From positions 83,665 through 147,664 of the forward strand of contig CAZULJ010000002.1 in the NCBI GenBank assembly GCA_964621195.1: a stretch of 64,000 nucleotides of DNA, in the 5' to 3' direction. The position numbers and the translations under genes were made by a program. The stretch is from an uncultured Candidatus Saccharibacteria bacterium. GTDB taxonomy: Bacteria > Patescibacteriota > Dojkabacteria > SC72. The notes beneath the pieces were generated by a model. That model worked only from the letters and a program-made list of their open reading frames with translations, did not search any database and had not been told where the DNA came from. Shown here one piece after another: positions 1 to 64,000 of this stretch. How positions within the stretch are numbered: the stretch's first letter is position 1; each line of letters starts with the position of its first letter.

Positions 1-448
1 ATGATGCATTCCCCCAGTTAACTCCATGTTGGTTAGATGCTGCAAATATGTAGTTATACTGTGTGAAGTATTTACCATACTCTAGTAGGTCTTGCATAAA
101 TGGATCTCCCATATTCTGAGTAACAGTAGTATTAGATCCATGGCTATAGATTATTAATATTGGTGGATTCTTACTATCAATATCTGAGGGAACTACAACA
201 TATGCCTGTTGATCATCGATTATTGGAAAATACTCTTTGTATGGTTCTCCTTCTTCTAAAACAATTTCTTCTGGTTGTGGAGTGGGTAAGGTTTCTTCCT
301 CTTTTACTACTTCCTGTGTATTTGTTTGGGAATCTTGTGTGTTTACGAGAAATACTTTGTAGCACATGTATGCAGGAATGACCAAGAGTAATACAAGTAC
401 TATGAATAGTAGTATGTTTATTAAAACATCTTTTATATTACTTCTCAT
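1..448 (-). CDS. membrane-anchored alpha/beta-hydrolase-like protein (5' part only; gene runs off window start)
   Basis: Manual minus-strand translation from ATG at 448-446: MRSNIKDVLINILLFIVLVLLLVIPAYMCYKVFLV... N-terminal TM helix, then PILIIYSHGSNTT (HG-type oxyanion motif typical of esterase/lipase-fold hydrolases). Frame stays open to coordinate 1. Absent from ORF track because no stop codon lies within the window. Confidence 0.4.
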   Translation of the reverse strand, partial: MRSNIKDVLINILLFIVLVLLLVIPAYMCYKVFLVNTQDSQTNTQEVVKEEETLPTPQPEEIVLEEGEPYKEYFPIIDDQQAYVVVPSDIDSKNPPILIIYSHGSNTTVTQNMGDPFMQDLLEYGKYFTQYNYIFAASNQHGVNWGNAS

Positions 449-558
449 ATATTGCCCCACCTAACTTAGTATATCATATCAAGAATTGACATACTTAGTT
501 AATTGAAATATTATTTTATTTAATTGCCCTCGATTTAATATATTATTCTATATACCCA

Positions 559-1314
559 ATGCCTAAAGAAAAGAGTACGGCCCAAGAGAGCAGTAAGGAG
601 ATAGTGTTGAACTTAGACTCATTTGTAGTTCCAATGTCTATCGTTCTTGCTGGTGTAATTATTGCAGGTGCAATATTTTTAACTAACAACAAAGGTACTA
701 CACCAGAGGTTGAGGGTACAAATGATGGTACAAACAATGCAGCACAGGAAGAATTTCCTGCAGCAGAGACTACTATTGCAGATGCTCCATATGCTGGAGA
801 CAAGAGTAAAGCTAAGGTAGCTATTGTTGAATTTACAGATTATCAGTGTCCATATTGCCAAAGGCATGATCAGGAAACAAAGGCAGATATTATCAAGAAC
901 TATGTAGATACTGGAGATGCTATCTATGTATTTAGAGAGTTCCCATTGGATTTCCATGGTCAGATTGCAATTGATAGTGCAAATGCAGCTCTTTGTGTGA
1001 ATGAGATTGCTGGATTTGATAAATTCTATGAGTATCATACAAAAGCCTTTATGGTTGCATCTAAAGATGCTTTAGTAACATTAGCACAGGATATGGGTGT
1101 TGATATGAACAAGTTTAATACATGTTTAACCGAGAACAGATATCAAGATGCAATTGATCAAGGGTTAGAGGATGGTATAGCTGCTGGTGTACAGGGTACT
1201 CCAGGATTTGTAATTGGTGTTTTAGGTAAGGATGGTTCTGTTAAAGGTAAGTTAGTTGCTGGTGCATATCCATATGATTCATTTGCTCAAATTATTGATG
1301 AGTATTTGAAGTAA
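559..1314 (+). CDS. DsbA/BdbD-family thiol:disulfide oxidoreductase (thioredoxin fold, CPYC active site), N-terminal TM anchor
   Basis: 251-aa ORF; N-terminal hydrophobic segment, VAIVEFTDYQCPYCQRH active-site motif, thioredoxin-like length and layout. Confidence 0.8.
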   Translation: MPKEKSTAQESSKEIVLNLDSFVVPMSIVLAGVIIAGAIFLTNNKGTTPEVEGTNDGTNNAAQEEFPAAETTIADAPYAGDKSKAKVAIVEFTDYQCPYCQRHDQETKADIIKNYVDTGDAIYVFREFPLDFHGQIAIDSANAALCVNEIAGFDKFYEYHTKAFMVASKDALVTLAQDMGVDMNKFNTCLTENRYQDAIDQGLEDGIAAGVQGTPGFVIGVLGKDGSVKGKLVAGAYPYDSFAQIIDEYLK

Positions 1315-1333
1315 GGGATATTTCTTGTATATG

Positions 1334-1363
1334 AAAAAGGGGGCGTATGCCCCCTTTTGTTTT
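1334..1363. terminator. bidirectional rho-independent terminator between convergent genes
   Basis: AAAAA-GGGGGC-GTAT-GCCCCC-TTTTGTTTT: perfect 6-bp GC stem, 4-nt loop, flanked by an A-tract on one side and a T-tract on the other. Lies between the stops of 559..1314(+) and 1379..2530(-). Confidence 0.65.
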
Positions 1364-1378
1364 CTAGTGTAATATCTG

Positions 1379-2530
1379 TTACTTCTTTTTGCTTACTACC
1401 TTTTTCTTTGGTGTACTGTTTGTCTTACTTGCTACAAATGCATCATATTTCATTCTAACTACAGCACCTACAGTTACCATACTAAGAAGTAATGAATAGA
1501 AGCCATTTATTAACGGTATGAGTTTTACTACAGAGGTTATCAATCTTCCTACCAGTAATGAAAGATATCTATGGCTGTCTTTCTGATTAAAAAGCTCTAA
1601 GACTTTGTGTCCAATGGCTGCTTCTGTCCAAAGTGTTCCAAAGGTTACTAGGAATACTAATATTCCTGTAATTAGGAATGCTAATGGTGCTCCTACGAGT
1701 GTTAATACTAGTATGAAGAGTGGTAGTGGGATCATGAAGAGTATTAGTAATCCTACTGCAAAGCTTTTAAGTAACTCTTCCCAAGAGGTTACAATCTTCT
1801 TTTCTATCCCCAATGTTTTAACCGGTGCAGAGTAGATTAGTAATACACCTACTATGTACATACCTACAAAACTGATCATTGCTAAACCTAAGTTAAAACC
1901 AAGAAGATCACCCCTTTTGATATCTACTGTTGGTTGTACATTTACCTTTTGGTTGTTTGTTGTTACTACAAAGTCTCCTGCGATATTCTCTTCACTTAGT
2001 GTGTAGCTTTCGGTAGAGAGTAGCATATCTCCAGCAATTTCAGCTTCAGATGAGAGTTGTCCAGTCGCTACTCTTGCGTCATCTCCAATACTTCCCATTA
2101 GCTTTGTTGTTCCAGACGCTATATTTAAATCCTTACCAATATTTGCATCTAGGTCTACCATCATTCCTGCTAGATATACATTCTGTCCTAATGTTCCTTT
2201 TACACTTACATTTGAGCCTGCCGATATTACATTCCCATATATACTCCCCGCGATACTTACAGAGTTACCAAATACATACAGATCTCCTGTTACAGTCCCA
2301 TCTATAGTTATGGTTTGTCCCATGACTATTAAATCTCCATCTACTACTCCTTTTACAATTATATTGTCTCCTGTTACATACAGATCCTCTTCTACTACAG
2401 ATTCTGTGTCTAGTGTATAGTCTCCTGTTTCAAATTGTGCTGCATATGTTTGTATTGGGAGTAATGTTCCTATGGCTACTGCCAATATGGGTAAAAGTAT
2501 GTATTTTTTTATCATTTGATAAATTAACAA
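1379..2530 (-). CDS. beta-helical repeat (bactofilin-like / polymer-forming) protein with signal peptide and C-terminal polytopic membrane domain
   Basis: 383 aa. N-terminal signal-like segment, then about 150 aa of reiterated G-x-V-x-V-x-G-x-(I/V) short repeats (VKGVVDGDLIVMGQTITIDGTVTGDLYVFGNSVSIAGSIYGNVISAGSNVSVKG) typical of bactofilin-type beta-helices. C-terminal third is strongly hydrophobic (about 4 TM). Confidence 0.45.
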   Translation of the reverse strand: MLIYQMIKKYILLPILAVAIGTLLPIQTYAAQFETGDYTLDTESVVEEDLYVTGDNIIVKGVVDGDLIVMGQTITIDGTVTGDLYVFGNSVSIAGSIYGNVISAGSNVSVKGTLGQNVYLAGMMVDLDANIGKDLNIASGTTKLMGSIGDDARVATGQLSSEAEIAGDMLLSTESYTLSEENIAGDFVVTTNNQKVNVQPTVDIKRGDLLGFNLGLAMISFVGMYIVGVLLIYSAPVKTLGIEKKIVTSWEELLKSFAVGLLILFMIPLPLFILVLTLVGAPLAFLITGILVFLVTFGTLWTEAAIGHKVLELFNQKDSHRYLSLLVGRLITSVVKLIPLINGFYSLLLSMVTVGAVVRMKYDAFVASKTNSTPKKKVVSKKK

Positions 2531-2627
2531 AATTTATTTTCCCTTCTAAAATATATCATATATTTTTTACAAAAATATATATGAACAAATTGATATGCGT
2601 AAATCTTCTCAGTAAAATATTACTAAG

Positions 2628-2885
2628 ATGAAAAATAGAAAGTATACAAAGACAGAATTTAGTAAAGGTCCTTCTGAAGCAATTTCTTTTGTAAGAGATG
2701 GTGCAACTCTACATGTTAGTTACAAAAGTACAAAGGAACCAATTCCCGTTATTTCTACTAGTAAGAAAGTCTCTAAGAGAAGTAAAAGGGCTTTTACCTA
2801 CGAGAATTTAAAACATTTAATTGTATCCGAACCTAGGTTTGGTAATAGTGCTGAATATTTTCATAAAGAAAGAAGGAAAATATGA
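2628..2885 (+). CDS. putative type II antitoxin (VapB-like) of vapBC-like pair
   Basis: 85-aa basic ORF whose stop overlaps the downstream PIN-domain gene by ATGA (2882-2885). Gene order and size fit an antitoxin; no fold assignment possible by eye. Confidence 0.45.
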   Translation: MKNRKYTKTEFSKGPSEAISFVRDGATLHVSYKSTKEPIPVISTSKKVSKRSKRAFTYENLKHLIVSEPRFGNSAEYFHKERRKI

Positions 2886-3250
2886 ACGGGTATGTTTTAG
2901 ATACTAGTTTTGTAAGTGCCTTTGGGAATAAAGCAGACTCTAACCATGAAACAGCATTAGAAATTGTAAAAGAATTTGATACAAATTTGCTTATTTTAAT
3001 TCCTGTAGTAGTTCTGGCGGAGATATCACGTATTAAGATATCTAATCTTAGGGAAAGGGCTCTTGATGTATGCTTAGAAACATTTGATAGTATACTTGAG
3101 GTAGAAGAATCAAATATTGAAGAATATTTGGATTCCTCAAAGAAATTACCAAAAAGCTGTACAGCTATTGATTCTCTCCTGTTGTATTTTGCAATTGCAT
3201 ATGATTGTAATTTAGTTACATTTGATAAAGGTTTGTTGAGATTAGTATAA
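2882..3250 (+). CDS. vapC: PIN-domain ribonuclease toxin (VapC-like)
   Basis: 122 aa. MNGYVLDTSFV (first acidic residue), LAEISRI (Glu), AIDSLLL and VTFDKGLL (later Asp residues) match the four-acidic-residue PIN signature. Translationally coupled to the upstream small ORF. Confidence 0.75.
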   Translation: MNGYVLDTSFVSAFGNKADSNHETALEIVKEFDTNLLILIPVVVLAEISRIKISNLRERALDVCLETFDSILEVEESNIEEYLDSSKKLPKSCTAIDSLLLYFAIAYDCNLVTFDKGLLRLV

Positions 3251-3282
3251 TGGGGGAGTAATTAATGTAATTGAGGTGAGAT

Positions 3283-4230
3283 ATGAAATTAGTTATATAT
3301 ATGCCTGCATTGAATGAAGAGGAAGGAATATCTGATGTAATACAGTCATTACCAAAGGATATTGAGGGTATTGAGGAGGTAAAGGTATTGGTTGTTGATG
3401 ATGGTAGTACAGATGATACTGCTAAGATTGCAAGGAGTAGTGGTGCTGATGTAGTTAGTCATGGTGTGAACAAGGGTGTTGGTAGTGCTTTTCAGAGTGC
3501 TGTACAGTATGCGTTGGAAAATGGTGTAGATATATTGGTAAGTATTGATGCTGATAGGCAGTTTAACAGTGATCAGATCCCTCAAATTATTAAACCTCTT
3601 TTAGAAGATAGAGCTGATATGGTAACGGGTAATAGGTTTGAGAAGGGTATTCCTGAGAATATGCCTAAGAGTAAGTATTGGGGTAATGAGCAGATGTCCA
3701 AACTTATCTCTTTAATTAGTGGTCAAAGATTTAGGGATGTATCCTGTGGTTTTAGGGCATACAACAGAGAGGCATTGATGAGATTGAATTTGTTTGGGGC
3801 TTTTACATATACACAAGAGACTATCTTAGATATGGTTTTTAAGGGTTTAAGGGTAGTAGAGTTTCCTGTAGATGTAATATATTTTAAAGAGAGGAAGTCT
3901 AGGGTAGCTGGTAGTATTGTTAAGTATGCTCTTAGAACGTCTAAGATAATTCTAAAGACTTTAAGGGATTACAAGCCTATGCTTTTCTTTGGTGGTATGG
4001 GTGGGATACTGATTGTAATTGGATTGGTTATGGAGATTGGTTTGGGTGTTCATTTTCTTTTGTCAGGGGATTTTACTCCTTACAAGTTTATTGGTTTTAC
4101 TGGGTTTGGGTTTTTAGTTTTTGGTTTACTGTTAGTTATAGTTGGTTTACTTGCAGATATGTTTAACAGAGTAAGGGTTAATCAAGAGAGAATACTGTAT
4201 GAGTTAAAGAGAGAGAGGTATGATGAGTAA
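3283..4230 (+). CDS. GT2 polyprenyl-phosphate glycosyltransferase (DPM1/GtrB/ArnC-like) with C-terminal TM helices
   Basis: 315 aa. LVVDDGSTDDT, SIDADRQF (DxD-type region), C-terminal two hydrophobic helices as in dolichol/undecaprenyl-phosphate sugar synthases. Confidence 0.8.
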   Translation: MKLVIYMPALNEEEGISDVIQSLPKDIEGIEEVKVLVVDDGSTDDTAKIARSSGADVVSHGVNKGVGSAFQSAVQYALENGVDILVSIDADRQFNSDQIPQIIKPLLEDRADMVTGNRFEKGIPENMPKSKYWGNEQMSKLISLISGQRFRDVSCGFRAYNREALMRLNLFGAFTYTQETILDMVFKGLRVVEFPVDVIYFKERKSRVAGSIVKYALRTSKIILKTLRDYKPMLFFGGMGGILIVIGLVMEIGLGVHFLLSGDFTPYKFIGFTGFGFLVFGLLLVIVGLLADMFNRVRVNQERILYELKRERYDE

Positions 4231-5083
4231 TATGAAAATTCTAATAGTTATTGTTAGTTACAATGGTTTAGACTTACTAAAGAGACATTTACCCTCAGTT
4301 CTAAAAACAAATTATCCAGAATACGATGTTTTAGTTGTTGATAACGGGTCTGTAGACGATTCAGTCTCTTTTCTTAAGAAAGAGTATCCCAAGGTAAAGA
4401 TAGTAGAGAATGGAGAAAATTTAGGTTTTGGAAGGGGTAATAACCGGGGAGTATATGAGTATCCAGATTATGATGCCTACGTATTTATAAACAATGATAT
4501 GTCCGTAGAGAGGAATTGGTTAACGGAGTTAGTTAATGTTGTTAAAAAAGAGAAGAATGTCGGAGCTATTGGCCCAAAGATACTCTATTCAAAAAAGAAG
4601 AATGGGAAGTATGTAATAAACTCTGCAGGCATAGAGCTTGATAACCATTTCATGGGTTATGATAGATATGATGGGGAATATGATGATGCAAAGTACAATG
4701 TAATAGAGGAGGTAGAAGCTATATGTGGTGGTGCACTTTTTGTTACGAAGAAGGCTTGGGATATGATTGGAGGTTTTAATTCGCATATGTTTATGTACTA
4801 TGAGGATGTAGATTTATCTCTCAGAATTAAAGATTTTGGATTTAAACTCTTTTATTGTGGAAAGAGTACTGTATATCACGATCATATGGCCTCTTCGGGG
4901 AGCATTGGTAATTTTAGAAGAAACCTTATGAGTATGAGGAATAGGTTTATCAGCATTGTAACTAGACTTGGATTTCTGGTAGGATTAACGGAAACCATTT
5001 GGTATCTTTACCATTGGTTTACTTGGAAATTTATATACTCTAAAAAATTTACTCTAAGGGAATATTTAGGAAAAAAACAATGA
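4220..5083 (+). CDS. GT2 family glycosyltransferase
   Basis: 287 aa. ILIVIVSYNGLDLLKRHLPSV...VVDNGSVDDS GT2 N-terminal signature. Start overlaps the upstream gene. Confidence 0.8.
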   Translation: MMSNMKILIVIVSYNGLDLLKRHLPSVLKTNYPEYDVLVVDNGSVDDSVSFLKKEYPKVKIVENGENLGFGRGNNRGVYEYPDYDAYVFINNDMSVERNWLTELVNVVKKEKNVGAIGPKILYSKKKNGKYVINSAGIELDNHFMGYDRYDGEYDDAKYNVIEEVEAICGGALFVTKKAWDMIGGFNSHMFMYYEDVDLSLRIKDFGFKLFYCGKSTVYHDHMASSGSIGNFRRNLMSMRNRFISIVTRLGFLVGLTETIWYLYHWFTWKFIYSKKFTLREYLGKKQ

Positions 5084-5853
5084 ACAGAAACGATTTAGAT
5101 CTATACAAGCAGTTTGTGAAGACTATCTTCAAGATGAGGTACAAAGGCTCTATACTTGGGTTCCTTTGGGTATTGTTGAAACCCTTCTTTATGTTCTTAA
5201 TTCTGTTTGTCGTTTTCTCTTCTGTCTCCGGGCAAGTAGGAGATCTTTCATCCAAACAATACGCGGTATATCTGTTATCTGGGTTAATCATATATACATT
5301 CTTTAATGAAGGTATTACTTGGGGAATGAATTCTATTATGGAGAGGGCAGATTTGATAGTTAAGATTAACTTCAAAAGAGAGATTGTTTTAATTAGTGCT
5401 CTTACAATGTCTTTGATCAATTTCTGTATTAACTTACTGATAATAGCTATTGTTGCACTTGTATTGAATGTCCAATTCTCACTACTTGGTGTAGGGTATA
5501 TTCTTCTCATCTGTTTAACTATGTTCATTGGTATGTATGGTATAGCCTTTTTTACAAGTATCTGGATGGTCCATCTAAGGGATTTGGCTCATATTTCAGA
5601 GCTGTTACTCCAACTTATGTTCTATGCATCTGCAGTATTCTTCCCAATAGCTATGGTTCCAGAGAAATATCGCTTTATCGTTGAATACAATCCAATAGCC
5701 GTATATATACAATCAGTAAGAGAGGCTTTAATACATCAAGAGATTACAAACTTGACCTTTGTATTAGGTTCACTTCTTCTGGCAGTTGTATTAGTAATTG
5801 TTGGGAAATGGTATTTTAAGAAAAATATTTTAAAAATAGCGGAGTACTTCTAG
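5080..5853 (+). CDS. wzm: ABC-2 type polysaccharide/teichoic-acid export permease (Wzm/TagG-like)
   Basis: 257 aa, 6 predicted TM. N-terminus MNRNDLDLYKQFVKTIFKMRYKGSILGFLWVLLKPFF is classic ABC-2 (Wzm/KpsM/TagG). Immediately followed by the ATPase gene. Confidence 0.8.
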   Translation: MNRNDLDLYKQFVKTIFKMRYKGSILGFLWVLLKPFFMFLILFVVFSSVSGQVGDLSSKQYAVYLLSGLIIYTFFNEGITWGMNSIMERADLIVKINFKREIVLISALTMSLINFCINLLIIAIVALVLNVQFSLLGVGYILLICLTMFIGMYGIAFFTSIWMVHLRDLAHISELLLQLMFYASAVFFPIAMVPEKYRFIVEYNPIAVYIQSVREALIHQEITNLTFVLGSLLLAVVLVIVGKWYFKKNILKIAEYF

Positions 5854-5854
5854 T

Positions 5855-6586
5855 ATGGAGAATACAGCAATTAGTGTAAAAAATGTCAGCAAAGGTTTTA
5901 AAATTCCAGTGAGTGGACATAGTAATACTTTGCAAGAGAGATTTCTTAATCCTTTTAGAAAGATTGAGTACAGAGAATTTCATGCATTAAAGAATCTTTC
6001 CTTTGATGTGGCAAAGGGTGAGTTTTTTAGTGTAATAGGGCCCAATGGTGCAGGCAAATCAACATTACTAAAAATAGTTTCTCAAATATATGTTCCAGAT
6101 GAAGGAAAAGTTGAGGTTAACGGTAAATTGGTACCATTCTTGGAGTTGGGTGTAGGTTTTAATCCAGACTTGAGTGCAAAAGAGAATGTATATCTTAACG
6201 GCACGATCTTAGGTTTAACAAAAAGAGAATTAGATGAATATATTGACGATATCTTTGGCTTTGCAGAGCTAAGAGAGTTTGCAAATATGTCTATAAAGAA
6301 TTTCTCCTCGGGTATGCAGGTCAGATTAGCATTCTCAATAGCTATTAGAGTTAAATCAGATATTCTAATACTAGATGAAGTACTTGCAGTAGGAGATGGG
6401 GAATTCCAAAAGAAGTGTTACAAATATTTTGAAGATATTAGAGGAAAGAAGACAATACTTTTTGTCTCTCATGGGTTGGAGTCTGTTAAGAAGTATTCTG
6501 ATAGGGTTTTGTGGTTGAAGGAGGACAAGACGTATGAGATTGGTTCTGCAGAAGAGATGGTAGAGGGATATAGTAAAACATTTTAA
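5855..6586 (+). CDS. wzt: ABC transporter ATP-binding protein (Wzt/TagH-like) of glycan exporter
   Basis: 243 aa. Walker A GPNGAGKST, signature-like FSSGMQVRLAFS, Walker B ILILDEVLAVGD. Confidence 0.85.
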   Translation: MENTAISVKNVSKGFKIPVSGHSNTLQERFLNPFRKIEYREFHALKNLSFDVAKGEFFSVIGPNGAGKSTLLKIVSQIYVPDEGKVEVNGKLVPFLELGVGFNPDLSAKENVYLNGTILGLTKRELDEYIDDIFGFAELREFANMSIKNFSSGMQVRLAFSIAIRVKSDILILDEVLAVGDGEFQKKCYKYFEDIRGKKTILFVSHGLESVKKYSDRVLWLKEDKTYEIGSAEEMVEGYSKTF

Positions 6587-6597
6587 CTGTACAATCT

Positions 6598-8469
6598 ATG
6601 AAGGTTATAGATATTTTCCAAAGGGTAGTTAATAGATTACCAATATATTTTACTCAGTTTAAAACCCTGGTTAAAAAGCAAGGACTATTTTTCACACTTA
6701 AAAAAGTTTTTAAGAAGATATTTAGGTTTGTTGTTAGTGGTGGTAAAGCATCAAAACTCTTAGATCTTACATATGGTGAATGGATGAGTAATGTTGAGAG
6801 TAAGTATCTAAACACAGAGAGTATGTTAGATGATTTAAAAGAACTCAAGGTTAAACCAAAGTTTAGTGTGATATTTCCTGTTTGGAATAAGTCTGAGGAT
6901 ATGCTTTCTGAGGCTCTGGACTCTATTGTGAACCAAGTTTATGAGAATTGGGAGATATGTATTTCAGATGGATCTACTAAGCGTGTAGAAGAGACTAGGG
7001 AGTTTTTAAGGGAGTTTCAGAGTAAGTACAAGGGCAAGGTTAAGTTCTCAACCATTGATGTAGAGGGTATCAATATTATTGAGAACAGTAACAAGGCTCT
7101 TTCTTTGGCAACTGGAGATTATGTTGTATTTATGGATTGTGATGATGAGATATCTGTTAATTGTTTACTTGAATTAGCTAAAAGTATTAATGAGAATCCT
7201 AAGGTCGAGTTCTTGTACAGTGATTTTGACAAGATAGATGAGAAGGGTAAGAGGTTTGATCCTTCTTTCTGGCCTGATTGGTCTCCACATACTTTAACTG
7301 CACAGATGTATACAACTCATGTAACTTGTTACAAAAAAGAAGTAGTAGAAGAGTTAGGTGGATTAGTTAAGGGTACGGAAGGTGCTCAGGATTGGGATTT
7401 AGTACTTAGGTATGTAACTAGAGGTAAGTGGAATGTAGTACATATTCCTAAGATTCTTTATCATTGGAGAGTGTATCCTGGTTCTACGGCATTGGCTAAT
7501 AGTGGTGCTAAGGATTGGGCGTATGAGAATCAAAGAAAGGTATTAGAGAGGTATTTAGAGAGAAGGAAGTTAAAGGGTAAGGTACTAGAGGGTCCTTTTG
7601 AGGGTAGCTGGAGAGTTAAGTTTGATATTAAAGATAATCCTAAAGTTAGTATTGTTATTCCTACTAAGGACAAGGTTGAGTATTTAAGTAAGGCTATAGA
7701 GAGTATTAAAGAGCATACTAAGTATGGTAACTATGAGATTGTGATTGTAAACAATAGGTCAGAGGAGGAAGAGACACTAGAGTATTTTAAGGAGATTAGT
7801 AAGGAAGAGAATATTAGAGTTATTGATTTTAATCAGCCTTTTCATTTTGGGAAGTTGTATAACTGGGCTAGTAAGGAAGTTGATGGTGAATATATGTTGA
7901 TACTTAATAATGATATTAAGGTGTTAAATGATGGTTGGTTAGAATCTATGTTAGAGTTTGGACAATTACCTGAGGTAGGTAGTGTAGGAGCTCGGTTATA
8001 CTATGAGGATGGTCGGATACAGCATGCGGGTGTAATTGTTGGTGCAGGGGGGGCTGCTGCACATAGTCATAGGTTATGTGATGGTAATGATTTTGGCTAC
8101 AATGGTGCTATTGTTAATGTTAGAAACTATTTAGCTGTTACTGGGGCTTGTGTAATGGTAAACAGAAAGAGGTTTATTGATATTGGTGGTTTTGATACTC
8201 AGTTTGATCCTGCTTATCAGGATGTAGATTTGGGTATTAGGCTTTATGAGATGGGTTTATACAATGTCTATACTCCTTATGCAGAACTTATACATTACGA
8301 ATCTATTACAAGATTTAGTACTAAGGAGAAGTTAGAAAGAGATGAGGAGAATGCACTAAAGTTAAGAAAGAGATGGCCACAATATATTGAATATATGGGT
8401 GGAGATGATCCGTTTTTTAATCCTAATTTTTCATATGCACATGAAGATTTTAGGATTAGAGCTGAGTAA
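6598..8469 (+). CDS. two-domain GT2 glycosyltransferase (tandem GT2 modules; O-antigen/teichoic-type chain-extending enzyme)
   Basis: 623 aa. First GT2 module FSVIFPVWNKSEDMLSEALDSIVNQVYENWEICISDGST...FMDCDDE; second module VSIVIPTKDKVEYLSKAIESIKEHTKYGNYEIVIVNN...LNNDIKV. Paralog of the gene at 14256..16109. Confidence 0.8.
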   Translation: MKVIDIFQRVVNRLPIYFTQFKTLVKKQGLFFTLKKVFKKIFRFVVSGGKASKLLDLTYGEWMSNVESKYLNTESMLDDLKELKVKPKFSVIFPVWNKSEDMLSEALDSIVNQVYENWEICISDGSTKRVEETREFLREFQSKYKGKVKFSTIDVEGINIIENSNKALSLATGDYVVFMDCDDEISVNCLLELAKSINENPKVEFLYSDFDKIDEKGKRFDPSFWPDWSPHTLTAQMYTTHVTCYKKEVVEELGGLVKGTEGAQDWDLVLRYVTRGKWNVVHIPKILYHWRVYPGSTALANSGAKDWAYENQRKVLERYLERRKLKGKVLEGPFEGSWRVKFDIKDNPKVSIVIPTKDKVEYLSKAIESIKEHTKYGNYEIVIVNNRSEEEETLEYFKEISKEENIRVIDFNQPFHFGKLYNWASKEVDGEYMLILNNDIKVLNDGWLESMLEFGQLPEVGSVGARLYYEDGRIQHAGVIVGAGGAAAHSHRLCDGNDFGYNGAIVNVRNYLAVTGACVMVNRKRFIDIGGFDTQFDPAYQDVDLGIRLYEMGLYNVYTPYAELIHYESITRFSTKEKLERDEENALKLRKRWPQYIEYMGGDDPFFNPNFSYAHEDFRIRAE

Positions 8470-8497
8470 AGAATCGACTAAGTTATTACATTCTTAT

Positions 8498-9952
8498 ATG
8501 TATAAAATTATTGAGAATATTAAAAAAGTAGAGTCAAATCATAAAGAGATCCTACTGTTCATTCCTATCTTTTTAATGGGAATTATTTTTACCCTAATCG
8601 TCCCACCATTTCAGAAGGCCGATGAAACTGCTCATTTTTTGAGATCTGTTACGGTTTCACGCGGGCAATTGGTTTGCATGGAGAGTGAAGATGGGAAGAA
8701 GTATTTTGAGTTACCTCAAAAATATTTTGATTACATTAGGAACACAGAAACAAACAGAGTAGCTTTTCATTACGAAGAGAAGTTTCATTTTACAAACCTT
8801 ATCAATGCAGAGAAGAAGGGGCAATCTTCGGAGAAAGAATCGATTTGGGAAGGTTATTGTATGCTACCTTTCATACCATATCTCCCTTCTGCATCTATGA
8901 TTTTTGTAGGTGAAATATTTAATTCGATATCGACATCTTTTTATCTTGGTCGTTTCTCTTCATTTCTGTTATTTTTTTTGTCATTGACTTGGTCATATCA
9001 AAAAATAAAAAAATCGAAGCTAAAGTGGATATTATTTGCTTACGCTCTCATACCGATGGTGTTACATCAAGTTACTGGTATCGGCTATGATAGTACACAA
9101 TTATCGTTGATAACAATTATTTTTGCTTTAAATGTACATTTTGTTGAGAATAAGAATTCAAGCAAAGGAGATTTTAGAATATACATAGTATCTATGATCT
9201 TACTATTGTTAGTAAAGCCTGGATTCTACTTCCTATCCTTGTTATATCTACTTATACCTGCAAAAAAAATTCATAATGATAGAAAGTTTTATATTTTTTT
9301 TACTGTTATTTATTTTGTTTTAAGTTTTGGCTCTGCAGTTTTATTTACCAAGTATTATAGCGAAACAGGTTTATTGGAGGGAACTGGAGGAACAGATCCT
9401 CTGGAGCAACTGAAGTTAGTTTCGGATCCCTCTTTCTTAATCTTCTTAATTAAAAATACTATAGAAACATATTCAGATTTCTACATAAAAAGTTTTATTG
9501 GATTGTTTGGTTGGTTGGATTATGGACTTCATGCTATAACATACATTTTATTTCTGCTATTTTGGATTCTCGTTGCGAGAGAACTTAGAAATTCCGAGTT
9601 TTTCACAAAGCTGAAGTCAAAGATCTTTCTTCTAGGATTGATTCTTTTTTTGTCCATTGGATTTATATTTGGAAGTATATATCTATCTTGGAATACAGTA
9701 GGAAATCCAGTAATCAGTGGTGTTCAAGGGAGATACTTCTTAGTTTTATTTCCATTTGTATTGGTCTTTATTTCTGGAATGATGAAAGTTTTTGAAATGA
9801 ATAAAAGATTTAAATTTTTCTTCATATTACTCGTATTTATTTACCTTCTTCTTGAAATCACGTATGTTATTTATGATAGGTACTACGATTATTCATTACA
9901 GAATATGCATCTTGAGACTTATTCTTTGTGCTTGAACTGTTCCAATGAGTAG
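8498..9952 (+). CDS. polytopic integral membrane protein, possibly GT-C-type glycosyltransferase (DUF2142-like)
   Basis: ORF track gives 8387..9952, but that start overlaps the preceding gene; in-frame ATG at 8498 (MYKIIENIKK...) is the likely start. More than 10 predicted TM segments; periplasmic loop PPFQKADETAHFLRS resembles DUF2142-type membrane proteins that accompany GT clusters. Confidence 0.45.
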   Translation: MYKIIENIKKVESNHKEILLFIPIFLMGIIFTLIVPPFQKADETAHFLRSVTVSRGQLVCMESEDGKKYFELPQKYFDYIRNTETNRVAFHYEEKFHFTNLINAEKKGQSSEKESIWEGYCMLPFIPYLPSASMIFVGEIFNSISTSFYLGRFSSFLLFFLSLTWSYQKIKKSKLKWILFAYALIPMVLHQVTGIGYDSTQLSLITIIFALNVHFVENKNSSKGDFRIYIVSMILLLLVKPGFYFLSLLYLLIPAKKIHNDRKFYIFFTVIYFVLSFGSAVLFTKYYSETGLLEGTGGTDPLEQLKLVSDPSFLIFLIKNTIETYSDFYIKSFIGLFGWLDYGLHAITYILFLLFWILVARELRNSEFFTKLKSKIFLLGLILFLSIGFIFGSIYLSWNTVGNPVISGVQGRYFLVLFPFVLVFISGMMKVFEMNKRFKFFFILLVFIYLLLEITYVIYDRYYDYSLQNMHLETYSLCLNCSNE

Positions 9953-9986
9953 GCTAAGGAATTATTATATTTTAAAATAATATTGA

Positions 9987-10769
9987 ATGAGAATGAAAAA
10001 ACAAACCGTCGAACGTATAAAGCCATTACTATTCCTGTATAGAATTCTATTACCCTTCGTCGATATGAACAAGTTCCTAGCTTCCTTATATGGGATCTTC
10101 TGGTACACAAAAGATCTATTCAAATATATGATTAAATCTAGAACTTGGTTAATAAATCTCGACCTTTATCCAATACTGGATGAAAAAACAAAAATTACAG
10201 GAGTAGATTACCAATATCTATATCAACAGCTTTGGGTGTTCAATAACGTTAATAAAATTAAACCAAAGGATCACTACGATATTAGCTCCACATATCAAAT
10301 GAGCGGTTACTTAGCAGGTATTACGAATGCTCACTTCTTAGATATCAGACCTGTCCAAGCTGATATAGAAAATTTAGAGCTACTTGAAGGAGAGATTGAG
10401 AATCTTCCTTTTGAAGACAATTCTCTTGAATCTGTATCTTGTCTTCATGTTATTGAGCATATAGGCCTTGGAAGGTACGGTGATCGATTAAATATTGATG
10501 GACCAGAGATCGCATGCAGAGAGTTATCGAGAGTTGTTAAACCTGGAGGATATCTCTATTTATCAACACCGATAGGGAGGGAAAGAATCTGTTTTAATGC
10601 TCATCATGTTTTCAATCCTTACACAATCTTGGATTATTGCGAAGGTCTTGAATTAGTGGAGTTTAATGTCGTAGATGATTTAGGGAAATTGCATAAGGAT
10701 ATAAAGATCCGTGATTACAAGCAAAATGAATATTCTCTAGGAATGTTCAAATTTAGGAAGAAGAAATAA
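9987..10769 (+). CDS. class I SAM-dependent methyltransferase (probable sugar O-methyltransferase)
   Basis: 260 aa. SCLHVIEHIGLGRYGD and VKPGGYLYLSTPIG motifs of Methyltransf_11-like enzymes. Confidence 0.6.
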   Translation: MRMKKQTVERIKPLLFLYRILLPFVDMNKFLASLYGIFWYTKDLFKYMIKSRTWLINLDLYPILDEKTKITGVDYQYLYQQLWVFNNVNKIKPKDHYDISSTYQMSGYLAGITNAHFLDIRPVQADIENLELLEGEIENLPFEDNSLESVSCLHVIEHIGLGRYGDRLNIDGPEIACRELSRVVKPGGYLYLSTPIGRERICFNAHHVFNPYTILDYCEGLELVEFNVVDDLGKLHKDIKIRDYKQNEYSLGMFKFRKKK

Positions 10770-10778
10770 AAATTTTAA

Positions 10779-11633
10779 CTATCTCTTCTTAAAATAGGCA
10801 ATATTGAAAAGAAGCCTTTTTATAAATACGGGAATTGTGTACATACTTAACAATTGTATTAATCTCCATACCTGATCTCCAAGCCTAGGTTTAAATTTGT
10901 ACTCAAACTCAGCCTTAAATGATAGGTATATAGTAACAGCTTGCATATACCTCATTCGGGCATTAGTGGCAGATTTTCTATGTATTCTATACTTTACTAA
11001 TTCGTCTTCAATATTCGCTAAATCCCCAAACTGAGAAATATCAAGGGTAATAGCATAATCTTCAGAAATACCAAGTTTGCTGGGGTATCCATTTGTTTTA
11101 TCTATAGCTTCCTTTCTCCATATTGAGGCTGGGTGAGGAACAGGATCAAACCTTAATATTATATTTCTTATATCAGCATCAGAGAGTGGATAACTTCTAC
11201 TTCCCATGATATTTAAATCTTCGTCGCATATTACCATTGATCCACCTGATACAACGACATCAGGATTGTTCTCCATAAATTCGATCTGTTTTTCTATTCT
11301 ATAAGGGAAGCTCCAATCATCTGCGTCCATTCTCACAACATATTTTCCTTTGCAAAGTTTTAAACCTTTGTTTGATGATCCTCCTGCATTTAAATTTGAA
11401 TCATTCCTCGTAGCAATAATCCGTTTATCTTGTTTTGCATATCTCTCAATGATCTCCCAAGTATTATCCTTGGAACAATCTTCTACTATTATAAATTCAA
11501 AGTTCTTATATGTTTGTTCTAAGATGCTCTCAATTGCTAAACCTATGTATTTCTCAGCGTTGTATGCTGTCATCAATACTGAGACTAGGGGGTTATTTTT
11601 CTTTTGCATTCTCCTTTGCGACCTCTCTAACAA
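10779..11633 (-). CDS. GT2 family glycosyltransferase
   Basis: VSVLMTAYNAEKYIGLAIESILEQTYKNFEFIIVEDCSKDNT ... VVRMDADD. True start is probably the internal MQKK (about 11609) given overlap with the upstream ORF. Confidence 0.8.
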   Translation of the reverse strand: MLERSQRRMQKKNNPLVSVLMTAYNAEKYIGLAIESILEQTYKNFEFIIVEDCSKDNTWEIIERYAKQDKRIIATRNDSNLNAGGSSNKGLKLCKGKYVVRMDADDWSFPYRIEKQIEFMENNPDVVVSGGSMVICDEDLNIMGSRSYPLSDADIRNIILRFDPVPHPASIWRKEAIDKTNGYPSKLGISEDYAITLDISQFGDLANIEDELVKYRIHRKSATNARMRYMQAVTIYLSFKAEFEYKFKPRLGDQVWRLIQLLSMYTIPVFIKRLLFNIAYFKKR

Positions 11634-11955
11634 TTTTAGTTATTTGTTTATTCAAATTATCAATTTTTGTATTTTGATTAAAAAGAAAAAAGAATAAAAA
11701 TATAATTGATAGATAAATTAACACATCCACACCTCTTCCAACTCCAGAGACTTGTCCAATTTGCCAGATTATTTCTGGAAACCACACTACAAATAAGGCA
11801 ATACCCCAGAAGGTCATCCAAACAAGAATCTTTCCAAATATTACTTTATCTTTATAGAACTTGATAAAGAGCTGGATCATGAATAATGCGATGATGAATG
11901 TTGCGATATATTGGATAGCCATTATTCCCTTAATTTTGCAGAAATTAATCTCCAC
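11593..11955 (-). CDS. small 3-4 TM membrane protein, DUF2304-like (GT2 partner)
   Basis: 120 aa, hydrophobic with QIGQVSGVGRGVDVLIYLSIIF motif and charged C-tail. Sits directly downstream of a DPM-synthase-like GT2, the usual DUF2304 context. Confidence 0.45.
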   Translation of the reverse strand: MEINFCKIKGIMAIQYIATFIIALFMIQLFIKFYKDKVIFGKILVWMTFWGIALFVVWFPEIIWQIGQVSGVGRGVDVLIYLSIIFLFFFLFNQNTKIDNLNKQITKIVREVAKENAKEK

Positions 11956-12605
11956 GCAATATTTATACTGTTAAATACGCTCTGTCCTTTCGCCATTGAG
12001 TATTCTGTGTAATGTATTGTAACGGGTACTTCTGTATATTTAAGATCTAGTATTTTTATCTTATCTAATATTTCTGAAGCATGTTCCATTCTGTCGTGTT
12101 GAATGTTTAACTTCTTTGCAGTTTCTGATGTCATAGCTCTTAGACCATTGTGTACATCAGTTAACCATATTCTAGAGAGTAGGTATGTAAATATTATTGC
12201 TCCTTTAAGAAGTATTTTCTTTTTTAATGGGATATCATTCTCTTGTAAGAATCTAGATCCTAATACAATATCGTATTTACCTTTTATTAATGTATCTAGC
12301 ATTGTATCTAGGTCTTTTACATCGTGTTGCCCATCAGAATCAAAGTTGATTATATATTTTGCTCCCCTTTCTATTGCTATTTCCATTCCTGTTTGCAATG
12401 CTGCTCCCTGTCCTCTGTTTATTATATGTTTTGCAATTATTACATTGGTATTCCTTTTTACTACCTCATATCCATTATCTTTACTTCCATCATCTACTAC
12501 TACAATATTTTTATATCCATTATCTTGAAGAGACTTTATTACTTTGAGAATCATTTTCTCATCATTGTAGAGTGGGATTGTTATGTATGTTTGGGATTTG
12601 TTCAT
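11922..12605 (-). CDS. GT2 polyprenyl-phosphate hexosyltransferase (DPM synthase/GtrB-like, soluble catalytic domain)
   Basis: 227 aa. ITIPLYNDEKMILKVIKSL...VVVDDGSKDN...NFDSDGQHD motifs. Confidence 0.8.
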   Translation of the reverse strand: MNKSQTYITIPLYNDEKMILKVIKSLQDNGYKNIVVVDDGSKDNGYEVVKRNTNVIIAKHIINRGQGAALQTGMEIAIERGAKYIINFDSDGQHDVKDLDTMLDTLIKGKYDIVLGSRFLQENDIPLKKKILLKGAIIFTYLLSRIWLTDVHNGLRAMTSETAKKLNIQHDRMEHASEILDKIKILDLKYTEVPVTIHYTEYSMAKGQSVFNSINIAWRLISAKLRE

Positions 12606-12686
12606 TGAGAGGATTATACAGGATTTATTTTTAAAAAACTATATGTATAATAAAGGAGTTATTAATATAAAATTATCTTCAATAAT

Positions 12687-13379
12687 ATGTCTTTTTTAAT
12701 GAATCAGAGAGAAAGTGCATATCGGCAGAATAGCAAAAATATTTTAGATATTTACGAAAAAAATAAAGACGCTAAGTTTGTAGATTTAGGGTGTGACAAC
12801 GGTAAATGGACAATGAAAATGGCAGAGAGAATAGGGACCAAGGACGTTCATGGGACTGAAATTCTTGAAAGGACTGCCAAATTAGCAAAAAAGAATGGAG
12901 TTAATGTCTCAATTGGCGACCTAAATAAAAGATTACCCTACAAGGATGGAATGTTTGATGTTGTTCATGCTAATCAAGTGATTGAACATCTGAATAATAC
13001 TGATATGTTTATGGATGAAATATATAGAATACTCAAACCTGGGGGCTACGCTGTAATCTCAACAGAGAATCTTTCTAGTTGGCACAATATCCTTGCTCTG
13101 GTTCTTGGCTTTATGCCTTTTTCATTAACAAATATTTCTACAAAGAAAGCAGCAATTGGTAATCCGTTTGCTCCACATGCAGGGAAGGAAGCTACGATAG
13201 AAAGCTCTTGGCAACACATGAGAATTTTTACGATATATGGATTAAAAGAACTAAGTAAAGAAGTCGGATTCACTATTGAAAAAGTATTGGCTTCTGGATA
13301 TTACCCATTAGGAAATTGGTTTAGTAAGATTGATCCCAATCATTCTCATTTCTTTGTCTTAAAGCTAAGGAAAGAATAA
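12687..13379 (+). CDS. class I SAM-dependent methyltransferase
   Basis: 230 aa. VDLGCDNGKWT (motif I), VVHANQVIEHL, LKPGGYAVISTEN. Confidence 0.75.
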   Translation: MSFLMNQRESAYRQNSKNILDIYEKNKDAKFVDLGCDNGKWTMKMAERIGTKDVHGTEILERTAKLAKKNGVNVSIGDLNKRLPYKDGMFDVVHANQVIEHLNNTDMFMDEIYRILKPGGYAVISTENLSSWHNILALVLGFMPFSLTNISTKKAAIGNPFAPHAGKEATIESSWQHMRIFTIYGLKELSKEVGFTIEKVLASGYYPLGNWFSKIDPNHSHFFVLKLRKE

Positions 13380-13387
13380 ATTTGCTC

Positions 13388-14251
13388 CTATATCCTGTTC
13401 CAAGTCCTTGGAGTAATGCCTGTATTTACGGCTAATAGACTTTGGGTCCATCTTTTGGGAGCTACGACCTCCTTATCTTTATTTTTATTTAACCAAGCCC
13501 CCCACCAGGAAAAGGAACTATTCGCAATAATGTTATTCTTGCATAAACTCATTAGAATTATTTCTTGCGCAGAGTTAAAATTATGCTTTGATACAAAGTA
13601 AGTATCTTTAGGCAAAAATGTGAAATTTTCTTTAACCCAGTCTATATCATCAGAAAAGATATAAATTCTTGGATTTTTTAAAGCTATCGTTTGAAGGGCT
13701 TGCTTATAATACTCAACCCCGAGTATTCCATGATGTTTTTTAGCTTTTATATCCGTAACATAATCTCCTCTCCGAATATGCATAGAAACGGTATCGTTAT
13801 CATTTTCTATTATTTTTGCAACTTCAAGATATTCTTTTGTCTGTTGATCTTTTGTTAAAGAGAATTCTCTTAATATTTCTTGTCTATATTTTTTGAAAAA
13901 ATTATCACTCTGGAAATATCCGTCTAAGTATAGATTTTCTACACCTAGATATTTTTCTATTGGATAAATACCAGTAAAAATCGTATAAAATTTGGAACAT
14001 ATTTCATCAAGTTGTTTTGTAAATCTATTCCTTGGGCCTCTGAATCTTTTTACTTCGGAATCTTTTGCAGCAGGTGTGGTAATATTAAAGAGGGATAATT
14101 CGAAAGACCTCTTAGTATGAGAAGATGGGATAGAGGAGTAATAGGAAATATCTAGCTTGTAGATACTTTTATAATCCTTTGCAAGAGCATAGCCACAAGC
14201 GTACTGGAACATTTGATTTCCAAGTCCTCCTTTTAAGTGTGTAATGATCAT
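13388..14251 (-). CDS. GT11 family alpha-1,2-fucosyltransferase
   Basis: 287 aa. N-terminus MIITHLKGGLGNQMFQYACGYALA and the HIRRGDY motif are hallmarks of GT11 (FutC/WbsJ-type) fucosyltransferases. Confidence 0.8.
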   Translation of the reverse strand: MIITHLKGGLGNQMFQYACGYALAKDYKSIYKLDISYYSSIPSSHTKRSFELSLFNITTPAAKDSEVKRFRGPRNRFTKQLDEICSKFYTIFTGIYPIEKYLGVENLYLDGYFQSDNFFKKYRQEILREFSLTKDQQTKEYLEVAKIIENDNDTVSMHIRRGDYVTDIKAKKHHGILGVEYYKQALQTIALKNPRIYIFSDDIDWVKENFTFLPKDTYFVSKHNFNSAQEIILMSLCKNNIIANSSFSWWGAWLNKNKDKEVVAPKRWTQSLLAVNTGITPRTWNRI

Positions 14252-14255
14252 ATTT

Positions 14256-16109
14256 TTAAACTAATATCTTAAAATCTTCAGATTTATTGCTTAAATTCTT
14301 GTTATAAAATTTATCATTCAAAATATTCTCTTCCCATTTTTCATATATTAAATCGATCTCTTTACTAAACTCATCGTTATCCCTGGTCTTCGCCTCTGGT
14401 GTACCTACTGAGATAGATTCGTGGTGATATAACTCTACATAGGGCGTATAGACATTGTAATATCCTTTCTTAAGTAATTTAAGACAAAAATCTACATCAT
14501 TGAATGCTATTCTAAAACTTTTCTCCAGACCTTTAACCTCTTCGTACTTCTTCTTACTTACCATTAGGCATGCAGCTGTAACAGCAGAGTAGTTTTTAAT
14601 AATATCTTTTTGAACGGGAAACCCTTGAATCTCCCTTGGAAAGAATTTAAAAGCATGTCCGGCAACACCTTTACCTGTACCCCCATTTATACCAAGTATT
14701 ACTCCTGCATGTTGAATTGTGTTATTGGGATAGAATAGTTTTACTCCGACAGCACCGACTTCTTCTCTTTGTGCATGTTCAAGCATTCCCTCTATCCAAT
14801 TGGGAGAGAGAACCTCTGTATCATTATTTAAAAGTACAATATATTCTCCTTTAGAATTCTTTACTCCAAAGTTATTCACTGCTGAATAGTTAAATTTCTC
14901 TTTCCATTCTAAAATTTTTATCCTACTATCTTGTTTTAAGTCTTCGTAATAATCCAAAACTTTTTGTTCTTTACTGCCAGTATCAATTATTATAATCTCA
15001 ATATTTTTGTATGTAGTTTTTTCAAGTAAGGAGGAAATACACCTCTCTATATATTCATATTTGTCTAGAGTAGGGATTAATATACTAACTAGGGGGGAGC
15101 CCTTAATTTTATATTTCACTCTAAAGGAACCTGGAAAGAGACCATCATATACTTCACCCTTTAGATTTCTTCTCTTTAAAGCATCTGCTAATGCTTTGAT
15201 AGTAGTTTCCTTTGCATATCCCTTATCTGAATATTCAGAAGAAGTTGAGCCTGGAATCTTTCTCCAAGAGTAGAGTACTTCTGGTATATGTTCAATCTTG
15301 TTTGTTTTTTCCGTTATTCTTAAAAAGAGATCATAGTCTTGAGAACCTTCATATCCTTTTCTAAAACCCCCAACTTCATCAACGAGCTTTTTTCTTATAA
15401 CTGAAAGGTGGGACATATAGTTTGTTGACATAAATAGATCTGGTGACCAATCGGGTTTGAAAAATGGTTCAACTCTTTTACCACTCATATCAATCTTATC
15501 CTCATCTGAATATATAAAGTCAGTATCTGGTTTCTCATTGAGCAACTTCACTACTTCTGCTAATGAATGTGGTTGTATTATGTCATCGTTATCCATTAGT
15601 GCAACATATTCTCCTTCTGCTAATTCTAATGCAGTATTAGATGCTTCGGATATATGTCCATTCTTTTTTCTAAAGGTAACTTTTATTCTAGGACTTTTAG
15701 AGATTCTATGAAGGTAGCTTATAAGCTTTGGATCTGTAGAAGCATCATCTGCTATGCATAGTTCCCAATTTGTATATATTTGTTTCTTTATTGATTTAAT
15801 AGCCTCTTTTATCCACTTAACATCAACATTGTATACGGGCATAATAATACTTATGAGGGGTTTGTATTCTAAGTTTCCTAATTCTTTTTTTATTTGAGAT
15901 CTTTTATTAAGAGTAATTTCATTTCTTTTTAACCAGTATTTGTATATATTTGTTTCTTTGTTTAGTTGTTTCCGATACTCGATTGTATGCCTTATTCTTT
16001 TAAAGATTCGTTTAAAAGTAATAATTGGACCATCTTTTATTATATTTATAAAAAAATTCTTAAAATATTTTTTTAACTTTTTCTTCATCATTACTCTTTT
16101 TTTATACAA
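14256..16109 (-). CDS. two-domain GT2 glycosyltransferase (paralog of 6598..8469)
   Basis: 617 aa. Module 1 LISIIMPVYNVDVKWIKEAIKSIKKQIYTNWELCIADDASTD...MDNDD; module 2 VSILIPTLDKYEYIERCISSLLEKTTYKNIEIIIIDTGS...LNNDTEV. Same architecture as the 623-aa protein with about 40% identity by eye. True start may be internal. Confidence 0.8.
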   Translation of the reverse strand: MYKKRVMMKKKLKKYFKNFFINIIKDGPIITFKRIFKRIRHTIEYRKQLNKETNIYKYWLKRNEITLNKRSQIKKELGNLEYKPLISIIMPVYNVDVKWIKEAIKSIKKQIYTNWELCIADDASTDPKLISYLHRISKSPRIKVTFRKKNGHISEASNTALELAEGEYVALMDNDDIIQPHSLAEVVKLLNEKPDTDFIYSDEDKIDMSGKRVEPFFKPDWSPDLFMSTNYMSHLSVIRKKLVDEVGGFRKGYEGSQDYDLFLRITEKTNKIEHIPEVLYSWRKIPGSTSSEYSDKGYAKETTIKALADALKRRNLKGEVYDGLFPGSFRVKYKIKGSPLVSILIPTLDKYEYIERCISSLLEKTTYKNIEIIIIDTGSKEQKVLDYYEDLKQDSRIKILEWKEKFNYSAVNNFGVKNSKGEYIVLLNNDTEVLSPNWIEGMLEHAQREEVGAVGVKLFYPNNTIQHAGVILGINGGTGKGVAGHAFKFFPREIQGFPVQKDIIKNYSAVTAACLMVSKKKYEEVKGLEKSFRIAFNDVDFCLKLLKKGYYNVYTPYVELYHHESISVGTPEAKTRDNDEFSKEIDLIYEKWEENILNDKFYNKNLSNKSEDFKILV

Positions 16110-16209
16110 TTTTGAATCATCATTCAGGGTTGAATACCGTTTAATTCTAGACGTTTATATATTTCTTTACAACCATCTCATTTACTTAAGAGTTTCTTGC
16201 ATATAAAAT

Positions 16210-17403
16210 ATGGCTATGAAAATACTCATCTCAACCGTAAGTCTATCTACTTACGCAGGAACAGATCTGTACACAGCAAGTTTAGGCAGACATCTTTTTG
16301 GATTAGGTCACGAAGTTACTATTTATTCTCCTCTGCTTGGTGAAATCTCTAGTAAAATAAAATCTTCAACTTCTATTAAAATAACTGATAATCTTGAGGA
16401 GATAAAAGAAGAGAAGTTTGATGTGTTACATATGCAGCACAATGTAAATGCCTGGATGTTACGAGCATATTTCCCGGATACTCCTGCAATAATGGCTGTT
16501 CATGGTATTCTACCTGATTTCGAACAACCACCTAGAATGGACCTTGGAATATTTAAATATCTTGTAGTTAGTGAAGGTGTTAGAGAACACTTAGTTAAGA
16601 ACCATGACATCCCTACAAGTAAGATTGAAGTACTAAACAACTGGGTAGATACAAAAAGGTTTCGTAAAAAGGCAGAAATAAACGAGAAGCCGAAGAAGCT
16701 TCTAGTCCTCTCCAACCATATGGCCAAGGAACATGAAAAGATATATTTAGAAGAGTGTAAAAAGAGAGATATTGAGATGATTCATGTGGGCCTACCAGAG
16801 AATCCTGTAAAAGACGTTGAAAAGTACATTAATATGGTTGATGTTGTGGTTACAGTTGGCAGAGGAGCTATGGAGTCTATGGCTTGTGGTAGAAACGTTA
16901 TTGTCTCAGATATAAATGGGATAGATGGGATGGTAACACCAGACACTTTCAATGAACTAATGAAGAATAATTTCTCTGGGCATAGATATCACAGAGAGGT
17001 AACAAAGAAAGCCTTTGCACAAGAACTAGACAAATACTCTTCTGAGTATTCTGAATGGCTAATAAAAGCAGTGCAGGAAAGATTTTCACCGGATTTTATC
17101 ATCGGGGAAATAGTAGAGATATATAAAGAGGCCTCAAGTACCAAAGTGATTACAGATAAAAAATATAAAGATGCAATATTTGAAATCACAATGCTTGCTA
17201 AGCTTCTTAAAGATAAAGATATTCATATACGAAATATTGAGAGCGAACTTCAAGACCTAAAAACTAAGAATGCCGATTATGAACTTTTGAAAAAACAATA
17301 TAAGCAATTAAAGAGTGATTACTTAAGTTTCTTAAATTCAAAAGCAGGGAGATTTGCTAGAAAAATACAAAGCCTAAAGCATAATCTAAGAGAGAAATTC
17401 TAA
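16210..17403 (+). CDS. GT4 family glycosyltransferase with C-terminal coiled-coil extension
   Basis: 397 aa. N-terminus MAMKILISTVSLSTYAGTDLYTASLGRHLFGLGHEVTIYSP (GT4 N-domain); VGRGAMESMACGRNVIVSD (GT4 C-domain). Last about 80 aa heptad-rich (IRNIESELQDLKTKNADYELLKKQYKQLKSDYLSF). Confidence 0.65.
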   Translation: MAMKILISTVSLSTYAGTDLYTASLGRHLFGLGHEVTIYSPLLGEISSKIKSSTSIKITDNLEEIKEEKFDVLHMQHNVNAWMLRAYFPDTPAIMAVHGILPDFEQPPRMDLGIFKYLVVSEGVREHLVKNHDIPTSKIEVLNNWVDTKRFRKKAEINEKPKKLLVLSNHMAKEHEKIYLEECKKRDIEMIHVGLPENPVKDVEKYINMVDVVVTVGRGAMESMACGRNVIVSDINGIDGMVTPDTFNELMKNNFSGHRYHREVTKKAFAQELDKYSSEYSEWLIKAVQERFSPDFIIGEIVEIYKEASSTKVITDKKYKDAIFEITMLAKLLKDKDIHIRNIESELQDLKTKNADYELLKKQYKQLKSDYLSFLNSKAGRFARKIQSLKHNLREKF

Positions 17404-17508
17404 AAAAGATATAATAAATTCAAGCTTTAGGTCAATCTTTCAATTTCATACCAAATATTGTACCCTATGCACAATACAGCCCATATTAATTTGTAATTGT
17501 ATTAATAT

Positions 17509-18522
17509 ATGAAATTACTAGTTACAGGTGGTGCAGGATTCATAGGATCTAACTTCATTAGATATTGGTTAGAGAAATATCCTGAAGACCATATTACAAA
17601 TCTAGATAAGCTAACATATGCAGGAAATCTAGAAAACCTTAAGGACATTGAAAACAATCCCAACTATAAATTTGTTAAAGGAGATATCTGTGATAAAGAG
17701 TTAGTAATGGATATCACTAAGGGAATGGATTTAATAGTTCACTTCGCAGCAGAATCCCACGTAGATAGAAGTATAGAAGGACCTGAAGAATTTGTTAAAA
17801 CAAATGTAGAAGGAACACTAAACTTACTAGAAGCAGCATTAGCTAATGGAGGTATTAGATTCCATCATGTATCTACAGATGAGGTATTTGGAGAACTACC
17901 TTTAGATGATCCTAAAGCTAAATTCAATGAATATATGGCATATGCACCAAAGAGTGTATACTCTGCATCTAAGGCATCCTCAGATCATCTAGTAAGAGCA
18001 TATTTCCATACACACAAACTACCTATTACAATCTCTAACTGTTCTAACAATTACGGACCATATCAATTCCCAGAGAAATTAATACCATTGATAATTACAA
18101 GGGCAATAATGGATGAAGAATTACCAGTATATGGAGATGGTATGCAAGTAAGAGATTGGATCCATGTAGAGGATCACTGTAGAGGTATAGAGTTATGTAT
18201 TAAGAAAGGAAAGATAGGGGAAACATATCTCTTTGGAGGTAATGGTGAAAAACCAAATATATGGATTGTAAAGAAGATACTAGAGTATCTTAAGAAACCA
18301 GAATCACTCATAGTGCATGTAGGTGATAGGAAGGGACACGACCTTAGATACGCTATAGACTATTCTAAAGCACAAAAAGAATTAGGATATGAACCAAGCA
18401 AATCTGTAGATGATTGGCTAAAGGATACCATTGATTGGTATGTAAACAATCAAGATTGGTGGAAACCACTTAAGCCTAAAGCAGATATACAAGCAGAGAA
18501 ATATCTTTCTAAAAGAATTTAA
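17509..18522 (+). CDS. rfbB: dTDP-glucose 4,6-dehydratase
   Basis: 337 aa. MKLLVTGGAGFIGSNF Rossmann motif, YSASKASSDHL (YxxxK), WIHVEDHCRGI; typical RmlB length. Confidence 0.9.
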   Translation: MKLLVTGGAGFIGSNFIRYWLEKYPEDHITNLDKLTYAGNLENLKDIENNPNYKFVKGDICDKELVMDITKGMDLIVHFAAESHVDRSIEGPEEFVKTNVEGTLNLLEAALANGGIRFHHVSTDEVFGELPLDDPKAKFNEYMAYAPKSVYSASKASSDHLVRAYFHTHKLPITISNCSNNYGPYQFPEKLIPLIITRAIMDEELPVYGDGMQVRDWIHVEDHCRGIELCIKKGKIGETYLFGGNGEKPNIWIVKKILEYLKKPESLIVHVGDRKGHDLRYAIDYSKAQKELGYEPSKSVDDWLKDTIDWYVNNQDWWKPLKPKADIQAEKYLSKRI

Positions 18523-18544
18523 ATTAATATATATTCTTTAAACA

Positions 18545-19627
18545 ATGAAAGCATTAATACTAGCAGGAGGAAGAGGAACAAGACTAAGACCTCTTACACA
18601 TACTAAGAACAAACATGCTCTACCAATTGGTAATAGGCCAATGATAGAGAGGATAATATTAGATGCAGTGGATTTAGGAATAAAGGATGTAATCATCAAT
18701 GTAAATGTAGGCGATACTGAAATGAGAGAGCTCTTAGGTGATGGTAAAAGATTTGGGTGTAAGATTTCTTACATTGAACAACCAGAACCAAATGGAATGA
18801 TGTATCCAATTAAGTTAGCAGAGAAATTAATCGGGGATGATGAATTTCTCTTCTCAGCAGGAGACAATATCCTAACAGGTGGTCTTAAACAACACTATGA
18901 AGATTTTAAAAAGAAAAAATCAGATGCTCATGTATTAGTAGTTAAAAGACCTGACTATCAAAACTTTGGTGTAGCTGTAATGAAGGATGGAAAGATAGTA
19001 AAGACAGTAGAGAAACCTAAAGAGTTTGTAAGTGATTTGGTCCTTTCTGCAATATATTTCTTTACACCTGCGGTATTCAAAGCCTTTGATCATGTAAAAC
19101 CAATAGATCCTAAAGGAACAGGAAAACCAGAATACTATCCGCCAGTAATTAACAACTGGATGATAGAGAATGGATATACAATGACAGCATCAGAAGTAAC
19201 AGGGTGGTGGAAAGATACAGGGGCACCAGAAGATTTAATACTTGCTAATAGACTAATACTTGAAAGAGAGGTGTTAGACATATGTGATGGTAAAGTAATA
19301 GATTCACATATAGAGGGAAGTGTAGAGATAAAGAATGGTGCAAAAGTAAAAAATAGTACCTTAAGAGGTCCTATCTCCATTGCAGAGAATGCAATAGTAG
19401 AAGATTCATACATAGGACCTTTTACATCAATTGGTGAAGGCTGTGTAGTTAAAAATGTTGAGATAGAAAACAGTATCCTAATGGGAAACTGTAATGTCCA
19501 TGATTTAGACAGAAGATTAGATAGCTGTTTAATAGGATGGAATGCAGAAGTAACAAGTAAAAATGGTCATCCTAAAGCAGACAGACTCTTCATCGGAGAT
19601 GATTCGAAAGTTGAAATTCATAAATAA
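18545..19627 (+). CDS. rmlA: sugar-1-phosphate nucleotidyltransferase (RmlA-like, long form with C-terminal left-handed beta-helix)
   Basis: 360 aa. MKALILAGGRGTRLRPLT nucleotidyltransferase signature. C-terminal 120 aa has hexapeptide-repeat character (archaeal/long-type G1P thymidylyltransferase layout). Position within the rmlBACD block. Confidence 0.75.
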   Translation: MKALILAGGRGTRLRPLTHTKNKHALPIGNRPMIERIILDAVDLGIKDVIINVNVGDTEMRELLGDGKRFGCKISYIEQPEPNGMMYPIKLAEKLIGDDEFLFSAGDNILTGGLKQHYEDFKKKKSDAHVLVVKRPDYQNFGVAVMKDGKIVKTVEKPKEFVSDLVLSAIYFFTPAVFKAFDHVKPIDPKGTGKPEYYPPVINNWMIENGYTMTASEVTGWWKDTGAPEDLILANRLILEREVLDICDGKVIDSHIEGSVEIKNGAKVKNSTLRGPISIAENAIVEDSYIGPFTSIGEGCVVKNVEIENSILMGNCNVHDLDRRLDSCLIGWNAEVTSKNGHPKADRLFIGDDSKVEIHK

Positions 19628-19644
19628 ATTGATATAGAAAGAGG

Positions 19645-20193
19645 ATGGAATTTAAAAGATTAAGTATTCCAGATTTAGTGTTGATTACTCCTAATATATT
19701 TGGTGATAATAGAGGATTTTTTAAGGAAACATACAATGAGAAGATTTTTAAAGAGAATGGTATAGATATTAAATGGGTACAGGATAATCACTCTAGATCC
19801 TCCAAGGGAGTCTTAAGAGGTCTTCATTGGCAAAAGGGTGAATTTGCTCAGGATAAACTCGTAAGAGTTGCAACGGGAAAGGTACTTGATGTTGCTGTAG
19901 ATATTAGAAGGGATTCTCCAACTTTTGGTAAGTATGAAGCAGTTGAGCTGTCCGATGAAAACCACTTTGTATTCCTTGTTCCTAAGGGTTTTGCACATGG
20001 TTTTTTAGTTTTGAGTGAAATTGCGGACTTTGAATACAAAGTAAGTAATTTTTACTCTAAAGAAAATGAAGGTGCCCTTCTTTGGAATGACCCTGATATT
20101 GGAGTAGATTGGCAAATAGGGAATCCTGTACTCTCTGAAAAGGATAAAGGGAATCCAGTTCTTAAGGATATAAATCCTGACGACCTATTCTAA
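19645..20193 (+). CDS. rfbC: dTDP-4-dehydrorhamnose 3,5-epimerase
   Basis: 182 aa. GDNRGFFKETY, RGLHWQ, FLVPKGFAHGF cupin motifs of RmlC. Confidence 0.9.
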   Translation: MEFKRLSIPDLVLITPNIFGDNRGFFKETYNEKIFKENGIDIKWVQDNHSRSSKGVLRGLHWQKGEFAQDKLVRVATGKVLDVAVDIRRDSPTFGKYEAVELSDENHFVFLVPKGFAHGFLVLSEIADFEYKVSNFYSKENEGALLWNDPDIGVDWQIGNPVLSEKDKGNPVLKDINPDDLF

Positions 20194-20210
20194 TTTCTAA
20201 GCTATTAACA

Positions 20211-21047
20211 ATGAAAAAGGTTTTAATATTTGGTTCTAGTGGAATGCTTGGGAGTTTTCTCTCTTCCTTTCTTGAAGAAAAAGGGTATGAGATAGAGAGA
20301 AATGATAGGGCGGATGGGGGTATTGATATTACCTTGGAGGATGAAGTAAAAAGGGTTGTCTTAGAATCTAATCCTGACTTTGTAGTGAATTGCAGTGCAT
20401 ATACAAATGTTGAAAAGGCCGAAGAAGAAAAAGAGATAGCTTTTGAAGTAAATGCAAATGCCCCTAAGTATATGGCACAGGTTTGTAAGGGGTTAGATAT
20501 CCCTTTTGTGCATATATCCACAGACTATGTATTTGGTGAAAATCGAAAGGAAGGATATAAAGAAGACTACAAAAATTTTAAACCACTTAATGTATATGGT
20601 GAATCCAAATTAATGGGAGAGAAGAATATCTTAGAAGTGGGAGGGAAGATATATATTTTTAGAACATCGTGGTTGTTTGGTCCCAATGCTACAAATTTCA
20701 TAGACAAGATTACTAAATATGCTAAGGAGTTACCAGAACTAAAGGTTGTTACAGATGAAGTAGGTTGTCCGACATATGTAGGAGATTTGAGTCAATCTAT
20801 TCTTTCTGCAATTCAGGGTGACATTAAACCAGATATTTACCACATATCAAGTAGGGATACATGTTCAAGAAATGAATTTGCAAAGGAAATATTAAATATG
20901 CAAGGTATAAAAACACCTGTAAAAGAGTCTAAGTTAAAAGATTTTGGAAGGAAGGCAGTAGTGCCAAATAGGTCTCAATTAATTAATACAAAATTACCTG
21001 AAATGAGATCATGGAGAGAGATGTTAAAAGAATATTTGGGTGAATAA
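20211..21047 (+). CDS. rfbD: dTDP-4-dehydrorhamnose reductase
   Basis: 278 aa. MKKVLIFGSSGMLGS Rossmann motif, ISTDYVFGE, characteristic RmlD length. Confidence 0.9.
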   Translation: MKKVLIFGSSGMLGSFLSSFLEEKGYEIERNDRADGGIDITLEDEVKRVVLESNPDFVVNCSAYTNVEKAEEEKEIAFEVNANAPKYMAQVCKGLDIPFVHISTDYVFGENRKEGYKEDYKNFKPLNVYGESKLMGEKNILEVGGKIYIFRTSWLFGPNATNFIDKITKYAKELPELKVVTDEVGCPTYVGDLSQSILSAIQGDIKPDIYHISSRDTCSRNEFAKEILNMQGIKTPVKESKLKDFGRKAVVPNRSQLINTKLPEMRSWREMLKEYLGE

Positions 21048-21058
21048 TAATTAGTAGT

Positions 21059-21087
21059 TTGGAATTCCAAGAAAATATCGTTAAAAT
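21059..21087 (+). promoter_or_regulatory. sigma70-like promoter (TTGGAA-17 bp-TAAAAT) driving the GC-rich leader/RNA element
   Basis: TTGGAA at 21059-21064, 17-nt spacer, TAAAAT at 21082-21087, in the AT-rich stretch immediately 5' of the GC-rich element. Predicted TSS about 21094. Confidence 0.35.
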
Positions 21088-21093
21088 AGGGTT

Positions 21094-21250
21094 GTACAGA
21101 AGCGAAAGCTTCTGTAGGGTGCTGTGAGGATAGGACTCACCATGTACGAAGTGCAAGTCTTCCACCCTAGGTCGAGACCTCCCTACCTCGCTTGGGAAAC
21201 CTCGGGGGTAGGGACACCTCTTGGTACTAATACCCCCATCTGCTAATATA
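21094..21250 (+). ncRNA. GC-rich (~55%) structured RNA element: candidate riboswitch/cis-regulatory leader of the downstream GT4 gene, or independent small RNA (unclassified)
   Basis: About 155 nt of roughly 55% GC in a roughly 33% GC genome, non-coding. Consecutive hairpins: CAGAAGC-GAAA-GCTTCTG (7-bp stem, GNRA loop); TAGGGTG...CACCCTA enclosing GTGAG-GATAGGA-CTCAC; CCTCCCTACC...GGTAGGGA(C)ACC with GGGAAACC tetraloop-like core; alternative pairing GGGGGTA...TACCCCC overlapping the previous helix. Ends 6 nt before the ATG at 21257. Confidence 0.4.
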
Positions 21251-21256
21251 TATACC

Positions 21257-22453
21257 ATGCATTTAATAATTGATTGTACAACTACTCAAAATCAACTTAA
21301 ATACAATGGTATTGGTCAATATACTAAGCACATTGTAAGTAGAATACTAGAAAAGAAAGATATAGATATAACGTTACTCATGTTTGATGGGGAATCTACA
21401 CTAGATCCATACCTTAAAGGAAAGAATATACACATACACAGATTAGGAAAAGTAAAACCCTCTGATTACAAAAATTTTCTTACATATACATTCAAAATAC
21501 TCCCCGCTATTAAACAGTACAAAAAAGAAGACAGTATATATTTCTGTCCTTACTTCTGGATAGGGGTACCATCACTACATATACCCACAGTACTAATGGT
21601 ACATGATTTCATATTACCAATATTCAATATATATTCTGAGCAAAGTATATTTCACAATATATTTAGAGGTATACAGTATTGGATGGAGATGTACAAAGCT
21701 AAATATTGTAAAGCCATAATTACAAACTCCAAATATACAGCAAAAGACTTTATGAAATACTTCCCTAAATACCCTAAACAGAATATATATCCAATATATC
21801 TAGATGGAGAAGTACAAGACTCTAAAGATATACAAGGATGGGATTCTTTCTTACCTAAAGATTACAAAAAGAGAGGATATTTCATATATATGGGAGGAAC
21901 ACTAGGATATAACAAGAATTCAGAAGGAGTAGTAAAAGGATACAGAGAGTTTCTTGCTAAAGTAAAACATGATAGTAAGGCTCCATACTTGGTAATTGCT
22001 GGAAAGAACTTTGCTAAAGAGGTTGATAAAAGGGTCGTAAAGTTTAGAGAGAAGATTGAATGTTTGGGACTAAAAGAAAATGTAATCTTTACAGGCTTCT
22101 ATGAAGATTCTCATATAAAACCACTCCTTAGTAACTCCATCTCTTTTATACATCTCTCATTGTATGAAGGTTTTGGTATTGCATTAGTAGAAGCAATGAA
22201 ATCAGGTACACCTGTAATAGCTCACAATGGATCTTGCTATCCTGAAGTGCTCGAAGATGCAGGAATACTTGTTAACGGTCAGAACCCTAAAGAGGTAGGA
22301 GAGAGCATGTACAAAATATACAAAGACAGGAAGCTTAGAGATGAATTAATAAAAAAAGGTTTACAAAGAGGTAAAGAATTTTCCTGGGAAAATACTACTG
22401 ATATGACAATTGAGGTTTTTAAATCTGTTTACAAAGAATTTTCAATCAAGTAA
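21257..22453 (+). CDS. GT4 family glycosyltransferase
   Basis: ORF track start 21221 is a TTG inside the GC-rich element; ATG at 21257 (MHLIIDCTT...) preferred. C-terminal EGFGIALVEAMKSGTPVIAHNGSCYPEVL is the GT4 E-x7-E region. Confidence 0.8.
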   Translation: MHLIIDCTTTQNQLKYNGIGQYTKHIVSRILEKKDIDITLLMFDGESTLDPYLKGKNIHIHRLGKVKPSDYKNFLTYTFKILPAIKQYKKEDSIYFCPYFWIGVPSLHIPTVLMVHDFILPIFNIYSEQSIFHNIFRGIQYWMEMYKAKYCKAIITNSKYTAKDFMKYFPKYPKQNIYPIYLDGEVQDSKDIQGWDSFLPKDYKKRGYFIYMGGTLGYNKNSEGVVKGYREFLAKVKHDSKAPYLVIAGKNFAKEVDKRVVKFREKIECLGLKENVIFTGFYEDSHIKPLLSNSISFIHLSLYEGFGIALVEAMKSGTPVIAHNGSCYPEVLEDAGILVNGQNPKEVGESMYKIYKDRKLRDELIKKGLQRGKEFSWENTTDMTIEVFKSVYKEFSIK

Positions 22454-22503
22454 GATACCTGTATGTTGTGTTCTTACTTTACATATATGATTGGAAAGTA
22501 CAA

Positions 22504-23778
22504 ATGAATATTCTTTTTACACCTATCACTAGTAGTTCTATAGCTCATGTTATTAGAAGTTTTGCATTAGCAGAAGAATTCCTTAAAAATGGAGACAAAG
22601 TGTATTTCACATCCTGTACAAGTAAGGCAAGTTTTATCGAAAACCAAGGATATGAAATTGTAAAAACATACAAACCTTTTAATCTTAATGACCCTAAAGA
22701 TCAATCTGTAAACTATTTAGCAACACACAAAGAAGAAATGATTGATTGGTTGGGTGCAGAAATAGAGGCAGCAAAACAAGTTAAAGCAGATGTTGTGATT
22801 ACTTCACCTGGATTTTTTGGTCCTCAAGTAGCATTTGCAACTGAAATACCTGTAGTAGCTTTAATGAATGGACAATATCTACCTAAGTCTAAAGGTTTAA
22901 TGGGTATTTCCTTGGCTACTGATAGTACAAAACACAAAATTTTGAGAAAATTACTTAATCCTGTATTTAAGAAATCTTTTGTTAAGAACTATCTTTCTGA
23001 AATATTAGATGCTTACAGGAAATTGGGTATAACCCAAGAGATAAAGAGTAGAGAAGAGCTTTATGCTCCAATGCATATACTCATACCTGGTGATGACGAA
23101 TTTGAACCACAGCTAGAATTAGATGGAAGAACTAAATATGTCGGACCTATATTCTGGAATGGTTTCGAAAAGATGAAAACAGATTTAACAGAAAAAAAAC
23201 TTGAGGAATTCAAGGGAAACTCAAAATTGGTGCTTATAAACTTTGGAGGTAGTGTATTTGAATTAGAAACATATCGTAGAATTCTTAATTTCATTAAAGA
23301 CTTAGATGCAAAGGTAATTGTTGCTCTTGGTCCAAATTTCCCAAGGGAAAAATTCCAGAAGGACAATGATAGTTTGATAATAAGGACTTATATTCCAGGA
23401 TTAAGAGTTTCTAAATACGCAGATGTGATTGTAAATACGGGTTCTCAGGGGGCAATAATGCAAGCATTAGAAAATGGTAAGCCAGTTGTATCATTCCCAG
23501 TAGGTATAGATCAGGCATATTTTGCAAACAGATTAGAAGAAATGGGCTTAGGTATTAATGTAAACAAAACTAGTATATTGAAGTTTTCTAAAAGAGAAAG
23601 CTATCAAATAAAGGATGATACTGTTCCAGCAAAAATATTGGAAGCAGTATCAGAGATATTAAAAAATCCAGTATATACAAAGAATGCATATGAATATTCA
23701 TTAAGATTAAAGGCAAAGAATTACAAACCAAGAAAAACTGTTGTACAATTTATATATGATTTAGTTGAAAAGAAATGA
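22504..23778 (+). CDS. GT1 family (UDP-glycosyltransferase/MGT-like) glycosyltransferase
   Basis: Start taken at MNILFTPITSSS (internal ATG at 22504). C-terminal NTGSQGAIMQALENGKPVVSFPVGIDQAYFANRLEEMGLG matches the GT1 UDP-sugar binding signature region. Confidence 0.7.
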   Translation: MNILFTPITSSSIAHVIRSFALAEEFLKNGDKVYFTSCTSKASFIENQGYEIVKTYKPFNLNDPKDQSVNYLATHKEEMIDWLGAEIEAAKQVKADVVITSPGFFGPQVAFATEIPVVALMNGQYLPKSKGLMGISLATDSTKHKILRKLLNPVFKKSFVKNYLSEILDAYRKLGITQEIKSREELYAPMHILIPGDDEFEPQLELDGRTKYVGPIFWNGFEKMKTDLTEKKLEEFKGNSKLVLINFGGSVFELETYRRILNFIKDLDAKVIVALGPNFPREKFQKDNDSLIIRTYIPGLRVSKYADVIVNTGSQGAIMQALENGKPVVSFPVGIDQAYFANRLEEMGLGINVNKTSILKFSKRESYQIKDDTVPAKILEAVSEILKNPVYTKNAYEYSLRLKAKNYKPRKTVVQFIYDLVEKK

Positions 23779-25982
23779 TATTAGGATTTATATCGTTATT
23801 TATAATCATTCTCCTTTGTACTTTTATTATTTACAAAGTACTTAAAGAAAAGAGTCTCTCTAATGCAGAGAAAAGGCAAACCTTCTCGATATTAGTCTTT
23901 TGGGTTATACTTTGGTCACTATCTATTTTAGTTACAGATCTCTTTAGCCAGAACCACACAGTGGCTCTTTGGGCGTCTAGATTTTCATTTGTAACCTCTG
24001 CCCTTATTGGATATTGGTACTATCTTTTCGTAAGAACTTACTATGAAGGGAAACACGCTCTTCTTGGAAAGATTTTTTGGGGTATTATTTCTTTTGTATT
24101 TGTAATTCTTTCAATTACGGACGGAATAGTTAAGGATGTTGTATATTCCGAAAATCACCTACAATCAATTAGAGGTGACTTTAATATATATTTCGTCATC
24201 TATACAGGAATAATTTTCTGTTACTCTGCAATCTTGTTCTTCGCAGCTTACAAAAGAGAGCAGAACCTTGTAACAAAAGCACAAATATTCTACATCTTCC
24301 TTGGTTCTATGCTTTCTATACTTAGTTCCTTTAGTACAAACTTAATATTTCCAATACTTGAATTTAACGAAATTAGAGCATTAGGACCATTAAGCCTAAT
24401 TTTTTTCATCCTTGCAACCTACTATGCAATTTTAAGATATCGATTTCCAAGTACAAAACTAATAGTGAGTAAACTGGTATATGTTCTCTTTATCTCGATT
24501 GTACCATATGCAATATTTCATCTTGTTTCCTTTGTGCAAAATATCGTTTGGGGTGGAATATATGAACCCGAAGCATTGGTAACAGGATATTTGTACTCTG
24601 CACTTTTTGTTTTCCTTTTTGTATTTGCGAATGAGAAATTAGATGTAATAGTTAAGAAAGTTTTTTACGATTACAATATTGATATTCAAGAGGAAAAGGA
24701 GAAACTAATCATTGTTTTCAATGATACCTTAGATGTAAGTGTAATTCTTGATAGAACTCAAAATTTACTTAAAAGAATATTTAATTCTCCAACAAAGATT
24801 TTGATAACGAAAAACGGTAAAATATTGGAGGATTTTAAATCGTATGGGCTTTCGTTGAATGATATTGCAGATTTAGAACTCTTAGAGACAATTAAACAAC
24901 CATTAATAAAAGATGAGCTAATGCATGTTGATGGGAAAGAATCATTCAGACATCTCTTTGAGAAATATAATCTTCGAGTAATTTTTCCAATCCAAAAATC
25001 TAGCCTAATTGACTGGAATGTGTATATTACAATTGAAGATGGTAAAGCAGCAAAAACATACTCTATTCAGGATTTAGAATATATTAGATCAGTTGGATCT
25101 TCTATGGCAATCTCTTTGCAAAGAGCTTTCTTGTATCAAGAAGTTGAAGTATTTAATAAGTCTCTTCAAGAGAAAGTAAATGAACAAACCAAAGAATTAC
25201 AAATTAAGGTTAAAGAATTAGAAGAAGCAAGAAGGAAAGAAGCAGATATGATAGATATAATGGGGCATGAATTAAGAACACCCGCTACTGTTGTAAAACT
25301 AAATGTTGAACTTCTTGAGAAATTTATTGAGAGTAATCCTGCAGAATTTAAAAAATATATAGACAGAATCAAGAAGTCTGTAGAAACCGAAATAGGATTA
25401 ATCAATACATTGCTTACATCTGCTAAATTAGAAGGGAATAAGGTTGAGATAAGACATGATAATGTAGATATTAAAGCAGAAATAGAAATGGCTGTTCATG
25501 GTCATGAGATTGATTTTGAAGAGAAGGGTATTCAATTTAATAACAATGTAAATCCAAATACTCCTAATGTATATGTGGATAAGGTAAGAGTAGTAGAAAT
25601 CCTTAATAACTTAATTAGTAATGCAATTAAATATACTCAAAAGGGGAATGTAACTGTGTCTACTAAGTATGATGATAATTTTGTTACAGTAAGTATTCAG
25701 GATACTGGAAAAGGAATACCTAGAGAGAATCTACCGAAATTAGGAGAAAAATTCTATAGAGTAGATAACTACCTTGGTTCTGAAATAGTAAGACCTGGTG
25801 GTACGGGACTTGGTTTGTATGTTACATTTGGTCTTGTAAGGCTTATGGGTGGTGATATGTGGGTAGAGAGTGAGATAGGTAAGGGTAGTACATTTTCTTT
25901 TACTTTGCCAATATATAAAGGGCAAAAGATTGGAAGTAGTGATTCAAGAAATATGTTTGAAAAGCTAGGACTAAAGAAATAG
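23775..25982 (+). CDS. sensor histidine kinase with N-terminal polytopic (about 7 TM) sensor domain; no cognate response regulator nearby
   Basis: 735 aa. N-terminal 250 aa with about 7 hydrophobic helices, central region, H-box IMGHELRTPATVV, N-box LISNAIKYT, G-boxes DTGKGIP and GGTGLGLY. Confidence 0.8.
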   Translation: MILGFISLFIIILLCTFIIYKVLKEKSLSNAEKRQTFSILVFWVILWSLSILVTDLFSQNHTVALWASRFSFVTSALIGYWYYLFVRTYYEGKHALLGKIFWGIISFVFVILSITDGIVKDVVYSENHLQSIRGDFNIYFVIYTGIIFCYSAILFFAAYKREQNLVTKAQIFYIFLGSMLSILSSFSTNLIFPILEFNEIRALGPLSLIFFILATYYAILRYRFPSTKLIVSKLVYVLFISIVPYAIFHLVSFVQNIVWGGIYEPEALVTGYLYSALFVFLFVFANEKLDVIVKKVFYDYNIDIQEEKEKLIIVFNDTLDVSVILDRTQNLLKRIFNSPTKILITKNGKILEDFKSYGLSLNDIADLELLETIKQPLIKDELMHVDGKESFRHLFEKYNLRVIFPIQKSSLIDWNVYITIEDGKAAKTYSIQDLEYIRSVGSSMAISLQRAFLYQEVEVFNKSLQEKVNEQTKELQIKVKELEEARRKEADMIDIMGHELRTPATVVKLNVELLEKFIESNPAEFKKYIDRIKKSVETEIGLINTLLTSAKLEGNKVEIRHDNVDIKAEIEMAVHGHEIDFEEKGIQFNNNVNPNTPNVYVDKVRVVEILNNLISNAIKYTQKGNVTVSTKYDDNFVTVSIQDTGKGIPRENLPKLGEKFYRVDNYLGSEIVRPGGTGLGLYVTFGLVRLMGGDMWVESEIGKGSTFSFTLPIYKGQKIGSSDSRNMFEKLGLKK

Positions 25983-26109
25983 CGGTATTACTGGAGCATT
26001 TATATTGAGATTCTAAGGTTTTTTTTGTAAAATCTTCTCAAAGATACACCAACTATGGTGTTTGCTCTTTCAAGGAATGGTCAGAATCTGCAAGGAAAGG
26101 AGATCTTTT

Positions 26110-26331
26110 ATGGCACCGAAGACTAAGGTCGGAAGTAGTAAACAGGTAGAGGAAAGCAAAGGTAGTGAAGTCTCAGGGGGACCAGTTCGTCGCATTATTA
26201 GCGAAAGCTATTATGACGATGGCTCGAAGCATACGACAGAGTCTGTTGTGACTACTGGAGGAAGTCGCAGAATGTCTTGGGACACAGATTCTAACGGAAA
26301 AGCTTCTGACTTTCACTCGAAGGAGAACTGA
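26110..26331 (+). CDS. small hydrophilic protein of unknown function
   Basis: Strong SD AAGGAAAGGAG 7-8 nt before ATG at 26110 (MAPKTKVGSS...). 73 aa, Ser/Gly/Glu-rich, no hydrophobic segment. Local GC higher than surroundings. Confidence 0.4.
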   Translation: MAPKTKVGSSKQVEESKGSEVSGGPVRRIISESYYDDGSKHTTESVVTTGGSRRMSWDTDSNGKASDFHSKEN

Positions 26332-26370
26332 CAATAAATTCCCCTTCATCTAACTTTTTATTTCACAACA

Positions 26371-26625
26371 ATGAAATATAGTATATCTGTAGATAAGGAT
26401 AATGGTGAAGGAAGCAAAAAGTTTGAGGTGGATTTCTCAGTCAAATATTACTTTCCTCTTACAAAGAAAGACGAAGAAAAAATATACCGTGTTGTTAGAA
26501 TAATAGATTCTCTTGGACAGGATGAAGTAGAGGAAACTAGCGATAAAGATTACAGATTCCAGCATGATGAGGATAGTGGAGAGAATCTGCTAGATGGAGT
26601 AGTAGAAGATTGTACCAAGCTGTAG
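26371..26625 (+). CDS. small acidic hypothetical protein
   Basis: 84-aa ORF, acidic (DEVEETSDKDYRFQHDEDSGENLLDG), in same orientation as neighbours. No recognizable motif. Confidence 0.35.
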   Translation: MKYSISVDKDNGEGSKKFEVDFSVKYYFPLTKKDEEKIYRVVRIIDSLGQDEVEETSDKDYRFQHDEDSGENLLDGVVEDCTKL

Positions 26626-26634
26626 AATGTCTTA

Positions 26635-27912
26635 ATGCATATTAAAGAGTTCTTAATTACCAAATACAAAAACAACAGAGAATTGTCCTCCTCATTTGTA
26701 TGGAGATTAATCCAAATATTAAGTAAGCAGGGTACTAGTGCATTAATGTTTTTCATTGCAACATTCTTTCTTACTAAACAGGATATGGGTATCTACAACT
26801 ATATGTCCTCTGCACTTTTTTTAATGATTGCCTTCTCGGATTTTGGTATATCTACTGCAACATCAAAGTATGTAGCACAATACAATACCTCTGAAAAAAA
26901 GAAGGTAAGAAGAGTACTTTTTAACTCCGGTTTACTAATATTTGTAATCTCCTGCATAGTAATTACATTCATGGCAATATTTGCAAAGAGAATATTCCCT
27001 GATCACTACATATATCTGTACTATGCACTACCCTTCATCTTCATATATCCTCTAACATCTCTACTAGATGGTATGTATCGGGGTTTAAAAAAATTTAAAA
27101 CCCTTGCAATTGTTTCAATATTAAACGGAATATTAGGAGTTCTCTTTTCATATATTTTTGTTACCAATTGGGGATTAATAGGGGCGGTATTAACACAGGT
27201 ATGTTTCTTCTCTACATATTCAATAGCTCTTTTAATACTTAATAGAAAGATAGAATTTAAGATTGATAAAGGGATATTAAAAGATATCGCTAGTTACTCC
27301 GTATATTTTGGTATAGCTACAGTAGGATACTTCCTTCTTTCAAAGGTTAATATATTAATTCTAGGTCAGTACAATCTTTTGGAGGAGATTGCTGTATATG
27401 AGCTTCTAAACAAGATATTTACAATATATCTAATACCATTTACCGTATTAGGCCAAGTTCTAGCACCTAATATTGTTGAAATGTTTACACTAAAAAAGTA
27501 CGTAAATGTAATATCCCTTTTCAAAAGAATCTTAATATACTCTCTTGGATTAACAATACTGTTCATACCACTCTCTATGTTACTCACCAATCTCGCTTTA
27601 CATATTGTATTCCCAGAGTATGTAAACGATGTAATGTATCTCCTTCTACTACCGGTTTCTTTAACATTTGCAAAGGCAATACCTGTTGTAATAATCAATA
27701 CGGCAATGATTACCTCTACCGGCCATGCTAGATATATGGCAGTAGAAAATGTTTTAGTAGGAATTCTTAATGTAACCTTGAATATATTCGTAGTAAAGGT
27801 CTATGGATACTTAGGTGTAGTATGGGTAACTCTTGTATTACAAACAATATCTCTAATTGTTTTGTACTCAGTATATTACTCTGCACTTCTTAAAAAGAGT
27901 AAAGAAGTGTAA
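26635..27912 (+). CDS. wzx: polysaccharide biosynthesis protein / Wzx-like MOP-family flippase
   Basis: 425 aa, about 12 TM. N-terminal region WRLIQILSKQGTSALMFFIATFFLTKQDMGIYNYMSSALFLMIAFSDFGISTATSKYVAQY typical of PST/Wzx flippases. Confidence 0.75.
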   Translation: MHIKEFLITKYKNNRELSSSFVWRLIQILSKQGTSALMFFIATFFLTKQDMGIYNYMSSALFLMIAFSDFGISTATSKYVAQYNTSEKKKVRRVLFNSGLLIFVISCIVITFMAIFAKRIFPDHYIYLYYALPFIFIYPLTSLLDGMYRGLKKFKTLAIVSILNGILGVLFSYIFVTNWGLIGAVLTQVCFFSTYSIALLILNRKIEFKIDKGILKDIASYSVYFGIATVGYFLLSKVNILILGQYNLLEEIAVYELLNKIFTIYLIPFTVLGQVLAPNIVEMFTLKKYVNVISLFKRILIYSLGLTILFIPLSMLLTNLALHIVFPEYVNDVMYLLLLPVSLTFAKAIPVVIINTAMITSTGHARYMAVENVLVGILNVTLNIFVVKVYGYLGVVWVTLVLQTISLIVLYSVYYSALLKKSKEV

Positions 27913-27923
27913 AATATATCACT

Positions 27924-28403
27924 ATGGATATATTAATATACATATTAGTAGGAATACTCTTTCTTGCAGGCATTGTACTTACAGTATTAACTCTACCAGG
28001 AGTTTGGTTGGTATATATTGGAGTATTGCTACTTTCTGCTCTTGATAGCTTCGAAGTCATATCACCTTCAATATTAGTTGTCCTTTTCATCCTCTCTCTC
28101 CTTTCAACATTCGTAGACAACATTGTGGTTGCATTGGGAGCAAAGAAGTTTGGGGGATCCAATTGGGGAATGGTAGGTGCAATAGTAGGTGGAATTGTTG
28201 GATTAATACTTGGAAGCTTTGTAGGAATGTTCCTTGGTCCAATATTGGGTGCAACAATTTTTGAAATCATATTCGCAAGGAAAGATTTAAAGAATGCATT
28301 CAAAGCAGGTATTGGTTCTTTCATTGGTATCATTGTAAGCATACTGCTTAAGATTGGGTTTACTATTGGTATGGCAGTATATGCAATCTCTCTTGTTGTT
28401 TAA
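27924..28403 (+). CDS. DUF456-family small membrane protein
   Basis: 159 aa, 4 TM, GAKKFGGSNWGMVGAIVGGIVG motif characteristic of DUF456. Confidence 0.55.
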   Translation: MDILIYILVGILFLAGIVLTVLTLPGVWLVYIGVLLLSALDSFEVISPSILVVLFILSLLSTFVDNIVVALGAKKFGGSNWGMVGAIVGGIVGLILGSFVGMFLGPILGATIFEIIFARKDLKNAFKAGIGSFIGIIVSILLKIGFTIGMAVYAISLVV

Positions 28404-28938
28404 GATATATCTTTAGGAAGTTTCTCTCTCCCATTAAGATCAAATATCTTTCTCCAACAGATATGTTCTTCTCTTGTTTTTTGTACTCACTCAATCGTCC
28501 ATCTGTAGTATCCAAGTAGTAACTTTTCTGCTCAAGGAATGAGTATGCACTCTTTAGTAAAAGAAAATCTTTTTTACAAAGAGTAGGGAGTACAGTAGGA
28601 AAAAGATCTTTTTGAAATACAATTTCTTCATTTGAGTTGTATACGTATATCGTAGTACTAAACTCTTCACTGCTCTCTATCTCCCTATGAACATACTCGC
28701 ATCTAACAATCTCTCCATCATACCCGTATATACAATTCGTACACTCTTCTAAGGTATTCCTTGCTCTGTTTTCTAAATTAACAATCTCCGCTTTGTTTCG
28801 ATATGAGATTAAGATATTGTTTTCTGATATCCAATATATATTTAAAGGAGAACTTTCAACGGGTAAGACATACTCAAAAGCAAAAGACTTTTCAGTATTT
28901 AGAAATGAAAGTAGGAAGAGAAATAGCTCTTTAATCAT
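28363..28938 (-). CDS. secreted hypothetical protein (signal peptide)
   Basis: 191 aa. N-terminal MIKELFLFLLSFLNTEKSFA signal-like segment. No recognizable catalytic motif. 3' end overlaps convergent gene by about 40 bp. Confidence 0.4.
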   Translation of the reverse strand: MIKELFLFLLSFLNTEKSFAFEYVLPVESSPLNIYWISENNILISYRNKAEIVNLENRARNTLEECTNCIYGYDGEIVRCEYVHREIESSEEFSTTIYVYNSNEEIVFQKDLFPTVLPTLCKKDFLLLKSAYSFLEQKSYYLDTTDGRLSEYKKQEKNISVGERYLILMGERNFLKIYLKQQERLHILPYQ

Positions 28939-28948
28939 CTTAATATAT

Positions 28949-30388
28949 TTAGAAATTAGGATGAGGATTTTCCCCGCTCAATCTATCCGGAAAGACATCT
29001 TTTCCCAATGTCGGGATCATATTCCAATCTATATCAATGTACCCAACAGGATTAACATGAGTAGAGGAAGATTGTCCCTTTCTTGTCTCAAAGTGCAAAT
29101 GATATCCCAACTTCTGACAATTCCATTTCCCTGTATTACCACTAACACCAAGCAGATCTCCCTTCTTTACTGTACTACCAACCTGTACTTTGTAGTGATC
29201 TAAATGGAAGTAGGTTGTATGCATACCATTGGTATGCTTAACAATTACATAGTTACCACCCTGATTACACTCTCCACCATATTTGTCATATCCTACCTTT
29301 GTAACAGTTCCATCTCCTACAGATATTACCCTGTTTAATCTTGCCCCAAAATCTATACCTTTGTGAGGACACTGATACTTTGTACAACCGTACCACTGTG
29401 TTACACCAATATCTCTGTCAATTGGAAATCCAAAGGGTTTCTTCTCTATACTTTTCTCGGATATCTCAACGGGTATCCTTACCTTTCTTCTTAAATCTAT
29501 CCACTCCTTCCCGTTCAATATTGAAATATATTCGATAAAGGAAAGAGAGACTTGCTCTTCCGAAGGATCTTCTTTTGTAAGAGTTGAAAGAAAGAACTCA
29601 CTCTCTTTGAAACTAAAGTTGTAATTCCTTTGCCATCTCCCACCTATGTATATATTCCCAGTATATACAAGTAATACCTCAGACCTGTACTTCCTTAAGA
29701 GTACTTTCTTGCACTTACCCCAAGTAGAAAAATCTCTCAAAGAAAATTTCTTGCAGGAATATATCGAAATATTAGCATCAATATCTTTTAAATATGTACC
29801 AGAGATCTCTGTTGAGTAATATTTCCCCCAGTTAATATATATCGAGGATGTAACTGAGGTACTCTCTTTGCAATCCCAATTTAATATCTCATATGAAGAG
29901 CCCCTTTTTAATATCGAAATATTGCAGAGATTTTCCTCTGTATCTTGTATACCAAGAACCTCTGTATCCATGCTCTCCCTTTCATTGAATATCTCCTTGG
30001 GCTTTGCGGGTAAAGGGGGGATTTCTTCTTCCAATATCTCCTGCTCTTGGGTGGTCTCCTCTTGTACGGGAGGGATATATTCAGAATCAAAGTAGAAACA
30101 ATCAAGGTTTTTGTATGAATACCCTTCAGTACCAATCTCTCTGTATCTTAACCTTCTACAGTAGAATTTGTTCTGTAATGATTGGGTATATTCATATGTA
30201 TTTGTTGTTGGCCAATGGGATATTTCAATATATCGAAAATCTTGTGTAAAAGAGTATTGAAGCTCGTACTCAATGTTTTCTCCAAGGGAATCCCACTCTG
30301 TCTTTAACGGTAATTGGGAGTATGTTGTGAAGATAGTTGAAAATATTAGTGGTATCATATATACATTGTTACACCCCAAAGTTAACAA
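28949..30388 (-). CDS. M23/LytM-family peptidoglycan endopeptidase with long N-terminal domain
   Basis: C-terminal HKGIDFGA...GNYVIVKHTNGMHTTYFHLDHYKVQVGSTVKKGDLLGVSGNTGKWNCQKLGYHLHFE contains the HxxxD and HxH zinc-ligand motifs of peptidase M23. N-terminal hydrophobic signal (start may be internal MIPLIF...). Confidence 0.8.
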   Translation of the reverse strand: MLTLGCNNVYMIPLIFSTIFTTYSQLPLKTEWDSLGENIEYELQYSFTQDFRYIEISHWPTTNTYEYTQSLQNKFYCRRLRYREIGTEGYSYKNLDCFYFDSEYIPPVQEETTQEQEILEEEIPPLPAKPKEIFNERESMDTEVLGIQDTEENLCNISILKRGSSYEILNWDCKESTSVTSSIYINWGKYYSTEISGTYLKDIDANISIYSCKKFSLRDFSTWGKCKKVLLRKYRSEVLLVYTGNIYIGGRWQRNYNFSFKESEFFLSTLTKEDPSEEQVSLSFIEYISILNGKEWIDLRRKVRIPVEISEKSIEKKPFGFPIDRDIGVTQWYGCTKYQCPHKGIDFGARLNRVISVGDGTVTKVGYDKYGGECNQGGNYVIVKHTNGMHTTYFHLDHYKVQVGSTVKKGDLLGVSGNTGKWNCQKLGYHLHFETRKGQSSSTHVNPVGYIDIDWNMIPTLGKDVFPDRLSGENPHPNF

Positions 30389-30442
30389 ATCTTTACACTT
30401 AAAGGTTTGTACTCATCTTAAATATTGATATAATCGAGAGCT

Positions 30443-33379
30443 ATGCTAAAACTACTAGAAGGTCTGTTTGACTCAAACGAAAAACAATTAAAAAAGATCC
30501 AAGTAACTGTGGATCAAGTAACCGCTTTAGAGGAAGAGATTAGTAAGCTCTCCGATGAAGAGCTACGGAAAAAAACCCAAGAGTTTAGAAATATCCTCAA
30601 TGTTGATTTAGAGAATGCTAGAAAAGAGTTTAATCAATTAGGGAAAGGTGATCTAAAGAGAAGATTAGAGGATGAGAAAAAAGTACTAAGAGAGATATTA
30701 CCGGAAGCTTTTGCAGTAATTCGAGAGGCATCTAAAAGAGTTGCAAATCATAGGCACTTTGATGTTCAGGTTATGGCAGGATATGTACTGTTTGATAACA
30801 AAGTGGCAGAGCTTTTCACTGGTGAAGGAAAAACATTGGCAGCTAATATGCCTCTTTACCTGTATGCACTAACAGGTAGAGGTGCACATTTAGTTACAGT
30901 AAATGATTACTTGGCAAGAAGAGATGCAGAATGGAATGGCCATATCTTAAACAGTTTAGGAATGACTGTAGCAGCAATTAACTCAGGTATCCAGTACAGA
31001 TATATTACTGACGAAGAGGTTATTAAGTTAAAGGGTGATGATGGAAAGAAGTTAATTGAAGAAAGAGAGAAGAAAGCAAAAGAGGCTGGAAGATTAAAGT
31101 ATGATCATATGAGTGGTGTTAATCTAATTGAATGTAGTAAGAGAGAGGCATATGATTGCGATGTAGTATATGGCACCAACAACGAATATGGCTTCGACTA
31201 TCTTAGAGACAATATGGTTTCTAGTTTAGATGAGAGAGTTCAAGGACCTAGATACTTTGCAATTGTAGACGAGGCTGACTCCATTTTGATTGATGAAGCT
31301 CGTACTCCATTAATTATTTCTACTAGTGCCCAAGCTTCCAATGAGATGTACAAGCAGTTTGCCAATATTGTTAACTCTTTACAAAGAGAGAAGCATTACT
31401 CTGTAGATGAGAAATCTAACTCAGTATCTTTAAATGATGAGGGTATTGATGCTGTAGAGAAAGCATTGAAGGTAAAGAACATATATGAGAATGCACAGCT
31501 TGCATATCATTTGGATAATGCATTGAAAGCAAAAGAGCTCTACAAATTGGATGATGAATATATGATTAGGGATGGAGAGGTCTTAATCGTTGATGAGTTT
31601 ACAGGAAGAGCATTACCTGGAAGAAGGTATAGCGAGGGGTTGCATCAAGCTATCGAAGCTAAAGAGGGGGTTGAGGTTAAGAGAGAGAGTAGGACAATGG
31701 CAACCATTACTTTGCAAAACTACTTCAGGTTGTATTCATATCTTTCCGGTATGACAGGTACAGCATTAACAGAGGCAGAAGAGTTCTCCTCTATTTACAA
31801 CCTCGACACTATCGTTGTTCCAACTAACAAGCCTGTTGTAAGAAAGGATTACAATGATGTTGTTTACAGAACAATGATGGGTAAATTCCAAGCTATCGTT
31901 GAAGATATTAAGGAACACAATGAGAAGGGACAACCTGTATTAGTAGGTACTACCTCTGTAGAGAAGTCTGAGGCCATCTCTATGCTCCTTTCCAAAGAAG
32001 GGGTTGCTCATGAGGTATTAAATGCCAAACATCACGAGAGAGAGGCTAAGATCGTCTCAGAAGCGGGTCAAAAAGGTGCAGTTACAATTGCAACTAATAT
32101 GGCAGGTAGGGGGACAGACATTGCTCTAGGAGAAGGGGTAAAAGAACTTGGAGGCTTGTATATCATTGGATCTGAAAGGCATGAATCAAGAAGAATCGAC
32201 AATCAGTTGAGAGGAAGAGCCGGAAGGCAGGGTGACCCCGGAGAATCTAGGTTCTATGTATCATTCGAAGATGATCTAATGAGACTCTTTGGTGGTGACA
32301 GAATGAAAATGATTATGACCCAAGCCGGTTTAGATGATGATATGCCAATATCTATTGGTATATTGGGTAGAACGATAGAGAATGCTCAAAAGAAAGTGGA
32401 ATCTCACAACTATGATATTCGTAAGAGACTTGTTGAATATGACGATGTCCTAAATCAACAAAGGAATATCATATATGATCTAAGATCGAAAATACTTGAG
32501 ATATCACAAGATCTTAAAACAGTTTCGGAGATATCTCTTAAAGATGATCTCAAATATATTTTAGATTTGGATATTGAAAAATTACAAGATGACCTAGATG
32601 GTTTTGGTTTAACAAGAAGAGACTCATGGGGAATTGAGCTCTTAGAGGGTTTGAAGTTTAAACTTAATCCTTTAGATATATCAATATTAAAGAAGCTTCT
32701 GGATCATACCGATATGCTTGTTGAATCTCAATTAGAGGATGATATGCGTATCGACAATATTGAGGAGAGAAACTTGTATATACAGATAAAGAATTTGCTT
32801 ACAGAGGAGCTTTTTGAAAGAAGTGTAAAAGATCTCTTATTTAAAAACAGTATTGAATACTTTAGATCTCTGGAGGGAAGTAGCTCTGCAGATATATCAA
32901 GAGAATTAAAAAAATTAATACTTGTTGGATACATAGAGCATATATATGCAATTGGGGCAGAACCTATGAGAGAGCTCTCAAAAGTATTAATACTTCAGGG
33001 TATCGATAGATTCTGGATGGAGCATTTAGACAATATGCAGGATCTTAGAGAAGGTATATCTTTGCGTAATTTAGCTCAGAGAGATCCTTTGGTTGAATAC
33101 AAAAATGAAGGATTTAGACTTTTTGATACGATGCTTGCAAGCATAGATGAAAATACTGTAACAAGATTCTTTAAGGTAAGGGTAGTAAGAAATTCTTCTC
33201 CACTTACTGCACCAATGCAAACAGAAAAAGAGGAAGCAAAGAGTATCTCTGACTCAAGACCTGGGAATGTCAGTAAGCAACAAACTGTTAAGAAAGGGTC
33301 TAAAGTAGGGAGGAATGATCCATGTCCATGTGGTAGTGGAAAGAAGTACAAGAAGTGCTGTTATCCCAAATTTGAATAG
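30443..33379 (+). CDS. secA: preprotein translocase ATPase SecA
   Basis: 978 aa. Walker A FTGEGKTLAA, DEAD-like VDEADSILIDEARTPLIIS, GRQGDPGESRFYVSFEDDLMRLFG, C-terminal zinc finger CPCGSGKKYKKCC. Confidence 0.95.
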   Translation: MLKLLEGLFDSNEKQLKKIQVTVDQVTALEEEISKLSDEELRKKTQEFRNILNVDLENARKEFNQLGKGDLKRRLEDEKKVLREILPEAFAVIREASKRVANHRHFDVQVMAGYVLFDNKVAELFTGEGKTLAANMPLYLYALTGRGAHLVTVNDYLARRDAEWNGHILNSLGMTVAAINSGIQYRYITDEEVIKLKGDDGKKLIEEREKKAKEAGRLKYDHMSGVNLIECSKREAYDCDVVYGTNNEYGFDYLRDNMVSSLDERVQGPRYFAIVDEADSILIDEARTPLIISTSAQASNEMYKQFANIVNSLQREKHYSVDEKSNSVSLNDEGIDAVEKALKVKNIYENAQLAYHLDNALKAKELYKLDDEYMIRDGEVLIVDEFTGRALPGRRYSEGLHQAIEAKEGVEVKRESRTMATITLQNYFRLYSYLSGMTGTALTEAEEFSSIYNLDTIVVPTNKPVVRKDYNDVVYRTMMGKFQAIVEDIKEHNEKGQPVLVGTTSVEKSEAISMLLSKEGVAHEVLNAKHHEREAKIVSEAGQKGAVTIATNMAGRGTDIALGEGVKELGGLYIIGSERHESRRIDNQLRGRAGRQGDPGESRFYVSFEDDLMRLFGGDRMKMIMTQAGLDDDMPISIGILGRTIENAQKKVESHNYDIRKRLVEYDDVLNQQRNIIYDLRSKILEISQDLKTVSEISLKDDLKYILDLDIEKLQDDLDGFGLTRRDSWGIELLEGLKFKLNPLDISILKKLLDHTDMLVESQLEDDMRIDNIEERNLYIQIKNLLTEELFERSVKDLLFKNSIEYFRSLEGSSSADISRELKKLILVGYIEHIYAIGAEPMRELSKVLILQGIDRFWMEHLDNMQDLREGISLRNLAQRDPLVEYKNEGFRLFDTMLASIDENTVTRFFKVRVVRNSSPLTAPMQTEKEEAKSISDSRPGNVSKQQTVKKGSKVGRNDPCPCGSGKKYKKCCYPKFE

Positions 33380-33396
33380 CTATTATTATGGGTTTC

Positions 33397-33423
33397 TTGA
33401 CCTATCTCTCTTAATTGTAATAT
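33397..33423 (+). promoter_or_regulatory. possible sigma70-like promoter downstream of secA (TTGACC-15 bp-TAATAT)
   Basis: TTGACC at 33397-33402 and TAATAT at 33418-33423 upstream of the 33456 gene; spacer only 15 nt, so weak call. Confidence 0.2.
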
Positions 33424-33455
33424 CCTAGATTACTGTAATCAGTTAAAGTTGAATT

Positions 33456-33953
33456 ATGTCAAAACTAGAAAATACAAAGAAGGTTGTTACTCAGAGGCAA
33501 AGTGTACATGTTGTTTTCTTCTCGTGTCCTGACTGTGGTGAAGAGACTGAACATATTCATTTCTGTCCAGATTGTTCCAAACCTATGCGCGTGATAGATG
33601 TTGTCGAGAAATTTGGTAAAGAAGCTGATGAATTTCTTAAAAAGATTCAAGAAAAAGTAGAGAATGGTAAATTAAAAAAGGATGACTTAGTTACTGTTGC
33701 TGATGAGGATGAACAACCAAATGTAATCGTACTAGCTGATGAAGACTCCTTGGATGATGGTGCTGTTGTTGATGATGGTGTTGATACCTTAAGTGACATC
33801 TTCCCTGATGATGAAGATGAAGAAAAGGTTACCTCTTCTGTCCCAGAGGCGCTGACAGATCTTGATGATATTGTCGCAGAATTAGATAAGGAAGAGGATG
33901 ACGAGTTCCCATTGGTTGATGATCTTGGGGACGAAGGTCTTCCAGAGCTTTAA
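33456..33953 (+). CDS. zinc-ribbon protein with highly acidic C-terminal tail
   Basis: 165 aa. CPDCGEETEHIHFCPDCSKPM (C-x2-C ... C-x2-C zinc ribbon) followed by about 80 aa that are more than 40% Asp/Glu (ADEDEQPNVIVLADEDSLDDGAVVDDGVD...). Confidence 0.5.
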   Translation: MSKLENTKKVVTQRQSVHVVFFSCPDCGEETEHIHFCPDCSKPMRVIDVVEKFGKEADEFLKKIQEKVENGKLKKDDLVTVADEDEQPNVIVLADEDSLDDGAVVDDGVDTLSDIFPDDEDEEKVTSSVPEALTDLDDIVAELDKEEDDEFPLVDDLGDEGLPEL

Positions 33954-35101
33954 TGCAGGAAAAAAATTTCAAAAAGATTGCCGTTATCGCTGATCAAATG
34001 ACTTCCTTTGGAGGAGCTGATAGAGAGATGTTCTCTATGCTAAAGCTGTTTCCCAACGCTGATATATATACCATAGCTTTTAACCAAGATGCATATGGTA
34101 ATATTCCTCAGAAGGTATATACAAGCTTTGTACAAAGAATTCCTAAACCTAAGAGTTTCTACAGGCATTTAAAGATCCTCTCTCCATTTGCATACGAGAG
34201 CTTTAACTTAGAAGGGTATGATCTTGTAATTAGTATATCTGCAGGTCCTGCAAGAGGAGTGATTACAGGTATATATCAACCTCATGTCGCAATGGTAATG
34301 ACACCACCTAGAAGTCTTTGGGATCATGAGTTGAATGTACGATCTTCAAAATTAAAGAATATCTACAAACCAATCTCTACTTTTCTTAATACATACATGC
34401 GTATATGGGATTACTCAATATCAAAAAGAGTAGATTACTGGACTGCAAATTCAGAATATATCGCAAGAAAGATTAAAAAGAGATATGGAGTAAACGCTAC
34501 TGTAATATATCCAGGAATATCTAAAGAGTGTTTTGAGAATATATCTCAGGAGAGAAAAGATTTAGTAAAGAAAAAATATGACATAGAAGGGGAGTTTGTA
34601 TTAGTGGTTTCAAGATTGTATGACTACAAAAGAATAGATTGGGCAATTAGAGCATGCATATCTTCAGGTAAACAGCTAGTTATAGTTGGTGATGGTCCTG
34701 ATCTTAAATATCTCAAAGATGTTGCGAAAGGTAATTCCCTTGTAAAATTCCTTGGATTTGTTAAAGATGATTCTGAAGTTAGAGTCCTTTTTAATATCTC
34801 TGAAGTATTACTTTTCTGTGGTATCGAAGACTTTGGTTTAGTACCGGTAGAAGCTATGGCTCAGGGAACTCCCGTTTTTGCATATTCAGAGGGTGGTGTT
34901 CTTGAAACTGTTAAGGAGGGTATATGCGGAGAGTTTTTTAAGAATGAAGAGGAATTGTTAGAATTACTTAAGAAATTTGAGAAGAGGGGGTATAATCCTA
35001 GAGAGATTGTTAAAAGGGCAAAAGATTTTACTGAAGAAAAGTTCTTAGATAACCTGGAAAGATATTTATCAAAAGTATATGACACAGAAAGAAAAAAGTA
35101 G
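33953..35101 (+). CDS. GT4 family glycosyltransferase
   Basis: 382 aa. EDFGLVPVEAMAQGTPVFAYSEGG GT4 C-domain motif. Tandem paralog of the next gene. Confidence 0.8.
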   Translation: MQEKNFKKIAVIADQMTSFGGADREMFSMLKLFPNADIYTIAFNQDAYGNIPQKVYTSFVQRIPKPKSFYRHLKILSPFAYESFNLEGYDLVISISAGPARGVITGIYQPHVAMVMTPPRSLWDHELNVRSSKLKNIYKPISTFLNTYMRIWDYSISKRVDYWTANSEYIARKIKKRYGVNATVIYPGISKECFENISQERKDLVKKKYDIEGEFVLVVSRLYDYKRIDWAIRACISSGKQLVIVGDGPDLKYLKDVAKGNSLVKFLGFVKDDSEVRVLFNISEVLLFCGIEDFGLVPVEAMAQGTPVFAYSEGGVLETVKEGICGEFFKNEEELLELLKKFEKRGYNPREIVKRAKDFTEEKFLDNLERYLSKVYDTERKK

Positions 35102-36251
35102 CACATACAAAATAGCGATTGTTTCAGATCCATTGTACAAATATGGAGGAGCAGAAAAACAGTTGGGAGATATGATAAAAGCATTCCCTAACTCTACCCT
35201 GTATACAGCATTCTGTGATAGAGATTTTGTAAAGAAGACATTCCCAAATATTGAAGTTAAAACATCCTTTATGCAATATATTCCTGGTAAGTTTAAATTC
35301 CGATACTTTTTACAATTAATCCAACCCCTTGCATACAGATCATTTAACTTTAAAGGATATGATGCAATACTTTCACTCTCCATCGCATTCGCGAAATTCT
35401 CGAAGGGAAATATCCCACATATTAATATCTGTATGTCACCTACAAAGTTTTTCTGGGAGAAAGAGGGAAGATCTCTAAAAGATCATCAACAGTTAAAGGG
35501 TATAAACAGGTTACTGTTTAGATTCTATGCATTCTTCATGAATACCTTTTTAGAAGATATTTGGAAAGGTTGGGATAGGGGGGCAGCTCAAAGAATTGAT
35601 AGGATGATAGCGATATCAAATGTAGTACAGAAAAGAATCAAAAAATACTATGAAAGAGATAGCGATGTCATATATCCTCCAGTAGAAGTTAAAGCAATAG
35701 GTGAGATTACTAAAGTAAACAGAAAAGAGAATTGGTTTCTGTATTTAGGTCGTGTAGAAACATACAAAGGTGTTGAGTTAGCGATAAGAGCGGCTCACGA
35801 GGCAAAGGTGCCTCTTAAGATTGCAGGTACAGGAGATGATCTTGAGAGAATGAAAGAGCTTGTTAAAGATCTAAATGCGAAGGGTTATGTAAAATTTTTA
35901 GGTTTTGTTTCAGAAGAAGAGAAATTAGAACTACTATCCAAAGCAAAAGCCTTAATATTTCCTGTTCAAGGAGAAGATTTCGGTATTGTACCTGTAGAAG
36001 CAAATGCAGCTGGTACCCCAGTGATTGCATACAGAGAGGGTGGGGTGACCGAAACTATTTCAGATATTAACCCAAAGAGTGGAGAGTTTTTTACTAAATA
36101 TGATTACAAATCTCTTGCAAAGATTCTTAAAAAATTTGATGGAAGACAGTACAAGAGTGATAACTGTAGAAAGCAGGCTAGTAACTTTGCTGTAGAGATA
36201 TTCATTTACAAACTACAAAGGTATGTAGAAGATGCTATACAGAATAGTTAA
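35079..36251 (+). CDS. GT4 family glycosyltransferase (tandem paralog)
   Basis: 390 aa. EDFGIVPVEANAAGTPVIAYREGG; N-terminal region co-linear with the preceding GT4. Confidence 0.8.
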   Translation: MTQKEKSSTYKIAIVSDPLYKYGGAEKQLGDMIKAFPNSTLYTAFCDRDFVKKTFPNIEVKTSFMQYIPGKFKFRYFLQLIQPLAYRSFNFKGYDAILSLSIAFAKFSKGNIPHINICMSPTKFFWEKEGRSLKDHQQLKGINRLLFRFYAFFMNTFLEDIWKGWDRGAAQRIDRMIAISNVVQKRIKKYYERDSDVIYPPVEVKAIGEITKVNRKENWFLYLGRVETYKGVELAIRAAHEAKVPLKIAGTGDDLERMKELVKDLNAKGYVKFLGFVSEEEKLELLSKAKALIFPVQGEDFGIVPVEANAAGTPVIAYREGGVTETISDINPKSGEFFTKYDYKSLAKILKKFDGRQYKSDNCRKQASNFAVEIFIYKLQRYVEDAIQNS

Positions 36252-36870
36252 GAGAACAATAGACCTATTCCTCTCAATTATTCTTTGGATATTAACTTCC
36301 CCATTGATGTTAGTAATTGCACTTGCAATTAAACTCTCTGATGGCGGTGAAGTATTTGTTGGTACTCCAGTAAGATATGGAAGAGAGGGTAAGTCTTTCT
36401 TTATGTACAAATTCCGCACAATGATACCCAATGCTCATGAGTTAGCTATGAAAGATAGTAAGGTAAAAGGTGAGCTTTTAGGAAATCATAAATTAGAAAA
36501 GGATCTACGCGTTACAAGGGTAGGTAGGATCTTAAGAAATACAGACCTAGATGAATTACCACAGTTGATTAACATTGTACTTGGACAAATGAGTATGGTA
36601 GGTCCACGTCCCTTCTACACTGAAGAGATTGAGGAGCATCTGAGTAAGTATCCTAAAGATAGTAAATATTTCAAGGAGATATTTTCTGTAAAGCCTGGAT
36701 TAACAGGAATGTGGCAGATATCAGGAAGAAACGAAATACCATTTAGAGATCGATTGGTTATAGATACTGAATATGCAAAGCACCCCTCATTGTTAACAGA
36801 TCTATATATACTTTTTAAAACACCCTGGGTTGTTCTTTCAAGGAAAGGAGTAAAGGGTAGAGATGTCTAA
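36232..36870 (+). CDS. polyprenyl-phosphate sugar-1-phosphate transferase (bacterial sugar transferase family, WbaP/WcaJ C-terminal-domain type; initiating phosphoglycosyltransferase)
   Basis: 212 aa. N-terminal TM helix, KFRTM, RVTRVGRILRNTDLDELPQLINIVLGQMSMVGPRP motifs of the PF02397 family. Confidence 0.85.
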   Translation: MLYRIVKRTIDLFLSIILWILTSPLMLVIALAIKLSDGGEVFVGTPVRYGREGKSFFMYKFRTMIPNAHELAMKDSKVKGELLGNHKLEKDLRVTRVGRILRNTDLDELPQLINIVLGQMSMVGPRPFYTEEIEEHLSKYPKDSKYFKEIFSVKPGLTGMWQISGRNEIPFRDRLVIDTEYAKHPSLLTDLYILFKTPWVVLSRKGVKGRDV

Positions 36871-37480
36871 AGATATTGTGATAGTTATAAAATCGGTAAA
36901 TTACTCTGAAGCAGACAAGATTCTTACTGTATTTGGCAAAGGACTTGGTAAGTTCACTCTCTTTGCAAAGAGTATTAGGAAGATAAATAGTAAGAACAGG
37001 GGTAATATGCAAACTCTTTGTATAAGTGAAGTATCCTTCTATGAAGGTAAGGGATTGCCTGTATTAACAGAATCTCAGCTTACACTCTCTCCTAATACTG
37101 ATGTGCTAAAAAATAGGGTAGAGAATCTTAATAGGGTCTTAGTTATGCTAAACAAAATCCTTGCTGAGTATGATCCTAATGAGAGGGTTTTTGATATGAT
37201 GCAGAGTGTCTTGAAAAAGGATTTTAATACAGAATCCGTTAATCGTTTTAGAGTTCTCTTTTTAAAAGAGATGGGTTTTCTTCAAGATTTTACTTTGTGT
37301 AATATCTGTGGAAGTGATAAAGATCTTGAATATATGGATGTTTCTAACTTTGCTCTTCTGTGTAAAAACTGTTACAGTAAAGTTGGAAAGTATTACAAAC
37401 TAGGTAAAAATCCGTATACAGAAAAATTCTTTACACAGGCCTTAGATATATATGTTAAGAGAGTAATTGAAGAGATATAG
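36863..37480 (+). CDS. recO: DNA repair protein RecO
   Basis: 205 aa. N-terminal OB-fold-like region (VIVIKSVNYSEADKILTVF) and C-terminal zinc finger C-x2-C...C-x2-C (CNICGSDKD...CKNCYS) as in RecO. Confidence 0.65.
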   Translation: MSKDIVIVIKSVNYSEADKILTVFGKGLGKFTLFAKSIRKINSKNRGNMQTLCISEVSFYEGKGLPVLTESQLTLSPNTDVLKNRVENLNRVLVMLNKILAEYDPNERVFDMMQSVLKKDFNTESVNRFRVLFLKEMGFLQDFTLCNICGSDKDLEYMDVSNFALLCKNCYSKVGKYYKLGKNPYTEKFFTQALDIYVKRVIEEI

Positions 37481-37482
37481 CC

Positions 37483-39558
37483 ATGAAATATACTGCTGCC
37501 CTAAAATACATATTTCTCTTTCTTTTCACCCTTTTACTTGCACCAAATGTCTACTCACAAGGTTCATTTGAATCAATGCAGGAGGATGTAACTGTTGAGG
37601 CGAATATTACAGTTGATTTTTACTCTACAGTCAATGTTAATCCAATAACGGTAGAAATATATCAACCAAGTAATGTTGAGATAAGGGTACTATCACCTAG
37701 CGGATTGGGTATTCCTGGAAGGCAGATTGTAATACTTGCTCCTGGTTTAACGGTTACTCAACCTATTACCCTTACAAATGCGACTGGTAGAACGAACGGT
37801 TCTGTATATTCTGCTACCCCTGGTACATATACAGTGTGCGCAAAGGATACTACCTTTGGATATGATATTACGATTCAAAACTGTAGAACCTTGTATGTTG
37901 TGCCTGTCCCAATACCAAATATGTTACCGGAGCCTCAGTACACAAAGGGTTTGAGTAATATTGTTCTTTGGAGTAGCTTGGGTGCAAATTACACATACAA
38001 TGTTCAAGCGAGCGAATATTCCGATTTTAGTTCAGTATTAAGTGAATCTGGATATACCACAAACACATCCCATGAGTTTACTGGTTTAGAGGATGCCAAG
38101 ATGTATTTCTACAGAGTTCGTGCTCAAAATCAGTATGGTGGAACAGGTGCATGGTCTAATATCGTTTACAGCGTTCAGGACAATCAACCCCCAGTTATTG
38201 AAGTCCTAGATATTGGAGATGTAGGTCAAAATGATACTGTGAATTGGAGCAGTACTCATGTTGTTACAATGCTTTTTAGAGTTAGTGATAACCTTCAATT
38301 GGCGAGTACACAATTCTTCTGTCTTAATACTGGAGATAACCTAGTTGCATGTACAGATGATTACTCCTTCGAGGGGGATATTTTTACTGTTAATGTTAGA
38401 CTTGGTGATTTGGAGAGAATATCGGGTGTTTACCTTAAAGAGAGGTATGGGTTTTGTGTAGAGGCTAGTGATACAGCAACAAATATTACACGAGTATGTG
38501 ATATTTACCTTGATATTCCTAAAGGAGAGTATCCAGTAGAACCAGAGAACCCTCCAATTATTGATAGGATCGAGAAGGGTTTAGAGGATTTAGATGTAAT
38601 ACTTGATGATACAATTGGTCAATTGGATCCTAAGGATTTAGATCGTGTTACTACAACTACCTCTGTTGTGACTGCAACTTCTGCAATAGCTATCGCTGCT
38701 GGAGGTCTTGGTAGTTTGCCTTACTTCCTTCTTCAACTCTTCCTTAATCTTCTATCTTTACTTGGTTTTAGAAAGGGTGCTAAACCTGTGGGTTTTGTAT
38801 ATGATTCTGTTACAAAAGATCCAATATCACAAGCTATCGTTAGAATCTTTGATATGAACAATCGTATTGTATGGTCTGATGTAACAGATAGTAGGGGGTA
38901 TTTCAGTGCTAGATTAAAAGATGGTAGATACAGAATTTTAGTAAGGGCTCCTAGATATGCATTCCCTTCTAATGTTGTTTTTGGAAAAGAGGACTATCCT
39001 TTAACTAATGTATATCATGGTGAAGAGTTCGATATTACTTCCAATGTAGAAGCGAACTATGCAGTACCTATGGATCCTCTTGAAGTTTCGAAACTTCGTC
39101 TTTCATTGGAAACTTTCTGGGCTAGAATTAAATTCCTTGTTAATATGCTTCTCATAGTTTTATTCCTTTTAGGTTTGATATTTGCCTTCTATTCCTATTA
39201 CAACAATCCGTCCTTGTTCTCATTAATCGTATTACTCCTCTTTGTACCAACATTCTTCTTTATACTTAGAAACATATTAAGTAAAGTAGATGATTACGGT
39301 ATCGTAAGAAACAAAGAAGGTGAAAGACTTGAAGGAGTAGTTATTGGATTGAGAGAATCAGAGTTTGACAAGATAGTGGCGAAAAGGGTTACGGATATTA
39401 GGGGTAGGTATAGATTCTTTGTAGGTGAGGGTAGATACTATATTGAAATTTTAGATACTGGATACAGGGTTGAGGATATTGAAGATGGTGATGAGGTGTA
39501 TCTTAAGAAGGAGAGTTTGATTCAAAGGGATATAGTATTAACAAGGATAAAGAAGTGA
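37483..39558 (+). CDS. secreted cell-surface protein: signal peptide, Fn3-like domain(s), C-terminal membrane-anchor module shared with the 2286-aa protein
   Basis: 691 aa. Signal peptide MKYTAALKYIFLFLFTLLLAPNVYSQG; Fn3-like segment YTYNVQASEYSDFS...MYFYRVRAQNQYGGTGAWSN; Thr-rich linker, TM helix, LGFRKGAKPVGFVYDSVTKDPISQAIVRIFD (transthyretin/CarboxypepD_reg-like beta-sandwich), two further TM helices, second beta-sandwich with DKIVAKRVTDIRGRYRF. Confidence 0.6.
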   Translation: MKYTAALKYIFLFLFTLLLAPNVYSQGSFESMQEDVTVEANITVDFYSTVNVNPITVEIYQPSNVEIRVLSPSGLGIPGRQIVILAPGLTVTQPITLTNATGRTNGSVYSATPGTYTVCAKDTTFGYDITIQNCRTLYVVPVPIPNMLPEPQYTKGLSNIVLWSSLGANYTYNVQASEYSDFSSVLSESGYTTNTSHEFTGLEDAKMYFYRVRAQNQYGGTGAWSNIVYSVQDNQPPVIEVLDIGDVGQNDTVNWSSTHVVTMLFRVSDNLQLASTQFFCLNTGDNLVACTDDYSFEGDIFTVNVRLGDLERISGVYLKERYGFCVEASDTATNITRVCDIYLDIPKGEYPVEPENPPIIDRIEKGLEDLDVILDDTIGQLDPKDLDRVTTTTSVVTATSAIAIAAGGLGSLPYFLLQLFLNLLSLLGFRKGAKPVGFVYDSVTKDPISQAIVRIFDMNNRIVWSDVTDSRGYFSARLKDGRYRILVRAPRYAFPSNVVFGKEDYPLTNVYHGEEFDITSNVEANYAVPMDPLEVSKLRLSLETFWARIKFLVNMLLIVLFLLGLIFAFYSYYNNPSLFSLIVLLLFVPTFFFILRNILSKVDDYGIVRNKEGERLEGVVIGLRESEFDKIVAKRVTDIRGRYRFFVGEGRYYIEILDTGYRVEDIEDGDEVYLKKESLIQRDIVLTRIKK

Positions 39559-39613
39559 TTTGTATTGAAAAATCTTTAATCTACTGGTATTATTCTTTGT
39601 TTATATCTGAACT

Positions 39614-39686
39614 GGGTGTATAGCTCAATTGGTAGAGCAAACGGCTCTTAACCGTTAGGTTCAGGGTTCGAGCCCCTGTACACCCA
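39614..39686 (+). tRNA. tRNA-Lys (anticodon CUU), CCA not encoded
   Basis: Manual cloverleaf: acceptor GGGTGTA/TACACCC, D-arm GCTC-AATTGGTA-GAGC, anticodon stem AACGG/CCGTT with loop C-T-CTT-A-A (U33, A37), 5-nt variable loop, T-arm CAGGG-TTCGAGC-CCCTG, discriminator A. Confidence 0.9.
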
Positions 39687-39697
39687 TTTCCTCTTTT

Positions 39698-40177
39698 CTA
39701 GTGAACTATAAATGATTCTATGATAGGTTTAATATCTTCTGTATTATATTGAGGTTTAACTTTTACGACAAAAAGAGGTAGGCCAACATTTTTTAAAAGA
39801 ATATCAACAAAACTATCTCTTGTCTGTCTAGTAGGGTTTAAATGTGAAGATCCATTAAGTTCAATTACTGCTTTTATTTCAGAATTTTCATTATTTATTA
39901 GAACAAAATCAACGTGTTTAGCTATTACTCTGTTCTTATCACTTGTATAAGATTTTCCTTTCGATATTGGTTTTACAATATCAATTAGCCTAACTTTACA
40001 CATTATGGATATTGAAGAGGGAAGATTCTGAAAAAGAAATTTGTAAAAAGTTAGCTCTGAATGATTAAGTAGATATTGATTCTTTTGAAATTCAGGAACA
40101 GGTTCTTTTTTTAATAATTCGGCTATTATAAAAATGGCAATAAACAAAACAATTGGGATAATATAATATATTTCCAT
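39698..40177 (-). CDS. DUF2726-like PD-(D/E)xK nuclease-fold protein with N-terminal TM anchor
   Basis: 159 aa. N-terminal TM helix, then VDFVLINNENSEIKAVIELNGSSH, which matches the D...(I/V)ExxG..H core of DUF2726/PD-(D/E)xK proteins. Stop codon 11 bp from the tRNA 3' end. Confidence 0.5.
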   Translation of the reverse strand: MEIYYIIPIVLFIAIFIIAELLKKEPVPEFQKNQYLLNHSELTFYKFLFQNLPSSISIMCKVRLIDIVKPISKGKSYTSDKNRVIAKHVDFVLINNENSEIKAVIELNGSSHLNPTRQTRDSFVDILLKNVGLPLFVVKVKPQYNTEDIKPIIESFIVH

Positions 40178-40248
40178 GAGTCAAGTATACAAATACTAAA
40201 TATCGTGGTCAACGTTCATTAATCTTCTGATACTTTGCAGTATACTGT

Positions 40249-40282
40249 TTAGGTTCGACATCCATCCCTGGACCCCCATTTT
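40249..40282 (+). repeat. degenerate direct repeat of the tRNA-Lys 3' end (att-like remnant)
   Basis: TTAGGTTCgacatccaTCCCTGgACCCCCATTT vs tRNA 39655-39689 TTAGGTTCagggttcgagCCCCTGtACACCCATTT: identical first 8 nt and 14/17 matches over the last 17 nt. Confidence 0.35.
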
Positions 40283-40283
40283 G

Positions 40284-40736
40284 CTAGCTTATTGGTATAC
40301 TCTCTTTCTCTTGATAATCTTCTTGGAATATCAGTTCAGGGTTTTCCCTTAATTCATTGTATAGCTGTTCTCTCGTGTATTGCCTAATTTCTGTTGGTGT
40401 TTGCTCTTCTGTGCAGTACCACTCTCCTGACTCACGAATATATTCCCAATTACCTTCATCTTTAGAGAAGGTAAATATGTATACTGTCTCGTCCATCAAT
40501 TTCTGATCTGGACGGTCATAAAGCATAACCCTTAGTTTCTTGTTATCTTCTGAAGGGATCGTTCCGAAAGAACAGACTCCTCTTAGTGCTGCGAATATCT
40601 TGGCATTAATCTCAGAGTCAGACGCAAAAATTACTCCACTAGGAGTTGAGCTAGGAAATTTGTGAATGTCATCGGGGTGTACAGGTTGTGGTTGGAACGG
40701 ACTCATATGTAGTTTGCTTCCTTTGTAGAGATTCAT
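40284..40736 (-). CDS. hypothetical protein (orphan, elevated GC)
   Basis: 150-aa ORF. Codon composition noticeably GC-richer than the flanking genes. No recognizable motif. Confidence 0.4.
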   Translation of the reverse strand: MNLYKGSKLHMSPFQPQPVHPDDIHKFPSSTPSGVIFASDSEINAKIFAALRGVCSFGTIPSEDNKKLRVMLYDRPDQKLMDETVYIFTFSKDEGNWEYIRESGEWYCTEEQTPTEIRQYTREQLYNELRENPELIFQEDYQEKESIPIS

Positions 40737-40829
40737 TTATTCGAAATATTGCAAAATTAACTTTCTAAATTATACATAATTTGTTCTTCTATTCTTTACC
40801 AAGAACTTCCTTGTATGTAGAATATCATT

Positions 40830-41873
40830 ATGAATGGAGAAAAACCGTATGATCATAGTGATAACTATTTTAGGGAGGATGATAGCCCAAAACATTACGA
40901 TTCTCCCCTCTCAAGACGAACAATCAAAGAGGTTATTTCGCAAGAGAATAGCTTAAATTCCTCTGAGGATGACTTCCGTGCATCTGCGAATAAATCAAAA
41001 GAATTGTTACAACGTTACTATTCAGATCCTGCATACAGAGAATCATTAGAGGGTGCAAGGGCTTCTACGGATATCAGGGAGGGTGAAAAGTCTCCCCTCC
41101 TTATCTGTGAGGACGGTATCATTAGGAGTCGCGAGCATGCGAAGAATACTAATGGTGTCTATCTTCCTGGGGGATCCTCTCAAAGACTTGGGTATGGCCC
41201 TAAAGACATTCTTTCTGAGTCTACACCTTGGCTTCATATGTTTAGTGGTATTGAGTTTCGAAGCAACGCACAGGACCGATATTCAAAAGAACTTATAAGG
41301 TACTTAGGTGGAGTAATACCTATTGTTGTTCATGGGGAGGTAATTTCGGATAGAGTTTTAGAAAGGATTGAGATATCTGACAAATTGAGAGAAAGATTAC
41401 AAAGTACAGAAGCAGGACGCTTGATGCTTTCTTTATGTACCGTTTTACCAGCGGATATCATATCGTTGATTGAACTTGAAGATGATGTGCTATTAACCCC
41501 CAAGGAACCTACAAAAATGAAAGAAACCAAACCTAATAGAAATATATATTTCTTATCTATGAATAGCGGAGCCTTTGCTGTTAATCCCTCTGGCGTAGAA
41601 GAAACTAATTCTCTTACCCAACCATATTGTTTGAGGGATATTGTTAATCAGTATACTGAACAAATAGAAAAAGAGGGAGGTATTCCAGGAGATGGATGGG
41701 AACCTAGAAATACTGCATATGGAACAGTTGTCATGTTTGGAAATGCTGTCTTAGAGGAAGTCTTTGGGAATGGAAGATCTTTTGAAGACATCGAGGAAAA
41801 AGATCGTTTTCTTAATATCTTAATTGGAAAATATATTGCCCTAAAAGAAAGAAGCATGGTTGTTGAGTCTTAA
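40830..41873 (+). CDS. hypothetical protein (orphan, elevated GC)
   Basis: 347-aa ORF divergent from the preceding gene, GC around 42% by eye vs about 33% around. No recognizable catalytic motif. 3' end overlaps the elp3-like gene by 4 bp. Confidence 0.4.
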   Translation: MNGEKPYDHSDNYFREDDSPKHYDSPLSRRTIKEVISQENSLNSSEDDFRASANKSKELLQRYYSDPAYRESLEGARASTDIREGEKSPLLICEDGIIRSREHAKNTNGVYLPGGSSQRLGYGPKDILSESTPWLHMFSGIEFRSNAQDRYSKELIRYLGGVIPIVVHGEVISDRVLERIEISDKLRERLQSTEAGRLMLSLCTVLPADIISLIELEDDVLLTPKEPTKMKETKPNRNIYFLSMNSGAFAVNPSGVEETNSLTQPYCLRDIVNQYTEQIEKEGGIPGDGWEPRNTAYGTVVMFGNAVLEEVFGNGRSFEDIEEKDRFLNILIGKYIALKERSMVVES

Positions 41874-43465
41874 AGATCTTTCTTCATATAGAGTTTTTCA
41901 TCCTTAAACCCTCTCTTTCTATAGTACTCCCTTGTTCCTATTGCAGATATCACAGAAAGGCTAAGATAATTCTCTTTTTTTGCAATATCTTCTGCAATTT
42001 GAATCATCTTTTTACCAAGACCCAAATGTTGTGATTCACCAGAACTATTTTCACCAATATTAACTAAAGAACCGTATACATGTACCTCCCTTATCATTGC
42101 ACTACCTTTTATTTCATCTAGAAAAGAATCTTTTTTTGGTAGTGATAATCTTAGGAATGAGCATATCCTATCAGTAATTTTAGTTTTGTAAGATATGAAA
42201 TATTCTTTAGAAACGGTAGTCTCATACTCTATTACTTCTAAATCTAAATCTTCCCACCTAGCTACTTCATCCTTTATCTCTCTACTTCTAATATCCTCGA
42301 TATTCTTTCCCAAGCTTTCAATTTCTTTCTCTGCTATCTGTCTAAAGTTTGTACTTTTGTTTCCATCAATAATCTCATTAGAGGGAATATCTCTCACTAT
42401 TCTTGTTAATCTACAATACCTAGGAGTAGAGGGTAGAATATTTACAAACAATGTTAGTAATTCTTCTCTTGTGTACGGTTTGTATTTACCCTCTCTGTAA
42501 TATTTTTCTAGTATGGTATTTTCAATGATTGAAGTAGGGTAGATCTTAAGTTCATCGGGAATATATTCTTTGTTCCAGAGTTTTTTGTAATCTTGTATAT
42601 CTTTTTCTACAGAGGATCCATATAGATTTGGCATCCAATGTGCGTGTATTTTAAATCCTGCTAATCTAAGTAATTCAAATGCTTTTTTGGTTTCCTTTAT
42701 TGTATGTCCTCTCCTATTTAATTCTAGTATTTCGTTATCTAGACTCTGTATACCTATTTGTATTTTTGTTGCACCAAGTTTTCTTAATCTGATTATTTCC
42801 TCTTCTGTTATGTAATCAGGTCTAGTTTCAAGTACTAGACCAACATTTCTACATACGGTTGTTTCATTTATTCTTTGTGATTCAAAGAGATCTTCCCAAG
42901 ATATATTCTCTATACCCCTATCGTCTGAATAGTTGGTATTTCCGAAGCTATTCATTGCATCAAAACATCTTTTTACAAACCATATGATGTACTGTTCTGG
43001 ATAGAAGGAACATGTTCCTCCAAGTATTATTAACTCTATCTTGTCTGTATTATGTCCAATGTTTTGTAATGCCTTTATACGATTGTATGTTTGATTGAAG
43101 GGGTCAAATTCATTCTTTAAAGCTCTCTGTGCCCCTGGTTCACTAGAGATATATGATTTAGGCATATTCATATCATTTGGGCAGAATATACACTGTCCTG
43201 GGCATGCAAAGGGCTTCATGAGTACAGTGACAGTAGCTACCCCAGACTGAGTTCTAGTAGGTTTCATCCTAATTCTTTCCTCTATCTTTTTGTTAGGAAT
43301 GACATCTTTGTCACTTACCAATCTCTTGTACATTTCTACTAACTCATCGTGCCTATACAACCCCTTACCATCTTTGGGATATCTCTTAAGTATTGTTTGA
43401 AGGGAGTTCTCTCTCCATGTTTTTGTATTTTCTATTTGTTCAAAAATCTCTTTGAAATCTTGCAT
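41870..43465 (-). CDS. elp3: Elp3-like radical SAM + GNAT enzyme (tRNA wobble uridine carboxymethyl-modification family)
   Basis: 531 aa. KPTRTQSGVATVTVLMKPFACPGQCIFCPN (radical-SAM C-x3-C-x2-C in the Elp3 context), central TIM-barrel region, C-terminal GNAT with QHLGLGKKMIQIAEDIA acetyl-CoA binding motif. Confidence 0.8.
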   Translation of the reverse strand: MQDFKEIFEQIENTKTWRENSLQTILKRYPKDGKGLYRHDELVEMYKRLVSDKDVIPNKKIEERIRMKPTRTQSGVATVTVLMKPFACPGQCIFCPNDMNMPKSYISSEPGAQRALKNEFDPFNQTYNRIKALQNIGHNTDKIELIILGGTCSFYPEQYIIWFVKRCFDAMNSFGNTNYSDDRGIENISWEDLFESQRINETTVCRNVGLVLETRPDYITEEEIIRLRKLGATKIQIGIQSLDNEILELNRRGHTIKETKKAFELLRLAGFKIHAHWMPNLYGSSVEKDIQDYKKLWNKEYIPDELKIYPTSIIENTILEKYYREGKYKPYTREELLTLFVNILPSTPRYCRLTRIVRDIPSNEIIDGNKSTNFRQIAEKEIESLGKNIEDIRSREIKDEVARWEDLDLEVIEYETTVSKEYFISYKTKITDRICSFLRLSLPKKDSFLDEIKGSAMIREVHVYGSLVNIGENSSGESQHLGLGKKMIQIAEDIAKKENYLSLSVISAIGTREYYRKRGFKDEKLYMKKDL

Positions 43466-43476
43466 CCTGTATTATA

Positions 43477-44697
43477 CTACGACCTTGCAGCTAAAATCCC
43501 TGTACTCCAACATATTTGTAAATTGTATCCACCAGTTGGACCATATACATCAATTATCTCTCCTGCGAAGTAAAGATTTTTAACAATCTTAGATTGCATA
43601 GTTTTAGGATCAATTTCTTTAATATTTACTCCCCCTGCTGTAACTATCGCTTTATCCCAAGAGCCTATCTCTTGAACGGTTAACCTAAAATCTTTCAAAA
43701 GTGTAAGTATCTTTAGACGATCATCTCTAGTTATCTCAAATCCCTGTTTTGAGGAAGGGATTTCGCTTCTTTCAATCACAATGGGTATTAAGGATGAAGG
43801 TAAGAGTTCTTTCAGTATTGTTCTTAAATTTTTCTTACTATTTATCCTTAACTCCTCCTGTAATCTGGTATCTAGCTCTTGTGTAGGTATAGCGGGTTTA
43901 AAGTCTATGCTTAACTCTACTTCGCCTTGTTCTAGTGCATCCCCAACAATTCTAGACATATCTATTACAATTGGTCCACTCAAACCTTCGTGAGTAAAGA
44001 GTGCTTCTCCAAATTTACTAATGATTCTTTTCTCTGCTTGGTATGCTGATATTGTCACATATTTTAATGAGAGGCCAGCAAGGTCTTTAACCCAATTTTC
44101 TTTACAAAGAATGGGTACAAGAGCTGGCTTTGGTTGTACAATTGTATGCCCGACACTTTGTGCAAGTGTATATCCATCACCATTTGATCCTGTTACTGGG
44201 TATGATTTCCCTCCTGTAGCTAATATATATTTCTTTGCTTTAAATTCTCCTTTGTATGTATTTACAGAGGTTATTGCTTCTCCCTCCATATTGAAATTGA
44301 GTACTGAGGTATTAGGTAGGATATTCTCTCCTACAAGATGCTGAAATGCATATACAATATCTACGGCTTTGTCACTTTCGGGAAATACCCTTTTTCCTCT
44401 TTCTACCTTTAGTGGTACTTTAAGTACTTCTTCAAAGTATTGGAGAGTATCTTTTACAGTAAATCTTGAGAAAGCTCCGTAGAGGAATTTCCCATTTCTT
44501 TGATATTTGGATATTAGATCATCTAAATCAAGATTGTAGTTTGTTACGTTACATCTACCTTTGCCTGTTAGTACTATCTTTTTACCAGGCCTAGGATTTC
44601 TCTCGATTATTAGAAAGTTCTCGCCTCTCCTTTTACATTCAACACCAGCCATTAAGCCTGCAGCTCCTCCCCCAATTATTATTGTGTCGTATATCAT
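43477..44697 (-). CDS. HI0933/YhiN-family FAD-dependent oxidoreductase (aminoacetone oxidase family)
   Basis: 406 aa. MIYDTIIIGGGAAGLMAG dinucleotide-binding motif, ...GKGRCNVTN typical of the HI0933-like family. Confidence 0.8.
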   Translation of the reverse strand: MIYDTIIIGGGAAGLMAGVECKRRGENFLIIERNPRPGKKIVLTGKGRCNVTNYNLDLDDLISKYQRNGKFLYGAFSRFTVKDTLQYFEEVLKVPLKVERGKRVFPESDKAVDIVYAFQHLVGENILPNTSVLNFNMEGEAITSVNTYKGEFKAKKYILATGGKSYPVTGSNGDGYTLAQSVGHTIVQPKPALVPILCKENWVKDLAGLSLKYVTISAYQAEKRIISKFGEALFTHEGLSGPIVIDMSRIVGDALEQGEVELSIDFKPAIPTQELDTRLQEELRINSKKNLRTILKELLPSSLIPIVIERSEIPSSKQGFEITRDDRLKILTLLKDFRLTVQEIGSWDKAIVTAGGVNIKEIDPKTMQSKIVKNLYFAGEIIDVYGPTGGYNLQICWSTGILAARS

Positions 44698-44780
44698 CTT
44701 GCAATTATACTATTTATTTCTGTTGATGGTGGTAAACATATGTATTAGAATTAGTGAATAACTTGAGAGAAGAAAGATTC

Positions 44781-45380
44781 ATGATCGAGAAGAACAAGGA
44801 AAAAACTCTAGTAGTATTTAAACCAGATATTTTACAAAGACAGATAGTGGGGGATATTATCTCCAGATTTGAAAGAAAAGGGTTTAAGATTGTAGGAATG
44901 AAGATGTTAACACCAAGTAGAGAGTTAGTAGGTAAGCATTATGAAGACAAGAAAGAGTATTTAATGGAAACTGGTGAGAAGGCAAAGAAAGGCGCTATTG
45001 CAAGGGGGGAAGATGTAAGTAATTGGGATTCTCTTGCTCACGGTAAATGGATTAGGGAATCTAATATCAACTATCTAACATGTGGTCCCGTTTTAGCTAT
45101 CGTACTGCAAGGTTTTGGGGTAATTACAGGTGTAAGAAAGATGTTGGGTAGTACTAGTCCTGCAGATGGTGATGTTGGAACAATTCGTGCAGATTTTTCT
45201 CTTGATTGTTTTGCATTAGCAAATGAACAGGGTAGGGTTACAAGGAGTATGGTACATGCTTCTGATAGTGTTGAGAGCGCAGAAAGGGAGATTGGTTTGT
45301 GGTTTAATCCAACAGAAATTTCTGAATATGAGACTGCTGCTGAAAAAATATTCTATGATGTTGGTTGGAGTAATAGCTAG
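44781..45380 (+). CDS. ndk: nucleoside diphosphate kinase with about 50-aa insertion
   Basis: Start at internal ATG 44781 (MIEKNKEKTLVVFKPD...). ERTLVVFKPD-like N-terminus, GFKIVGMKM, catalytic-His region MVHASDSVESAEREIGLWF. The 199-aa length exceeds the usual 140-150 because of an insert between the head and Kpn-loop regions. Confidence 0.8.
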   Translation: MIEKNKEKTLVVFKPDILQRQIVGDIISRFERKGFKIVGMKMLTPSRELVGKHYEDKKEYLMETGEKAKKGAIARGEDVSNWDSLAHGKWIRESNINYLTCGPVLAIVLQGFGVITGVRKMLGSTSPADGDVGTIRADFSLDCFALANEQGRVTRSMVHASDSVESAEREIGLWFNPTEISEYETAAEKIFYDVGWSNS

Positions 45381-46030
45381 AGTTTTAAGATGTCTTCTAC
45401 AAGAGACTTTTTTTCTTTGTTAAGGGTTGAGTTGCTAATCTTAACCTCTATTTCTTGTATAGATATTTTTCCTTCAAAGAACATTTTTAATCTCTCAAAA
45501 TCCTTTTCTAAGGTTGATTTCAAGGTAGGGTTATACAATGCTACCGCAGGATGATACATTGGAAAGATAGGGATGCCGGTACTGTGTTTGTATGCTTGTC
45601 CATGAGCTACGGAGATCTTTAAATCAGGTATGAATCTTTCTAGGGCATGTTTTCCAAGTGGGATTATGATCCTTGGTTGTATATACAAAAGTTCTGCATT
45701 AACCCATGTTCTGCATGCCTCCTTTTCTTCTGGAAGAGGATCTCTGTTTGCAGGAGGTCTGTACTTTACAACATTTGTTACATATACATCTTCTCTTTTG
45801 TATCCTACTATTCCAAGTAGTTCATCCAGTAAATGACCTGCTGCTCCTACAAATGGTCTTCCCTGTTTGTCTTCATTCATACCTGGTGCTTCACCTACAA
45901 AAACTATTCCTGAAGTAGGTTTTTTAAGTTCATATACCGGTTGTGTAGCACTTCTTTTAAGTGCACATCTGTTATGTACTGAGAAATATTCGTGTATTTC
46001 TTTTAGACTTTTAAAATCTTCTATTTTCAT
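45377..46030 (-). CDS. family 4 uracil-DNA glycosylase
   Basis: 217 aa. GIVFVGEAPGMNEDKQGRPFVGAAGHLLDELL (GEAPG motif A), C-terminal MYHPAVALYNP (motif B). Confidence 0.8.
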   Translation of the reverse strand: MKIEDFKSLKEIHEYFSVHNRCALKRSATQPVYELKKPTSGIVFVGEAPGMNEDKQGRPFVGAAGHLLDELLGIVGYKREDVYVTNVVKYRPPANRDPLPEEKEACRTWVNAELLYIQPRIIIPLGKHALERFIPDLKISVAHGQAYKHSTGIPIFPMYHPAVALYNPTLKSTLEKDFERLKMFFEGKISIQEIEVKISNSTLNKEKKSLVEDILKL

Positions 46031-46106
46031 CTCTTCTTGATTATATCAATTAATGTAGGGATATTTTTGTAGTATAATCGGGGGAAGTTATTTTTTTAAG
46101 GATAAT

Positions 46107-47114
46107 ATGAAAAAAGTTGAATACAAAGTAGAGGTTTTTACAGGTATTAGACCATCTGGTGGTCTTACTATTGCTAATGCTATTGGTGCTGTAAACCCTA
46201 TTGTAAAACTACAAAATGAAGAAGAGATAGGTAATACGATGGTATTTGTAGCAGACTTACATGCTTTAACTGATGGTGAACCAAATGAGACACAGGGTCA
46301 TGTATTGGATGTTGTTAAGGACTATATCGCACTGGGTTTGGATCCTAAAAGAAACAGTATATTTGTACAATCCTCTTTAATTCAGGAGATCGGTGAATTA
46401 AATTTATATCTTTCAAGACTAGTAACTATTGCCGAGTTAATGAGAGTACCAACATTAAAGGAGAAGATAAAGAAGGGGCAGAATGAGAGTAATGCCAATT
46501 CTCTTTTAGCTATGTACCCTATTATGATGGCATCTGATATTCTTTTGCAAAGATCTGAGTATGTACCTGTTGGTGAGGATCAGGTTGCTCATATTGAGAT
46601 TACTAGAGTATTAGCACAAAAATTTAACAAGAAGTATGGTGAGACATTACCATTGCCAAAGGTTTTATCCTTAGGTGCACCAGTGAGAGTAAAGTCTTTA
46701 AATGGTAACGGTAAGATGAGTAAGAGTGATCCTAGTGGAGCAATACTGCTTGATGATCCAATAGAAGTATCCCTTAACAAGATTAAGAGAGCTCAGACAG
46801 CATTCGCGAAGGAGAGCTCAGATTCTCTAGATGCTTTAATTATGATTGGTGAGTATGTTTCAAATGAGGAGGAGAAAGAGCAGTTGAAGGGAATAATTAA
46901 GAGGCATTATGAAGGTGAGAATGTTATGGGTGAATTTAAATCTGCTTTGAGTATTCCATTAGAGAGATTCTTAACAGAGTTCCAATCTAAAAAGAATGAG
47001 ATTAGTAACCAGGATATTGAAAAGAAAATTATAGAGGATTGTGCAATAGCGAAAAAGAATGCTCAAGAAACTATCTCTATGGTTCGCAAGGCAATGGGTT
47101 TAAGATATATCTAA
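46107..47114 (+). CDS. trpS: tryptophan--tRNA ligase
   Basis: 335 aa. FTGIRPSGGLTIANAIGAV (TrpRS-type HIGH region), GKMSKSDPSG (KMSKS), typical TrpRS length. Confidence 0.85.
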   Translation: MKKVEYKVEVFTGIRPSGGLTIANAIGAVNPIVKLQNEEEIGNTMVFVADLHALTDGEPNETQGHVLDVVKDYIALGLDPKRNSIFVQSSLIQEIGELNLYLSRLVTIAELMRVPTLKEKIKKGQNESNANSLLAMYPIMMASDILLQRSEYVPVGEDQVAHIEITRVLAQKFNKKYGETLPLPKVLSLGAPVRVKSLNGNGKMSKSDPSGAILLDDPIEVSLNKIKRAQTAFAKESSDSLDALIMIGEYVSNEEEKEQLKGIIKRHYEGENVMGEFKSALSIPLERFLTEFQSKKNEISNQDIEKKIIEDCAIAKKNAQETISMVRKAMGLRYI

Positions 47115-50100
47115 ATCTTTTGAATCTTTAATTTCCTGCTTACAAGCATCTTTCCTTTGGACTCTATTTCTGTATTACCTTCAACAATTTTTACACTGTT
47201 GTCTGTTGTTTCTATTACAAATTCCCCTTTCTCAGAGATATCAAATGAGTACTTTCCATTTTCATCTGTAACTCTCTTTGCAACAATTTTGTCAAAATCT
47301 TTGTCTTTAAGTACCAAGGTAATATTTGAAGCTGGTGTTCCATCGGTATATGTTACCTTTCCGGATTTCTTACCCAAAGAGGTGAAGCTTTTAATCAAGA
47401 CATAGGTTGTTGGTATGTACAGGAGTAGGAGTGCAAGATTTGCTAGGCTTGATTCTTTGTTGTATACGTAGAGTGCTGTAGTTACTCCTGCCAAGAAGAG
47501 TATGCTGTTTAGGAATGGTAGTATCAAAGAGATTCCACTTCTAATTACTGTCAATGTTTTTTGGTTGGAGAGATCCTTTTTGGGATCCATGGGTATTACT
47601 ACATTGATCTCATTTTCTAACAATCTAATCTTTTCTCCGTGGTATACATTTGAAAGTGGGTAGTCTTCTCTTCCAATTATTAATCTTGATGGGAATGAGA
47701 AGTTTCTTTTCTTAACTTCGAGTATGTAATCTCCTGCTTCTAAACCAACTCTAAAGAGACCTTGCCCATCTGTCACACTGGTTTCTACAAGTTTCTCGGA
47801 TAGATCATATATTCTAACTATAGCTTGTTGAAGTGGGGCTCTTGTGACTGAATCATATACATATCCTGATGGGAATCTTTTTCTCCTAAACCCTAATGTA
47901 CTCAGTATATTTATTACAACTTGTGAAATTGAGTATCCAAGCTGTCCAATATTTCCTAGTACAGAGGCTAAACTTACAGATACTGTTACTGCAGTTGTTG
48001 TTGCTGCAACTGTTGTAAGTTGTTCCTGTTCAATATTCCCCAGTGGTGTTTGATCCAAACTCTCAATTGTTTTTGTAATTGCTCCTTCTACTGCTTGGGT
48101 TATTACTTTTGTTACACTACTTTGTGGTGTACTTGTGGGAGTTTCTTTTTCCTGGGTAATAATTACTTCTCCTTGTCCACCAGTTCCTACTAAACCATCT
48201 GCAATCCAATACATTACTCCTGATACGCTTGCTTGGGAGACTGTTACATCAGATCCTTCGACTTTTTGTTTTTGTGGGAATGTCCCAGTATAGAGGACTC
48301 CATTTGGACAATCTTGTGATACTTCTTCTAATGTAGTGGCTTCTGGACATATTCTAAAACCGTTATCACTGTCTTTCTTTACAACATACATTGTAAATTT
48401 GTCTGTTAAACCGTGTGTTTGATTAATTTTAACAACACTCTTTCCCTCGGATGGGGATGATTTGATTATTGCATTACTCCAATCTCTGTTGTCTGTAAAT
48501 GAAATAGGGAGATCGGCGACTATATACTCATCTGTAAGTACCCTTACTTTTTGTGTTCCTGTTTGTGCTCCATCTATAGTACTAACATCTATTTGTGTAT
48601 TATCTACAAGTGCTGTTGTTATTTCTTCTGGCTTGTTTACAATTATGGAGTATGTTTTACCAGTGTTACTCTCTACATAGTTTGTTTCTACATTAGAACT
48701 GTTTATAGCCTTTGCTCTGAAGGAGTACTGAACCCCTGGTTCTAGATTCCTAAATATTATCCCACTAGTACCACCCCAAGAGGTATAGCTTCCCCAGACT
48801 GGACTATCGACTAATGTTTGGGTTGAGTAATCAAGATATTTCCCGCTGTTCTTTTCCTGTATTGCGAATCTAGTCGAGGAGGGATTTGTATTTCTATCAA
48901 ATTTGATCCTACCAGTACTTCCTCCAATTGTCTCAAATGTAAGATCTTTTGGTGTATTTGCCCATGTTGTAACTGTTACATTTTCAGACCATTGAGAGTA
49001 TACATTATCTGAATTTACTGTTCTGACTTTGAATGTATATGTTGTATTGGGTGGTAGATTAGAGAGTGTGAAATTACTTGTTACCCTTGTATCTGTGTGC
49101 AATACAGTACTGTTTGTAAACCTGTTCTCATTATCTATATTACCATTTGTAGTGACTTCCAGTAGTTGGTAGGTAGTATTTGTTGGGTTACCATTCTTGT
49201 TCACAGTGATCTCAATTGATGATGAGCCTGTTACCCTTGTTGTTAATGTAGATGTCTTTGAGAGTGTATATGCACTTAAGCTTTGTGAGCATGGTGTTTG
49301 TATATTTTCAATATTCTTTGCTTTTACACAGAATGTATACAAGGTATTGGGAGATAGGTTTTGAATATTTAACCCAGTAAATCCTCCAATTTCTTCATAT
49401 GTTTTCCAAAGAGTTTGCGATGTCAAAGATGCACTATCTACACTCTTGTTGCTGATTGTTTCTAGAAGATTGTAAAGTGTTGTATCGTTGTTTCCTCCGT
49501 TGTTTACTACTACCTTTACTGTTGTTGTATCAATTGCCTCTACAGATACTATGCTTGGTGAGTTTGAGAGTGTAGTAACAGTTTGTTCTCCGCTAAATGC
49601 AGTATCAACAAGATCGATGTTTTGAGCTTTTGCTCTGAAGGTGTATGTAATATTAGGATTAAGACCATATATTGTAATTCCATCTGTAAGTCCTAGCTGT
49701 GTGTATGTTGAGTAGTAGGGGGACTCTTGTAGTAATTGTGTTTCAGAGTTAAGGTAGAGGCCGGAAGTTTTCTCTTCTATGAGATATTTTGTAACTTCTG
49801 GATTTTCTTTGATATCTATCTTTACTGTTATACTCTCTGCGTCATAGTTTCCTTGTTGTATATCAAATATTGCAGGTGTTTGAGCGAATGTGCTGCCCTG
49901 TACTGTGTTTGAGAAATCACTCTCTGCAATATTGTTGTAGATCTTAAATTTGCGAGTATATGTTGTATTTGTTTGTAAAGAATCCTCTGTACATGAGGTT
50001 ATACCATCACCTAAACATGTTTTAAGTAAATCTCCGCTTTCATTGTAGACTTTTATACCTAATACTGTGTCTGAGTAAGCAGAAATTCTCCATGTTATCT

Positions 50101-53100
50101 GGCTATCTGAATTTACTGTTGGTGTTAAAGCTGTGATATTTGAAAGTGCTGTTGTAGAAGATTGTGTTGCTGAGTAAGCTGTCTCTATGAGATCCATATT
50201 TCTTGCTTTTACTCTGAATGTATATGTAATACCTGATTGTAGTCCAGATACTGTTATTGTAGGTGTTAAACCATCTAAATGTCCCCATACTGGTGTAGGT
50301 TCAAGTAATCCTGTTGAAAGGTTTACATACATTCCTGAGTAAGTTTCCTGTAAGAGGAGCTCTGTGTGGTTGGGATTTGTTTCTTTGTTAATTTGTACAT
50401 CTATTTGTGAGCTGTTTAATGTTGTTGCATTCTCAATACTTGGGACAACTGCTAAGGTCCATGCGGCTACTTCTGAGGAGTAACTTGTTTCTTCCCCTGT
50501 ATAGTTTCGAGCTTTTACTCTAAAAGAGTACTCACTGTTTGGTTGAAGATTGATTGCAACATCTGTAGTACTTTTAACCCAATCTTGTATACCAGTGTCA
50601 CACTCCTCTATTGTGCAGTCAAAGAATATTCCAGAGTCTCCTGCTGATAGATTTTGAACTCCTGTCCCACTAAGCGAAATTGATGTTGTTGAGAGTGGTC
50701 CTGCTGTTAATGTTGGTATTGGTGCGTGAGTATATATATTTAGATCTGTGGAGTAACTTGTTTCAATATTGTCATTGTTTCTAGCTTTTACTCTGAATGT
50801 GTATCCAGTATTGTTTGTTAGTCCTGTTACATTGGCACTGTTTGTTGTTGTCCATGTATTAAGGTTTGTATCACAATCTCCCTCGCAATCAAAGTAGAGT
50901 TCTCCTCCGTTTACTGGCTGAGAGGCCAGTATCGTTATCGATGAAGAAGTTTTACTGCCTTGGTATTGTAGAGTAGGGACAGATATTAATGTGTAGACAG
51001 AATCTGTGTTTGATCCACTACTATCTGCTTCTGTATTGTAAGCTACAGCATATCTAGTATATTGTGTGTTTTCTGAAAGTGTTGTTTCATCGCAGTATGT
51101 AATGTTTTCTCCTGTACATGTCTTAACTAAGGTATTGTCCTGATCATATATCTTAATACCCTGTTCTCCATTTGCGTTATCTGTAAATGACCAACGGATC
51201 GAAGTTGTAGAAAGTGCTTGTCCAACCAAGTTAGTTGGTGTCCCTGGTAGGTCTAATGTTCTAAATGTATTTGTTGCAGACCAATTACTTACTGATCCTG
51301 ATGTATCCCAGAATCTAATTCTCCAGTAGTAAGTGGTTCCATCTTGATTAAGTGTACTACCATTGTAAGTAATTGCTGAGGATCTTAAATTGTTTATGAG
51401 ATTTGGCATAGATATTTGCCCAGAATCCCACATTACTGTTCCAGTAAAAGAGGAGTTTGTATTGACTTCTACTTCGTAGTAATTTGCAGGATCATTGTCT
51501 GCATCAGTGTGTATTGCTGTAAATGACGGAGTTAAATTTGTAAGTTGTGTCGGATTTACAAGTCCATCTGTTTGTAGAGAGGATGGAGCATCAGGTACCC
51601 TGTTCATTGTAAAAGATCCTCCGTTTGTCCAGTTACTTACAGTGTTATTGCTATCCCAGAATCTAATTCTCCAGTAATATGTTGTACCGTTTAATGTCAG
51701 TGGTACACCATTGTAAGGTATATCAGTACTTCTACTTCCACTTGCAATCGGTGTTGTAGCAATTTGCCCCGAATCCCACATTACTGTTCCAGTAAAAGAG
51801 GAATTAGTATTAACCTCTATTTCGTAGTAATTACCTGTGTCTCCATCGGGATCTGAAAAGAGTGCTGAAAATTCCGGAGTTGTGTCGATTACTCTCGTTG
51901 GAGAGAATACACCTTCGACAAATGGTGTTAGAGGAGAGTTCGGAGTTGTATTCATTCTGAAATTTGCAACTGTAGACCAGCTACTTACTGTCCCATGGTT
52001 ATCTGTAAACCTAATCCTCCAGTAATATGTTGTACCGTTTAATACTAATAGTGTCCCATTGTATGGTATATCTGGACTTTTTGTTCCGCTTGCGGTTGGT
52101 GTCATTGCTGTTTGTCCGGAAGACCACATAACGGTTCCTGTAAAGGAGGGGTTTGTATTTACATCTATTTCATAGTATACCCCCATGTCACCAATATCTA
52201 AGTCGTCAAATTCTGCACTAAATTCTGGTGTGAGATCTGTAACTCTTGTAGGATTGTTAACACCTTCTGTCAAAAGGGTTGTTGGAATGCCTGGAGTAGT
52301 GTTCATATTGAAATTCGCGGTAGAAGACCAAGATCCAACTGTACCATAGTTGTCGGTAAATCTAATTCTCCAGTAATATGTGGATCCATTTAGTGAAAGT
52401 GCCGATCCTGAATATGAGACATCAGGGCTTCTTGCTCCGATTGCAATTGAAAGCATTGGTACCTGTCCGGTGTCCCACATCACTGTTCCAGTAAATGAGG
52501 AGTTTGTATTTACCTCTATTTCGTAGTAGCTTGCGGTATTTCCAGAGTTTGGATCGTTAAAGATTGCGCTAAACTCAGGTGTAGTATCTGTTATCCCCGT
52601 AGGATTTGTTGCAGCTTCAATTAAAAGGGAAGTTGGAGCACTAGGTGCTGTATTCATGGCAAAAGTCGCTGTAGATGACCAGGACCCTACGGTCCCATGG
52701 CTATCTGTAAATCTAATTCTCCAGTAATATGTTGTACCGTTTAATGTAAGTGCGATTCCTGTATATGAAAAGTCTGGACTCCTTGAGCCTATTGCTGTTG
52801 AAACCATTGGAACTTGACCAGAGTCCCACATTACTGTTCCTGTAAAAGAGGAGTTTGTATTTACCTCTATTTCGTAGAAATCTGCAGTATTACCAGAGTT
52901 TGAATCATTAAAGATTGCACTAAATTCTGGAGTGGTATCTGTTACACCAACTGGATTTGTAGCTCCTTCTGAAAGTAGTGATGTTGGTGCTGCTGGAGCT
53001 GTGTTCATTGTGAAGTTTGCAACAGATGACCAAGTGCCTACCGCTCCATAATTATCTGTAAATCTAATTCTCCAGTAATATGTAGTTCCATTTAGTGAAA

Positions 53101-53971
53101 GTTCAGTGCCTGCATACGTGATATTTGGACTTCTAGCACCTATTGCCGTGGAAGTCATAGATACCTGTCCAGAATCCCACATGACAGTCCCGGTAAAAGA
53201 GGAATTCGTGTTTACCTCTATCTCGTAGTAAGTACCAGTATTTCCTGCATTGCTGTCATTAAAGATGGCACTAAACTCAGGTGTAGTATCAGTGACTCCT
53301 GTTGGATTCGTAGCTCCCTCTGCAAGAAGAGATGTCGGTGCTGTTGGTGCTGTGTTCACTAATACAAAGGTGGCATTAAAAGAGAGATTCGCTGTGACAT
53401 CGGTTTCAATTCTTGGGTTTGCTGTAGATCCATCGCTCCATTGTGAAAATGCATATCCACCATTTGGAACTGCAGTGACTGCTGTACCATTGCTACCTCT
53501 ACATACCGATTGAGATGTCGTTCCAGAGAGTGTTCCTCCAGCACTTGCTGTATATGTTAGGGTGTACTTTAGAAGCCAGAATGTCCATGTTGTAGTTCCA
53601 CATGATCCACATCCATCATATCTAGTACATGAGTTTGTAGTTGAAGAACAACCTGTGTTTGTTGTTGTATATCCTGATGGGGTAGAAGGTGTGCAGCTAC
53701 CACACGAGCCACAATCAGGTTCGCATATATCACAGCAGTATCCAAACCCAGCATCAAACTCACTTGCATAGCAGCTTACTCTAGATACACATCCCCCTGG
53801 TCCTGTACAAACATTTAGTGGTACATTTGCTTCACACCCACTCGGGCATGTTAATGCTTCTACAGGAGTTGATGCAAAGTTGAGAAAAAAGAGTGAAAGT
53901 AATGATACAAAGAGGGATATTCCAGAAAAAAAGAGTAATCTTCTACTATTATTAGTCTTTATCTTTATCAT
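47111..53971 (-). CDS. giant (2286 aa) secreted cell-surface protein: signal peptide, Cys-rich N-terminal region, 7 tandem 117-aa Fn3-like repeats, further diverged Ig/Fn3-like domains, C-terminal membrane-anchor module
   Basis: Single uninterrupted ORF. N-terminal signal/TM. About 20 Cys in residues 35-140 (CPSGCEANVPLNVCTGPGGC...CCDICEPDCGSCGSC). Repeats TAPxAPTSLL..GATNPTGVTDTTPEFSAIFND...YYEIEVNTNSSFTGTVMWDSGQ...YYWRIRFTD...W. C-terminal LGFRRKRFPSGYVYDSVTRAPLQQAIVRIYD ... DKIVAKRVTDENGKYSF homologous to the C-terminus of 37483..39558. Confidence 0.7.
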   Translation of the reverse strand: MIKIKTNNSRRLLFFSGISLFVSLLSLFFLNFASTPVEALTCPSGCEANVPLNVCTGPGGCVSRVSCYASEFDAGFGYCCDICEPDCGSCGSCTPSTPSGYTTTNTGCSSTTNSCTRYDGCGSCGTTTWTFWLLKYTLTYTASAGGTLSGTTSQSVCRGSNGTAVTAVPNGGYAFSQWSDGSTANPRIETDVTANLSFNATFVLVNTAPTAPTSLLAEGATNPTGVTDTTPEFSAIFNDSNAGNTGTYYEIEVNTNSSFTGTVMWDSGQVSMTSTAIGARSPNITYAGTELSLNGTTYYWRIRFTDNYGAVGTWSSVANFTMNTAPAAPTSLLSEGATNPVGVTDTTPEFSAIFNDSNSGNTADFYEIEVNTNSSFTGTVMWDSGQVPMVSTAIGSRSPDFSYTGIALTLNGTTYYWRIRFTDSHGTVGSWSSTATFAMNTAPSAPTSLLIEAATNPTGITDTTPEFSAIFNDPNSGNTASYYEIEVNTNSSFTGTVMWDTGQVPMLSIAIGARSPDVSYSGSALSLNGSTYYWRIRFTDNYGTVGSWSSTANFNMNTTPGIPTTLLTEGVNNPTRVTDLTPEFSAEFDDLDIGDMGVYYEIDVNTNPSFTGTVMWSSGQTAMTPTASGTKSPDIPYNGTLLVLNGTTYYWRIRFTDNHGTVSSWSTVANFRMNTTPNSPLTPFVEGVFSPTRVIDTTPEFSALFSDPDGDTGNYYEIEVNTNSSFTGTVMWDSGQIATTPIASGSRSTDIPYNGVPLTLNGTTYYWRIRFWDSNNTVSNWTNGGSFTMNRVPDAPSSLQTDGLVNPTQLTNLTPSFTAIHTDADNDPANYYEVEVNTNSSFTGTVMWDSGQISMPNLINNLRSSAITYNGSTLNQDGTTYYWRIRFWDTSGSVSNWSATNTFRTLDLPGTPTNLVGQALSTTSIRWSFTDNANGEQGIKIYDQDNTLVKTCTGENITYCDETTLSENTQYTRYAVAYNTEADSSGSNTDSVYTLISVPTLQYQGSKTSSSITILASQPVNGGELYFDCEGDCDTNLNTWTTTNSANVTGLTNNTGYTFRVKARNNDNIETSYSTDLNIYTHAPIPTLTAGPLSTTSISLSGTGVQNLSAGDSGIFFDCTIEECDTGIQDWVKSTTDVAINLQPNSEYSFRVKARNYTGEETSYSSEVAAWTLAVVPSIENATTLNSSQIDVQINKETNPNHTELLLQETYSGMYVNLSTGLLEPTPVWGHLDGLTPTITVSGLQSGITYTFRVKARNMDLIETAYSATQSSTTALSNITALTPTVNSDSQITWRISAYSDTVLGIKVYNESGDLLKTCLGDGITSCTEDSLQTNTTYTRKFKIYNNIAESDFSNTVQGSTFAQTPAIFDIQQGNYDAESITVKIDIKENPEVTKYLIEEKTSGLYLNSETQLLQESPYYSTYTQLGLTDGITIYGLNPNITYTFRAKAQNIDLVDTAFSGEQTVTTLSNSPSIVSVEAIDTTTVKVVVNNGGNNDTTLYNLLETISNKSVDSASLTSQTLWKTYEEIGGFTGLNIQNLSPNTLYTFCVKAKNIENIQTPCSQSLSAYTLSKTSTLTTRVTGSSSIEITVNKNGNPTNTTYQLLEVTTNGNIDNENRFTNSTVLHTDTRVTSNFTLSNLPPNTTYTFKVRTVNSDNVYSQWSENVTVTTWANTPKDLTFETIGGSTGRIKFDRNTNPSSTRFAIQEKNSGKYLDYSTQTLVDSPVWGSYTSWGGTSGIIFRNLEPGVQYSFRAKAINSSNVETNYVESNTGKTYSIIVNKPEEITTALVDNTQIDVSTIDGAQTGTQKVRVLTDEYIVADLPISFTDNRDWSNAIIKSSPSEGKSVVKINQTHGLTDKFTMYVVKKDSDNGFRICPEATTLEEVSQDCPNGVLYTGTFPQKQKVEGSDVTVSQASVSGVMYWIADGLVGTGGQGEVIITQEKETPTSTPQSSVTKVITQAVEGAITKTIESLDQTPLGNIEQEQLTTVAATTTAVTVSVSLASVLGNIGQLGYSISQVVINILSTLGFRRKRFPSGYVYDSVTRAPLQQAIVRIYDLSEKLVETSVTDGQGLFRVGLEAGDYILEVKKRNFSFPSRLIIGREDYPLSNVYHGEKIRLLENEINVVIPMDPKKDLSNQKTLTVIRSGISLILPFLNSILFLAGVTTALYVYNKESSLANLALLLLYIPTTYVLIKSFTSLGKKSGKVTYTDGTPASNITLVLKDKDFDKIVAKRVTDENGKYSFDISEKGEFVIETTDNSVKIVEGNTEIESKGKMLVSRKLKIQKI
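51030..53360 (-). repeat. in-frame coding tandem repeat, 7 copies, 351-bp period (one copy 328 bp)
   Basis: Recurring AATCTAATTCTCCAGTAATATG anchor at 53061, 52710, 52359, 52008 (variant), 51660, 51332 on the + strand; protein-level repeats more than 70% identical. Confidence 0.75.
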
Positions 53972-54519
53972 TCCTTTTTGTTAATATCTTTTCTTCTCTC
54001 GTTGTATGTACCTAAAAACCAACCTGCAACAAGAAGGATGGGAACCAATACTACAATTATTGCCGTCTTAATATCGATATCAACTCTCTCTGTAACCTCA
54101 TCTTCTTCTCCTACTGTTGTTGCAGATTTAACTTCTTTAACAGAGAGAGTAATTAACTCTTCCTTCTCTCTTTCTCCAACCTTAATCTCAACTGTATGAT
54201 CTTTCTCTTCTAAATTCTGAATACTAAAAAGTACAAACCAATTACCACTAGCATCTACCCTTGTTTCATAGGTCTGTTCTTCTATGTATATATTGATTAG
54301 TTCTTCAGGAGTTCCCAATCCAGCTATTTTTACTGTATCTTGATCGTTTACAGATATTGTCCCACTCTCTACAGAAACATTCTCATTGTTTATGGCTATG
54401 TAATCTAGATTCGGGTGTTTTGTATATGAGAGCTCTTGGGCATTAACGGTATTTATACTGAACAGGAGTAGTGTAAGGGTTAGTAGGTATGTAAAAATAT
54501 TTTTTCTTTCTTTTTGCAT
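53968..54519 (-). CDS. small bitopic membrane protein translationally coupled to the giant surface protein gene
   Basis: 183 aa. N-terminal signal/TM (FTYLLTLTLLLFSINTVNA), C-terminal TM (IIVVLVPILLVAGWFLGTY) plus basic tail. Stop overlaps the giant gene start (ATGA arrangement at 53968-53971). Confidence 0.45.
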   Translation of the reverse strand: MQKERKNIFTYLLTLTLLLFSINTVNAQELSYTKHPNLDYIAINNENVSVESGTISVNDQDTVKIAGLGTPEELINIYIEEQTYETRVDASGNWFVLFSIQNLEEKDHTVEIKVGEREKEELITLSVKEVKSATTVGEEDEVTERVDIDIKTAIIVVLVPILLVAGWFLGTYNERRKDINKKE

Positions 54520-54735
54520 TTATATATATTTAAAAAATATACAGATCTCAAAGTACAAAAAAGATACATATCCTGTAAGTAATTAGGTTGTACTTTTTTC
54601 TTGAGATTTAAAAATATTGACAGTTTTCACTAGTAATAGTTAAACAGAATTTTGTATTCGTATCAACCTTTTGTCTCTCTATCCAACTATGAGATACCTT
54701 GCAATATCCAAGAATTTTTGGTCTAATCTCTAGCA

Positions 54736-55848
54736 ATGAAAAAGATACTTATTGTAATTGGTGATGCTGGTGGGGGGCATATCTCATGTGCAAGGGCTAT
54801 GAAGGAGGCTTTTATTAAAGATTGTAAAGGGTATGACATTGAAATTGTAGATTTATTCAAGCTTTCAAAATTCACTAAATATTACGACTATTTCTATTAC
54901 TTAGTGAGTACATATCCTTTCTTTGAATTCTTCTACAATATCGGATATATGTTAATCGACAAAAGTGCATTTCTTGCAAAGATTTTGGAAATACCTACAG
55001 CGAGATCATTGTACAGACCGACGATGAAACTTCTAAAGGAGAAGAATCCAGATTTGGTTCTTACTAACAGTTGCTTGACTACACTTGTATTGAGAAAGTG
55101 CAAAAAGAAGAGAGATTTCAATTATGTAATAACGGTTTCAGATCTAATACCTGTTTCAAGATGGTGGGCTGATTCTTCTGCAGACATTATTTTCTGTCCA
55201 ACAAAGGATGCGAGTAAGAAGATAAAGGGGTATAATTCGGAGTGTAATACACAAGACTCTTACTATCCATTGAGAGAGGTTGAAAAATATTCGAAAGAGA
55301 AAAAGAGTGAGGTAAAGGAGAGGATCTTTAAAAAGTACAAACTTAAAAGGGATATTCCAACAGTTTTAATTACAGGGTGTGGTATTGCAACTAGAAATAT
55401 TGTTAAGAGTATGGAGGAATTTATAAAGGGGTCTAAGTATCAATTTTTAATTCTTACTGGTAAGGATGAAAGATTGAAAAAGTATCTAGAAAGAAAGTAT
55501 ATAGATGAGAGTAGAGTGTCTGTACTTGGTTTTACAAAAGAAATAGTGGATCTGTTTTACTCTTCGGATATTGTTTTAGCTAAACCTGGACCAGCAACTC
55601 TTCTTGAAATTGAAGAAGTTGGCAAGAGGGCGGTTTTTACAAGAGCCGTTGGGTATCAGGAGTGGGGTAATGTTGAATATTTAGAAAAGAATCCGAACTT
55701 TTCATATGTAGGTTCTAATTACAGTAGTATACCAGCCCTTCTGAAAAGTAATCTTGAAAAGCCTTCTGTGCAATTCAAGAGTACAATCCTTGGGTCTAGT
55801 GCAATTGTAAGTAAGATTAAGGAGTACTACGGACTAAACAAAAGTTAG
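54736..55848 (+). CDS. GT28 family diacylglycerol glycosyltransferase (MGDG synthase/UgtP-like glycolipid synthase)
   Basis: 370 aa. N-terminus MKKILIVIGDAGGGHISCARAMKEAF matches the MGDG_synth N-domain signature (GGGH). Confidence 0.6.
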   Translation: MKKILIVIGDAGGGHISCARAMKEAFIKDCKGYDIEIVDLFKLSKFTKYYDYFYYLVSTYPFFEFFYNIGYMLIDKSAFLAKILEIPTARSLYRPTMKLLKEKNPDLVLTNSCLTTLVLRKCKKKRDFNYVITVSDLIPVSRWWADSSADIIFCPTKDASKKIKGYNSECNTQDSYYPLREVEKYSKEKKSEVKERIFKKYKLKRDIPTVLITGCGIATRNIVKSMEEFIKGSKYQFLILTGKDERLKKYLERKYIDESRVSVLGFTKEIVDLFYSSDIVLAKPGPATLLEIEEVGKRAVFTRAVGYQEWGNVEYLEKNPNFSYVGSNYSSIPALLKSNLEKPSVQFKSTILGSSAIVSKIKEYYGLNKS

Positions 55849-57067
55849 TGCAAATCCTTTTTTACCTGCTCTTCCTGTTCTACCTATTCTATGTATGTAA
55901 TCATCGTAATTTTCTGGCATATCGTAGTTTATTACATGTGTAATATTGTTAACGTCTAAGCCTCTTGATGCTACATCTGTTGCAATTAAGATATTTATTT
56001 GGTCTTTCTTAAAGGCATCTATGATTCTTGATCTTTGTGCTTGTCTTTTATCTCCGTGTAGAGCATTTACCCTAACACCAGTTTCATACAATTTCTTTGA
56101 AAGAGATTCTGCCTCTCTTTTTGTTCTTGTAAAGATTAAGACCTTTTTAAAATCATCTTTCTTTATATATTGAGAGAGTTACTCCAAATTTGTTCTCTCC
56201 TTCTTTGAGTCTAATGACATCTTGATCTACATTCTTACCTGGAGCCTGTTTCTCTACCTCTATCCTTACTGGGTTCTTTAAAAGTGTGTTCGCAATCTCT
56301 TCTGATTTTCTATTCATAGTTGCAGAAAAGAAAAGTGATTGTCTATTTTCGTTTAAGCGGGAAGTTATATACCTAATATCGTCAATGAATACCATATCTA
56401 ACATTCTATCTACTTCATCTAATATGACATTGTTTATATCCTTTAGGTATATAGCACCCCTCTCTGAAACATCCTTTAATCTACCTGGTGTTGCAATTAC
56501 AAATGCTGGATCTCTTCTTAATATCCCAATTTGTGCTCCTATGCTATTTCCACCAATTATTAATACTGATCTAAGTCCTGTATTTCTTGCTAATTGCATA
56601 AATTCATCTTGTATTTGCATTGCAAGCTCTCTTGTTGGAACTACTATTAAAAATCTTTGAGACCTATCCTGTACACCTTTGTTTATCATTGGTATGAGGA
56701 AGGCTGCTGTTTTACCAGAGCCTGTACTTGCTAATCCTAAGATATCTTTTCCTTTTAGTATTTTTGGAATGGCTTCGTGCTGAATCTTGGTAGGGCTTGT
56801 ATACTTTTTAAAAGTAATATTCTTTTTAAGCTCCTTTACCAAGTTAAGTTCTAAAAGATTGTGATCTAATACATATATACTTGGTAGATCTTCGTATACA
56901 GCTTTTGCTATTAGCTGGTTTACATTGATCCTAGTACCTCTTCTGTTATATCCACCGCCTCTTCTGCTATTGCTATATGAGGAGCTTCTATATGAAGGTC
57001 TTCTTCTACTGTTATTTCTATTGTAACGGTCATTATGGTCGTAATTTCTTCTGGAAGTGTTTTCCAT
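55834..57067 (-). pseudogene. DEAD-box ATP-dependent RNA helicase interrupted by a frameshift near 56160-56172
   Basis: N-terminal ORF 56153..57067 carries Q-motif, Walker A ASTGSGKTAAF, PTRELA, DEVD, SAT. C-terminal ORF 55834..56091 carries ALHGD, ILIATDVASRGLD, HRIGRTGRAGKKG. Manual retranslation shows the helicase continues in the +1 frame from ...YKE as KDDFKKVLIFTRTKREAESLSKKLYETGVRV.... N-terminal 60 aa is an Arg/Ser/Asn-rich low-complexity extension. Confidence 0.75.
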
Positions 57068-57278
57068 GTAAGTAAATATTTAATTTTATTTTCAGTTCAT
57101 ATAGAGGTAACCGAAAATAAAAGATATTTAACCTTATGGATTGGGGCGATTATTTCGTTTAAATCTACATCAAACAAGAAGCTATTATAGCACAGAAGTT
57201 TCTGTTTGGCTAATTACTCCTTCTCAATACCATTTGAGTTAGCCTCTTCATAGTCTAAGTAGCCTTGGGCTAGTTCTC

Positions 57279-57521
57279 TTAACTCATTAGGATCCACATC
57301 TCTACTGTTGCAGCATTTCTACCGATTGCCTCTTCCAGTTCTTTCTCTGTTATTATTCCTTTCTTAAACATATTTATACTTCTAGAAGTTGAAGCAATTG
57401 TTCTTTTTTGTCGAACTTCTAAAGAGTCTCTTTGAGTCCTAGGGTTGCCTACATGTGTAGCTGGTTTCTGCTCACCTTGGTACCATTTCGTTCCTCCGTT
57501 TGGGTTTATTATTGTTGGCAT
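57279..57521 (-). CDS. hypothetical small protein
   Basis: 80-aa ORF. Reading is protein-like (NMFKKGIITEKELEEAIGRN) but has no recognizable motif. Confidence 0.3.
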   Translation of the reverse strand: MPTIINPNGGTKWYQGEQKPATHVGNPRTQRDSLEVRQKRTIASTSRSINMFKKGIITEKELEEAIGRNAATVEMWILMS

Positions 57522-57660
57522 ATTATTTCTTTAAACATGTTATTAGAGTACCGATTATATCAAATACCTTTTACTTATGCACTCTTTAAGAATGGGGTTT
57601 GTATCTTTTTTGTTGTGCAGTGTAATATGTATGGATATATTACTTGGTCTTGTACTGCTC

Positions 57661-58641
57661 ATGAAATTAATTACAGGTGCTACTGGTAGGATAGGGTATG
57701 TATTGGTTATGGAGTTAAATACCAAAGGAGAGAAGGTAAAGGTATTGGTTAGGGAGGGTTCTAGTAGGGAATCTTTGAAAAATTTCAATTGTGAATATAT
57801 AGAGGGGGATATATTAGATACTTCAAAATGGGAGGATGCATTGGAAGGAGTTGATACAATATTCCACCTTGCGGGGCATATAAATATATCAAGTAAGGGT
57901 AAGGATTTGACCTTTGATACAAATATTCAGGGTACTAAAAATATTGTAGATTTGTGTTTGAAAAAGGGTATCAATTTAGTATATACCTCTTCTATACATG
58001 CACTCTCTGCGCCCGAGGATGGCTCGTTGATTACAGAAGATACTCCTTCATGTGTAGAGGCTAAAGAGAAGAGAGGTTTGTATGATTGTTCCAAAGCTAT
58101 TGCTACCCAGTATGTAACAGATGCAATGAAGCACGGACTTAAGGCTATTGTTGTACATCCTACAGGTGTAATTGGTCCATATGATATCCGTCCATCTTTC
58201 TTTGGTCGGGGAATGATTGATCTTATTAAATCTGGAGCAAAGGTCACGATCGGTGGTAAATATGATTATGTTGATGTAAGAGATGTTGTAGATGGGATGC
58301 TTCGTGCTTTAGAGAAGGGAAAATTCGGAAAGAGATATATTCTCTCTGGTGAAGTATTGGATATGTTGGACTATGTTAAATATGTCAAAGAGTTTACGGG
58401 TCTCACGAATGAAACAAAAGTTTTAGGTTACACCTTAAGCTTACTGTTAGGATATATTTCATCTCTTTTGAGTAAGGAATCTCAGATTACTCCGTATAGC
58501 GTAAAGACATTGTATAGTAATTGTAATATATCTCATGAGAAGGCGACTAAGGAGCTTGGATATTCTCCGAGATCTGTTAGGGAGTCCCTTTTGGATCAAT
58601 ATAAATGGTTTAAAATTAATGGATATTTAGATGAGAAGTAG
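57661..58641 (+). CDS. NAD-dependent epimerase/dehydratase family protein (extended SDR)
   Basis: Internal ATG at 57661 gives MKLITGATGRIGYVLV (GxxGxxG). Later YDCSKA (YxxxK). 326 aa. Confidence 0.75.
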   Translation: MKLITGATGRIGYVLVMELNTKGEKVKVLVREGSSRESLKNFNCEYIEGDILDTSKWEDALEGVDTIFHLAGHINISSKGKDLTFDTNIQGTKNIVDLCLKKGINLVYTSSIHALSAPEDGSLITEDTPSCVEAKEKRGLYDCSKAIATQYVTDAMKHGLKAIVVHPTGVIGPYDIRPSFFGRGMIDLIKSGAKVTIGGKYDYVDVRDVVDGMLRALEKGKFGKRYILSGEVLDMLDYVKYVKEFTGLTNETKVLGYTLSLLLGYISSLLSKESQITPYSVKTLYSNCNISHEKATKELGYSPRSVRESLLDQYKWFKINGYLDEK

Positions 58642-59326
58642 AATAGGTATAGATATTGCAAAGATGCAAGTAGAACAGTCGAAGGCTTTTCTTTTTGACT
58701 TTGATGGTACTTTGGTAAATCTTGATAAGTTGAATGTTGATGCTTTTCATATTGTTTTCAAAGAGATGTTTAACTTGGATTTTACTAGGGAAGACTTTAT
58801 GAGGTATGTTTCTGGTAGGGGATCGGAGAATGGATTGAGAGAGTATCTTGGGGTTCATGGTGTTGTTGATTTCTCAGTAAAAGATATCAATGATCTTTTC
58901 TATGTACATAAGAATAGGTTAATAGAGGAGAGGTTGGAAGATGAGGTATATCTTCTTCCGGGCATCGTTGAATTTTTAGCTCATTTTGAAAATAGTGGTA
59001 AGAGAAATATCGTTGTGACATCGTCTAGGAAAGAGCATGTAAAAAAAATGTTAACCCATTTCGGTATATATAATAGGTTTGAAGAGGTATTTGATAGATA
59101 TACAGTTGTAAAGGGGAAGCCAGATCCAGAACCATTTGAAAGAGGTTTAAAATATCTAGGTATTGATAGGAGAGAGTGTCTTGCTTTTGAGGATTCTTTC
59201 TATGGTTTGCAATCTGCAAAGGGGGCAGAGCTGTTTACGGTGGGAATTTTAAATCCTGGTTGGAATGATGACTTTGTATATGATCTTGCCGATACTGTCG
59301 TGGAAAGCTATATCGATTTACTTTAA
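58631..59326 (+). CDS. HAD-superfamily hydrolase, subfamily IA (beta-phosphoglucomutase/phosphatase-like)
   Basis: FLFDFDGTLV (motif I DxD), TSSRKEHV (motif II), GKPDPEPF and AFEDSFYGLQSAKGAG (motifs III/IV). Confidence 0.75.
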   Translation: MRSRIGIDIAKMQVEQSKAFLFDFDGTLVNLDKLNVDAFHIVFKEMFNLDFTREDFMRYVSGRGSENGLREYLGVHGVVDFSVKDINDLFYVHKNRLIEERLEDEVYLLPGIVEFLAHFENSGKRNIVVTSSRKEHVKKMLTHFGIYNRFEEVFDRYTVVKGKPDPEPFERGLKYLGIDRRECLAFEDSFYGLQSAKGAELFTVGILNPGWNDDFVYDLADTVVESYIDLL

Positions 59327-59346
59327 TTTTTGATATCTTTGTATAT

Positions 59347-59991
59347 ATGGATAGATTCGAAGCATTAAGAAAAGCTCAGGAGGGTACCCTTGAAAAAACT
59401 CCTTTCACACCTGAAGATCAGCTAGAAGCCGTTTCTAATGCAGAGAAAAATTCTAGAGTTATGACATGTGAGGAGAAAAGGGCAAAGATCCTGAATATGA
59501 TTCTTTTGATAATAGTTTCTGCTCTTATAGGGGTATTTGTATATCTGTTTTTTACAGATAGATTGTTAATAGGTGTTGAGAATCCTCTGTCGAAGGGGGA
59601 GGTTGTGGATATACAGGAGAAGGAAGAAGAGGAGGAGGTCCTCGCGCAGGATCAGGAAGAGTTCCGTTTGTTTAAGAATACAAGGGAGATCTTAGACTCT
59701 GAGGGCAATGTTGTTGGGAATCAAGAGCTAACAGTAAAGTTTTTTACTAACGGGGGGAGATTTGAAATGGATATTCAAAATGCATTAGGTAATGGTGTTG
59801 TAGTAGAGGGCACTTATGTAGAGGAGGCTGATAGGATACTGCTTTCATTTGCGAGTGGTAAATTTGGTCTTGAAACTGATGGCTCACTCGAGTTTAAGTC
59901 TGTATCTGAGGATGGAACTGTTTTAGAGTACTCTGGAAGTGACTTTGGGGATACTCTTCCTGATGAGGGAGATAGATATTTATTGTATTAA
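59347..59991 (+). CDS. hypothetical membrane-anchored protein
   Basis: 214 aa. One TM helix (ILNMILLIIVSALIGVFVYLFF), then an acidic stretch and a beta-rich C-terminus. No motif. Confidence 0.4.
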   Translation: MDRFEALRKAQEGTLEKTPFTPEDQLEAVSNAEKNSRVMTCEEKRAKILNMILLIIVSALIGVFVYLFFTDRLLIGVENPLSKGEVVDIQEKEEEEEVLAQDQEEFRLFKNTREILDSEGNVVGNQELTVKFFTNGGRFEMDIQNALGNGVVVEGTYVEEADRILLSFASGKFGLETDGSLEFKSVSEDGTVLEYSGSDFGDTLPDEGDRYLLY

Positions 59992-61103
59992 TCAATATAT
60001 ATTCTAGGAACCCTTTCGCTAATACCACACAGGAGGTCATAGATAGATCTGTCCGATTCATCGGATATTTTAAATAGGGAGATCTTTTCTCCCCAAAGTT
60101 CGACATCATCTCCTACGTATGCCTCTCCCTGTGGTGTAATATCTACCATGGTTTGGTCCATACAGACTCTTCCTGCTACTGGGTAGAAATTTTCATTTAA
60201 AAATACTTCTCCAGTATTGGATAGTGATCTTGGGTATCCATCGGCATATCCTACTGGAAGAGTTACAATACGTGTTCTTTCCTTTGTGGTGTATGTTCTG
60301 TCATATCCAATAGTTAGACCTTCTTCTAAGACCTTGAAGTAGGATACTTTTGTTTTGAATTTCATCACAGGTTTCAGTAATTTCTGTATATCAGGGTTGT
60401 ATGAGTATCCATACAGCATTAATCCCGGTCTTATCATATCAAAAAAGGCCTCCTCAATATTGTTAAAAACAGATCCTGAGTTACCTAAATGTACTAGATT
60501 AGGAAGAGTATATTTCTCTTCAATGTAACTTAATACACTCTTGAATCTTTTAATTTGTTCTTTTGTATATTCAATATCATCGGTAGAATTGGCAAAGTGA
60601 GAATATATCCCTACAATATTTAAATTCGGAAGAGAGTATGCCTTCTCTACGAATGTTTCTTTCCTATCCCATTGAACTCCTATTCTTCCCATTCCGGTGT
60701 CTATCTTAATGTGTACATTTGCTTTAATATTCATTTGAGTTGCGACCCTTGATATTTCTTCCAACTTTTCAATAGAGGAGCCGGGTATATCGATATCGTT
60801 CTATAGAAAGAGGGGTATCTGAGAATTATCTATTGCCCCTAATACCAAGATTGGAACCTTAATAGAGTTCTTTCTTAAAAAGAGTGCTTCCTCGATATAT
60901 GCCACTCCCAGGTAATCAATCTTAAGGGATTGTAACTTTGTTGCTACTTCTACAAGCCCATGTCCATATGCATTGGCCTTCACAACACCTAATATCTTTG
61001 TAGAACCAATAATATCTCTTACAACTTTAAGGTTGTTTTCCAAATTTGAGAGAGATATTTCGACTCTTGTTGGTCTGTTGTTAAATATTGGATCCTTAAA
61101 CAT
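59988..61103 (-). pseudogene. alr: alanine racemase interrupted by a single in-frame TAG (stop codon at 60801-60803)
   Basis: ORFs 60801..61103 (PLP-lysine motif GVVKANAYGHG) and 59988..60764 (KIDTGMGRIG, C-terminal domain) are in the same frame. Manual translation reads ...QIPLFL-TAG-NDIDIPGSSIEKLEEISRV... with no other disruption. Confidence 0.75.
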
Positions 61104-61107
61104 ATGA

Positions 61108-62103
61108 TTAGGCGTTTTCTATATAGAAGGTGATAAGGTGGGTATAGGATATCCCTATGGCTTGAGCTTCCTGGGGAATGAGTGAGGTTGAGGTCATGCC
61201 AGGGAGAGTGTTTGTTTCAAGATAGTAGATTCTTTCTCCTTGTATTAGAAAGTCTGATCTACTGTAAAGTCTACATCCAAGTATGTTATGTATTTGTGCA
61301 GATATGTTTGAGATTTGTTGTCTTTGCTCCTCTGTAATCCCTATCGCGGGTATTCTTTCTAACGAACCTCCTTTTGTATATTTTGCTTTGTAATCAAAAA
61401 ACTCGGAGCTTTGAGGAATAATCTCTATTGGTGGTAGTTGTAATATTGTATGATCTTTTTTCTCTAAGCATCCACAACTTACTTCAACTTTTTGATCTAT
61501 TAATTCTTGTATTAATATTTCATCTTTATCTTTATGATGTTTGTAAAATTCTTCTAAAAGAGTGTCAATATTTTCTAAGTTCTTAACTACGAAAGAGCAT
61601 ACACTCGATCCGTTTTTGTTTGGTTTTACAAAGACAGGGAGCGATATTTTTGATAAGGTATCTTTGAGATTTATTAATCGAACTAACTGTGTCTTAGGAG
61701 TTAGGATACCTGTTGTTGCATGCACAAGGATACTTGATCTGTATTTATCCATTGCTAATCGGCTCGCATATGAATCTGAACCTGTGAATACAATGCCATT
61801 TTCTTCGAGGTATGTTTATAAGACTCCGTCTTCTCCAAATTGTCCGTGGGTACCAAGTAGTACTGTGTCGTAGGATTTTAATTTTTCAAGTGTTTCTTCA
61901 AGTGAGTACTTTCCTTTTTGTAGTTTGGTGATATCTGTTTTCTGTTTTATTCTTTCAATATTGCTTCTCCTATCTTTTCCGATTATACAAATGCTTACTT
62001 CATATTTTGAGTAATCAATATTGTCAATTATTGATTGTGAAGAAGAAAGGGATGCTTCATATTCGCTTGAGGGGCCTCCACACACTACTATTACTTTTTT
62101 CAT
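61108..62103 (-). pseudogene. ddl: D-alanine--D-alanine ligase interrupted by a single in-frame TAA (stop codon at 61816-61818)
   Basis: ORFs 61816..62121 (N-domain ...LLGTHGQFGEDGVL) and 61108..61752 (ATP-grasp C-domain) are in the same frame: ...GEDGVL-TAA-TYLEENGIVFTGSDSYASRLAMDKY... The stop falls where Ddl homologs carry Gln (E. coli GEDGTLQG). Stop is 4 bp upstream of the alr start. Confidence 0.75.
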
Positions 62104-62215
62104 AGTATTTTGAGTATACAATTGTGTTAAATGAAGGGCAACAGGATATGACTTTACCTTGAAAACACGGGTTTCAAAAACACTTTCGTGTCTTCAAGGT
62201 ATTGTCGTTGTTAAT

Positions 62216-62981
62216 CTACCAATCTTTAGGGTCCCTCCACTCTGGTCTTGCCATAAGGCTGAATTCGCGACCGTTTTCGTCCGCCATAACCAGGGCACAT
62301 GGAGAGTTGGGGTTTCTTTCCCATGTCTGTGCTTCCAGACCGGAATTGTCGGCAATGAACTCAATCCATGCGCTCCGGGTCTGAAGTAGCTACATCCCAA
62401 TGCAATCCGGGGGTCCAATCGTTAGGCCAGAGCTGATGCTCTACCCAGTAGATCCCATTGGGGGATCGATTGGTCCGAACGGGGATGTAGTTCCTCTCGT
62501 GGTCTGGCGCTGGCTTTGGTTCTGCCCAGGTCTGGTACCGTTCTTCGTCGCGCTGAACCGCAAGGTTTCGAGCATCCCTATCAGGGTGGCGGAAGCCAAC
62601 GTGATGGAAGCGAACCTCATGGTCCATGCTCCAATAGCGAAGGAGAGCAAACATAAGATCGATCTGATCATTCTCCCATGCAGAGCATGAAACGATCAAA
62701 TGATCCTCGCGATAGCCTCCAGCCCAGGGGCGGCCCTCGTCAAGAGGGGTCTTGCTGATTCCTCGCTTGTTCCCTCCAGCAAGGAGAGAAAAAGCCTTCC
62801 AGGGTCCATACATTGCTGGTCCTGGGTTTGATCCGATGCCTCCCGCCCACTGCGCAGAAAATTCTGCTACGTCATAGCCTGTGTGATCGGCCTCGATAAA
62901 CGTGACGTAAGTGGGCGTTCCTGCTGACCCAAACATAAGGTCAGCAAGGTTATACGTACTGCGAAACTGATCGAGAATCAT
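62216..62981 (-). pseudogene. GC-rich (~55%) foreign gene of unknown function, frameshifted near its 3' end
   Basis: Strong SD GGAGGAAAAC before ATG at 62981. 206-aa frame ends ...HWDVATSDPERMD*, but another frame stays open from there (...RSAWIEFIADNSGLEAQTWERNPNSPCALVMADENGREFSLMARPEWRDPKDW*) to 62216. Base composition is sharply different from the rest of the window. Confidence 0.45.
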
Positions 62982-63080
62982 GTTTTCCTCCGAAAAAAGG
63001 TTTTGGTGTTTTACACCTACTGTTAACGAACAAAGAGGTTATACTATAAGACAAAAATAGAGGCAAGAAACCCTTTCCTG

Positions 63081-64000
63081 ATGGACCTTTCCACTCGCTA
63101 TGTAACCTTGGCATATGACGATGTATATGTTAATCTGGAAGATAGAATGAAAAATGCTCTCAAAATGAAATTTGATGCTTGTATAGACAGAAAAATAGTA
63201 CTAAAAAGAATATTAACAGTGGTATCTTTGTTTGTTATTTCAGCCCTATCTAGTAGCTTTGCCTTTTCCGCAGAGCTTTCGGTTCAAGGTGATTCTGAAT
63301 TAAGGTCAGGTACTCTATTTAATGCAAGAGAATCTGAAAATGGTACAGGAGTAAAGCTTGAATCCGATGGGACATGGGGAGCATTAACTTGGCAGACTCC
63401 TGATAAAACTTTGGGAGTTGGTTCTGCTTTTACATCTGATGGTGAGTACATTTATGTGGTTCGTGGGCTTGGAGATATATTACTCTGGAGATACTCATAT
63501 CAAACAGATAGCTGGGATACTCTTACCAAGATGCCATATGGTGCATATTACGGATCTGACCTACAGTACTTAAATGGATATCTGTACGTTCTTTTCGGTG
63601 GATATCAAAACTCTTTTGCTAGATATTCTATTGCGGATGATAGCTGGGAGATATTAACTGTTTATCCTGAATTGGTATTTCAGGGGGCGAGCATGGCTAC
63701 GAATGGTACTGATATTTTTGTTATTACTTCAAACAATACTCAAAGTTTCTATAGATACTCTGTAGCAAATGATTCTTGGATTTCTCTTACAGGTGCGCCT
63801 GGCACATTAAGAACAGGCTCTGATTTGGAGCATGTAGGTGGGTATATATATACTCCCAGAGGGAACAATACGAATACTTTCTACCGATATGAGATATCTA
63901 CAAATACATGGGCTACGATGGCAAATATGCCTGGTACTATGAATGATGATGTAGATATTACTAGTGCAAATGGATACATATATGTTGCAAGGCAGAACAA
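63081..64000 (+). CDS. Kelch-repeat beta-propeller protein with N-terminal signal peptide (3' end beyond window)
   Basis: Open frame to window end. Hydrophobic signal (ILTVVSLFVISALSSSFAFSAE; alternative start ATG 63147). At least four repeats of the GxYIYVxxG...YRYxxxxDxW Kelch-like pattern. Confidence 0.55.
   Translation, partial: MDLSTRYVTLAYDDVYVNLEDRMKNALKMKFDACIDRKIVLKRILTVVSLFVISALSSSFAFSAELSVQGDSELRSGTLFNARESENGTGVKLESDGTWGALTWQTPDKTLGVGSAFTSDGEYIYVVRGLGDILLWRYSYQTDSWDTLTKMPYGAYYGSDLQYLNGYLYVLFGGYQNSFARYSIADDSWEILTVYPELVFQGASMATNGTDIFVITSNNTQSFYRYSVANDSWISLTGAPGTLRTGSDLEHVGGYIYTPRGNNTNTFYRYEISTNTWATMANMPGTMNDDVDITSANGYIYVARQN

Follow-up and report, generated by a model that had tools for sequence, protein, structure and literature searches.

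The window analyzed here, a stretch of 64,000 nucleotides (64 kb), contains a short GC-rich island between rmlD (20211-21047) and the ATG of a GT4 gene (21257-22453), and its position raises the questions of whether the island encodes a structured RNA and whether such an RNA controls the gene that follows it. An earlier note on this DNA had proposed the first, and for the second had suggested either a leader controlling the gene or an independent small RNA. The site itself is as that note described it: the Pfam assignments confirm the placement of the island between these two genes and make rmlD the final gene in an rmlB/rmlA-like/rmlC/rmlD run, and the island, put at ∼55% GC in an AT-rich intergenic region, has a GC fraction of 0.53-0.54 at 21100-21249 compared with 0.26-0.40 in its flanks (100-nt windows). 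The surroundings of the island have ∼30% GC overall.

When the 129-nt RNA from 21094 to 21222 was folded as a single sequence, its predicted free energy was -54.8 kcal/mol (z = -3.4), a value equaled by 0 of 200 shuffled sequences; a longer 176-nt stretch gave z = -2.2, with both strands alike. The element is present in one copy in the 64-kb window. Its parts, together with the promoter-like sequences on either side of it, are listed below.

21059-21087, + strand: promoter-like TTGGAA-17-TAAAAT (consensus scan)
21095-21116, + strand: 5' hairpin H1', 9 bp with a GAAA tetraloop (sequence and fold; its last 2 nt are common to Pa)
21113-21218, + strand: conserved core, 106 nt (common to eight variants from three clades)
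21115-21169, + strand: three-way-junction domain (covariation, RNAalifold, and manual alignment)
21115-21121 with 21163-21169, + strand: Pa, the 7-bp closing helix (covariation)
21124-21140, + strand: hairpin 1, with the invariant loop GAUAGGA at 21129-21135 (alignment)
21148-21162, + strand: hairpin 2, with the loop UGCAAGU at 21152-21158 and its closing G-C pair both invariant (alignment)
21170-21179, + strand: mini-hairpin Pl, GGUC-GA-GACC (manual alignment)
21180-21214, + strand: long hairpin Pc, formed by CCTCCCTACC and GGTAGGGA (alignment and covariation)
21215-21220, + strand: 3' tail CACCUC (alignments; CAC is invariant in all variants)
21221-21256, + strand: candidate GT4 promoter, outside the element (conservation in eight distinct GT4 loci)
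21221-21226, + strand: candidate -35 TTGGTA (conservation; present also in the element-less locus L015)
21241-21249, + strand: candidate extended -10 TGcTAATAT, consensus TGnTAATAT (conservation; separated from the -35 by a 17-nt variable spacer)

The conserved unit is thus ∼106 nt (21113-21218), or ∼125 nt when the 5' hairpin is included, rather than the ∼155 nt first suggested, and the 3' limit of the element lies at ∼21220. The 5' hairpin had been described as a perfect 7-bp helix closed by a GAAA tetraloop; the hairpin is present at 21095-21116 but has 9 bp, a number that falls to 7 if the adjacent helix forms in full. In every other copy of the element this place is taken by a strong hairpin whose sequence is unrelated (10-14 bp in L013, L040, and L050). 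Upstream of H1', the TTGGAA-17-TAAAAT sequence that had been called a good promoter exists, but such sites occur no more often than expected by chance, because the consensus scan found 3 of them compared with 2.9 expected from shuffles. Its -35 lies within the perfect 12-nt palindrome TTGGAATTCCAA (21059-21070). Transcription starting ∼7 nt past TAAAAT would coincide with the foot of the 5' hairpin. The left flank that holds the promoter-like site and H1' (21048-21114) had no homologue in the retrieved loci outside the species of the window.

Evidence that the core is maintained as RNA comes from the comparison with homologous intergenic regions that had been recommended as a check. In a manual alignment of eight distinct variants, compensatory double changes are found in 15 of the 37 base pairs and non-canonical cells at 2 pair positions only; because the variants fall into three clades only, these changes represent few independent substitution events. 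Examples include the change of UAGGGUG/CACCCUA to UGGGAUG/CAUCCCA, that of GAAG/CUUC to AUGG/CCAU, and, beside the tetraloop, that of GG/CC to CC/GG. When a model-based alignment was scored instead, 89.4% of the cells were paired (37-60% when the partners were slid), 13 pairs had changed on both sides (1-5 when slid), and 0 of 500 shuffles reached the observed covariation score. This model-derived alignment understates the support, because it misplaces Pl and Pc of L040. Within the three-way-junction domain, 6 of 16 pairs have changed on both sides and 92-100% of the cells are paired; RNAalifold alone recovers Pa, both hairpins with 7-nt loops, and Pc. The helix TAGGGTG/CACCCTA (21115-21121 / 21163-21169) enclosing GTGAG/CTCAC, which had been picked out by eye, is therefore present and backed by covariation.

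The U-G pairs in Pc occur on the + strand, so the RNA is assigned to this strand. Two ORFs were considered as possibly coding, one of 91 aa on the minus strand and one of 40 aa on the plus strand, and both were rejected, because 1- and 2-nt indels separate the clades and substitutions track the helices. From the z-score of the single-sequence fold (-3.4) and the covariation in the nested helix, the inner hairpins, and the long hairpin, we firmly conclude that the GC island is a folded and conserved structured RNA of the + strand, in agreement with the earlier note.

The arrangement of the core is compact. Hairpins 1 and 2 are joined by a linker of 6-7 nt among the variants, and hairpin 2 runs into the 3' strand of Pa with a spacer of 0 nt. 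The mini-hairpin Pl keeps its fold under a changed sequence (GAUUC-AA-GAAUC in L040 and GGAG-GUA-CUCC in L050), and Pc begins with 11 bp that include a bulged G, continues through an internal loop, and closes with 2 bp under a GNRA tetraloop (GAAA at 21196-21199 in the window, and GAAA or GCAA among the variants). The 13-nt block GAGGAUAGGACUC is invariant while the stems covary. Two further pairings were considered and rejected. A global closing helix, GGGUG/CACCU, appears in the single-sequence minimum free energy fold yet is not conserved in L040, and pairing of the CACCUC tail, as an anti-Shine-Dalgarno sequence, with the GGAGGUG that precedes an ORF in other copies (see below) is conserved in part only.

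Searches for known families support the view that no such family could be recognized here. Rfam 15 gave no match in the element when the whole window was searched at gathering scores, and nothing credible in 20950-21350 at E ≤ 10; in L040 and L050, nothing relevant was found at E ≤ 1. On 20950-21350 the tRNA model (RF00005) had no match at E ≤ 10, and ARAGORN reported no tRNA with its normal settings; after its thresholds had been lowered, its only calls were inconsistent. Neither ARAGORN nor Rfam identified a tmRNA, that is, a tRNA-like domain with a tag-peptide frame, and the known aptamer classes (GEMM-I/II and others) had no match in Rfam 15. There was no match of the RF02968 type to DUF3800-associated RNAs, and no DUF3800 gene in the window. 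The element may be an independent small RNA, as the note had suggested, but it is not 6S- or SRP-like: 6S RNA, SRP RNA, and RNase P RNA were rejected because no model matched and because the element is a three-way junction with two hairpins rather than one extended irregular hairpin. A comparison by eye also led to the rejection of hammerhead, HDV-like, and SRP domain IV folds, which are unfit in junction lengths and motifs.

Copies of the element were found by several routes. The copy in L001 is identical to that of the window, and the copy in L013 is ∼94% identical, begins exactly at TGTAGGGTG (window position 21113), and has on its 5' side a different hairpin and an ORF of 69 aa. A 19-mer scan of one genome per species matched only the window's own species (L035), and an 18-mer scan of JGI metagenomes gave one true match (L037, which is L013-like) and three chance matches. 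When the 69-aa ORF was used as a handle, two more diverged clades were reached through 8 protein clusters of 69-100% identity. In the loci L040-L049 the order is HisKA, ORF, and RNA, and beyond the RNA lie a gene of 211 aa in convergent orientation, an M23 peptidase gene, and secA, whereas in L050/L051 the whole ORF and RNA module lies in a phage-like contig. The phage-like markers of L050 are an HNH endonuclease, a DNA methyltransferase (phrog_67), and a Mor-like late activator, and a gap of 440 nt separates the element from the next gene. A covariance model built from the variants found exactly one copy per locus (97-134 bits) and nothing further in the window; a repeat or MITE was rejected on this basis of one copy in the window and one per locus. 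In the viral collection, a 16-mer scan gave chance matches only, gapped patterns gave 0 matches in one case and 2 chance matches in another, and a search with the alignment of the 69-aa protein gave 0 matches. Literature searches for the motif returned nothing.

Based on these sequence comparisons, the element is best read as a member of a small, rare, and previously undescribed structured-RNA family. The family occurs in CPR bacteria related to WS6/Dojkabacteria, the candidate division from which the named GT4 homologues come, and in at least one phage-like contig.

In most of these loci the core does not stand alone. It follows the 69-aa ORF in L013, L037, L050/L051, and 9 of the 10 L040-L049 loci (L043 ends at the ORF), and of the settings in which ORF and core are found together, two precede GT4, one is a convergent gene end, and one is the phage-like contig. 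The native order begins with a promoter (for example, TTGAAT-17-TAGAAT in L013) and a 5' UTR ending in GGAGUGUGG; after a spacer come the strong Shine-Dalgarno sequence GGAGGUG, the hydrophilic 69-aa ORF, and CCACACUCC, followed by the hairpin H1 (10-14 bp, with sequence unrelated between clades) and the 106-nt core. In whole-transcript folds CCACACUCC pairs with the 5' repeat GGAGUGUGG, so that a 9-nt inverted repeat brackets the ORF. Members of the L040 group, with the exception of L048, have CACC and the U-run UUUUUAUUU directly after Pc, and in this group the next gene converges. Elsewhere than in the window, then, the element is best read, from this recurring order, as the 3' part of a compact ORF transcription unit, and in every case the core is shown to lie at the 3' end of a predicted + strand unit.

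The 69-aa ORF is a real gene, because L013 and L037 differ in it by 11 synonymous codons and 1 non-synonymous codon (94% nt identity). Over the same pair of loci the core differs by one loop base in 106 nt (99% identity), and between clades the ORF falls to 72-75% nt identity. The protein has 7 representatives among 1.84 billion, no family in Pfam, PHROG, or NCBIfam, and an AlphaFold model of low confidence (pLDDT 57). It was not found anywhere in the 64-kb window.

These findings bear directly on whether the window copy controls GT4. Downstream of the element, the motif CTGCTAATATATACC-ATG is kept in all eight distinct GT4 loci, with or without the element, and the element-less loci that keep it are L015, L012, L006, L002, L009, and L014. 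Because this motif is present regardless of the element, we infer that TTGGTA-17-TGnTAATAT is GT4's own promoter, although a 9-of-12 promoter rule did not call it. The extended -10 lies ∼7 nt upstream of the GT4 ATG at 21257, there is no Shine-Dalgarno sequence, and the GT4 mRNA is probably leaderless. With the candidate promoter downstream of the element and a start that is probably leaderless, an expression platform for a switch is lacking. The genes at this position also vary. GT4 orthologue loci at 70-81% protein identity (L002-5, L009-11, L012, L014, and L015-24) showed no GC island, and the orthologue loci P0002, P0003, P0005, P0007, P0008, P0009, and P0010 are all without the element. 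At this level of identity the slot upstream of GT4 usually holds a gene for a 160-aa DUF456 membrane protein or is empty; in L006-8 it holds a DUF3800 gene with a DUF3800-IX RNA (RF02968, 60.6 bits), and in L034 an AAA_21/AbiEii-like ATPase gene. Because the cargo differs among loci, the slot is an insertion hotspot, and it was by insertion into this hotspot that the element reached its place upstream of GT4.

A riboswitch- or thermosensor-like 5' leader of GT4, as first proposed, would account for the fact that GT4 comes directly after the element both in the window clade and in L013/L037, and the GNRA loops and possible alternative pairings through the repeated UAGGG/CCCUA motifs would suit it. 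The proposal had relied on two mutually exclusive pairings. One of these, CCTCCCTACC with GGTAGGGA, is the long hairpin at 21180-21214. For the other, GGGGGTA (21204-21210) and TACCCCC (21231-21237) are both present, but the helix is not conserved: TACCCCC sits in the variable spacer of the candidate GT4 promoter, and none of the other three members of the window clade has the same 3' partner, the spacer being CTCATTCTCCC in L035, CTAACATCTTC in L013, and CTAGTACATTC in L037. When this is taken together with the candidate promoter downstream, the relatives that lack the element, the absence of a riboswitch match in Rfam, and the copies that lie away from any GT4 (L040 faces a convergent gene and L050 is in the phage-like contig), the leader claim falls; we regard such a leader as having almost no probability, and a role for the element as a switch for the adjacent GT4 as very unlikely. 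A practical warning follows, namely that a GC island right before a gene need not be the leader of that gene.

The core lacks the ORF in the window, L001, and L035. Over 6.9 kb the window and L035 are 96.5% identical in a mosaic pattern, and within 20706-21524 they differ only in one Pc pair, on both sides, and in the promoter spacer. The pair in question (21190/21203) is G-C in the window and A-U in L035, L013, and L037. Because the difference is compensatory, the ORF-less copy is either still constrained at the RNA level or exchanging alleles with constrained copies. Alternatively, the copy in the window could be a remnant that was orphaned only recently and that acquired its compensatory pair by recombination with an L013-like allele.

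Taken together, these results describe a structured-RNA family without a match in Rfam or in the literature searched, of which the window holds an orphan copy. Our preferred reading is that the element is a new structured RNA at the 3' end of its transcript, that its junction resembles a tRNA elbow, and that its window copy has no ORF and is not a GT4 leader, and we judge this reading, as a whole, to have about the same chance of being right as of being wrong. The proposed likeness to a tRNA elbow concerns the two invariant loops. An interdigitated double T-loop, in which two U-N-N-R-A pentaloops intercalate, forms the tRNA-elbow receptor of the T-box, RNase P, and the L1 stalk. Hairpin 2 has the form G-[UGCAAGU]-C and fits the T-arm pattern G-[U N C R A N N]-C at the sequence level only, departing from a T-arm in its 4-bp stem and in the G at loop position 2, the equivalent of T-arm position 55; loop 1 (GAUAGGA) carries GG. 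Both loops contain a pentad (UAGGA and UGCAA) that is compatible with the T-loop definition, U-N-N-R-A (PMC4810234).

Under the mechanism that we propose, the invariant loops of hairpins 1 and 2 would dock as do the D- and T-loops of a tRNA, and hairpin 2 would stack on the 7-bp Pa as a T-arm does on an acceptor stem. Docking would shape the 3' end of the transcript into a compact, elbow-like knob, and this knob may mark and protect the end, or tRNA-processing enzymes may use it to excise a stable small RNA, with Pc possibly serving as a terminator. In the window, the core may be transcribed from the promoter-like site, or the rml transcript may end with it; here the ORF and 5' UTR are absent, and a new 5' hairpin and a promoter-like site would have been gained. 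The missing anticodon arm, the lack of NCCA after Pa (the bases that follow are GGUC, GAUUC, or GGAG), and the G at position 55 count against the elbow mechanism, and the lack of a U-run in the window copy and L048, together with the empty terminator scan, counts against the step that assigns termination to Pc. The single tRNA gene of the window (tRNA-Lys) has no encoded CCA, so the organism must trim and CCA-tail its tRNAs. We consider the elbow and processing mechanism doubtful to unlikely on the evidence of these sequences. Its fullest form seems unlikely: a new class of tRNA-elbow mimics in CPR bacteria and phages, in which an acceptor/T-arm and a D-like hairpin without an anticodon arm would end the mRNA of a small protein. 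Such a mimic would be excised by RNase P and RNase Z like mascRNA, or would offer tRNA-binding factors (such as the CCA-adding enzyme, anticodon-nuclease-type defenses, or the ribosome) a decoy or a place to dock, and it would be selected alone after loss of the ORF.

Another reading takes the element as a plain terminator, insulator, or 3' stabilizer of upstream transcripts (the rml operon or the small ORF) that has no specific tertiary fold or partner. The constant location at the 3' end of a predicted + strand unit, the U-run after Pc at the convergent gene end in the L040 group, and the strong H1 hairpin of arbitrary sequence in front all agree with this. Terminators, however, do not keep two 7-nt loops, the 13-nt block GAGGAUAGGACUC, and a junction invariant while their stems covary, and the ORF, by comparison, has diverged to 72-75% nt identity between clades. 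In addition, the U-run is absent in the window, L013, L037, and L048; the terminator scan of 20800-21500 called 0 sites. An intrinsic terminator, defined as a stem with a U-run within 0-2 nt, was rejected on this count of 0, and the U-run of the L040 group comes after the 4-nt CACC. We therefore think a plain 3'-end function improbable. It seems a shade more improbable that the RNA serves the 69-aa protein, as its partner or as a cis-regulator, with the junction loops bound by the protein for autoregulation or in a small RNP and the window copy a leftover or decoy. In three of the four architectures the linkage between RNA and ORF is strict, both are rare and narrowly distributed (recall the 7 protein representatives), and the 5'/3' inverted repeat would circularize the ORF beside the RNA; yet selection maintains the RNA in the window, L001, and L035, with the ORF nowhere in the 64 kb of the window, and the 69-aa protein has no recognizable RNA-binding domain and a model of low confidence.

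Two further explanations were considered. Many small ribozymes sit in phage-like contexts or insertion hotspots, as this element does, and its compact, strongly conserved junction and loops would suit a new self-cleaving ribozyme or another processing RNA on a phage-derived cassette. No Rfam ribozyme family matched, however, the junction strands of 2, 7, and 0 nt are unfit for a hammerhead core, and there is one copy per locus, and we give this explanation very little credence. A feature of the DNA itself, such as a recombination or att site or a protein operator, or else a functionless decaying scar, would be suggested by the location at the edge of a slot whose cargo differs among strains and by the T-arm-plus-acceptor-like sequence, which is typical of tRNA-derived att sites. 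The compensatory changes and strand-specific G-U pairs instead point to selection at the RNA level, and there was no sign of an integrase, of a target duplication, or of another copy, which leaves this explanation with scarcely any probability.

The preferred reading, a 3'-terminal RNA with an elbow-like junction, offers a concrete candidate for a new RNA function in CPR bacteria, be it tRNA mimicry, 3'-end processing, or an RNP. These bacteria (Patescibacteria) are uncultured and have tiny genomes, and to our knowledge almost no non-coding RNAs beyond the universal ones have been characterized in them. The element merits attention for its clear covariation, its two fully conserved loops, its occurrence both in chromosomes and in a phage-like contig, and its retention in the absence of its partner ORF.

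Compared with known systems, the element has features in common with several and is identical to none. It shares with RNAs of the DUF3800-I to -X group (RF02968) a small size, a high GC content, covariation, a tie to a small gene, and the lack of an assigned function, and in L006 the insertion slot ahead of the GT4 orthologue holds a DUF3800 gene with a DUF3800-IX RNA, but there is no match in sequence or structure and the partner gene is another one. Like EAR (eps-associated RNA) and the processive-antitermination RNAs, the window copy lies among genes for cell-envelope polysaccharides (rmlD and GT4); it differs from EAR in having no Rfam match, in that L040 has no co-directional gene downstream, and in that GT4 has its own candidate promoter. 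Intrinsic terminators and 3'-UTR stabilizing hairpins resemble it in the GC-rich Pc, followed by a U-run in one clade, and in the location at the end of a unit, whereas the conserved three-way junction upstream, the 4-nt CACC spacer, and the absence of the U-run in most copies, including that of the window, set it apart from terminators. Further parallels are with tRNA-like structures, namely the tRNA-like domain of tmRNA, the TYMV TLS, and the mascRNA of MALAT1, which is processed by RNase P and RNase Z. As in these, a 7-bp helix runs straight into a stem-loop that in sequence resembles a T-arm and a second hairpin loop carries GG in the fashion of a D-loop, and, as with mascRNA and the viral TLS, the structure is placed at the 3' end of a longer predicted transcript. 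The element differs in having no anticodon arm, no NCCA, a G rather than a U at loop position 2, a T-like stem of 4 bp rather than 5 bp, and two further hairpins after it, and it is not called by tRNA or tmRNA detectors. Membership in the tRNA and tmRNA families fails, and we hypothesize that the element may work like a tRNA without being one.

The space between rmlD and the glycosyltransferase gene GT4 (window 21048-21256, with its equivalents in the related loci L001, L006, L012-L015, and L034) is an insertion hotspot. Across these loci, its contents vary by strain and consist of DUF456, or of DUF3800 with its RNA; in other strains, the slot holds an AAA_21/AbiEii-like ATPase together with a 107-aa ORF, the module of small ORF and structured RNA, or nothing. 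In L001, an AAA_14/DUF4143 gene occupies the position of the window's rmlB, and RmlD is identical to that of the window. In the related strain represented by L006, two adjoining features fill this slot ahead of the GT4 orthologue.

L006:389-459, forward strand: DUF3800-IX RNA (Rfam RF02968, 60.6 bits)
L006:461-1078, reverse strand: its DUF3800 gene, adjoining the RNA

GT4 appears to be leaderless (window 21221-21259). The arrangement at its start, which is kept in eight distinct loci, is TTGGTA-17-TGcTAATAT, then 5-7 nt, and then an ATG without a Shine-Dalgarno sequence. The module's small ORF differs from GT4 in this respect, carrying a perfect GGAGGUG. Farther upstream, the -35 element of the promoter-like site is overlapped by a palindrome that could be an operator or merely an EcoRI-type palindrome.

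Window 21059-21070: perfect 12-nt palindrome TTGGAATTCCAA

When window 19116-25982 was compared with L035, the locus of the species-representative MAG, the divergence was mosaic, with dense SNP patches (e.g. 19279-19394, 20120-20560, 21748-22184, and 25283-25971) interleaved with identical stretches. Because SNP-dense patches alternate with identical stretches, the alignment suggests frequent recombination. This MAG is labelled "Ca. Saccharibacteria"; the homologues that bear names are WS6/Dojkabacteria.

Two other features of the window were recorded.

Window 47111-53971, reverse strand: 2286-aa ORF with tandem repeats at 51255-53246
Window 39613-39687, forward strand: tRNA-Lys(CUU), acceptor followed by ATTTCC

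The 2286-aa ORF, probably a repetitive surface protein, contains about six tandem repeats of 348-351 nt (117 aa) with a mutual identity of 64-73%, and the 28-nt repeats at 48700-50803 likewise lie within it. The 3' CCA of the tRNA is not encoded.

In the phage-like contig L050, the module is bordered on both sides by ∼450 nt of noncoding sequence (2550-3000 and 3400-3840) in which GC is raised (42-48% versus ∼35%). These flanks may contain additional structured RNA; an Rfam search of both gave no match. Within the module, the 69-aa ORF is bracketed by an inverted repeat, as in L013.

L013:2545-2553 and 2800-2808: inverted repeat GAGUGUGGC / GCCACACUC

The same repeat, invariant in sequence, also flanks the ORF in L037, L040, and L050, and in whole-transcript folds it joins the 5' UTR to the 3' UTR. 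This stem could serve in RNase III-type processing or in mRNA circularisation.

Follow-up and report, generated by a model that had tools for sequence, protein, structure and literature searches.

A duplicated C-terminal module of about 300 residues in surface proteins of Candidatus Dojkabacteria, a proposed polytopic membrane anchor

We describe a C-terminal module that is homologous in two surface proteins, pA and pB, is found at the C-terminus of many different cargos, contains an internal duplication with domains of the CarboxypepD_reg/transthyretin-like fold, and lacks the known sorting motifs. The reading we favor, with a probability of roughly 0.6, is that this stretch of about 300 residues is a self-contained polytopic anchor that links passengers on the surface to two conserved, paired cytoplasmic domains. 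That its role is anchoring we infer from its position and predicted topology.

Two surface proteins with a common C-terminal block

The two proteins are encoded in a 64-kb stretch of DNA analyzed as a whole (the window). Both have an uncultured Candidatus Dojkabacteria bacterium (CPR/Patescibacteria) as their source organism. The two ORFs delimited by the first-pass annotation were confirmed, with translations matching their description.

37483..39558, + strand: pA, 691-aa surface protein (ORF, translation, Pfam)
37483..37557, + strand: pA signal peptide, residues 1-25, ending ...NVYS before QG (hydrophobic N-terminal segment in the sequence)
47111..53971, - strand: pB, 2286-aa giant surface protein (ORF, translation, Pfam)
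48137..48904, - strand: pB residues 1690-1945, additional membrane-proximal extracellular block found in the pB class (BLASTP)

Signal peptide-like segments are present at the N-terminus of both proteins, and in pA cleavage is predicted between ...NVYS and QG. From the N-terminus on, pA consists of the signal peptide, a Big_1/fn3-like passenger, and the C-terminal module, while pB begins with a signal peptide, an InlB-B-repeat-like domain, and seven Rha78A-N-like Ig domains, followed by an fn3 array, the membrane-proximal block, and the module. The membrane-proximal block, which pA does not have, is 37 to 71% identical (BLASTP) to sequences of 23 representative clusters whose giant proteins bear the module. 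The pA orthologue (approximately 690 to 725 aa) is conserved and syntenic in the Dojkabacteria loci examined, and pB has orthologues of 2252 and 2282 aa at loci L051 and L059, with the same synteny.

The co-linear C-terminal block reported for the pair was borne out by BLASTP, which aligned pA 363-689 with pB 1965-2286 at 121/328 identical residues (37%), 59% positives, and 7 gaps (E = 6e-58), a value that rules out chance or low-complexity similarity. All the motifs quoted in its support were found, namely, LGFRK/LGFRR and DKIVAKRVTD, as were the paired beta-sandwich segments GFVYDSVTKDPISQAIVRIFD / GYVYDSVTRAPLQQAIVRIYD and EDYPLTNVYHGEE / EDYPLSNVYHGEK. The passengers, described as unrelated, indeed show no overall homology, their sole similarity being weak fn3-like matches (E >= 0.015, BLASTP). 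Neither tblastn nor a broader HMM search revealed a third copy in the 64-kb window besides those in pA and pB.

Anatomy, fold, and predicted topology of the module

The segments of the two copies are as follows; those of pB were placed by their BLASTP register with pA, and their translations were checked.

38548..38646, + strand: pA "stalk," an acidic amphipathic helix (residues 356-388) predicted to lie just outside the membrane (family column statistics)
38647..38712, + strand: pA H1a, residues 389-410, VTTTTSVVTATSAIAIAAGGLG, proposed TM1, outside to inside (hydropathy, AF2)
38713..38784, + strand: pA H1b, residues 411-429, predicted to be an amphipathic juxtamembrane helix, with the basic stop-transfer motif RK(G)AK at residues 430-434
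38785..39078, + strand: pA beta-sandwich 1, residues 435-532, CarboxypepD_reg/transthyretin-like
39127..39279, + strand: pA TM2 (549-573), short predicted outside loop (574-580), and TM3 (581-599), forming a helical hairpin
39295..39546, + strand: pA beta-sandwich 2, residues 605-688, a homologue of the first sandwich (Pfam, AF2, hhalign)
47117..48100, - strand: pB module copy, whole
48011..48100, - strand: pB stalk
47945..48010, - strand: pB H1a
47873..47944, - strand: pB H1b plus RRKRF
47582..47872, - strand: pB beta-sandwich 1 (PF13620 at pB 2035-2091)
47459..47533, - strand: pB TM2
47381..47437, - strand: pB TM3
47117..47365, - strand: pB beta-sandwich 2

In the family-wide alignment columns, hydrophobic positions recur every 3 to 4 residues in the stalk, D/E are overrepresented, and the helical moment is 1.08, a pattern compatible with a role as a coiled coil. 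The part that follows had been described as a Thr-rich linker and a TM helix. That linker turned out not to be a separate element but to open a charge-free hydrophobic stretch of 41 residues, and the TM helix resolved into two helices with a Pro-containing break between them. H1a is charge free, with a mean hydrophobicity of 1.52 and a low helical moment (0.26). The first hydrophobic region as a whole is only moderately hydrophobic, the pB copy lying below the Kyte-Doolittle threshold of 1.6, and AF2 models H1a as a helix with low confidence (pLDDT of ~48 to 60 for the region). H1b has a helical moment of 0.86 and K or R at column 418 in 31% of the members, and the stop-transfer columns 430 to 432 are K or R in 83 to 89%. 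Beta-sandwich 1 carries a family-specific insert, FPS...D.P..N.Y.G...IP.DP. The TM2-TM3 hairpin is supported by hydropathy and by AF2 helices at 537-574 and 578-600, and it contains the near-invariant polar residues N580 and Y587, together with G564; near-invariant residues in the domains are K445, R454, D504, Y511, D531, R635, and R644. Beta-sandwich 2 gave weak SdrD_B, SpaA, and CarboxypepD_reg matches in Pfam and pLDDT values of 86 to 93 in AF2.

The assignment of the first beta-sandwich to the CarboxypepD_reg/transthyretin-like fold was upheld by profile matches to PF13620 above the gathering score (54.4 bits for pA and 37.2 bits for pB against a cut-off of 32.3). All 12 divergent members matched this family as well, and the domain has the transthyretin-like seven-stranded beta-sandwich fold. 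Within the module, the beta-sandwiches are the only parts matching known families, and the Pfam models span just about 60 of its ~300 residues. Alignment of the first half of the module with the second by hhalign (98.7% probability, E = 3.4e-16) identifies it as an internal duplication, missed by the first-pass annotation, in which a helix, a basic linker, and a beta-sandwich occur twice. The match of H1b to TM3 in that alignment prompted us to consider H1b as a true TM helix, a candidate ruled out by its shortness, amphipathicity, and charges in distant members. Whether H1a or H1b is taken as the spanning helix, the net result is one crossing.

The predicted topology places the N-terminus outside, followed by three crossings, with the C-terminus inside. 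By the positive-inside rule and amino acid composition, both beta-sandwiches are probably cytoplasmic, contrary to the surface location that had been implied for them. The mean number of K+R in the flanks is 3.5 after H1b, 3.1 before TM2, and 2.6 after TM3, and it is low in the last 15 stalk residues (1.1, net charge of -1.3) and in the TM2-TM3 loop (0.6). The K+R fraction of the two beta domains (0.11 to 0.21) resembles that of cytoplasmic proteins encoded in the same window (0.12 to 0.17); in the passengers it is 0.046 to 0.049, with S/T/N/Q/G accounting for 0.37 to 0.46. The passengers mostly have even numbers of Cys (66 even, 32 odd), and 117 of 125 modules have 0 or 1 Cys. To our knowledge, CarboxypepD_reg/transthyretin-like domains are nearly always extracytoplasmic, and a cytoplasmic pair would be unusual against this background. 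Three conserved D/N residues of the insert, D504, N509, and D531, could form a Ca2+ site, which would favor an outside location.

On these predictions, the passenger would be exported via its Sec signal peptide, and the acidic amphipathic stalk helix would lead into a first membrane crossing by H1a. The amphipathic juxtamembrane H1b and the near-invariant R/K-K-K stop-transfer motif would come next, with CarboxypepD_reg-type beta-sandwich 1 directly behind the motif on the cytoplasmic face. The TM2-TM3 hairpin would then pass out of the cell and back in, and the homologous beta-sandwich 2 would end the protein in the cytoplasm. Because of this export and three-crossing arrangement, the module could fix passengers of any size (fn3, PKD, cadherin-like, beta-helix, lectin arrays, adhesin-like) in the single membrane without any processing enzyme. 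The membrane-apposed cytoplasmic pair itself probably mediates oligomerization or binds a cytoplasmic or lipid partner.

Distribution of the module and its gene neighborhoods

An exhaustive profile search gave 1041 representatives at E <= 1e-30, and the best 150 of these were inspected. One full-length module was found in 125 of these 150 representative clusters, and the distance between its end and the C-terminus is 0 to 36 residues in 123 of them and 43 and 75 residues in the other two. The host proteins range from 261 to 4258 aa and carry fn3, PKD, Big_1, cadherin-like, beta-helix, LamG, or Gly-rich domains, so the proposed reuse of the module on unrelated cargos extends to at least 125 clusters with differing passengers. 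An N-terminal signal-like hydrophobic segment is present in 81 of the 93 complete-looking members. Named sources are almost all CPR (Dojkabacteria, Microgenomates, and Andersenbacteria), and among CPR/Patescibacteria the module was seen most often in Dojkabacteria; a metagenome scan yielded 15 loci, about 10 with a full module. Two members have little folded passenger. P0282 has 438 aa and comes from a 140-kb contig; P0195, with 316 aa, is possibly incomplete since its contig is 1.8 kb. Given such forms, in which the extracellular region is short or of low complexity, the module may do more than anchor. Some members have an added N-terminal cytoplasmic receiver domain (P0242, 42.4 bits; P0185, 30.1 bits).

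We also looked for known sorting signals, and the statement that the module is not of the LPXTG, PEP-CTERM, T9SS CTD, or SLH type stood, there being neither a motif nor a family match. None of 127 modules contains LPxTG, the basic cluster is not the protein end (about 260 residues come after it in pA and pB), and no sortase was found among the scanned ORFs of the 64-kb window. The PEP-CTERM NCBIfam (TIGR) model gave zero matches, with the string "PEP" in 1 of 127 modules. T9SS CTD models (Pfam, NCBIfam) matched neither pA and pB nor the divergent members, and the module has three hydrophobic helices, compared with the TM-free T9SS CTD. SLH repeats (PF00395) gave zero matches at E <= 0.01. The view that this is not a described system agrees with our searches of Pfam, NCBIfam, the PDB, and the literature, none of which yielded a model, structure, or publication spanning the whole module; the literature search returned no published description, and Pfam and NCBIfam scans detected no signaling or enzymatic domain or motif in it.

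The further suggestion, that of a sorting system served by a processing enzyme, was not sustained. Neighborhoods vary among paralogues and lineages, the neighbors of 19 module genes cluster as synteny blocks only, with no recurring enzyme, and in Microgenomates and Andersenbacteria the contexts are housekeeping genes. A large glycan-synthesis cluster adjoins pA. One further gene lies next to pB.

53968..54519, - strand: 183-aa small membrane protein (4-nt overlap with the pB start)

This gene is a probable operon partner of pB. The sequence of its product has a signal peptide and a C-terminal TM segment plus a basic tail, gave zero Pfam matches, and is kept upstream of the pB orthologues at L051 (39% identity) and L059 (34%).

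Alternative explanations and relation to known systems

It is possible, at the level of a minority view, that the module is the functional unit itself (for outside-in or inside-out signaling, coupling, or as an oligomeric platform) and the passengers are its sensors or payloads. Its conservation, with near-invariant polar residues, is far above the needs of a passive anchor, in P0195 and P0282 the extracellular region amounts to no more than a short or low-complexity stretch, receiver domains stand at the N-terminus of P0242 and P0185, and the heptad-like stalk pattern suggests oligomers. Folding and packing alone could, however, account for the conservation, known signaling or enzymatic domains are lacking, and the loci compared share no conserved partner gene. 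We regard as unlikely an arrangement with both beta-sandwiches extracytoplasmic and H1a/H1b a hairpin or not membrane spanning, the module being a wall-and-membrane anchor. Under that arrangement, the domains would bind peptidoglycan, teichoic acid-like polymers, or the glycan of the neighboring cluster. H1a and H1b are indeed two helices with a Pro turn, resembling the TM2/TM3 hairpin in the duplication, the conserved acidic/amide residues could bind Ca2+, and the glycan-synthesis cluster is adjacent to pA. Yet about 9 K/R per chain would then lie outside and <2 inside, violating the positive-inside rule, and the domains are like cytoplasmic proteins and unlike the passengers in composition. 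Moreover, H1b is unlikely to span the membrane because it is short, amphipathic, and R/E/P bearing in distant members (P0282, P0283, and P0195).

A location at the C-terminus, a hydrophobic stretch with a basic cluster behind it, and use with many different cargos would also suit a sorting signal recognized and removed by a dedicated sortase-, exosortase-, or rhombosortase-like enzyme. We consider this highly improbable, as conserved, folded sequence continues for about 260 residues after the hydrophobic-plus-basic element, the motif counts are those given above, with sorting-signal families unmatched, and the 19 loci of differing context share no neighbor enzyme. The module has the same three features in common with the LPXTG/sortase, PEP-CTERM/exosortase, and PGF-CTERM/archaeosortase systems, but those tripartite signals are about 30 to 40 residues long, form the protein end, are marked by a short signature motif, and depend on a dedicated enzyme, whereas the module has no such motif, 260 more residues, and no partner enzyme at the loci compared.

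In manner of working, the anchor that we favor resembles that of giant surface proteins retained through a transmembrane segment at their C-terminus, such as Staphylococcus aureus Ebh and Mycoplasma adhesins. As in Ebh, there is an export signal, a long repetitive extracellular region, and a C-terminal span plus a basic cytoplasmic part, with no covalent wall linkage; the likeness is one of function and not of membership, since there is no sequence relationship. Unlike the single helices with unrelated tails of the Ebh type, the module is a conserved three-crossing unit with two folded domains and many passengers. It differs from other CarboxypepD_reg/transthyretin-like domains (PF13620, PF13715; CnaB, SdrD-B, and SpaA relatives) in that its domains lie directly behind a helix and basic linker, the unit occurring twice with a TM hairpin between, with its own insert and a predicted cytoplasmic location. 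NOMO (a BOS complex subunit) and EMC7-type domains are, in contrast, lumenal and strung together in long tandem arrays, with one TM at the C-terminus, and have no significant sequence relationship to the module beyond the fold. The NikL-family ECF transporter subunit (NF058648), which is a small membrane protein and has a similar beta-sandwich, gave weak matches in 9 of 12 divergent modules (best E = 1.2e-5). These reach <= 25 bits against a cut-off of 100 and extend over only about 50 residues in one of the beta domains, and the architecture of the NikL family differs.

The module bears on how CPR/Patescibacteria, which are generally assumed to be attached to other cells, hold and control very large surface proteins. 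With a single module HMM, much of the surface proteome can probably be retrieved in Dojkabacteria and in certain other CPR lineages, with numerous "hypothetical" giant proteins among it. The module offers a concrete topology with unexpected, predicted cytoplasmic CarboxypepD_reg-like domains and is a candidate surface-cytoplasm interface in organisms with very few recognizable signaling systems; should the topology be wrong, it would still be an undescribed wall- or membrane-anchoring unit. Speculatively, it could be a CPR-wide transmembrane coupling device in which the cytoplasmic transthyretin-like pair, of a fold that we otherwise know only from outside the cytoplasm, links giant adhesins to a cytoplasmic partner or lattice in an integrin-like manner. 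If so, host cell attachment could be sensed or controlled from inside. Some of the adhesins concerned also have the N-terminal receiver domain.

The shared C-terminal module

Both open reading frames were found where the first-pass annotation had placed them, and all the motifs quoted there were present in the translations.

37483..39558, + strand: pA, ORF for a surface protein of 691 aa
47111..53971, - strand: pB, ORF for a giant surface protein of 2286 aa

The common C-terminal block reported for the two proteins was recovered by BLASTP, in which pA 363-689 aligned with pB 1965-2286 (121/328 identical, 37%; 59% positives; 7 gap positions; E 6e-58). Outside this module the likeness was only marginal and fn3-like (E >= 0.015), so that the description of the N-terminal extracellular parts (passengers) as unrelated was essentially right, although both are built from Ig/fn3-type domains. 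According to Pfam, the pA passenger contains Big_1 and fn3-like domains, and that of pB an InlB-B-repeat-like domain, seven Rha78A-N-like Ig domains, and an fn3 array. The pB class also has a membrane-proximal extracellular block of ~250 aa with a Cys pair (pB residues 1690-1945; window 48137..48904, - strand), which pA lacks; its identity to the counterparts in 23 representative clusters of giants is 37-71%. Neither tblastn nor a broader HMM revealed a third module copy within the 64-kb window.

The anatomy of the module was deduced from column statistics (127 sequences), hydropathy, and an AlphaFold2 model of pA 371-691 (pLDDT 78, pTM 0.59).

Elements of the module (pA numbering)
356-388: stalk helix, acidic and amphipathic, with hydrophobic positions every 3-4 residues
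389-410: H1a, rich in Thr, Ala, Val, Ser, and Gly, evenly hydrophobic
414-429: H1b, amphipathic, Q/K/R at position 418; H1a and H1b form a charge-free stretch of 41 residues, the turn between them often containing Pro
430-432: basic motif, K/R in 83-89% of sequences
435-532: beta-sandwich 1
549-573: TM2, preceded by a basic amphipathic helix
TM2-TM3 loop: 7 residues
581-599: TM3
605-688: beta-sandwich 2, preceded by a basic linker

Near-invariant among the 127 sequences were K445, R454, G472, P495, D504, Y511, and D531 in sandwich 1, G564, N580, and Y587 in the TM hairpin, and R635 and R644 in sandwich 2. In a profile-profile comparison, the helix-basic linker-sandwich 1 half was homologous to the TM3-basic linker-sandwich 2 half (98.7% probability, E 3.4e-16), and the WGxVYD...AVVRIFD...FPS...D motifs of sandwich 1 are retained in sandwich 2 of distant members. 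Together these two observations indicate that the module is an ancient internal duplication.

At the domain level, the sandwiches belong to the CarboxypepD_reg family, but no model of Pfam (2025) or NCBIfam (2026) and no entry of the PDB (2026) extends over the whole module, and no description of it was found in the literature searched. The earlier remark that it was not recognised as a described system agrees with this for the module as a whole; its single domains do map to a known family. In public records the proteins are named "hypothetical" or "carboxypeptidase regulatory-like domain-containing." The nearest functional analogues would be giant surface proteins that a membrane span at the C-terminus keeps in place, such as Staphylococcus aureus Ebh and the Mycoplasma adhesins.

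Distribution and passenger range

The window has a low GC content (~35%), and close homologues carry the name Candidatus Dojkabacteria (WS6), which belongs to the CPR/Patescibacteria. When one genome of each species was scanned, 60 loci were obtained, and in all of them the module lay at the extreme C-terminus of its ORF. Two size classes were seen: conserved pA orthologues of ~690-725 aa in Dojkabacteria genomes, and a long class spanning 834 to 2282 aa. The gene order GT4, GT4, sugar transferase, RecO, pA, radical-SAM, NDK, UDG, TrpRS, and convergent pB was kept across the Dojkabacteria loci examined, and in four of them (L001, L004, L009, and L013) the two module genes were separated by 7-9 kb, which is also the arrangement in the window.

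When 1.84 billion representative proteins were searched exhaustively with an HMM, 7111 matched at E <= 1e-3 (1041 at E <= 1e-30), with organism names for only a few. Among the best 150 of the 7111, 125 had one full-length module per protein, in hosts of 261-4258 aa; the stretch between its end and the C-terminus measured 0-36 residues in 123 of them, 43 in one of the remaining two, and 75 in the other. The passengers across the family include fn3 arrays, Big_1, PKD, Big_9, cadherin-like, right-handed beta-helix/NosD, LamG/ConA-like lectin, DUF2341, and Gly-rich domains, so that the proposed repeated use on different cargo was strongly confirmed. The remaining 25 were rejected as fragments or as giants with 18-67 tandem CarboxypepD_reg repeats, which match one domain only. 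P0122, P0123, P0124, and ~20 others are giants of up to 6305 aa with high module-profile scores and without the TM architecture of the module; a census by the module HMM must therefore demand a full-length match.

With a profile built from highly divergent modules, the most distant ones in the set, proteins of the same module architecture were also retrieved from Candidatus Microgenomates (P0240, a PKD-domain protein) and Candidatus Andersenbacteria (P0282). Another module protein, P0109 (L049, JAVEUZ010000083.1), lies on a 4.1-kb contig labelled Flavobacteriaceae bacterium. The biofilm study from which it comes also yielded a Dojkabacteria MAG, in which a same-length partial homologue (P0108, L048) has its module at identical contig coordinates, and the Flavobacteriaceae label probably reflects mis-binning, not an occurrence outside the CPR.

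Predicted topology and proposed mode of anchoring

The passengers must lie outside the cell, since 81 of 93 complete-looking members have a hydrophobic signal-like N-terminal segment, the number of Cys in the passenger is more often even (66) than odd (32), and internal hydrophobic 19-mers are nearly absent. The mean K+R number was 3.5 after H1b, 3.1 before TM2, and 2.6 after TM3, against 1.1 in the last 15 stalk residues (net charge -1.3) and 0.6 in the TM2-TM3 loop. By the positive-inside rule, these flanks predict an N-terminus outside, three crossings, and a C-terminus inside, which would place both sandwiches in the cytoplasm, held tight to the membrane by basic linkers of 5-8 residues. 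Amino acid composition independently agrees with this placement.

Fractions of K+R and of S/T/N/Q/G
Passengers: 0.046-0.049; 0.37-0.46
Two beta domains: 0.11-0.21; 0.19-0.32
Ten cytoplasmic proteins of the window: 0.12-0.17; 0.20-0.30

To our knowledge, however, the CarboxypepD_reg/transthyretin-like fold is normally extracytoplasmic, and we put the probability that both sandwiches are cytoplasmic at roughly two in three. The first span is likelier to be H1a than H1b, as judged from sequence, because H1b has the higher helical moment (0.86 versus 0.26) and in distant members comprises only 13-16 residues, with R, E, or P. Against H1a counts its moderate hydrophobicity, which in pB falls below the Kyte-Doolittle threshold of 1.6; AlphaFold2 confidence is low for both helices (pLDDT ~48-60). 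On this view the module would be a duplicated anchor, spread across the lineage, that combines three helices with two sandwiches; the predicted cytoplasmic site of the latter is unexpected.

The module had been proposed to serve a dedicated anchoring or sorting system distinct from the LPXTG, PEP-CTERM, T9SS-CTD, and SLH types. The distinction stands: LPxTG occurred in 0/127 modules and the string "PEP" in 1/127, and no sorting-signal, T9SS-CTD, or SLH model of Pfam or NCBIfam matched the window proteins or 12 divergent members. Sorting by a dedicated enzyme was not supported. The hydrophobic-plus-basic element is followed by ~260 conserved, folded residues instead of ending the protein, and among the clustered neighbours of 19 module genes no protease or transpeptidase recurred, only synteny blocks. 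Neighbourhoods vary between paralogues and lineages, the Microgenomates and Andersenbacteria copies being flanked by ribosomal, polymerase, RNase Y, FtsK, and RecA genes. Most simply, the module would be a polytopic anchor that inserts by itself rather than a signal for a dedicated enzyme. The passenger would be exported via Sec (a SecA gene lies at 30443..33379), transfer would stop at H1a and the basic motif, and the TM2/TM3 hairpin would then insert. The acidic, heptad-like stalk may be a coiled coil taking the passenger across the wall.

Strong conservation suggests that the module does more than anchor passively, as do two kinds of members. The extracellular part of P0282 (438 aa, on a 140-kb contig) is only a low-complexity tail. 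P0242 (WKZ31380.1, 4258 aa) has an N-terminal receiver domain (Response_reg, 42.4 bits; cut-off, 30.2), and P0185 (2543 aa) has a match at 30.1 bits against the same cut-off; in both, a TM helix and then beta-helix, cadherin-like, and Big_9 passengers follow. It is unusual for a surface protein to carry a receiver domain. On these grounds one may speculate that the cytoplasmic pair oligomerises or binds a cytoplasmic or lipid partner.

Other features of the window

The left half (1..37480) is a large cell-envelope glycan cluster with several GT2, GT4, and GT11 glycosyltransferases, DUF2142, a Polysacc_synt flippase, GDP-mannose 4,6-dehydratase, and nucleotidyl transferase. The following also lie there.

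559..1314: DsbA-like thioredoxin
5080..6586: ABC-2 permease and ATPase pair, in the glycan cluster
23775..25982: histidine kinase
28949..30388, - strand: M23 peptidase

At 62001..64000 the GC content is 0.435 versus ~0.35 elsewhere, with no rRNA or other Rfam family found. A tRNA-Lys(CTT) gene (39613..39687, + strand) directly follows the pA stop codon, and the ~2.2 kb beyond it encode a DUF2726 protein (39698..40177, - strand), a 150-aa ORF, and a 347-aa ORF, with 1, 5, and 0 homologues, respectively, among 60 related Dojkabacteria loci; 39613..41873 resembles a small tRNA-associated island of variable content. A 183-aa ORF (53968..54519, - strand) and the start codon of pB overlap by 4 nt. 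Its product has a signal peptide, beta-rich and acidic portions, and, at the C-terminus, a TM followed by a basic tail; it matched no Pfam family beyond a weak hit to Ca_tandemer. Conserved counterparts lie upstream of pB orthologues in L051 (39% identity) and L059 (34%), and the ORF is a possible operon partner of pB.

Follow-up and report, generated by a model that had tools for sequence, protein, structure and literature searches.

The question raised by this locus is whether the small gene next to a tRNA-Lys gene in a genome of Candidatus Dojkabacteria was brought there by integration into the 3′ end of the tRNA. In the window, the whole 64-kb stretch of DNA that was analysed, the 3′ end of tRNA-Lys(CTT) recurs in part downstream of the tRNA gene, and the original prediction interpreted the two copies, the gene between them and the two genes beyond as the trace of a tRNA-targeted integration which had delivered accessory cargo and lost its integrase. 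From the comparison with related loci described here we conclude that the bracketed gene, which encodes a DUF2726 protein, probably lies in an integrase-less, att-flanked, CIME-like remnant of small elements that target tRNA-Lys(CTT), are moved by a recombinase and have inserted repeatedly. The features of the locus are compiled in Table 1.

Table 1. Features of the tRNA-Lys(CTT) locus; coordinates refer to the window except for the last line.
Feature	Coordinates	Strand	Remarks
691-aa membrane/surface protein	37483..39558	+	CarboxypepD_reg domains (Pfam); upstream frame gene, outside the insert
Promoter-like site 5′ of tRNA-Lys	39565..39593	+	TTGAAA-17-TATTAT with TG; consensus scan, pattern match only
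tRNA-Lys(CTT)	39613-39687	+	ARAGORN; putative integration target, 3′ part = attL when occupied
Repeat copy 1	39655..39689	+	TTAGGTTCAGGGTTCGAGCCCCTGTACACCCATTT; variable loop, T arm, 3′ acceptor strand and TTT of the tRNA
Post-tRNA flank			TTTCCTCTTTTCTAG
DUF2726 gene, 159 aa	39698..40177	-	PD-(D/E)xK / Vsr-like fold, N-terminal hydrophobic anchor; bracketed cargo
Promoter-like site of the DUF2726 gene	40184..40212	-	TTGACC-17-TATACT; pattern match
Repeat copy 2, attR-like scar	40249..40282	+	TTAGGTTCGACATCCATCCCTGGACCCCCATTTT
orf150, Dojkabacteria-specific 150-aa family	40284..40736	-	older tRNA neighbour, B′ flank; stop codon 1 nt from the scar
Promoter-like site of orf347	40795..40823	+	TTTACC-17-TAGAAT, 6 nt before ATG; pattern match only
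orf347, very rare family	40830..41873	+	convergent with ELP3
ELP3-like radical-SAM/GNAT protein	41870..43465	-	Pfam; downstream frame gene, outside the insert; synteny anchor
Recombinase of L096, 524 aa	L096 11771-13345		Resolvase + Recombinase + Zn_ribbon_recom; PHROG 95 integrase, E=3e-74

The partial duplication of the tRNA 3′ end proved to be real and the counts given for it were right, with the first 8 nt of the two copies identical and 14/16 matches in the end block (14/17 with the next base). The left half of the second copy, GGTTCGACATCCAT, is element-type sequence common to all copies in other genomes, and its right half, CCCTGGACCCCCATTT, is a displaced and mutated tRNA 3′ end. The significance of the repeat depends on the scoring scheme: under stringent, ungapped-like scoring only a 16-nt block aligned, whose score of 22 was equalled or beaten elsewhere in the window, and under gapped scoring over the whole 35 nt copy 2 outscored every other match on the two strands of the 64-kb window, 128 kb in all. 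Measured against shuffled controls, the score was reached in 2 of 2000 dinucleotide-preserving shuffles of the 2.2-kb interval (p about 0.001) and in none of 2000 such shuffles of the first 700 nt alone. We regard as decisive the comparative support for the repeat, namely its occurrence at the same relative place in many related genomes.

This repeat of about 35 nt, AAAAAGGTTCGACATCCATCCCTGYACACCCATTT, was found in at least 13 independent loci with one to four copies each (the window, L001 (weak), L007, L009, L017 (2), L043, L082, L085 (4), L086 (2), L090 (2), L096 (2), L102 and L104), where it separates single genes whose order differs from genome to genome. Wherever the contig includes the tRNA, the repeat lies downstream of tRNA-Lys and in the orientation of the tRNA. 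An identical 19-30-mer is present at the homologous place in 12 other loci, and 859 kb of low-GC loci contained no other equally strong match except tRNA-Lys genes. Scanning of metagenomes with the 19-mer gave eight matches, five of them chance matches on high-GC contigs and three genuine Dojkabacteria-like loci.

The comparison of related loci revealed a frame conserved across Candidatus Dojkabacteria, consisting of RecO, the 691-aa surface protein, tRNA-Lys, ELP3 and a flavoprotein, with the same tRNA-Lys in the same frame at all related loci. The 691-aa protein adjoins the tRNA in about 20 of these at 32-77% identity. What varies is the gap between the tRNA and ELP3, which are nearly in contact in L011 (16 nt), L046 (72 nt) and L020 (122 nt) and up to 6.5 kb apart in L010. 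Comparison of empty with occupied sites, by which the integration was to be checked, was positive. The end of the tRNA abuts the stop codon of orf150 in L002, L006, L086, L100 and L104; in the window, L096 and L102 this stop codon abuts the repeat, which an insert separates from the tRNA. The scar/orf150-stop junction of the latter loci is homologous to the tRNA/orf150-stop junction of the former. In L102 the displaced copy keeps an encoded CCA, as the tRNA of L002 does, and the resident tRNA of L102 is without CCA. Gene order is permuted around the scars, as DUF5680 and orf150 are swapped between L102 and L104, and DUF5680 and a 215-aa membrane protein between L009 and L082.

The tRNA/repeat bracket of L096 holds an intact, integrase-bearing element of 5.8 kb. 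Besides a large serine recombinase, this element encodes a rolling-circle Rep, DUF3892 and an N6_N4 DNA methylase, which adjoins a weak PD-(D/E)xK-like ORF for a putative nuclease. The open reading frame of the recombinase ends inside the tRNA 3′ end, and the identity of its product to recombinases from GenBank phage records does not exceed 28%. The L096 element is the one intact recombinase-bearing occupant found, and its contig was seen in two samples. Together, the genuine attR-like scar in the tRNA-Lys 3′ end of the window and the intact element in the same bracket of L096 bear out the claim of a tRNA-targeted integration remnant.

That no integrase remains in the window was confirmed by phmmer with a Hin seed, which matched no ORF of the window and the low-GC loci except the recombinase of L096. 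An E. coli XerD seed matched no ORF at all, in the window or the low-GC loci; its sensitivity is thus unvalidated, and tyrosine recombinases are less rigorously excluded. Apart from L096, these seeds revealed no recombinase in the 64 kb of the window or up to 10 kb from the other loci. Five further contexts of the orf150 family yielded no additional intact element, and viral contigs of IMG/VR contained neither the scar sequence or its degenerate forms nor relatives of the L096 recombinase. The L096 element and the module of the window share no sequence beyond the att sites. The sequence just 3′ of the window tRNA is unlike the recombinase end of L096, and simple decay of the L096 element is therefore not demonstrated; the 0.56-kb module may have originated by decay or by insertion as such. 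A recombinase of the L096-type family would have made the window scar. In reconstructed attP/attB the best inverted half-site symmetry was 8/18, which is not above expectation, and because the att sequences are without clear symmetry of this kind any crossover position is putative.

As predicted, the two copies of the repeat bracket exactly one gene, the DUF2726 gene being the sole ORF between them, and its product is a membrane-anchored DUF2726-like protein. It matched the Pfam family with E=4e-25 (PF10881; 88.4 bits, cutoff 24.7; profile positions 2-123 of 126) as well as PHROG 14167 (E=1.7e-15), and its N-terminus contains a single, strongly hydrophobic stretch (residues 3-21; mean of 2.59 on the Kyte-Doolittle scale over 19 residues). 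By eye, the putative catalytic region reads VDF ... IELNGSSH; the position that is usually ELD in the family reads ELN in the window and in L017. No solved homolog was found by sequence, and no partner gene accompanies this stand-alone domain. With the lowest GC among the 55 genes of the window (0.267, z=-2.3; GC3 0.15, z=-2.5) the gene is the real compositional outlier of the interval, as an integrated element would be. The -10 box ends 6 nt before its ATG, which suggests a leaderless transcript. Among the loci only L017 has an ortholog, in the corresponding position and likewise with the repeat behind it, and the promoter stretch is perfectly conserved between the two. Searches against PADLOC-DB v2 (E<=0.01) gave no match for the DUF2726 protein, orf150 or orf347. 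Elsewhere, DUF2726, a domain of restriction-endonuclease fold, has been described in fusions with AbiJ N-terminal domains (PMC3710099), and the family is reported to occur near mobile elements and to have undergone multiple transfers (PMC3424549). For the predicted defence or abortive-infection module, this fold, the AbiJ fusions and the DNA methylase beside the weak PD-(D/E)xK-like ORF of L096 are indirect support. The cargo is a membrane-anchored protein of nuclease fold and possibly conflict-related.

The two genes beyond the scar had been regarded as part of the cargo, as orphans without recognisable domains and as clearly higher in GC than their surroundings. Accessory cargo was apparently delivered only in the form of the DUF2726 gene. 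The gene orf150 is an older resident neighbour that forms the B′ flank of the integration; neither it nor orf347 arrived with the insertion. The GC content of both genes is indeed raised, but only modestly (orf150 0.397, rank 3/55, z=1.3; orf347 0.387, rank 5/55, z=1.0), and the absence of recognisable domains holds for Pfam, PADLOC and PHROGs. They are not orphans: the orf150 family comprises 32 clusters in the protein collection, and orf347 has two full-length homologs, besides a fragment of itself, among 1.84 billion representatives. Every orf150 context examined was this locus, with the homologs located in the same tRNA-ELP3 interval. The homologs of orf347 also lie at this locus, in L090-L092 convergent with a gene bearing ELP3 radical-SAM domains and in L089 convergent with a truncated 331-aa ORF, presumably ELP3.

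Pfam scans of the window orf150 and of all 29 alignment rows returned noise only, and a PDB profile search with orf150 returned nothing. Its AlphaFold model (pLDDT 90.8) was weakly similar to ART toxins, to which all of the 11 best PDB fold matches belong (TreX/TreTu, cholera toxin A, CARDS; E 0.17-1.3, TM 0.34-0.44), and no sequence-profile match was obtained. Judged by the modelled fold, orf150 is possibly ADP-ribosyltransferase-toxin-like. The model of orf347 consists of a disordered N-terminus and a confidently modelled alpha/beta core, for which Foldseek against PDB and BFVD revealed no meaningful match (best TM 0.19); a word-indexed protein search and a PDB profile search gave nothing for this protein.

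We propose that the 3′ end of tRNA-Lys(CTT) probably serves as the chromosomal attachment site for a family of small integrative elements of Candidatus Dojkabacteria which would be moved by a large serine recombinase. Each insertion would rebuild the tRNA from element-borne sequence, and the former 3′ end of the tRNA would come to lie beyond the insert, fused to the element-derived arm AAAAAGGTTCGACATCCAT.... Repeated insertion, excision and decay would then leave an array of attR-like scars that lies between the tRNA and ELP3 and separates single genes or small gene sets, the identity and order of which would depend on the genome. For the window, the ancestral state would have been tRNA, orf150, (orf347) and ELP3. 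The DUF2726 gene, together with a promoter of its own, would then have entered the tRNA end as a module and produced the order tRNA, DUF2726, scar, orf150. As this module keeps both att sites without a recombinase, it is probably a remnant of CIME type, though a cassette that was moved in trans is a possibility.

Movement in trans would be the rule if the interval between tRNA-Lys(CTT) and ELP3 were an integron-like platform, in which single-gene modules of about 0.5-1 kb, each with one site of about 35 bp mimicking the tRNA 3′ end, are captured, excised and reshuffled at the tRNA gene, the large serine recombinase being supplied from another small replicon or element. We consider this reading unlikely. 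The locus resembles integrons in its single-gene units, its repeated recombination site, its one fixed anchor, and a content and order that vary between strains. It differs from them in that no IntI tyrosine recombinase, attI or Pc is adjacent and that the anchor is a tRNA gene; unlike attC, the repeat is not a foldable imperfect palindrome, and the DUF2726 cassette has its own promoter.

A different origin of the locus would be a hotspot of homologous recombination, in which alleles are replaced via the conserved flanks (the 691-aa gene with the tRNA on one side, ELP3 on the other), the repeats are ancient, inert relics and the DUF2726 gene was never mobile. The relics would stem from one or a few old integrations, be inherited vertically and be duplicated or lost by unequal crossing-over. 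Consistent with this, an integrase is absent from the window and the related loci examined except L096. Moreover, the divergence of the DUF2726 protein between the window and L017 (67% amino acid identity) resembles that of core genes (RecO 73%), which indicates that the insertion is old, and its patchy distribution could reflect losses instead of mobility. The scars of the window and L043 share the derived substitution ACCCCCA, which suggests that the scar itself was inherited, and none of the three cargo families is known outside this locus and lineage. However, the element-type left arm is as conserved across distant genomes as the tRNA-like right arm, an integrase element that looks live occupies the L096 bracket, L102 has a direct Campbell-type signature in the CCA of its displaced copy, which the resident tRNA lacks, and the gene order around the scars is permuted. 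We therefore judge such a recombination hotspot to be quite improbable.

Much poorer still is the case for the second copy being the decayed 3′ end of a duplicated tRNA-Lys, a pseudogene between which and the tRNA genes accumulated later by unrelated means. The right half of the repeat is clearly tRNA-derived and some copies have an encoded CCA, but no trace of a tRNA 5′ half was found upstream of any copy, and the conserved left arm differs from the tRNA. Four copies within 2.5 kb in L085 and the integrase element in one bracket are further arguments against this origin, which is very unlikely. The intergenic location and conservation of the repeat would also fit a function in cis, be it in termination, in processing or as a folded site like the attC of integrons, instead of a recombination scar. 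Hairpin folding was, however, not found (MFE 0 to -2.4 kcal/mol, z-scores above 0 against shuffles), the repeat is confined to one locus, and it is oriented like the tRNA irrespective of its neighbouring genes, which occur on both strands; the chance of such a function is slighter again. Finally, similarity by chance in a native gene order, conceivable as stringent scoring finds matches in the window that equal or surpass the 16-nt block and chance repeats of 15-25 nt are many in this AT-rich DNA, is refuted by the shuffle test, the unique best gapped match and the presence of the identical 19-30-mer in 12 other loci, each time at the homologous place.

The integrative islet that we favour is of a well-known, conventional att-flanked kind, well supported here in a little-studied lineage. 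In streptococci, integrase-less, att-flanked CIMEs and tandem accretion of ICEs and IMEs were described at the 3′ end of tRNA-Lys(CTT) (PMC5704250). Like these CIMEs, the segment in the window is att-flanked at the 3′ end of tRNA-Lys(CTT), is without integration or transfer genes and occurs in tandem with other att-separated segments, and a related autonomous element uses the same site (L096). In contrast to the streptococcal case, the segments reside in a CPR bacterium and mostly consist of one gene each, with a size of about 0.55 kb, and the only intact relative has a large serine recombinase and a rolling-circle Rep but no tyrosine integrase or conjugation genes; mobilisation in cis is putative here.

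Another counterpart are the tRNA-seeded islands of Prochlorococcus, which are built by tycheposons in arrays separated by partial tRNAs (bioRxiv 10.1101/2020.12.28.424599). In both cases the genome is streamlined and a hypervariable island adjoins a tRNA at a fixed place; successive integrations push older ones inward and leave behind partial tRNA copies and degenerate remnants, mostly without integrases. Tycheposons have tyrosine recombinases and multi-gene cargo, whereas the Dojkabacteria islet is far smaller (0 to 6.5 kb), includes one serine recombinase element and has scars with a non-tRNA arm that is conserved among them. In its complete set of domains (Resolvase, Recombinase and Zn-ribbon) the L096 recombinase conforms to the phiC31/Bxb1/A118 type and, as in that type, lies at the element end beside the attachment site; its element is, in contrast, only 5.8 kb long and carries a Rep and no virion genes. 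Protein-coding genes are the usual targets of large serine recombinases, and integration into tRNA genes is typical of tyrosine integrases.

The genomes of CPR bacteria (Patescibacteria) are very small, and little has been charted of their mobile elements or of the routes that gene flux takes in them. The locus described here represents a concrete, sequence-defined integration hotspot with a conserved att sequence and clear empty and occupied alleles, together with a candidate recombinase of the kind prized for genome engineering, here with a natural tRNA target. If the platform reading were true, these tiny-genome episymbionts would possess a dedicated locus for swapping accessory and conflict genes, among them the DUF2726 nuclease, DUF5680, orf150 (possibly ART-like), NADAR and NUDIX. 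The lineage-restricted families orf150, orf347 and DUF5680 and the membrane-anchored DUF2726 nuclease would travel through this site, and they are candidates for functions in conflicts between host and episymbiont or with phages.

The AT-rich window (35% GC) belongs, judging from its nearest relatives, to a Candidatus Dojkabacteria (WS6, CPR) genome. Its tRNA-Lys(CTT) gene is followed by four genes encoding a DUF2726 protein, orf150, orf347 and an ELP3-like protein, and the identical arrangement was found in two independent public assemblies (99.7–99.97% identity). A 35-nt segment, running from the variable loop to the third base beyond the tRNA end, aligned with a second copy downstream, with the first 8 nt identical and 14 of 16 positions matching in the final block. 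With stringent scoring the 16-nt block alone aligned and was not exceptional; with gapped scoring the full repeat was the single best match on both strands of the 64-kb window. When the tRNA-to-ELP3 interval was shuffled 2000 times with dinucleotides preserved, this score was reached twice; it was never reached in 2000 shuffles of the first 700 nt. Considered within the window, without comparison, the repeat is suggestive; together with its recurrence in relatives, these values demonstrate that the originally predicted tRNA 3′-end repeat is real and exceeds shuffled controls. Two other, weak matches to the consensus of this repeat (hereafter scar), both distant from any tRNA, score 40 and 39 and are probably due to chance; the true scar scores 56 and the tRNA 41.

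Coordinates of features in the window and in related loci or contigs (L numbers)
Feature	Locus	Position	Strand	Remark
Scar-consensus match	window	14649–14688	+	score 40
tRNA-Lys(CTT)	window	39613–39687	+	anchor of locus
Repeated tRNA 3′ end	window	39655–39689		35 nt
DUF2726 gene	window	39698–40177	-	159 aa; Pfam E=4e-25
Promoter-like site, DUF2726	window	40184–40212		promoter-like
Scar	window	40249–40282
orf150	window	40284–40736	-	150 aa
Promoter-like site, orf347	window	40795–40823		promoter-like
orf347	window	40830–41873	+	347 aa
ELP3-like gene	window	41870–43465	-	radical-SAM/GNAT
orf347/ELP3 overlap	window	41870–41873		4 nt
Scar-consensus match	window	56649–56680	+	score 39
Serine recombinase	L096	11771–13345		524 aa
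Recombinase codons in tRNA	L096	13319–13345		MGVQGLEP*
tRNA-Lys	L096	c13319–13393		overlapped by recombinase ORF
Scar array	L085	44–2468		four copies
tRNA-Trp	L086	6498–6574		after first scar
Large-protein set	L010	13347–17344
Large-protein set	L017	4609–7855
Large-protein set	L086	1716–3896
277-aa ORF	L007	6715–7548		membrane protein
277-aa ORF	L007	7600–8433		membrane protein
Surface-protein paralog	L001	3347–4291
Surface-protein paralog	L011	4362–5339
Surface-protein paralog	L039	6293–7279
Surface-protein paralog	L043	2981–4018
Surface-protein paralog	L003	3314–4243
NADAR/NUDIX genes	L043	13445–13915
NADAR/NUDIX genes	L009	8182–8877
NADAR/NUDIX genes	L085	404–820

An ELP3 scan with one genome per species yielded about 20 Dojkabacteria loci, which share a conserved frame of RecO, a 691-aa surface protein, tRNA-Lys(CTT), ELP3 and a flavoprotein. 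The tRNA-to-ELP3 gap is hypervariable: it measures 16 nt in L011, 72 nt in L046 and 122 nt in L020, passes through 0.4–2.5 kb, and is longest in L007 (4.8 kb) and L010 (6.5 kb). Small genes of varying identity occupy it: orf150 homologs, DUF5680, membrane proteins, NUDIX, wHTH-NUDIX, NADAR, PIG-L deacetylase and large proteins without assigned function. In three genomes the larger intervals share a conserved set of large, Pfam-negative proteins (about 600 and 727 aa; one is a multi-pass membrane protein). The tandem 277-aa ORFs of L007 share identical first 60 residues and belong to a family with the N-terminus PLSELISS(I/V)EQ, members of which adjoin ELP3 in many loci. Several genomes carry, upstream of ELP3, a paralog of the surface protein that corresponds to its C-terminal half (36–38% identity).

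When the tRNA end of a locus was aligned to the interval of that same locus, several genomes showed matches exceeding all background, and further loci were added by a metagenome scan and protein-context look-ups. The resulting scar consensus is AAAAAGGTTCGACATCCATCCCTG[T/C]ACACCCA(CCA)TTT; its left half is unlike the tRNA T arm, yet conserved equally with the tRNA-like right half, and folding revealed no secondary structure. Single copies occur in the window, L001 (weak), L007, L009, L043, L082, L102 and L104, and multiple copies in L017 (2), L085 (4 in 2.5 kb), L086 (2), L090 (2) and L096 (2). In every contig that includes the tRNA, the scar lies downstream of it in the same orientation, and across 859 kb of low-GC sequence the sole other match of this strength was itself a tRNA-Lys gene. 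The metagenomic contig L085, which lacks the tRNA, is the densest array observed; its scars, with start-to-start spacings of about 236, 1196 and 958 nt, separate a NUDIX gene plus a 186-aa ORF, a 270-aa membrane protein and a 54-aa ORF.

Both empty and occupied sites were found among relatives. In empty sites (L002, L006, L086, L100, L104) the orf150 stop lies within 1–5 nt of the genuine 3′ end of the tRNA, whereas in occupied sites (window, L096, L102) orf150 ends 1–3 nt from the repeat and the insert lies between repeat and tRNA. As the two kinds of junction are homologous, the window derives from a tRNA/orf150 state into which the DUF2726 module was inserted. This module has the same position and orientation in L017, where it is likewise followed by a scar, with a 67% identical protein and a perfectly conserved TTGACC-17-TATACT promoter. 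L102 is particularly informative: the encoded CCA is kept on the displaced copy (...CACCCAccatt) and absent from the resident tRNA; the tRNA of the empty-site relative L002 also encodes CCA. This pattern is the signature left by a Campbell-type insertion whose crossover fell within the tRNA gene. The tRNA-Trp gene of L086 means that synteny beyond this scar differs from the orf150-then-ELP3 order of L001, L002 and L102.

Gene order about the scars is permuted between genomes. Reading from the tRNA, the order is DUF5680, scar, orf150 in L102 and orf150, scar, DUF5680 in L104; DUF5680, scar, 215-aa membrane protein in L009 and 216-aa membrane protein, scar, DUF5680 in L082; DUF2726, scar, NUDIX-wHTH, scar and further genes in L017; and DUF5680, scar, Lycopene_cyc-like, scar, orf347 homolog, ELP3 in L090. 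Successive insertions at the tRNA end, followed by decay and excision, would generate such permuted, scar-separated genes. Accretion with formation of CIMEs (cis-mobilizable, att-flanked segments without their own integrase) was described for streptococcal elements at tRNA-Lys(CTT) (PMC5704250), and accretion at tRNA-seeded islands in Prochlorococcus (bioRxiv 10.1101/2020.12.28.424599); a like scenario fits here. The single-gene unit size, the conserved site and the permuted order also make an integron-like cassette platform, with small units moved in trans, a candidate reading, albeit an improbable one. Differential loss from a single fixed ancestral order cannot account for the permutation.

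The accretion scenario has a likely agent in a serine-recombinase element. In the contig L096, present in two samples, the bracket from tRNA-Lys to the orf150-adjoining scar is filled by an intact occupant of 5.8 kb, with genes for a rolling-circle replication initiator, DUF3892, an N6_N4 DNA methylase adjoining a 174-aa ORF in which a PD-(D/E)xK signal is weak, and a 276-aa protein without assigned function. Its large serine recombinase (Resolvase E=2e-29, Recombinase, Zn_ribbon_recom; PHROG integrase E=3e-74) shows ≤28% identity to recombinases of GenBank phage records. Its last eight codons match the tRNA 3′ end in reverse complement, so that integration and excision would exchange the C-terminal tail of the enzyme. 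In the excised form, the ORF would run on through the reverse complement of the scar left arm, and all scar variants keep this frame open (MGVQ-xx-MSNL). Such read-through may explain why the left arm is conserved.

The original prediction regarded orf150 and orf347 as orphans delivered with the insertion; instead, they are real genes that have long resided at the locus, and neither is cargo of the DUF2726 module. Homologs of orf150 (43–58% identity) occupy the same interval in many Dojkabacteria, and a profile search gave 32 clusters, all of about 150 aa and none with a Pfam domain. For orf347, a word-indexed protein search found no match; exhaustive HMMER over 1.84 billion representatives returned two full-length homologs (39% and 32% identity) besides a fragment of orf347 itself. 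In L090–L092 the homolog is convergent with a gene bearing ELP3 radical-SAM domains inside the tRNA-Lys frame, and in L089 with a truncated ORF, presumably ELP3. The GC content of both genes is raised as predicted, though modestly (1.0–1.3 SD above the 55-gene mean); the lowest of the 55 belongs to the DUF2726 gene. The convergent ends of orf347 and ELP3 overlap, leaving no room for a terminator. The predicted −10 boxes of DUF2726 and orf347 end 6 nt upstream of the start codons, a distance which suggests leaderless transcripts.

The AlphaFold model of orf150 is confident (pLDDT 90.8), and ADP-ribosyltransferase toxins account for all of its 11 top PDB matches, with non-significant values (E 0.17–1.3, TM 0.34–0.44); the predicted toxin-like fold is a lead only. 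Together with the NADAR and NUDIX genes at the hotspot in other genomes, it may hint that NAD/ADP-ribose is a common theme of the cargo. In the orf347 model, the N-terminal 85 residues are disordered and the alpha/beta core is well predicted, without structural match in PDB or BFVD. DUF2726 is a PD-(D/E)xK (Vsr-like) nuclease-fold family without assigned function. It is reported to occur in the vicinity of mobile elements and to have undergone multiple transfers (PMC3424549), and fusions of it, as a domain of restriction-endonuclease fold, to AbiJ N-terminal domains are also reported (PMC3710099). The window protein carries a single strongly hydrophobic N-terminal segment and matches a phage protein family without assigned function. 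PADLOC defence models matched none of the three proteins (DUF2726, orf150, orf347). A role in conflict or defence is a plausible candidate function of the DUF2726 cargo.

Scar and empty and occupied alleles bear out the predicted tRNA-targeted remnant: the insertion remnant in the window is genuine, flanked by att sites and devoid of an integrase, and it sits at a hotspot of integration next to tRNA-Lys. This is a feature of known kind, documented here in a CPR lineage together with a serine-recombinase element.

Follow-up and report, generated by a model that had tools for sequence, protein, structure and literature searches.

The 2286-aa open reading frame (ORF) at 47111..53971, on the minus strand of the window (the whole 64,000-nt stretch of a metagenome-assembled contig that we analysed), encodes what is probably a fibrillar surface protein of an uncultured Candidatus Dojkabacteria (Patescibacteria/CPR) bacterium, exported by Sec, held in the membrane by its C-terminus and most probably serving as an attachment fibre. 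This single ORF is uninterrupted over 6.9 kb and its product has a mass of 248 kDa. Both this ORF and the 183-aa ORF upstream of it are genuine. The giant protein belongs to a known protein kind, of which it is an ordinary member, and is very probably no phase-variation switch.

Very large proteins of Patescibacteria are preferentially targeted to the surface, carry Fn3 and adhesin-type domains and have been proposed as host-interaction factors (PMC13059738; PMC11809585). Our protein shares with this class, as described in PMC13059738, a length above 1,500 aa, an N-terminal signal-like segment together with C-terminal hydrophobic segments (aa 1987-2006, 2145-2169 and 2175-2197 by hydropathy), adhesion-type domains and a patescibacterial origin.

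Domain architecture and anchor

From the N- to the C-terminus, the protein is built of a signal peptide, a Cys-rich head, an InlB B-repeat domain, six Ig_Rha78A_N domains, nine Fn3 domains and a membrane-proximal domain. An anchor follows, in which a hydrophobic region, a transthyretin/CnaB-like domain, two transmembrane segments (TMs) and a second transthyretin/CnaB-like domain succeed one another. The signal peptide, the two domain series, the cysteine pairs inside Fn3 domains and the C-terminal TM anchor agree with an earlier sequence-only reading of this DNA, which had called the product a surface protein with Ig/Fn3-like repeats. All features below lie on the minus strand unless indicated.

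The signal peptide or signal anchor (53855..53971, aa 1-39) has a hydrophobic stretch at aa 10-38 by hydropathy and ends with VEA before Leu40, where cleavage would be expected. The Cys-rich head domain follows (53567..53854, aa 40-135). The N-terminus is indeed rich in cysteine as first described, but not to the extent of about 20 residues: 12 are found in the first 110 aa and 15 at aa 42-124, with C157 as the sixteenth. The head has no Pfam or NCBIfam family match, and a search of 1.84e9 representative proteins returned only 9 matches, eight of which are genuine, N-terminal in position and directly followed by InlB B-repeats. Its cysteine pattern is kept in orthologs. An AlphaFold2 (AF2) model from six sequences is of low confidence (mean pLDDT 62) and has no PDB fold match. 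Next comes a divergent InlB B-repeat domain (Flg_new_2; 53363..53566, aa 136-203), matched by Pfam PF18998 with an E value of 2.4e-9 and 32.8 to 37.5 bits, above the gathering score of 23.6 bits.

The cysteines had been connected with an ORF at 559..1314. This ORF is DsbA/thioredoxin-like (CPYC, N-terminal TM). It lies 46 kb from the giant gene, is non-syntenic with it and shows only that the cell has the capacity for extracytoplasmic disulfides.

Behind the Ig_Rha78A_N array, nine Fn3 domains (48650..51253, about aa 905-1774) were counted with an iterative HMM and Pfam fn3, in line with the expectation of at least 8 further Ig/Fn3-like domains after the repeats. A cysteine pair is present in each of Fn3 domains 1 and 5, and 2 and 3. 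The membrane-proximal conserved domain (48137..48646, aa 1776-1945), which contains Cys1875 and Cys1888, is 64-77% identical in orthologs; it has no family match in Pfam or NCBIfam, and its AF2 pLDDT is below 50.

The first hydrophobic region of the anchor (47882..48013, aa 1987-2030), conserved in the alignment and followed by RRKR, forms a single TM or else a helical hairpin; AF2 places a helix at aa 2001-2025 with low confidence (pLDDT <50). The first transthyretin/CnaB-like domain (CarboxypepD_reg, PF13620; 47582..47869, aa 2035-2130) is modelled at pLDDT 80-87. Hydropathy and AF2 helices then define a TM pair (47381..47539, aa 2145-2169 and 2175-2197), and the second transthyretin/CnaB-like domain (47114..47365, aa 2203-2286; Pfam SdrD_B and a second CarboxypepD_reg stretch, AF2 about 85) forms the C-terminus. 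PF13620 scores 37.2 to 45.1 bits in its two stretches, above its gathering score of 32.3 bits.

Across the C-terminal 596 aa, AF2 with a 21-sequence alignment is confident just for the two beta-sandwich domains and the TM pair. The Foldseek matches of the anchor model were all of a generic CnaB/transthyretin kind (SdrD B, CnaB2 and the transthyretin-like domain of carboxypeptidase D), and a PDB sequence search with the same 596 aa found nothing significant. Positive charges stand after the first hydrophobic region (RRKR), before TM2 (K/R) and after TM3 (K/R). By the positive-inside rule, this pattern would put both transthyretin/CnaB-like domains in the cytoplasm, which is unusual for the fold.

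The same anchor of about 330 aa terminates a paralogous 691-aa surface protein outside the locus (37483..39558, plus strand), behind a Big_1/Fn3 ectodomain identified by Pfam. The two anchors are 37% identical over 328 aa (BLASTP, E 1e-52). Since the paralog has a different ectodomain, the anchor is a reusable module, and similar anchor-bearing proteins of about 690 aa are found elsewhere. A downstream ORF of about 660 aa in some relatives was also tested and is not an anchor paralog.

No LPx[TSA]G sortase motif was found by a motif scan of the entire giant protein, which sets it apart from sortase-anchored MSCRAMMs. GGxGxD is likewise absent, and an N-terminal Sec-type signal is present in place of the features of an RTX/T1SS adhesin. 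A promoter and terminator scan gave no more matches than expected from shuffled sequence.

A six-unit array of ancient domain duplicates

The array (51254..53353, aa 207-906) comprises six Ig_Rha78A_N domains (Pfam PF25788, E 8e-90, 296.5 bits in 6 stretches), with a unit length of 117 or 116 aa. The period of 351 bp given by the sequence-only reading applies to R1 (53003..53353), R2 (52652..53002), R3 (52301..52651) and R4 (51950..52300); R5 (51602..51949) and R6 (51254..51601) measure 348 bp. Seven repeats had been counted there. Six YYWRIRF anchors, six matches to a unit HMM (E 1e-62 to 1e-67) and six Pfam stretches in the array correct this number to six. A weak Pfam Ig_Rha78A_N cross-match on Fn3 domain 8 accounts for the seventh, and the unit HMM gives six only.

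The domain search suggested for the repeats assigns each unit to Pfam Ig_Rha78A_N. All six are well above the family threshold, and the whole giant protein scores 308.5 bits (E 1.4e-93) against a gathering score of 27.4 bits. A PDB sequence search with two repeat units found nothing significant, and we know of no function for the Ig_Rha78A_N domain itself.

This domain is the N-terminal Ig/Fn3-like domain of GH78 alpha-L-rhamnosidases. A carbohydrate-active or glycan-binding protein related to these enzymes would be in keeping with the Pfam match (E 1e-93) and with NCBIfam rhamnosidase models matching at E 1e-44 to 1e-47. We nonetheless regard such a protein as very unlikely: NF041572 reaches 162 bits (cutoff 1800) and NF041573 151 bits (cutoff 1720), no more than model positions of about 10-132 out of 946-1028 are covered, and Pfam found neither the catalytic (alpha/alpha)6 domain (Bac_rhamnosid) nor any other catalytic domain. 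Rhamnosidases carry one Ig_Rha78A_N ahead of their catalytic domains; here six tandem copies make up part of a surface protein that is non-enzymatic.

The units had been described as near-identical, at more than 70% protein identity throughout. We measured 51-82% for protein and 57.5-76% for DNA, with mutual identity above 70% only within units 1-3. Tandem Repeats Finder reports just 3.0 copies with 76% matches. Synonymous sites are saturated between units (pS 0.56-0.78), dN/dS lies at 0.05-0.32, the longest exact run common to two units is 38 nt, and all six units are in frame and under purifying selection. The repeats are thus far above chance, yet they are ancient domain duplicates.

These values bear directly on the proposal that the locus is a copy-number hot spot, with phase or antigenic variation and an assembled copy number that would be unreliable. 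Such a contingency locus could appeal to the unit number of 1 to 10 between species, to one pair of units at 79% identity in an ortholog (P0002), to the divergence of a 97%-ANI strain at the gene's 5′ end, and to k=31 Logan contigs of the same strain, each of which stops at 31 nt that R1 and R2 have in common. Yet contingency loci have near-identical tandem DNA repeats, and here DNA identity of 57.5-76%, saturated synonymous sites and a 38-nt maximum leave essentially no substrate for slippage or efficient recombination; the reading frame is moreover kept in every unit. The same divergence and short shared runs mean that reads of at least 100 nt are placed uniquely, and substrates for slippage or RecA are minimal. 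The same-strain Logan contigs end at window positions 53054/53055, inside R1, because the k=31 graph branches there and not because the repeats collapsed. We consider a contingency locus very improbable, and the suspected assembly collapse finds no support in the same data.

A chimeric or mis-assembled ORF or array is an extremely improbable explanation. The source is a metagenome-assembled contig, and the same window has a frameshift in a helicase gene, while alr and ddl show two in-frame stops. Against mis-assembly stand the uninterrupted 6.9-kb ORF, units too diverged for collapse, and full-length orthologs from independent projects with the same domain order end to end. In addition, independent short-read contigs from at least 4 runs recover the 5′-most 918 nt of the giant gene at 99.9% identity, and the helicase frameshift recurs as well. 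For a comparison of copy number between strains, a look-up with the exact giant-protein sequence matched no contig.

Conserved body, exchanged heads and a linked small gene

Orthologs at 48-70% identity are named Dojkabacteria, and the closest named homologs are Candidatus Dojkabacteria. One related genome carries the submitter label Saccharibacteria. A genome scan with the single protein matched only the P0002 genome. Synteny is kept across Dojkabacteria, in the order HAD, epimerase, DEAD helicase, GT28-like, giant gene, TrpRS/TyrRS-type synthetase, UDG, NDK, HI0933-like and radical SAM, and in the loci examined the giant gene is single-copy beside housekeeping genes.

Species differ in how many Ig_Rha78A_N units they carry, from 1 to 10. 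This variation in copy number is a slow evolutionary gain and loss over species-level time. In the unit tree, R1 is orthologous to unit 1 of P0002 (88%), and R2 and R3 form a lineage-specific pair. Similar arrays often occur in Patescibacteria, in proteins with additional DUF2341, LamG or RHS domains.

All blocks from R1 to the C-terminus are conserved across orthologs and the head is not. The body of about 1,400 aa is 50-88% identical across species, and it carries one of two alternative heads, of either the Cys-rich plus InlB B-repeat type or the DUF2341 type. In a tree of the body, built by neighbour-joining only, the two head types are interleaved (bootstrap support 86, 100 and 96). Head types are thus distributed in conflict with the body tree, which indicates at least three exchanges of heads.

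The small ORF (53968..54519, 183 aa) has a signal-like N-terminus, an Ig-like ectodomain, a C-terminal TM at aa 148-172 and a short basic tail, and so fits its earlier description as a small bitopic membrane protein. Its stop overlaps the ATG of the giant gene by 4 nt (ATGA). A weak NCBIfam match to Ca_tandemer, an Ig-like adhesin repeat, falls below the cutoff (E 1.2e-4), and only 5 homologs were found among 5.8e9 proteins. The supposed link to the giant gene is strengthened by five related loci in which the small ORF is kept and overlaps the giant start. With an invariant NWFVLFS motif, it precedes the giant gene in L001, L004, L012 and L013. It occurs in 5/5 loci with the Cys/InlB head and in 0/3 with the DUF2341 head, a sample of eight phylogenetically related loci.

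A tentative proposal, which we rate as possible, is that a conserved chassis (the stalk and a previously undescribed TM/two-transthyretin/CnaB-like anchor) is combined with a recurrently exchanged 5′ specificity cassette. One cassette would consist of the small bitopic Ig-like partner gene in start/stop overlap with the lineage-restricted disulfide-rich head, and the other of a DUF2341 head without a partner gene. The array borders the exchangeable head and may provide homology for head-swapping recombination and for changes in unit number; as a homology tract for exchange, it would explain the range of 1 to 10 units. The 97%-ANI contig diverges at the 5′ end of the giant gene and stops 17 nt past the small ORF. 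Were the proposal true, this abrupt divergence exactly at the junction of the small ORF and the giant gene would represent a recent exchange, and the host or ligand range of Dojkabacteria would be predictable from the type of head. The divergent 30-nt tail of L006 has no other occurrence in the window or the fetched loci.

The strength of conservation also raises a structural reading, a constitutive spacer, sheath or wall scaffold (an envelope or S-layer-like part) of Dojkabacteria rather than a ligand-binding adhesin. Against an adhesin, binding is a putative function for all of the domains and the head has no recognisable fold. The single gene in conserved synteny beside housekeeping genes in the loci examined, the strongly conserved body of about 1,400 aa and a dedicated anchor module common to at least one other surface protein of the same genome would also fit a structural role rather than a fast-evolving host-specific adhesin. 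Nonetheless, the sole part exchanged between relatives is the distal tip, as expected for a ligand-recognition end and not for a lattice former, and Pfam and NCBIfam searches found no S-layer or SLH-type domains in the giant protein. We consider a structural part unlikely.

A candidate attachment fibre of Dojkabacteria

As an attachment fibre, the protein would use its 15 Ig/Fn3 domains to form a stalk of about 50-70 nm, with a length set by the Ig_Rha78A_N array. The stalk would keep the disulfide-bonded head away from the cell for binding a ligand on a host cell or substrate. The small protein may be co-translated and act with the Cys-rich head at the membrane; the role of secretion or chaperone partner first suggested for it is putative.

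Large proteins of Absconditicoccaceae (PMC13059738) and the >4000-aa FhaB/DUF2341 proteins of Patescibacterium danicum (PMC11809585) provide the closest comparison cases. As in these giants of Patescibacteria/CPR, more than 1,500 aa, a signal peptide, TMs and Fn3 or adhesion-type beta-sandwich domains occur together in an ultrasmall, presumably host-dependent bacterium, and a putative role in host attachment has been proposed for them; domain reshuffling has also been suggested for such proteins (PMC13059738, PMC11809585). Unlike the P. danicum proteins, which are without full-length homologs (PMC11809585), ours has full-length syntenic orthologs across species. It also differs from them in its Cys-rich head, InlB B-repeat, Ig_Rha78A_N array and TM plus two transthyretin/CnaB-like anchor, and in having no FhaB domains.

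With Gram-positive fibrillar adhesins that have repeated stalk domains (MSCRAMMs such as SdrD with its B repeats, and CnaB-type domains), the protein shares a distal binding region, putative here, ahead of a tandem Ig-like stalk, a number of stalk domains that varies between relatives, and CnaB/SdrD-B-like folds by Foldseek. It differs in being anchored by integral TM segments without an LPXTG sortase signal, and in having its CnaB-like domains within the anchor, between and after the TMs, rather than in the stalk, which is made of Fn3 and Ig_Rha78A_N domains.

Modular tip exchange is known from giant adhesins of the RTX/Bap type and from phage tail fibres and receptor-binding proteins, and the tips of phage fibres often come with a linked small accessory gene. 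A conserved anchor and stalk combined with an exchangeable distal recognition module recall these systems. The likeness is in logic only, as the giant protein has no T1SS/RTX signal and no phage context or homology.

For genome scanning, the lesson is a negative one: a 351-bp coding period alone does not imply a hot spot of recombination or phase variation, and here it is no such sign because the units are old, synonymous-saturated and unambiguous to assemble.

Patescibacteria are believed to spend their lives attached to other microbes, and their contact molecules are almost wholly uncharacterised. With this locus, the whole class Dojkabacteria gains a candidate attachment fibre that is conserved and syntenic. 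A stalk and anchor that are conserved, a clearly separate tip that is exchangeable and the tightly linked small partner gene provide targets for localisation, host-range and binding studies.

Domain architecture of the giant protein

The giant protein, an acidic (pI 4.6), Thr/Ser/Asn-rich polypeptide of 2286 aa and 248 kDa, is encoded by an ORF called on the minus strand at 47111..53971. It contains six head-to-tail Ig_Rha78A_N units at aa 207-906 (window 51254..53353, minus strand); the first four units have 117 aa (351 bp) each and the last two 116 aa (348 bp). We count six because the anchor motifs YYWRIRF and TPEFSA/TPSFTA each occur six times in the array, an HMM made from the units gives six matches (E 1e-62 to 1e-67, everything else being no better than E 0.08) and Pfam PF25788 (Ig_Rha78A_N) covers each unit, with six stretches within the array. 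The sequence-only reading had counted seven. A further Pfam stretch in the full-length scan, considered as a seventh repeat, is a weak cross-match on an Fn3 domain near aa 1597-1669.

The repeats had also been described as near-identical, but identity between units is only 51-82% for protein and 57.5-76% for DNA, and the claimed protein identity above 70% is limited to units 1-3 among themselves. Tandem Repeats Finder reports only three copies, with 76% matches. Synonymous differences between units are saturated (pS 0.56-0.78; dN/dS 0.05-0.32), and the longest exact run between any pair of units is 38 nt. Taken together, low unit identity, saturated synonymous sites and the 38-nt longest run identify the repeats as domains that were duplicated in tandem long ago and have since been maintained by purifying selection. 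Phase variation, proposed earlier on the basis of near-identical repeats, is disfavoured.

The array could instead reflect an assembly artefact, and this reading is disfavoured as well. Contigs of at least four independent runs (Logan assemblies of ERR14064717, SRR31966178, SRR31966179 and SRR31966181) are 99.93-99.96% identical to the window and confirm the 5′ 918 nt of the giant gene. All of them stop at window 53054/53055, the end of a 31-nt exact run common to units 1 and 2, as expected since a k=31 de Bruijn graph should break there; the confirmed span carries no copy-number information. Collapse of units in a normal assembly is nonetheless implausible because they differ at 24-42% of DNA positions.

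Ahead of the array, a Sec-type signal, possibly a signal anchor (aa 1-39), is followed by a Cys-rich region (aa 40-135) and a divergent InlB B-repeat (aa 136-203). The N-terminus is thus Cys-rich as first described, although the figure of about 20 cysteines in 110 aa was too high: 15 lie at positions 42-124 and a 16th is C157. Behind the array come nine Fn3 domains (aa 905-1774), four of which contain a Cys pair, a conserved domain of unknown fold (aa 1776-1945) and an anchor (aa 1987-2286). Motif searches of the giant protein found neither LPXTG nor RTX motifs. Rhamnosidase models do match the protein, but through their N-terminal domain only and far below cutoffs; we therefore reject a rhamnosidase identity and do not consider the protein an enzyme.

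The anchor begins with a hydrophobic region (aa 1987-2030) followed by RRKR, continues through a CarboxypepD_reg/transthyretin-like domain and two TM helices (aa 2145-2169 and 2175-2197), and ends in a second domain of transthyretin-like fold. Confident AlphaFold predictions cover both beta-sandwich domains and the paired TM helices and do not extend to the first hydrophobic region, and a structure search with the anchor returned CnaB, SdrD-B and transthyretin-like domains. Judged by where its basic residues lie, the anchor more likely crosses the membrane three times, leaving both beta-sandwich domains cytoplasmic; these domains would lie outside if the first hydrophobic region formed a hairpin. 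The last ~330 aa of the giant protein recur behind unrelated ectodomains. For example, the window encodes a 691-aa Big_1/Fn3 surface protein (37483..39558, plus strand) with the same module (37% identity over 328 aa, E 1e-52). The module is also found in ~690-800-aa proteins from other metagenomes, the ~690-aa ones being homologous to the Big_1/Fn3 protein.

Unit number and head types among orthologs

One NCBI contig, 158 kb long, encodes an identical giant protein. After it, the closest relatives share 48-70% identity over nearly the full length and range from 1,560 to 3,050 aa; those bearing a name are Candidatus Dojkabacteria. Gene order around the giant gene is kept in five related loci, so the gene is inherited vertically and its position is fixed.

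All orthologs conserve every block from Ig_Rha78A_N unit 1 onwards to the end of the protein; the first ~206 aa are not conserved. Counted per ortholog protein, the units number 10 in P0005, six in the window protein, five each in P0002, P0003 and P0004, three each in P0006-P0009, two each in P0011, P0012 and P0018, and one in P0025. In a tree of units, the first unit of the window protein is the ortholog of the first unit of P0002 (88%), and window units 2 and 3 are mutual closest relatives, a pairing that indicates either duplication within this lineage or a loss in its sister. These counts and the unit tree show that unit number does change, on a speciation timescale. In L001, the locus carrying P0002, the adjacent units 4 and 5 are 79% identical overall with nearly identical first halves, which suggests a duplication or gene conversion more recent than any in the window.

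Two head types precede the conserved body: a Cys-rich region followed by at least one InlB B-repeat, or a DUF2341 domain followed by a Gly/Ser/Thr/His-rich region. The Cys-rich region, whose Cys pattern is kept in orthologs, has nine matches among 1.84 billion representative proteins. Eight are genuine and N-terminal, with InlB B-repeats next; the ninth, P0151, scores lowest, is a repeat protein lacking Cys and seems to be spurious. On a neighbour-joining tree built from the conserved body (1,359 columns; 200 bootstraps), Cys and DUF2341 heads are interspersed: the window protein and P0002 (Cys) group with P0006-P0008 (DUF2341) at 86% support, P0003 and P0004 (Cys) with P0009 (DUF2341) at 100%, and P0146 (Cys) with P0025 (DUF2341) at 96%. 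This interleaving implies at least three head exchanges, and we regard it as evidence that heads may move as cassettes.

Directly upstream of the giant gene lies a small ORF of 183 aa (53968..54519, minus strand), whose stop shares an ATGA with the giant ORF start. Among 5.8 billion proteins it has only five homologs. All five Cys/InlB-head loci examined contain it, overlapping the giant gene start, and none of the three DUF2341-head loci examined does. Its product starts with a signal-like segment, followed by an Ig-like ectodomain in which the motif NWFVLFS is invariant; a C-terminal TM and a basic tail complete it. In L006, a Logan contig of a strain with 97.3% ANI (SRR33038822), the match to the window runs to 53984, 13 nt upstream of the giant gene start codon, and breaks off abruptly there, the contig's last 30 nt being different (window 53954..53984; L006 10537..10566). 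The small ORF of this strain ends in ...KDMGLD*, that of the window in ...KDINKKE*. The divergence may reflect structural variation at the giant gene's 5′ end, where the head is encoded, or an artefact of the contig end.

Genomic context

The window has a G+C content of ~35% and a single tRNA, beyond which an Rfam scan of it matched nothing. The giant gene is flanked by housekeeping genes. On one side are a TrpRS/TyrRS-type synthetase (46107..47114), UDG, NDK, an HI0933-like flavoprotein and a radical-SAM protein; on the other are a GT28/MGDG-synthase-like glycosyltransferase, a DEAD-box helicase, an epimerase and a HAD hydrolase. In several relatives an extra ORF of 650-670 aa separates the giant gene from the tRNA synthetase gene (L002 12578..14596; L003 12652..14607; L004 12768..14762); the window and L001 lack it. 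This ORF has no confident family, only a weak VanW-like match, and is unrelated to the anchor module.

The helicase gene (55834..57067, minus strand) is split by a 1-nt frameshift within ~56155..56180 into a 304-aa DEAD part and an 85-aa Helicase_C part; relatives have one intact gene of 406-408 aa. Since the independent assemblies L006 and L008 show the same frameshift, it is not an error peculiar to the window's assembly. Two adjacent peptidoglycan-precursor genes on the minus strand contain nonsense codons: alanine racemase (59988..61103) has an in-frame TAG at 60801..60803, which is GAG in L006, and D-Ala-D-Ala ligase (61108..62103) has a TAA at 61816..61818, which is CAA in L006. Possible causes are gene decay, population variation and consensus error. 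The 3′ end of the window (~62738..64000), where G+C rises to 0.435, aligns to L006 1..1751, leading into another giant gene (2395 aa, Kelch/Fn3 matches). A second very large protein of surface type probably begins or terminates at this edge of the window.

A putative attachment fibre

We infer that the giant protein is most likely a membrane-anchored fibrillar surface protein serving as an attachment fibre, in agreement with reports on very large patescibacterial proteins generally (PMC13059738; PMC11809585). Its 15 Ig/Fn3 domains would form a stalk, carrying an exchangeable, disulfide-rich tip that may act with the co-encoded small membrane protein. The main rival is a constitutive structural role. 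The DsbA-like gene at 559..1314, previously linked to the cysteines, is real, with a membrane anchor and a CPYC motif; it lies 46 kb from the giant gene and is consistent with disulfide formation only generically. The original observation is confirmed in part, and its interpretation partly supported. The giant protein belongs to the known giant patescibacterial surface proteins, and its uncharacterised parts are worth follow-up: the Cys-rich head, the small partner, and the anchor built of TMs and two transthyretin/CnaB-like domains.
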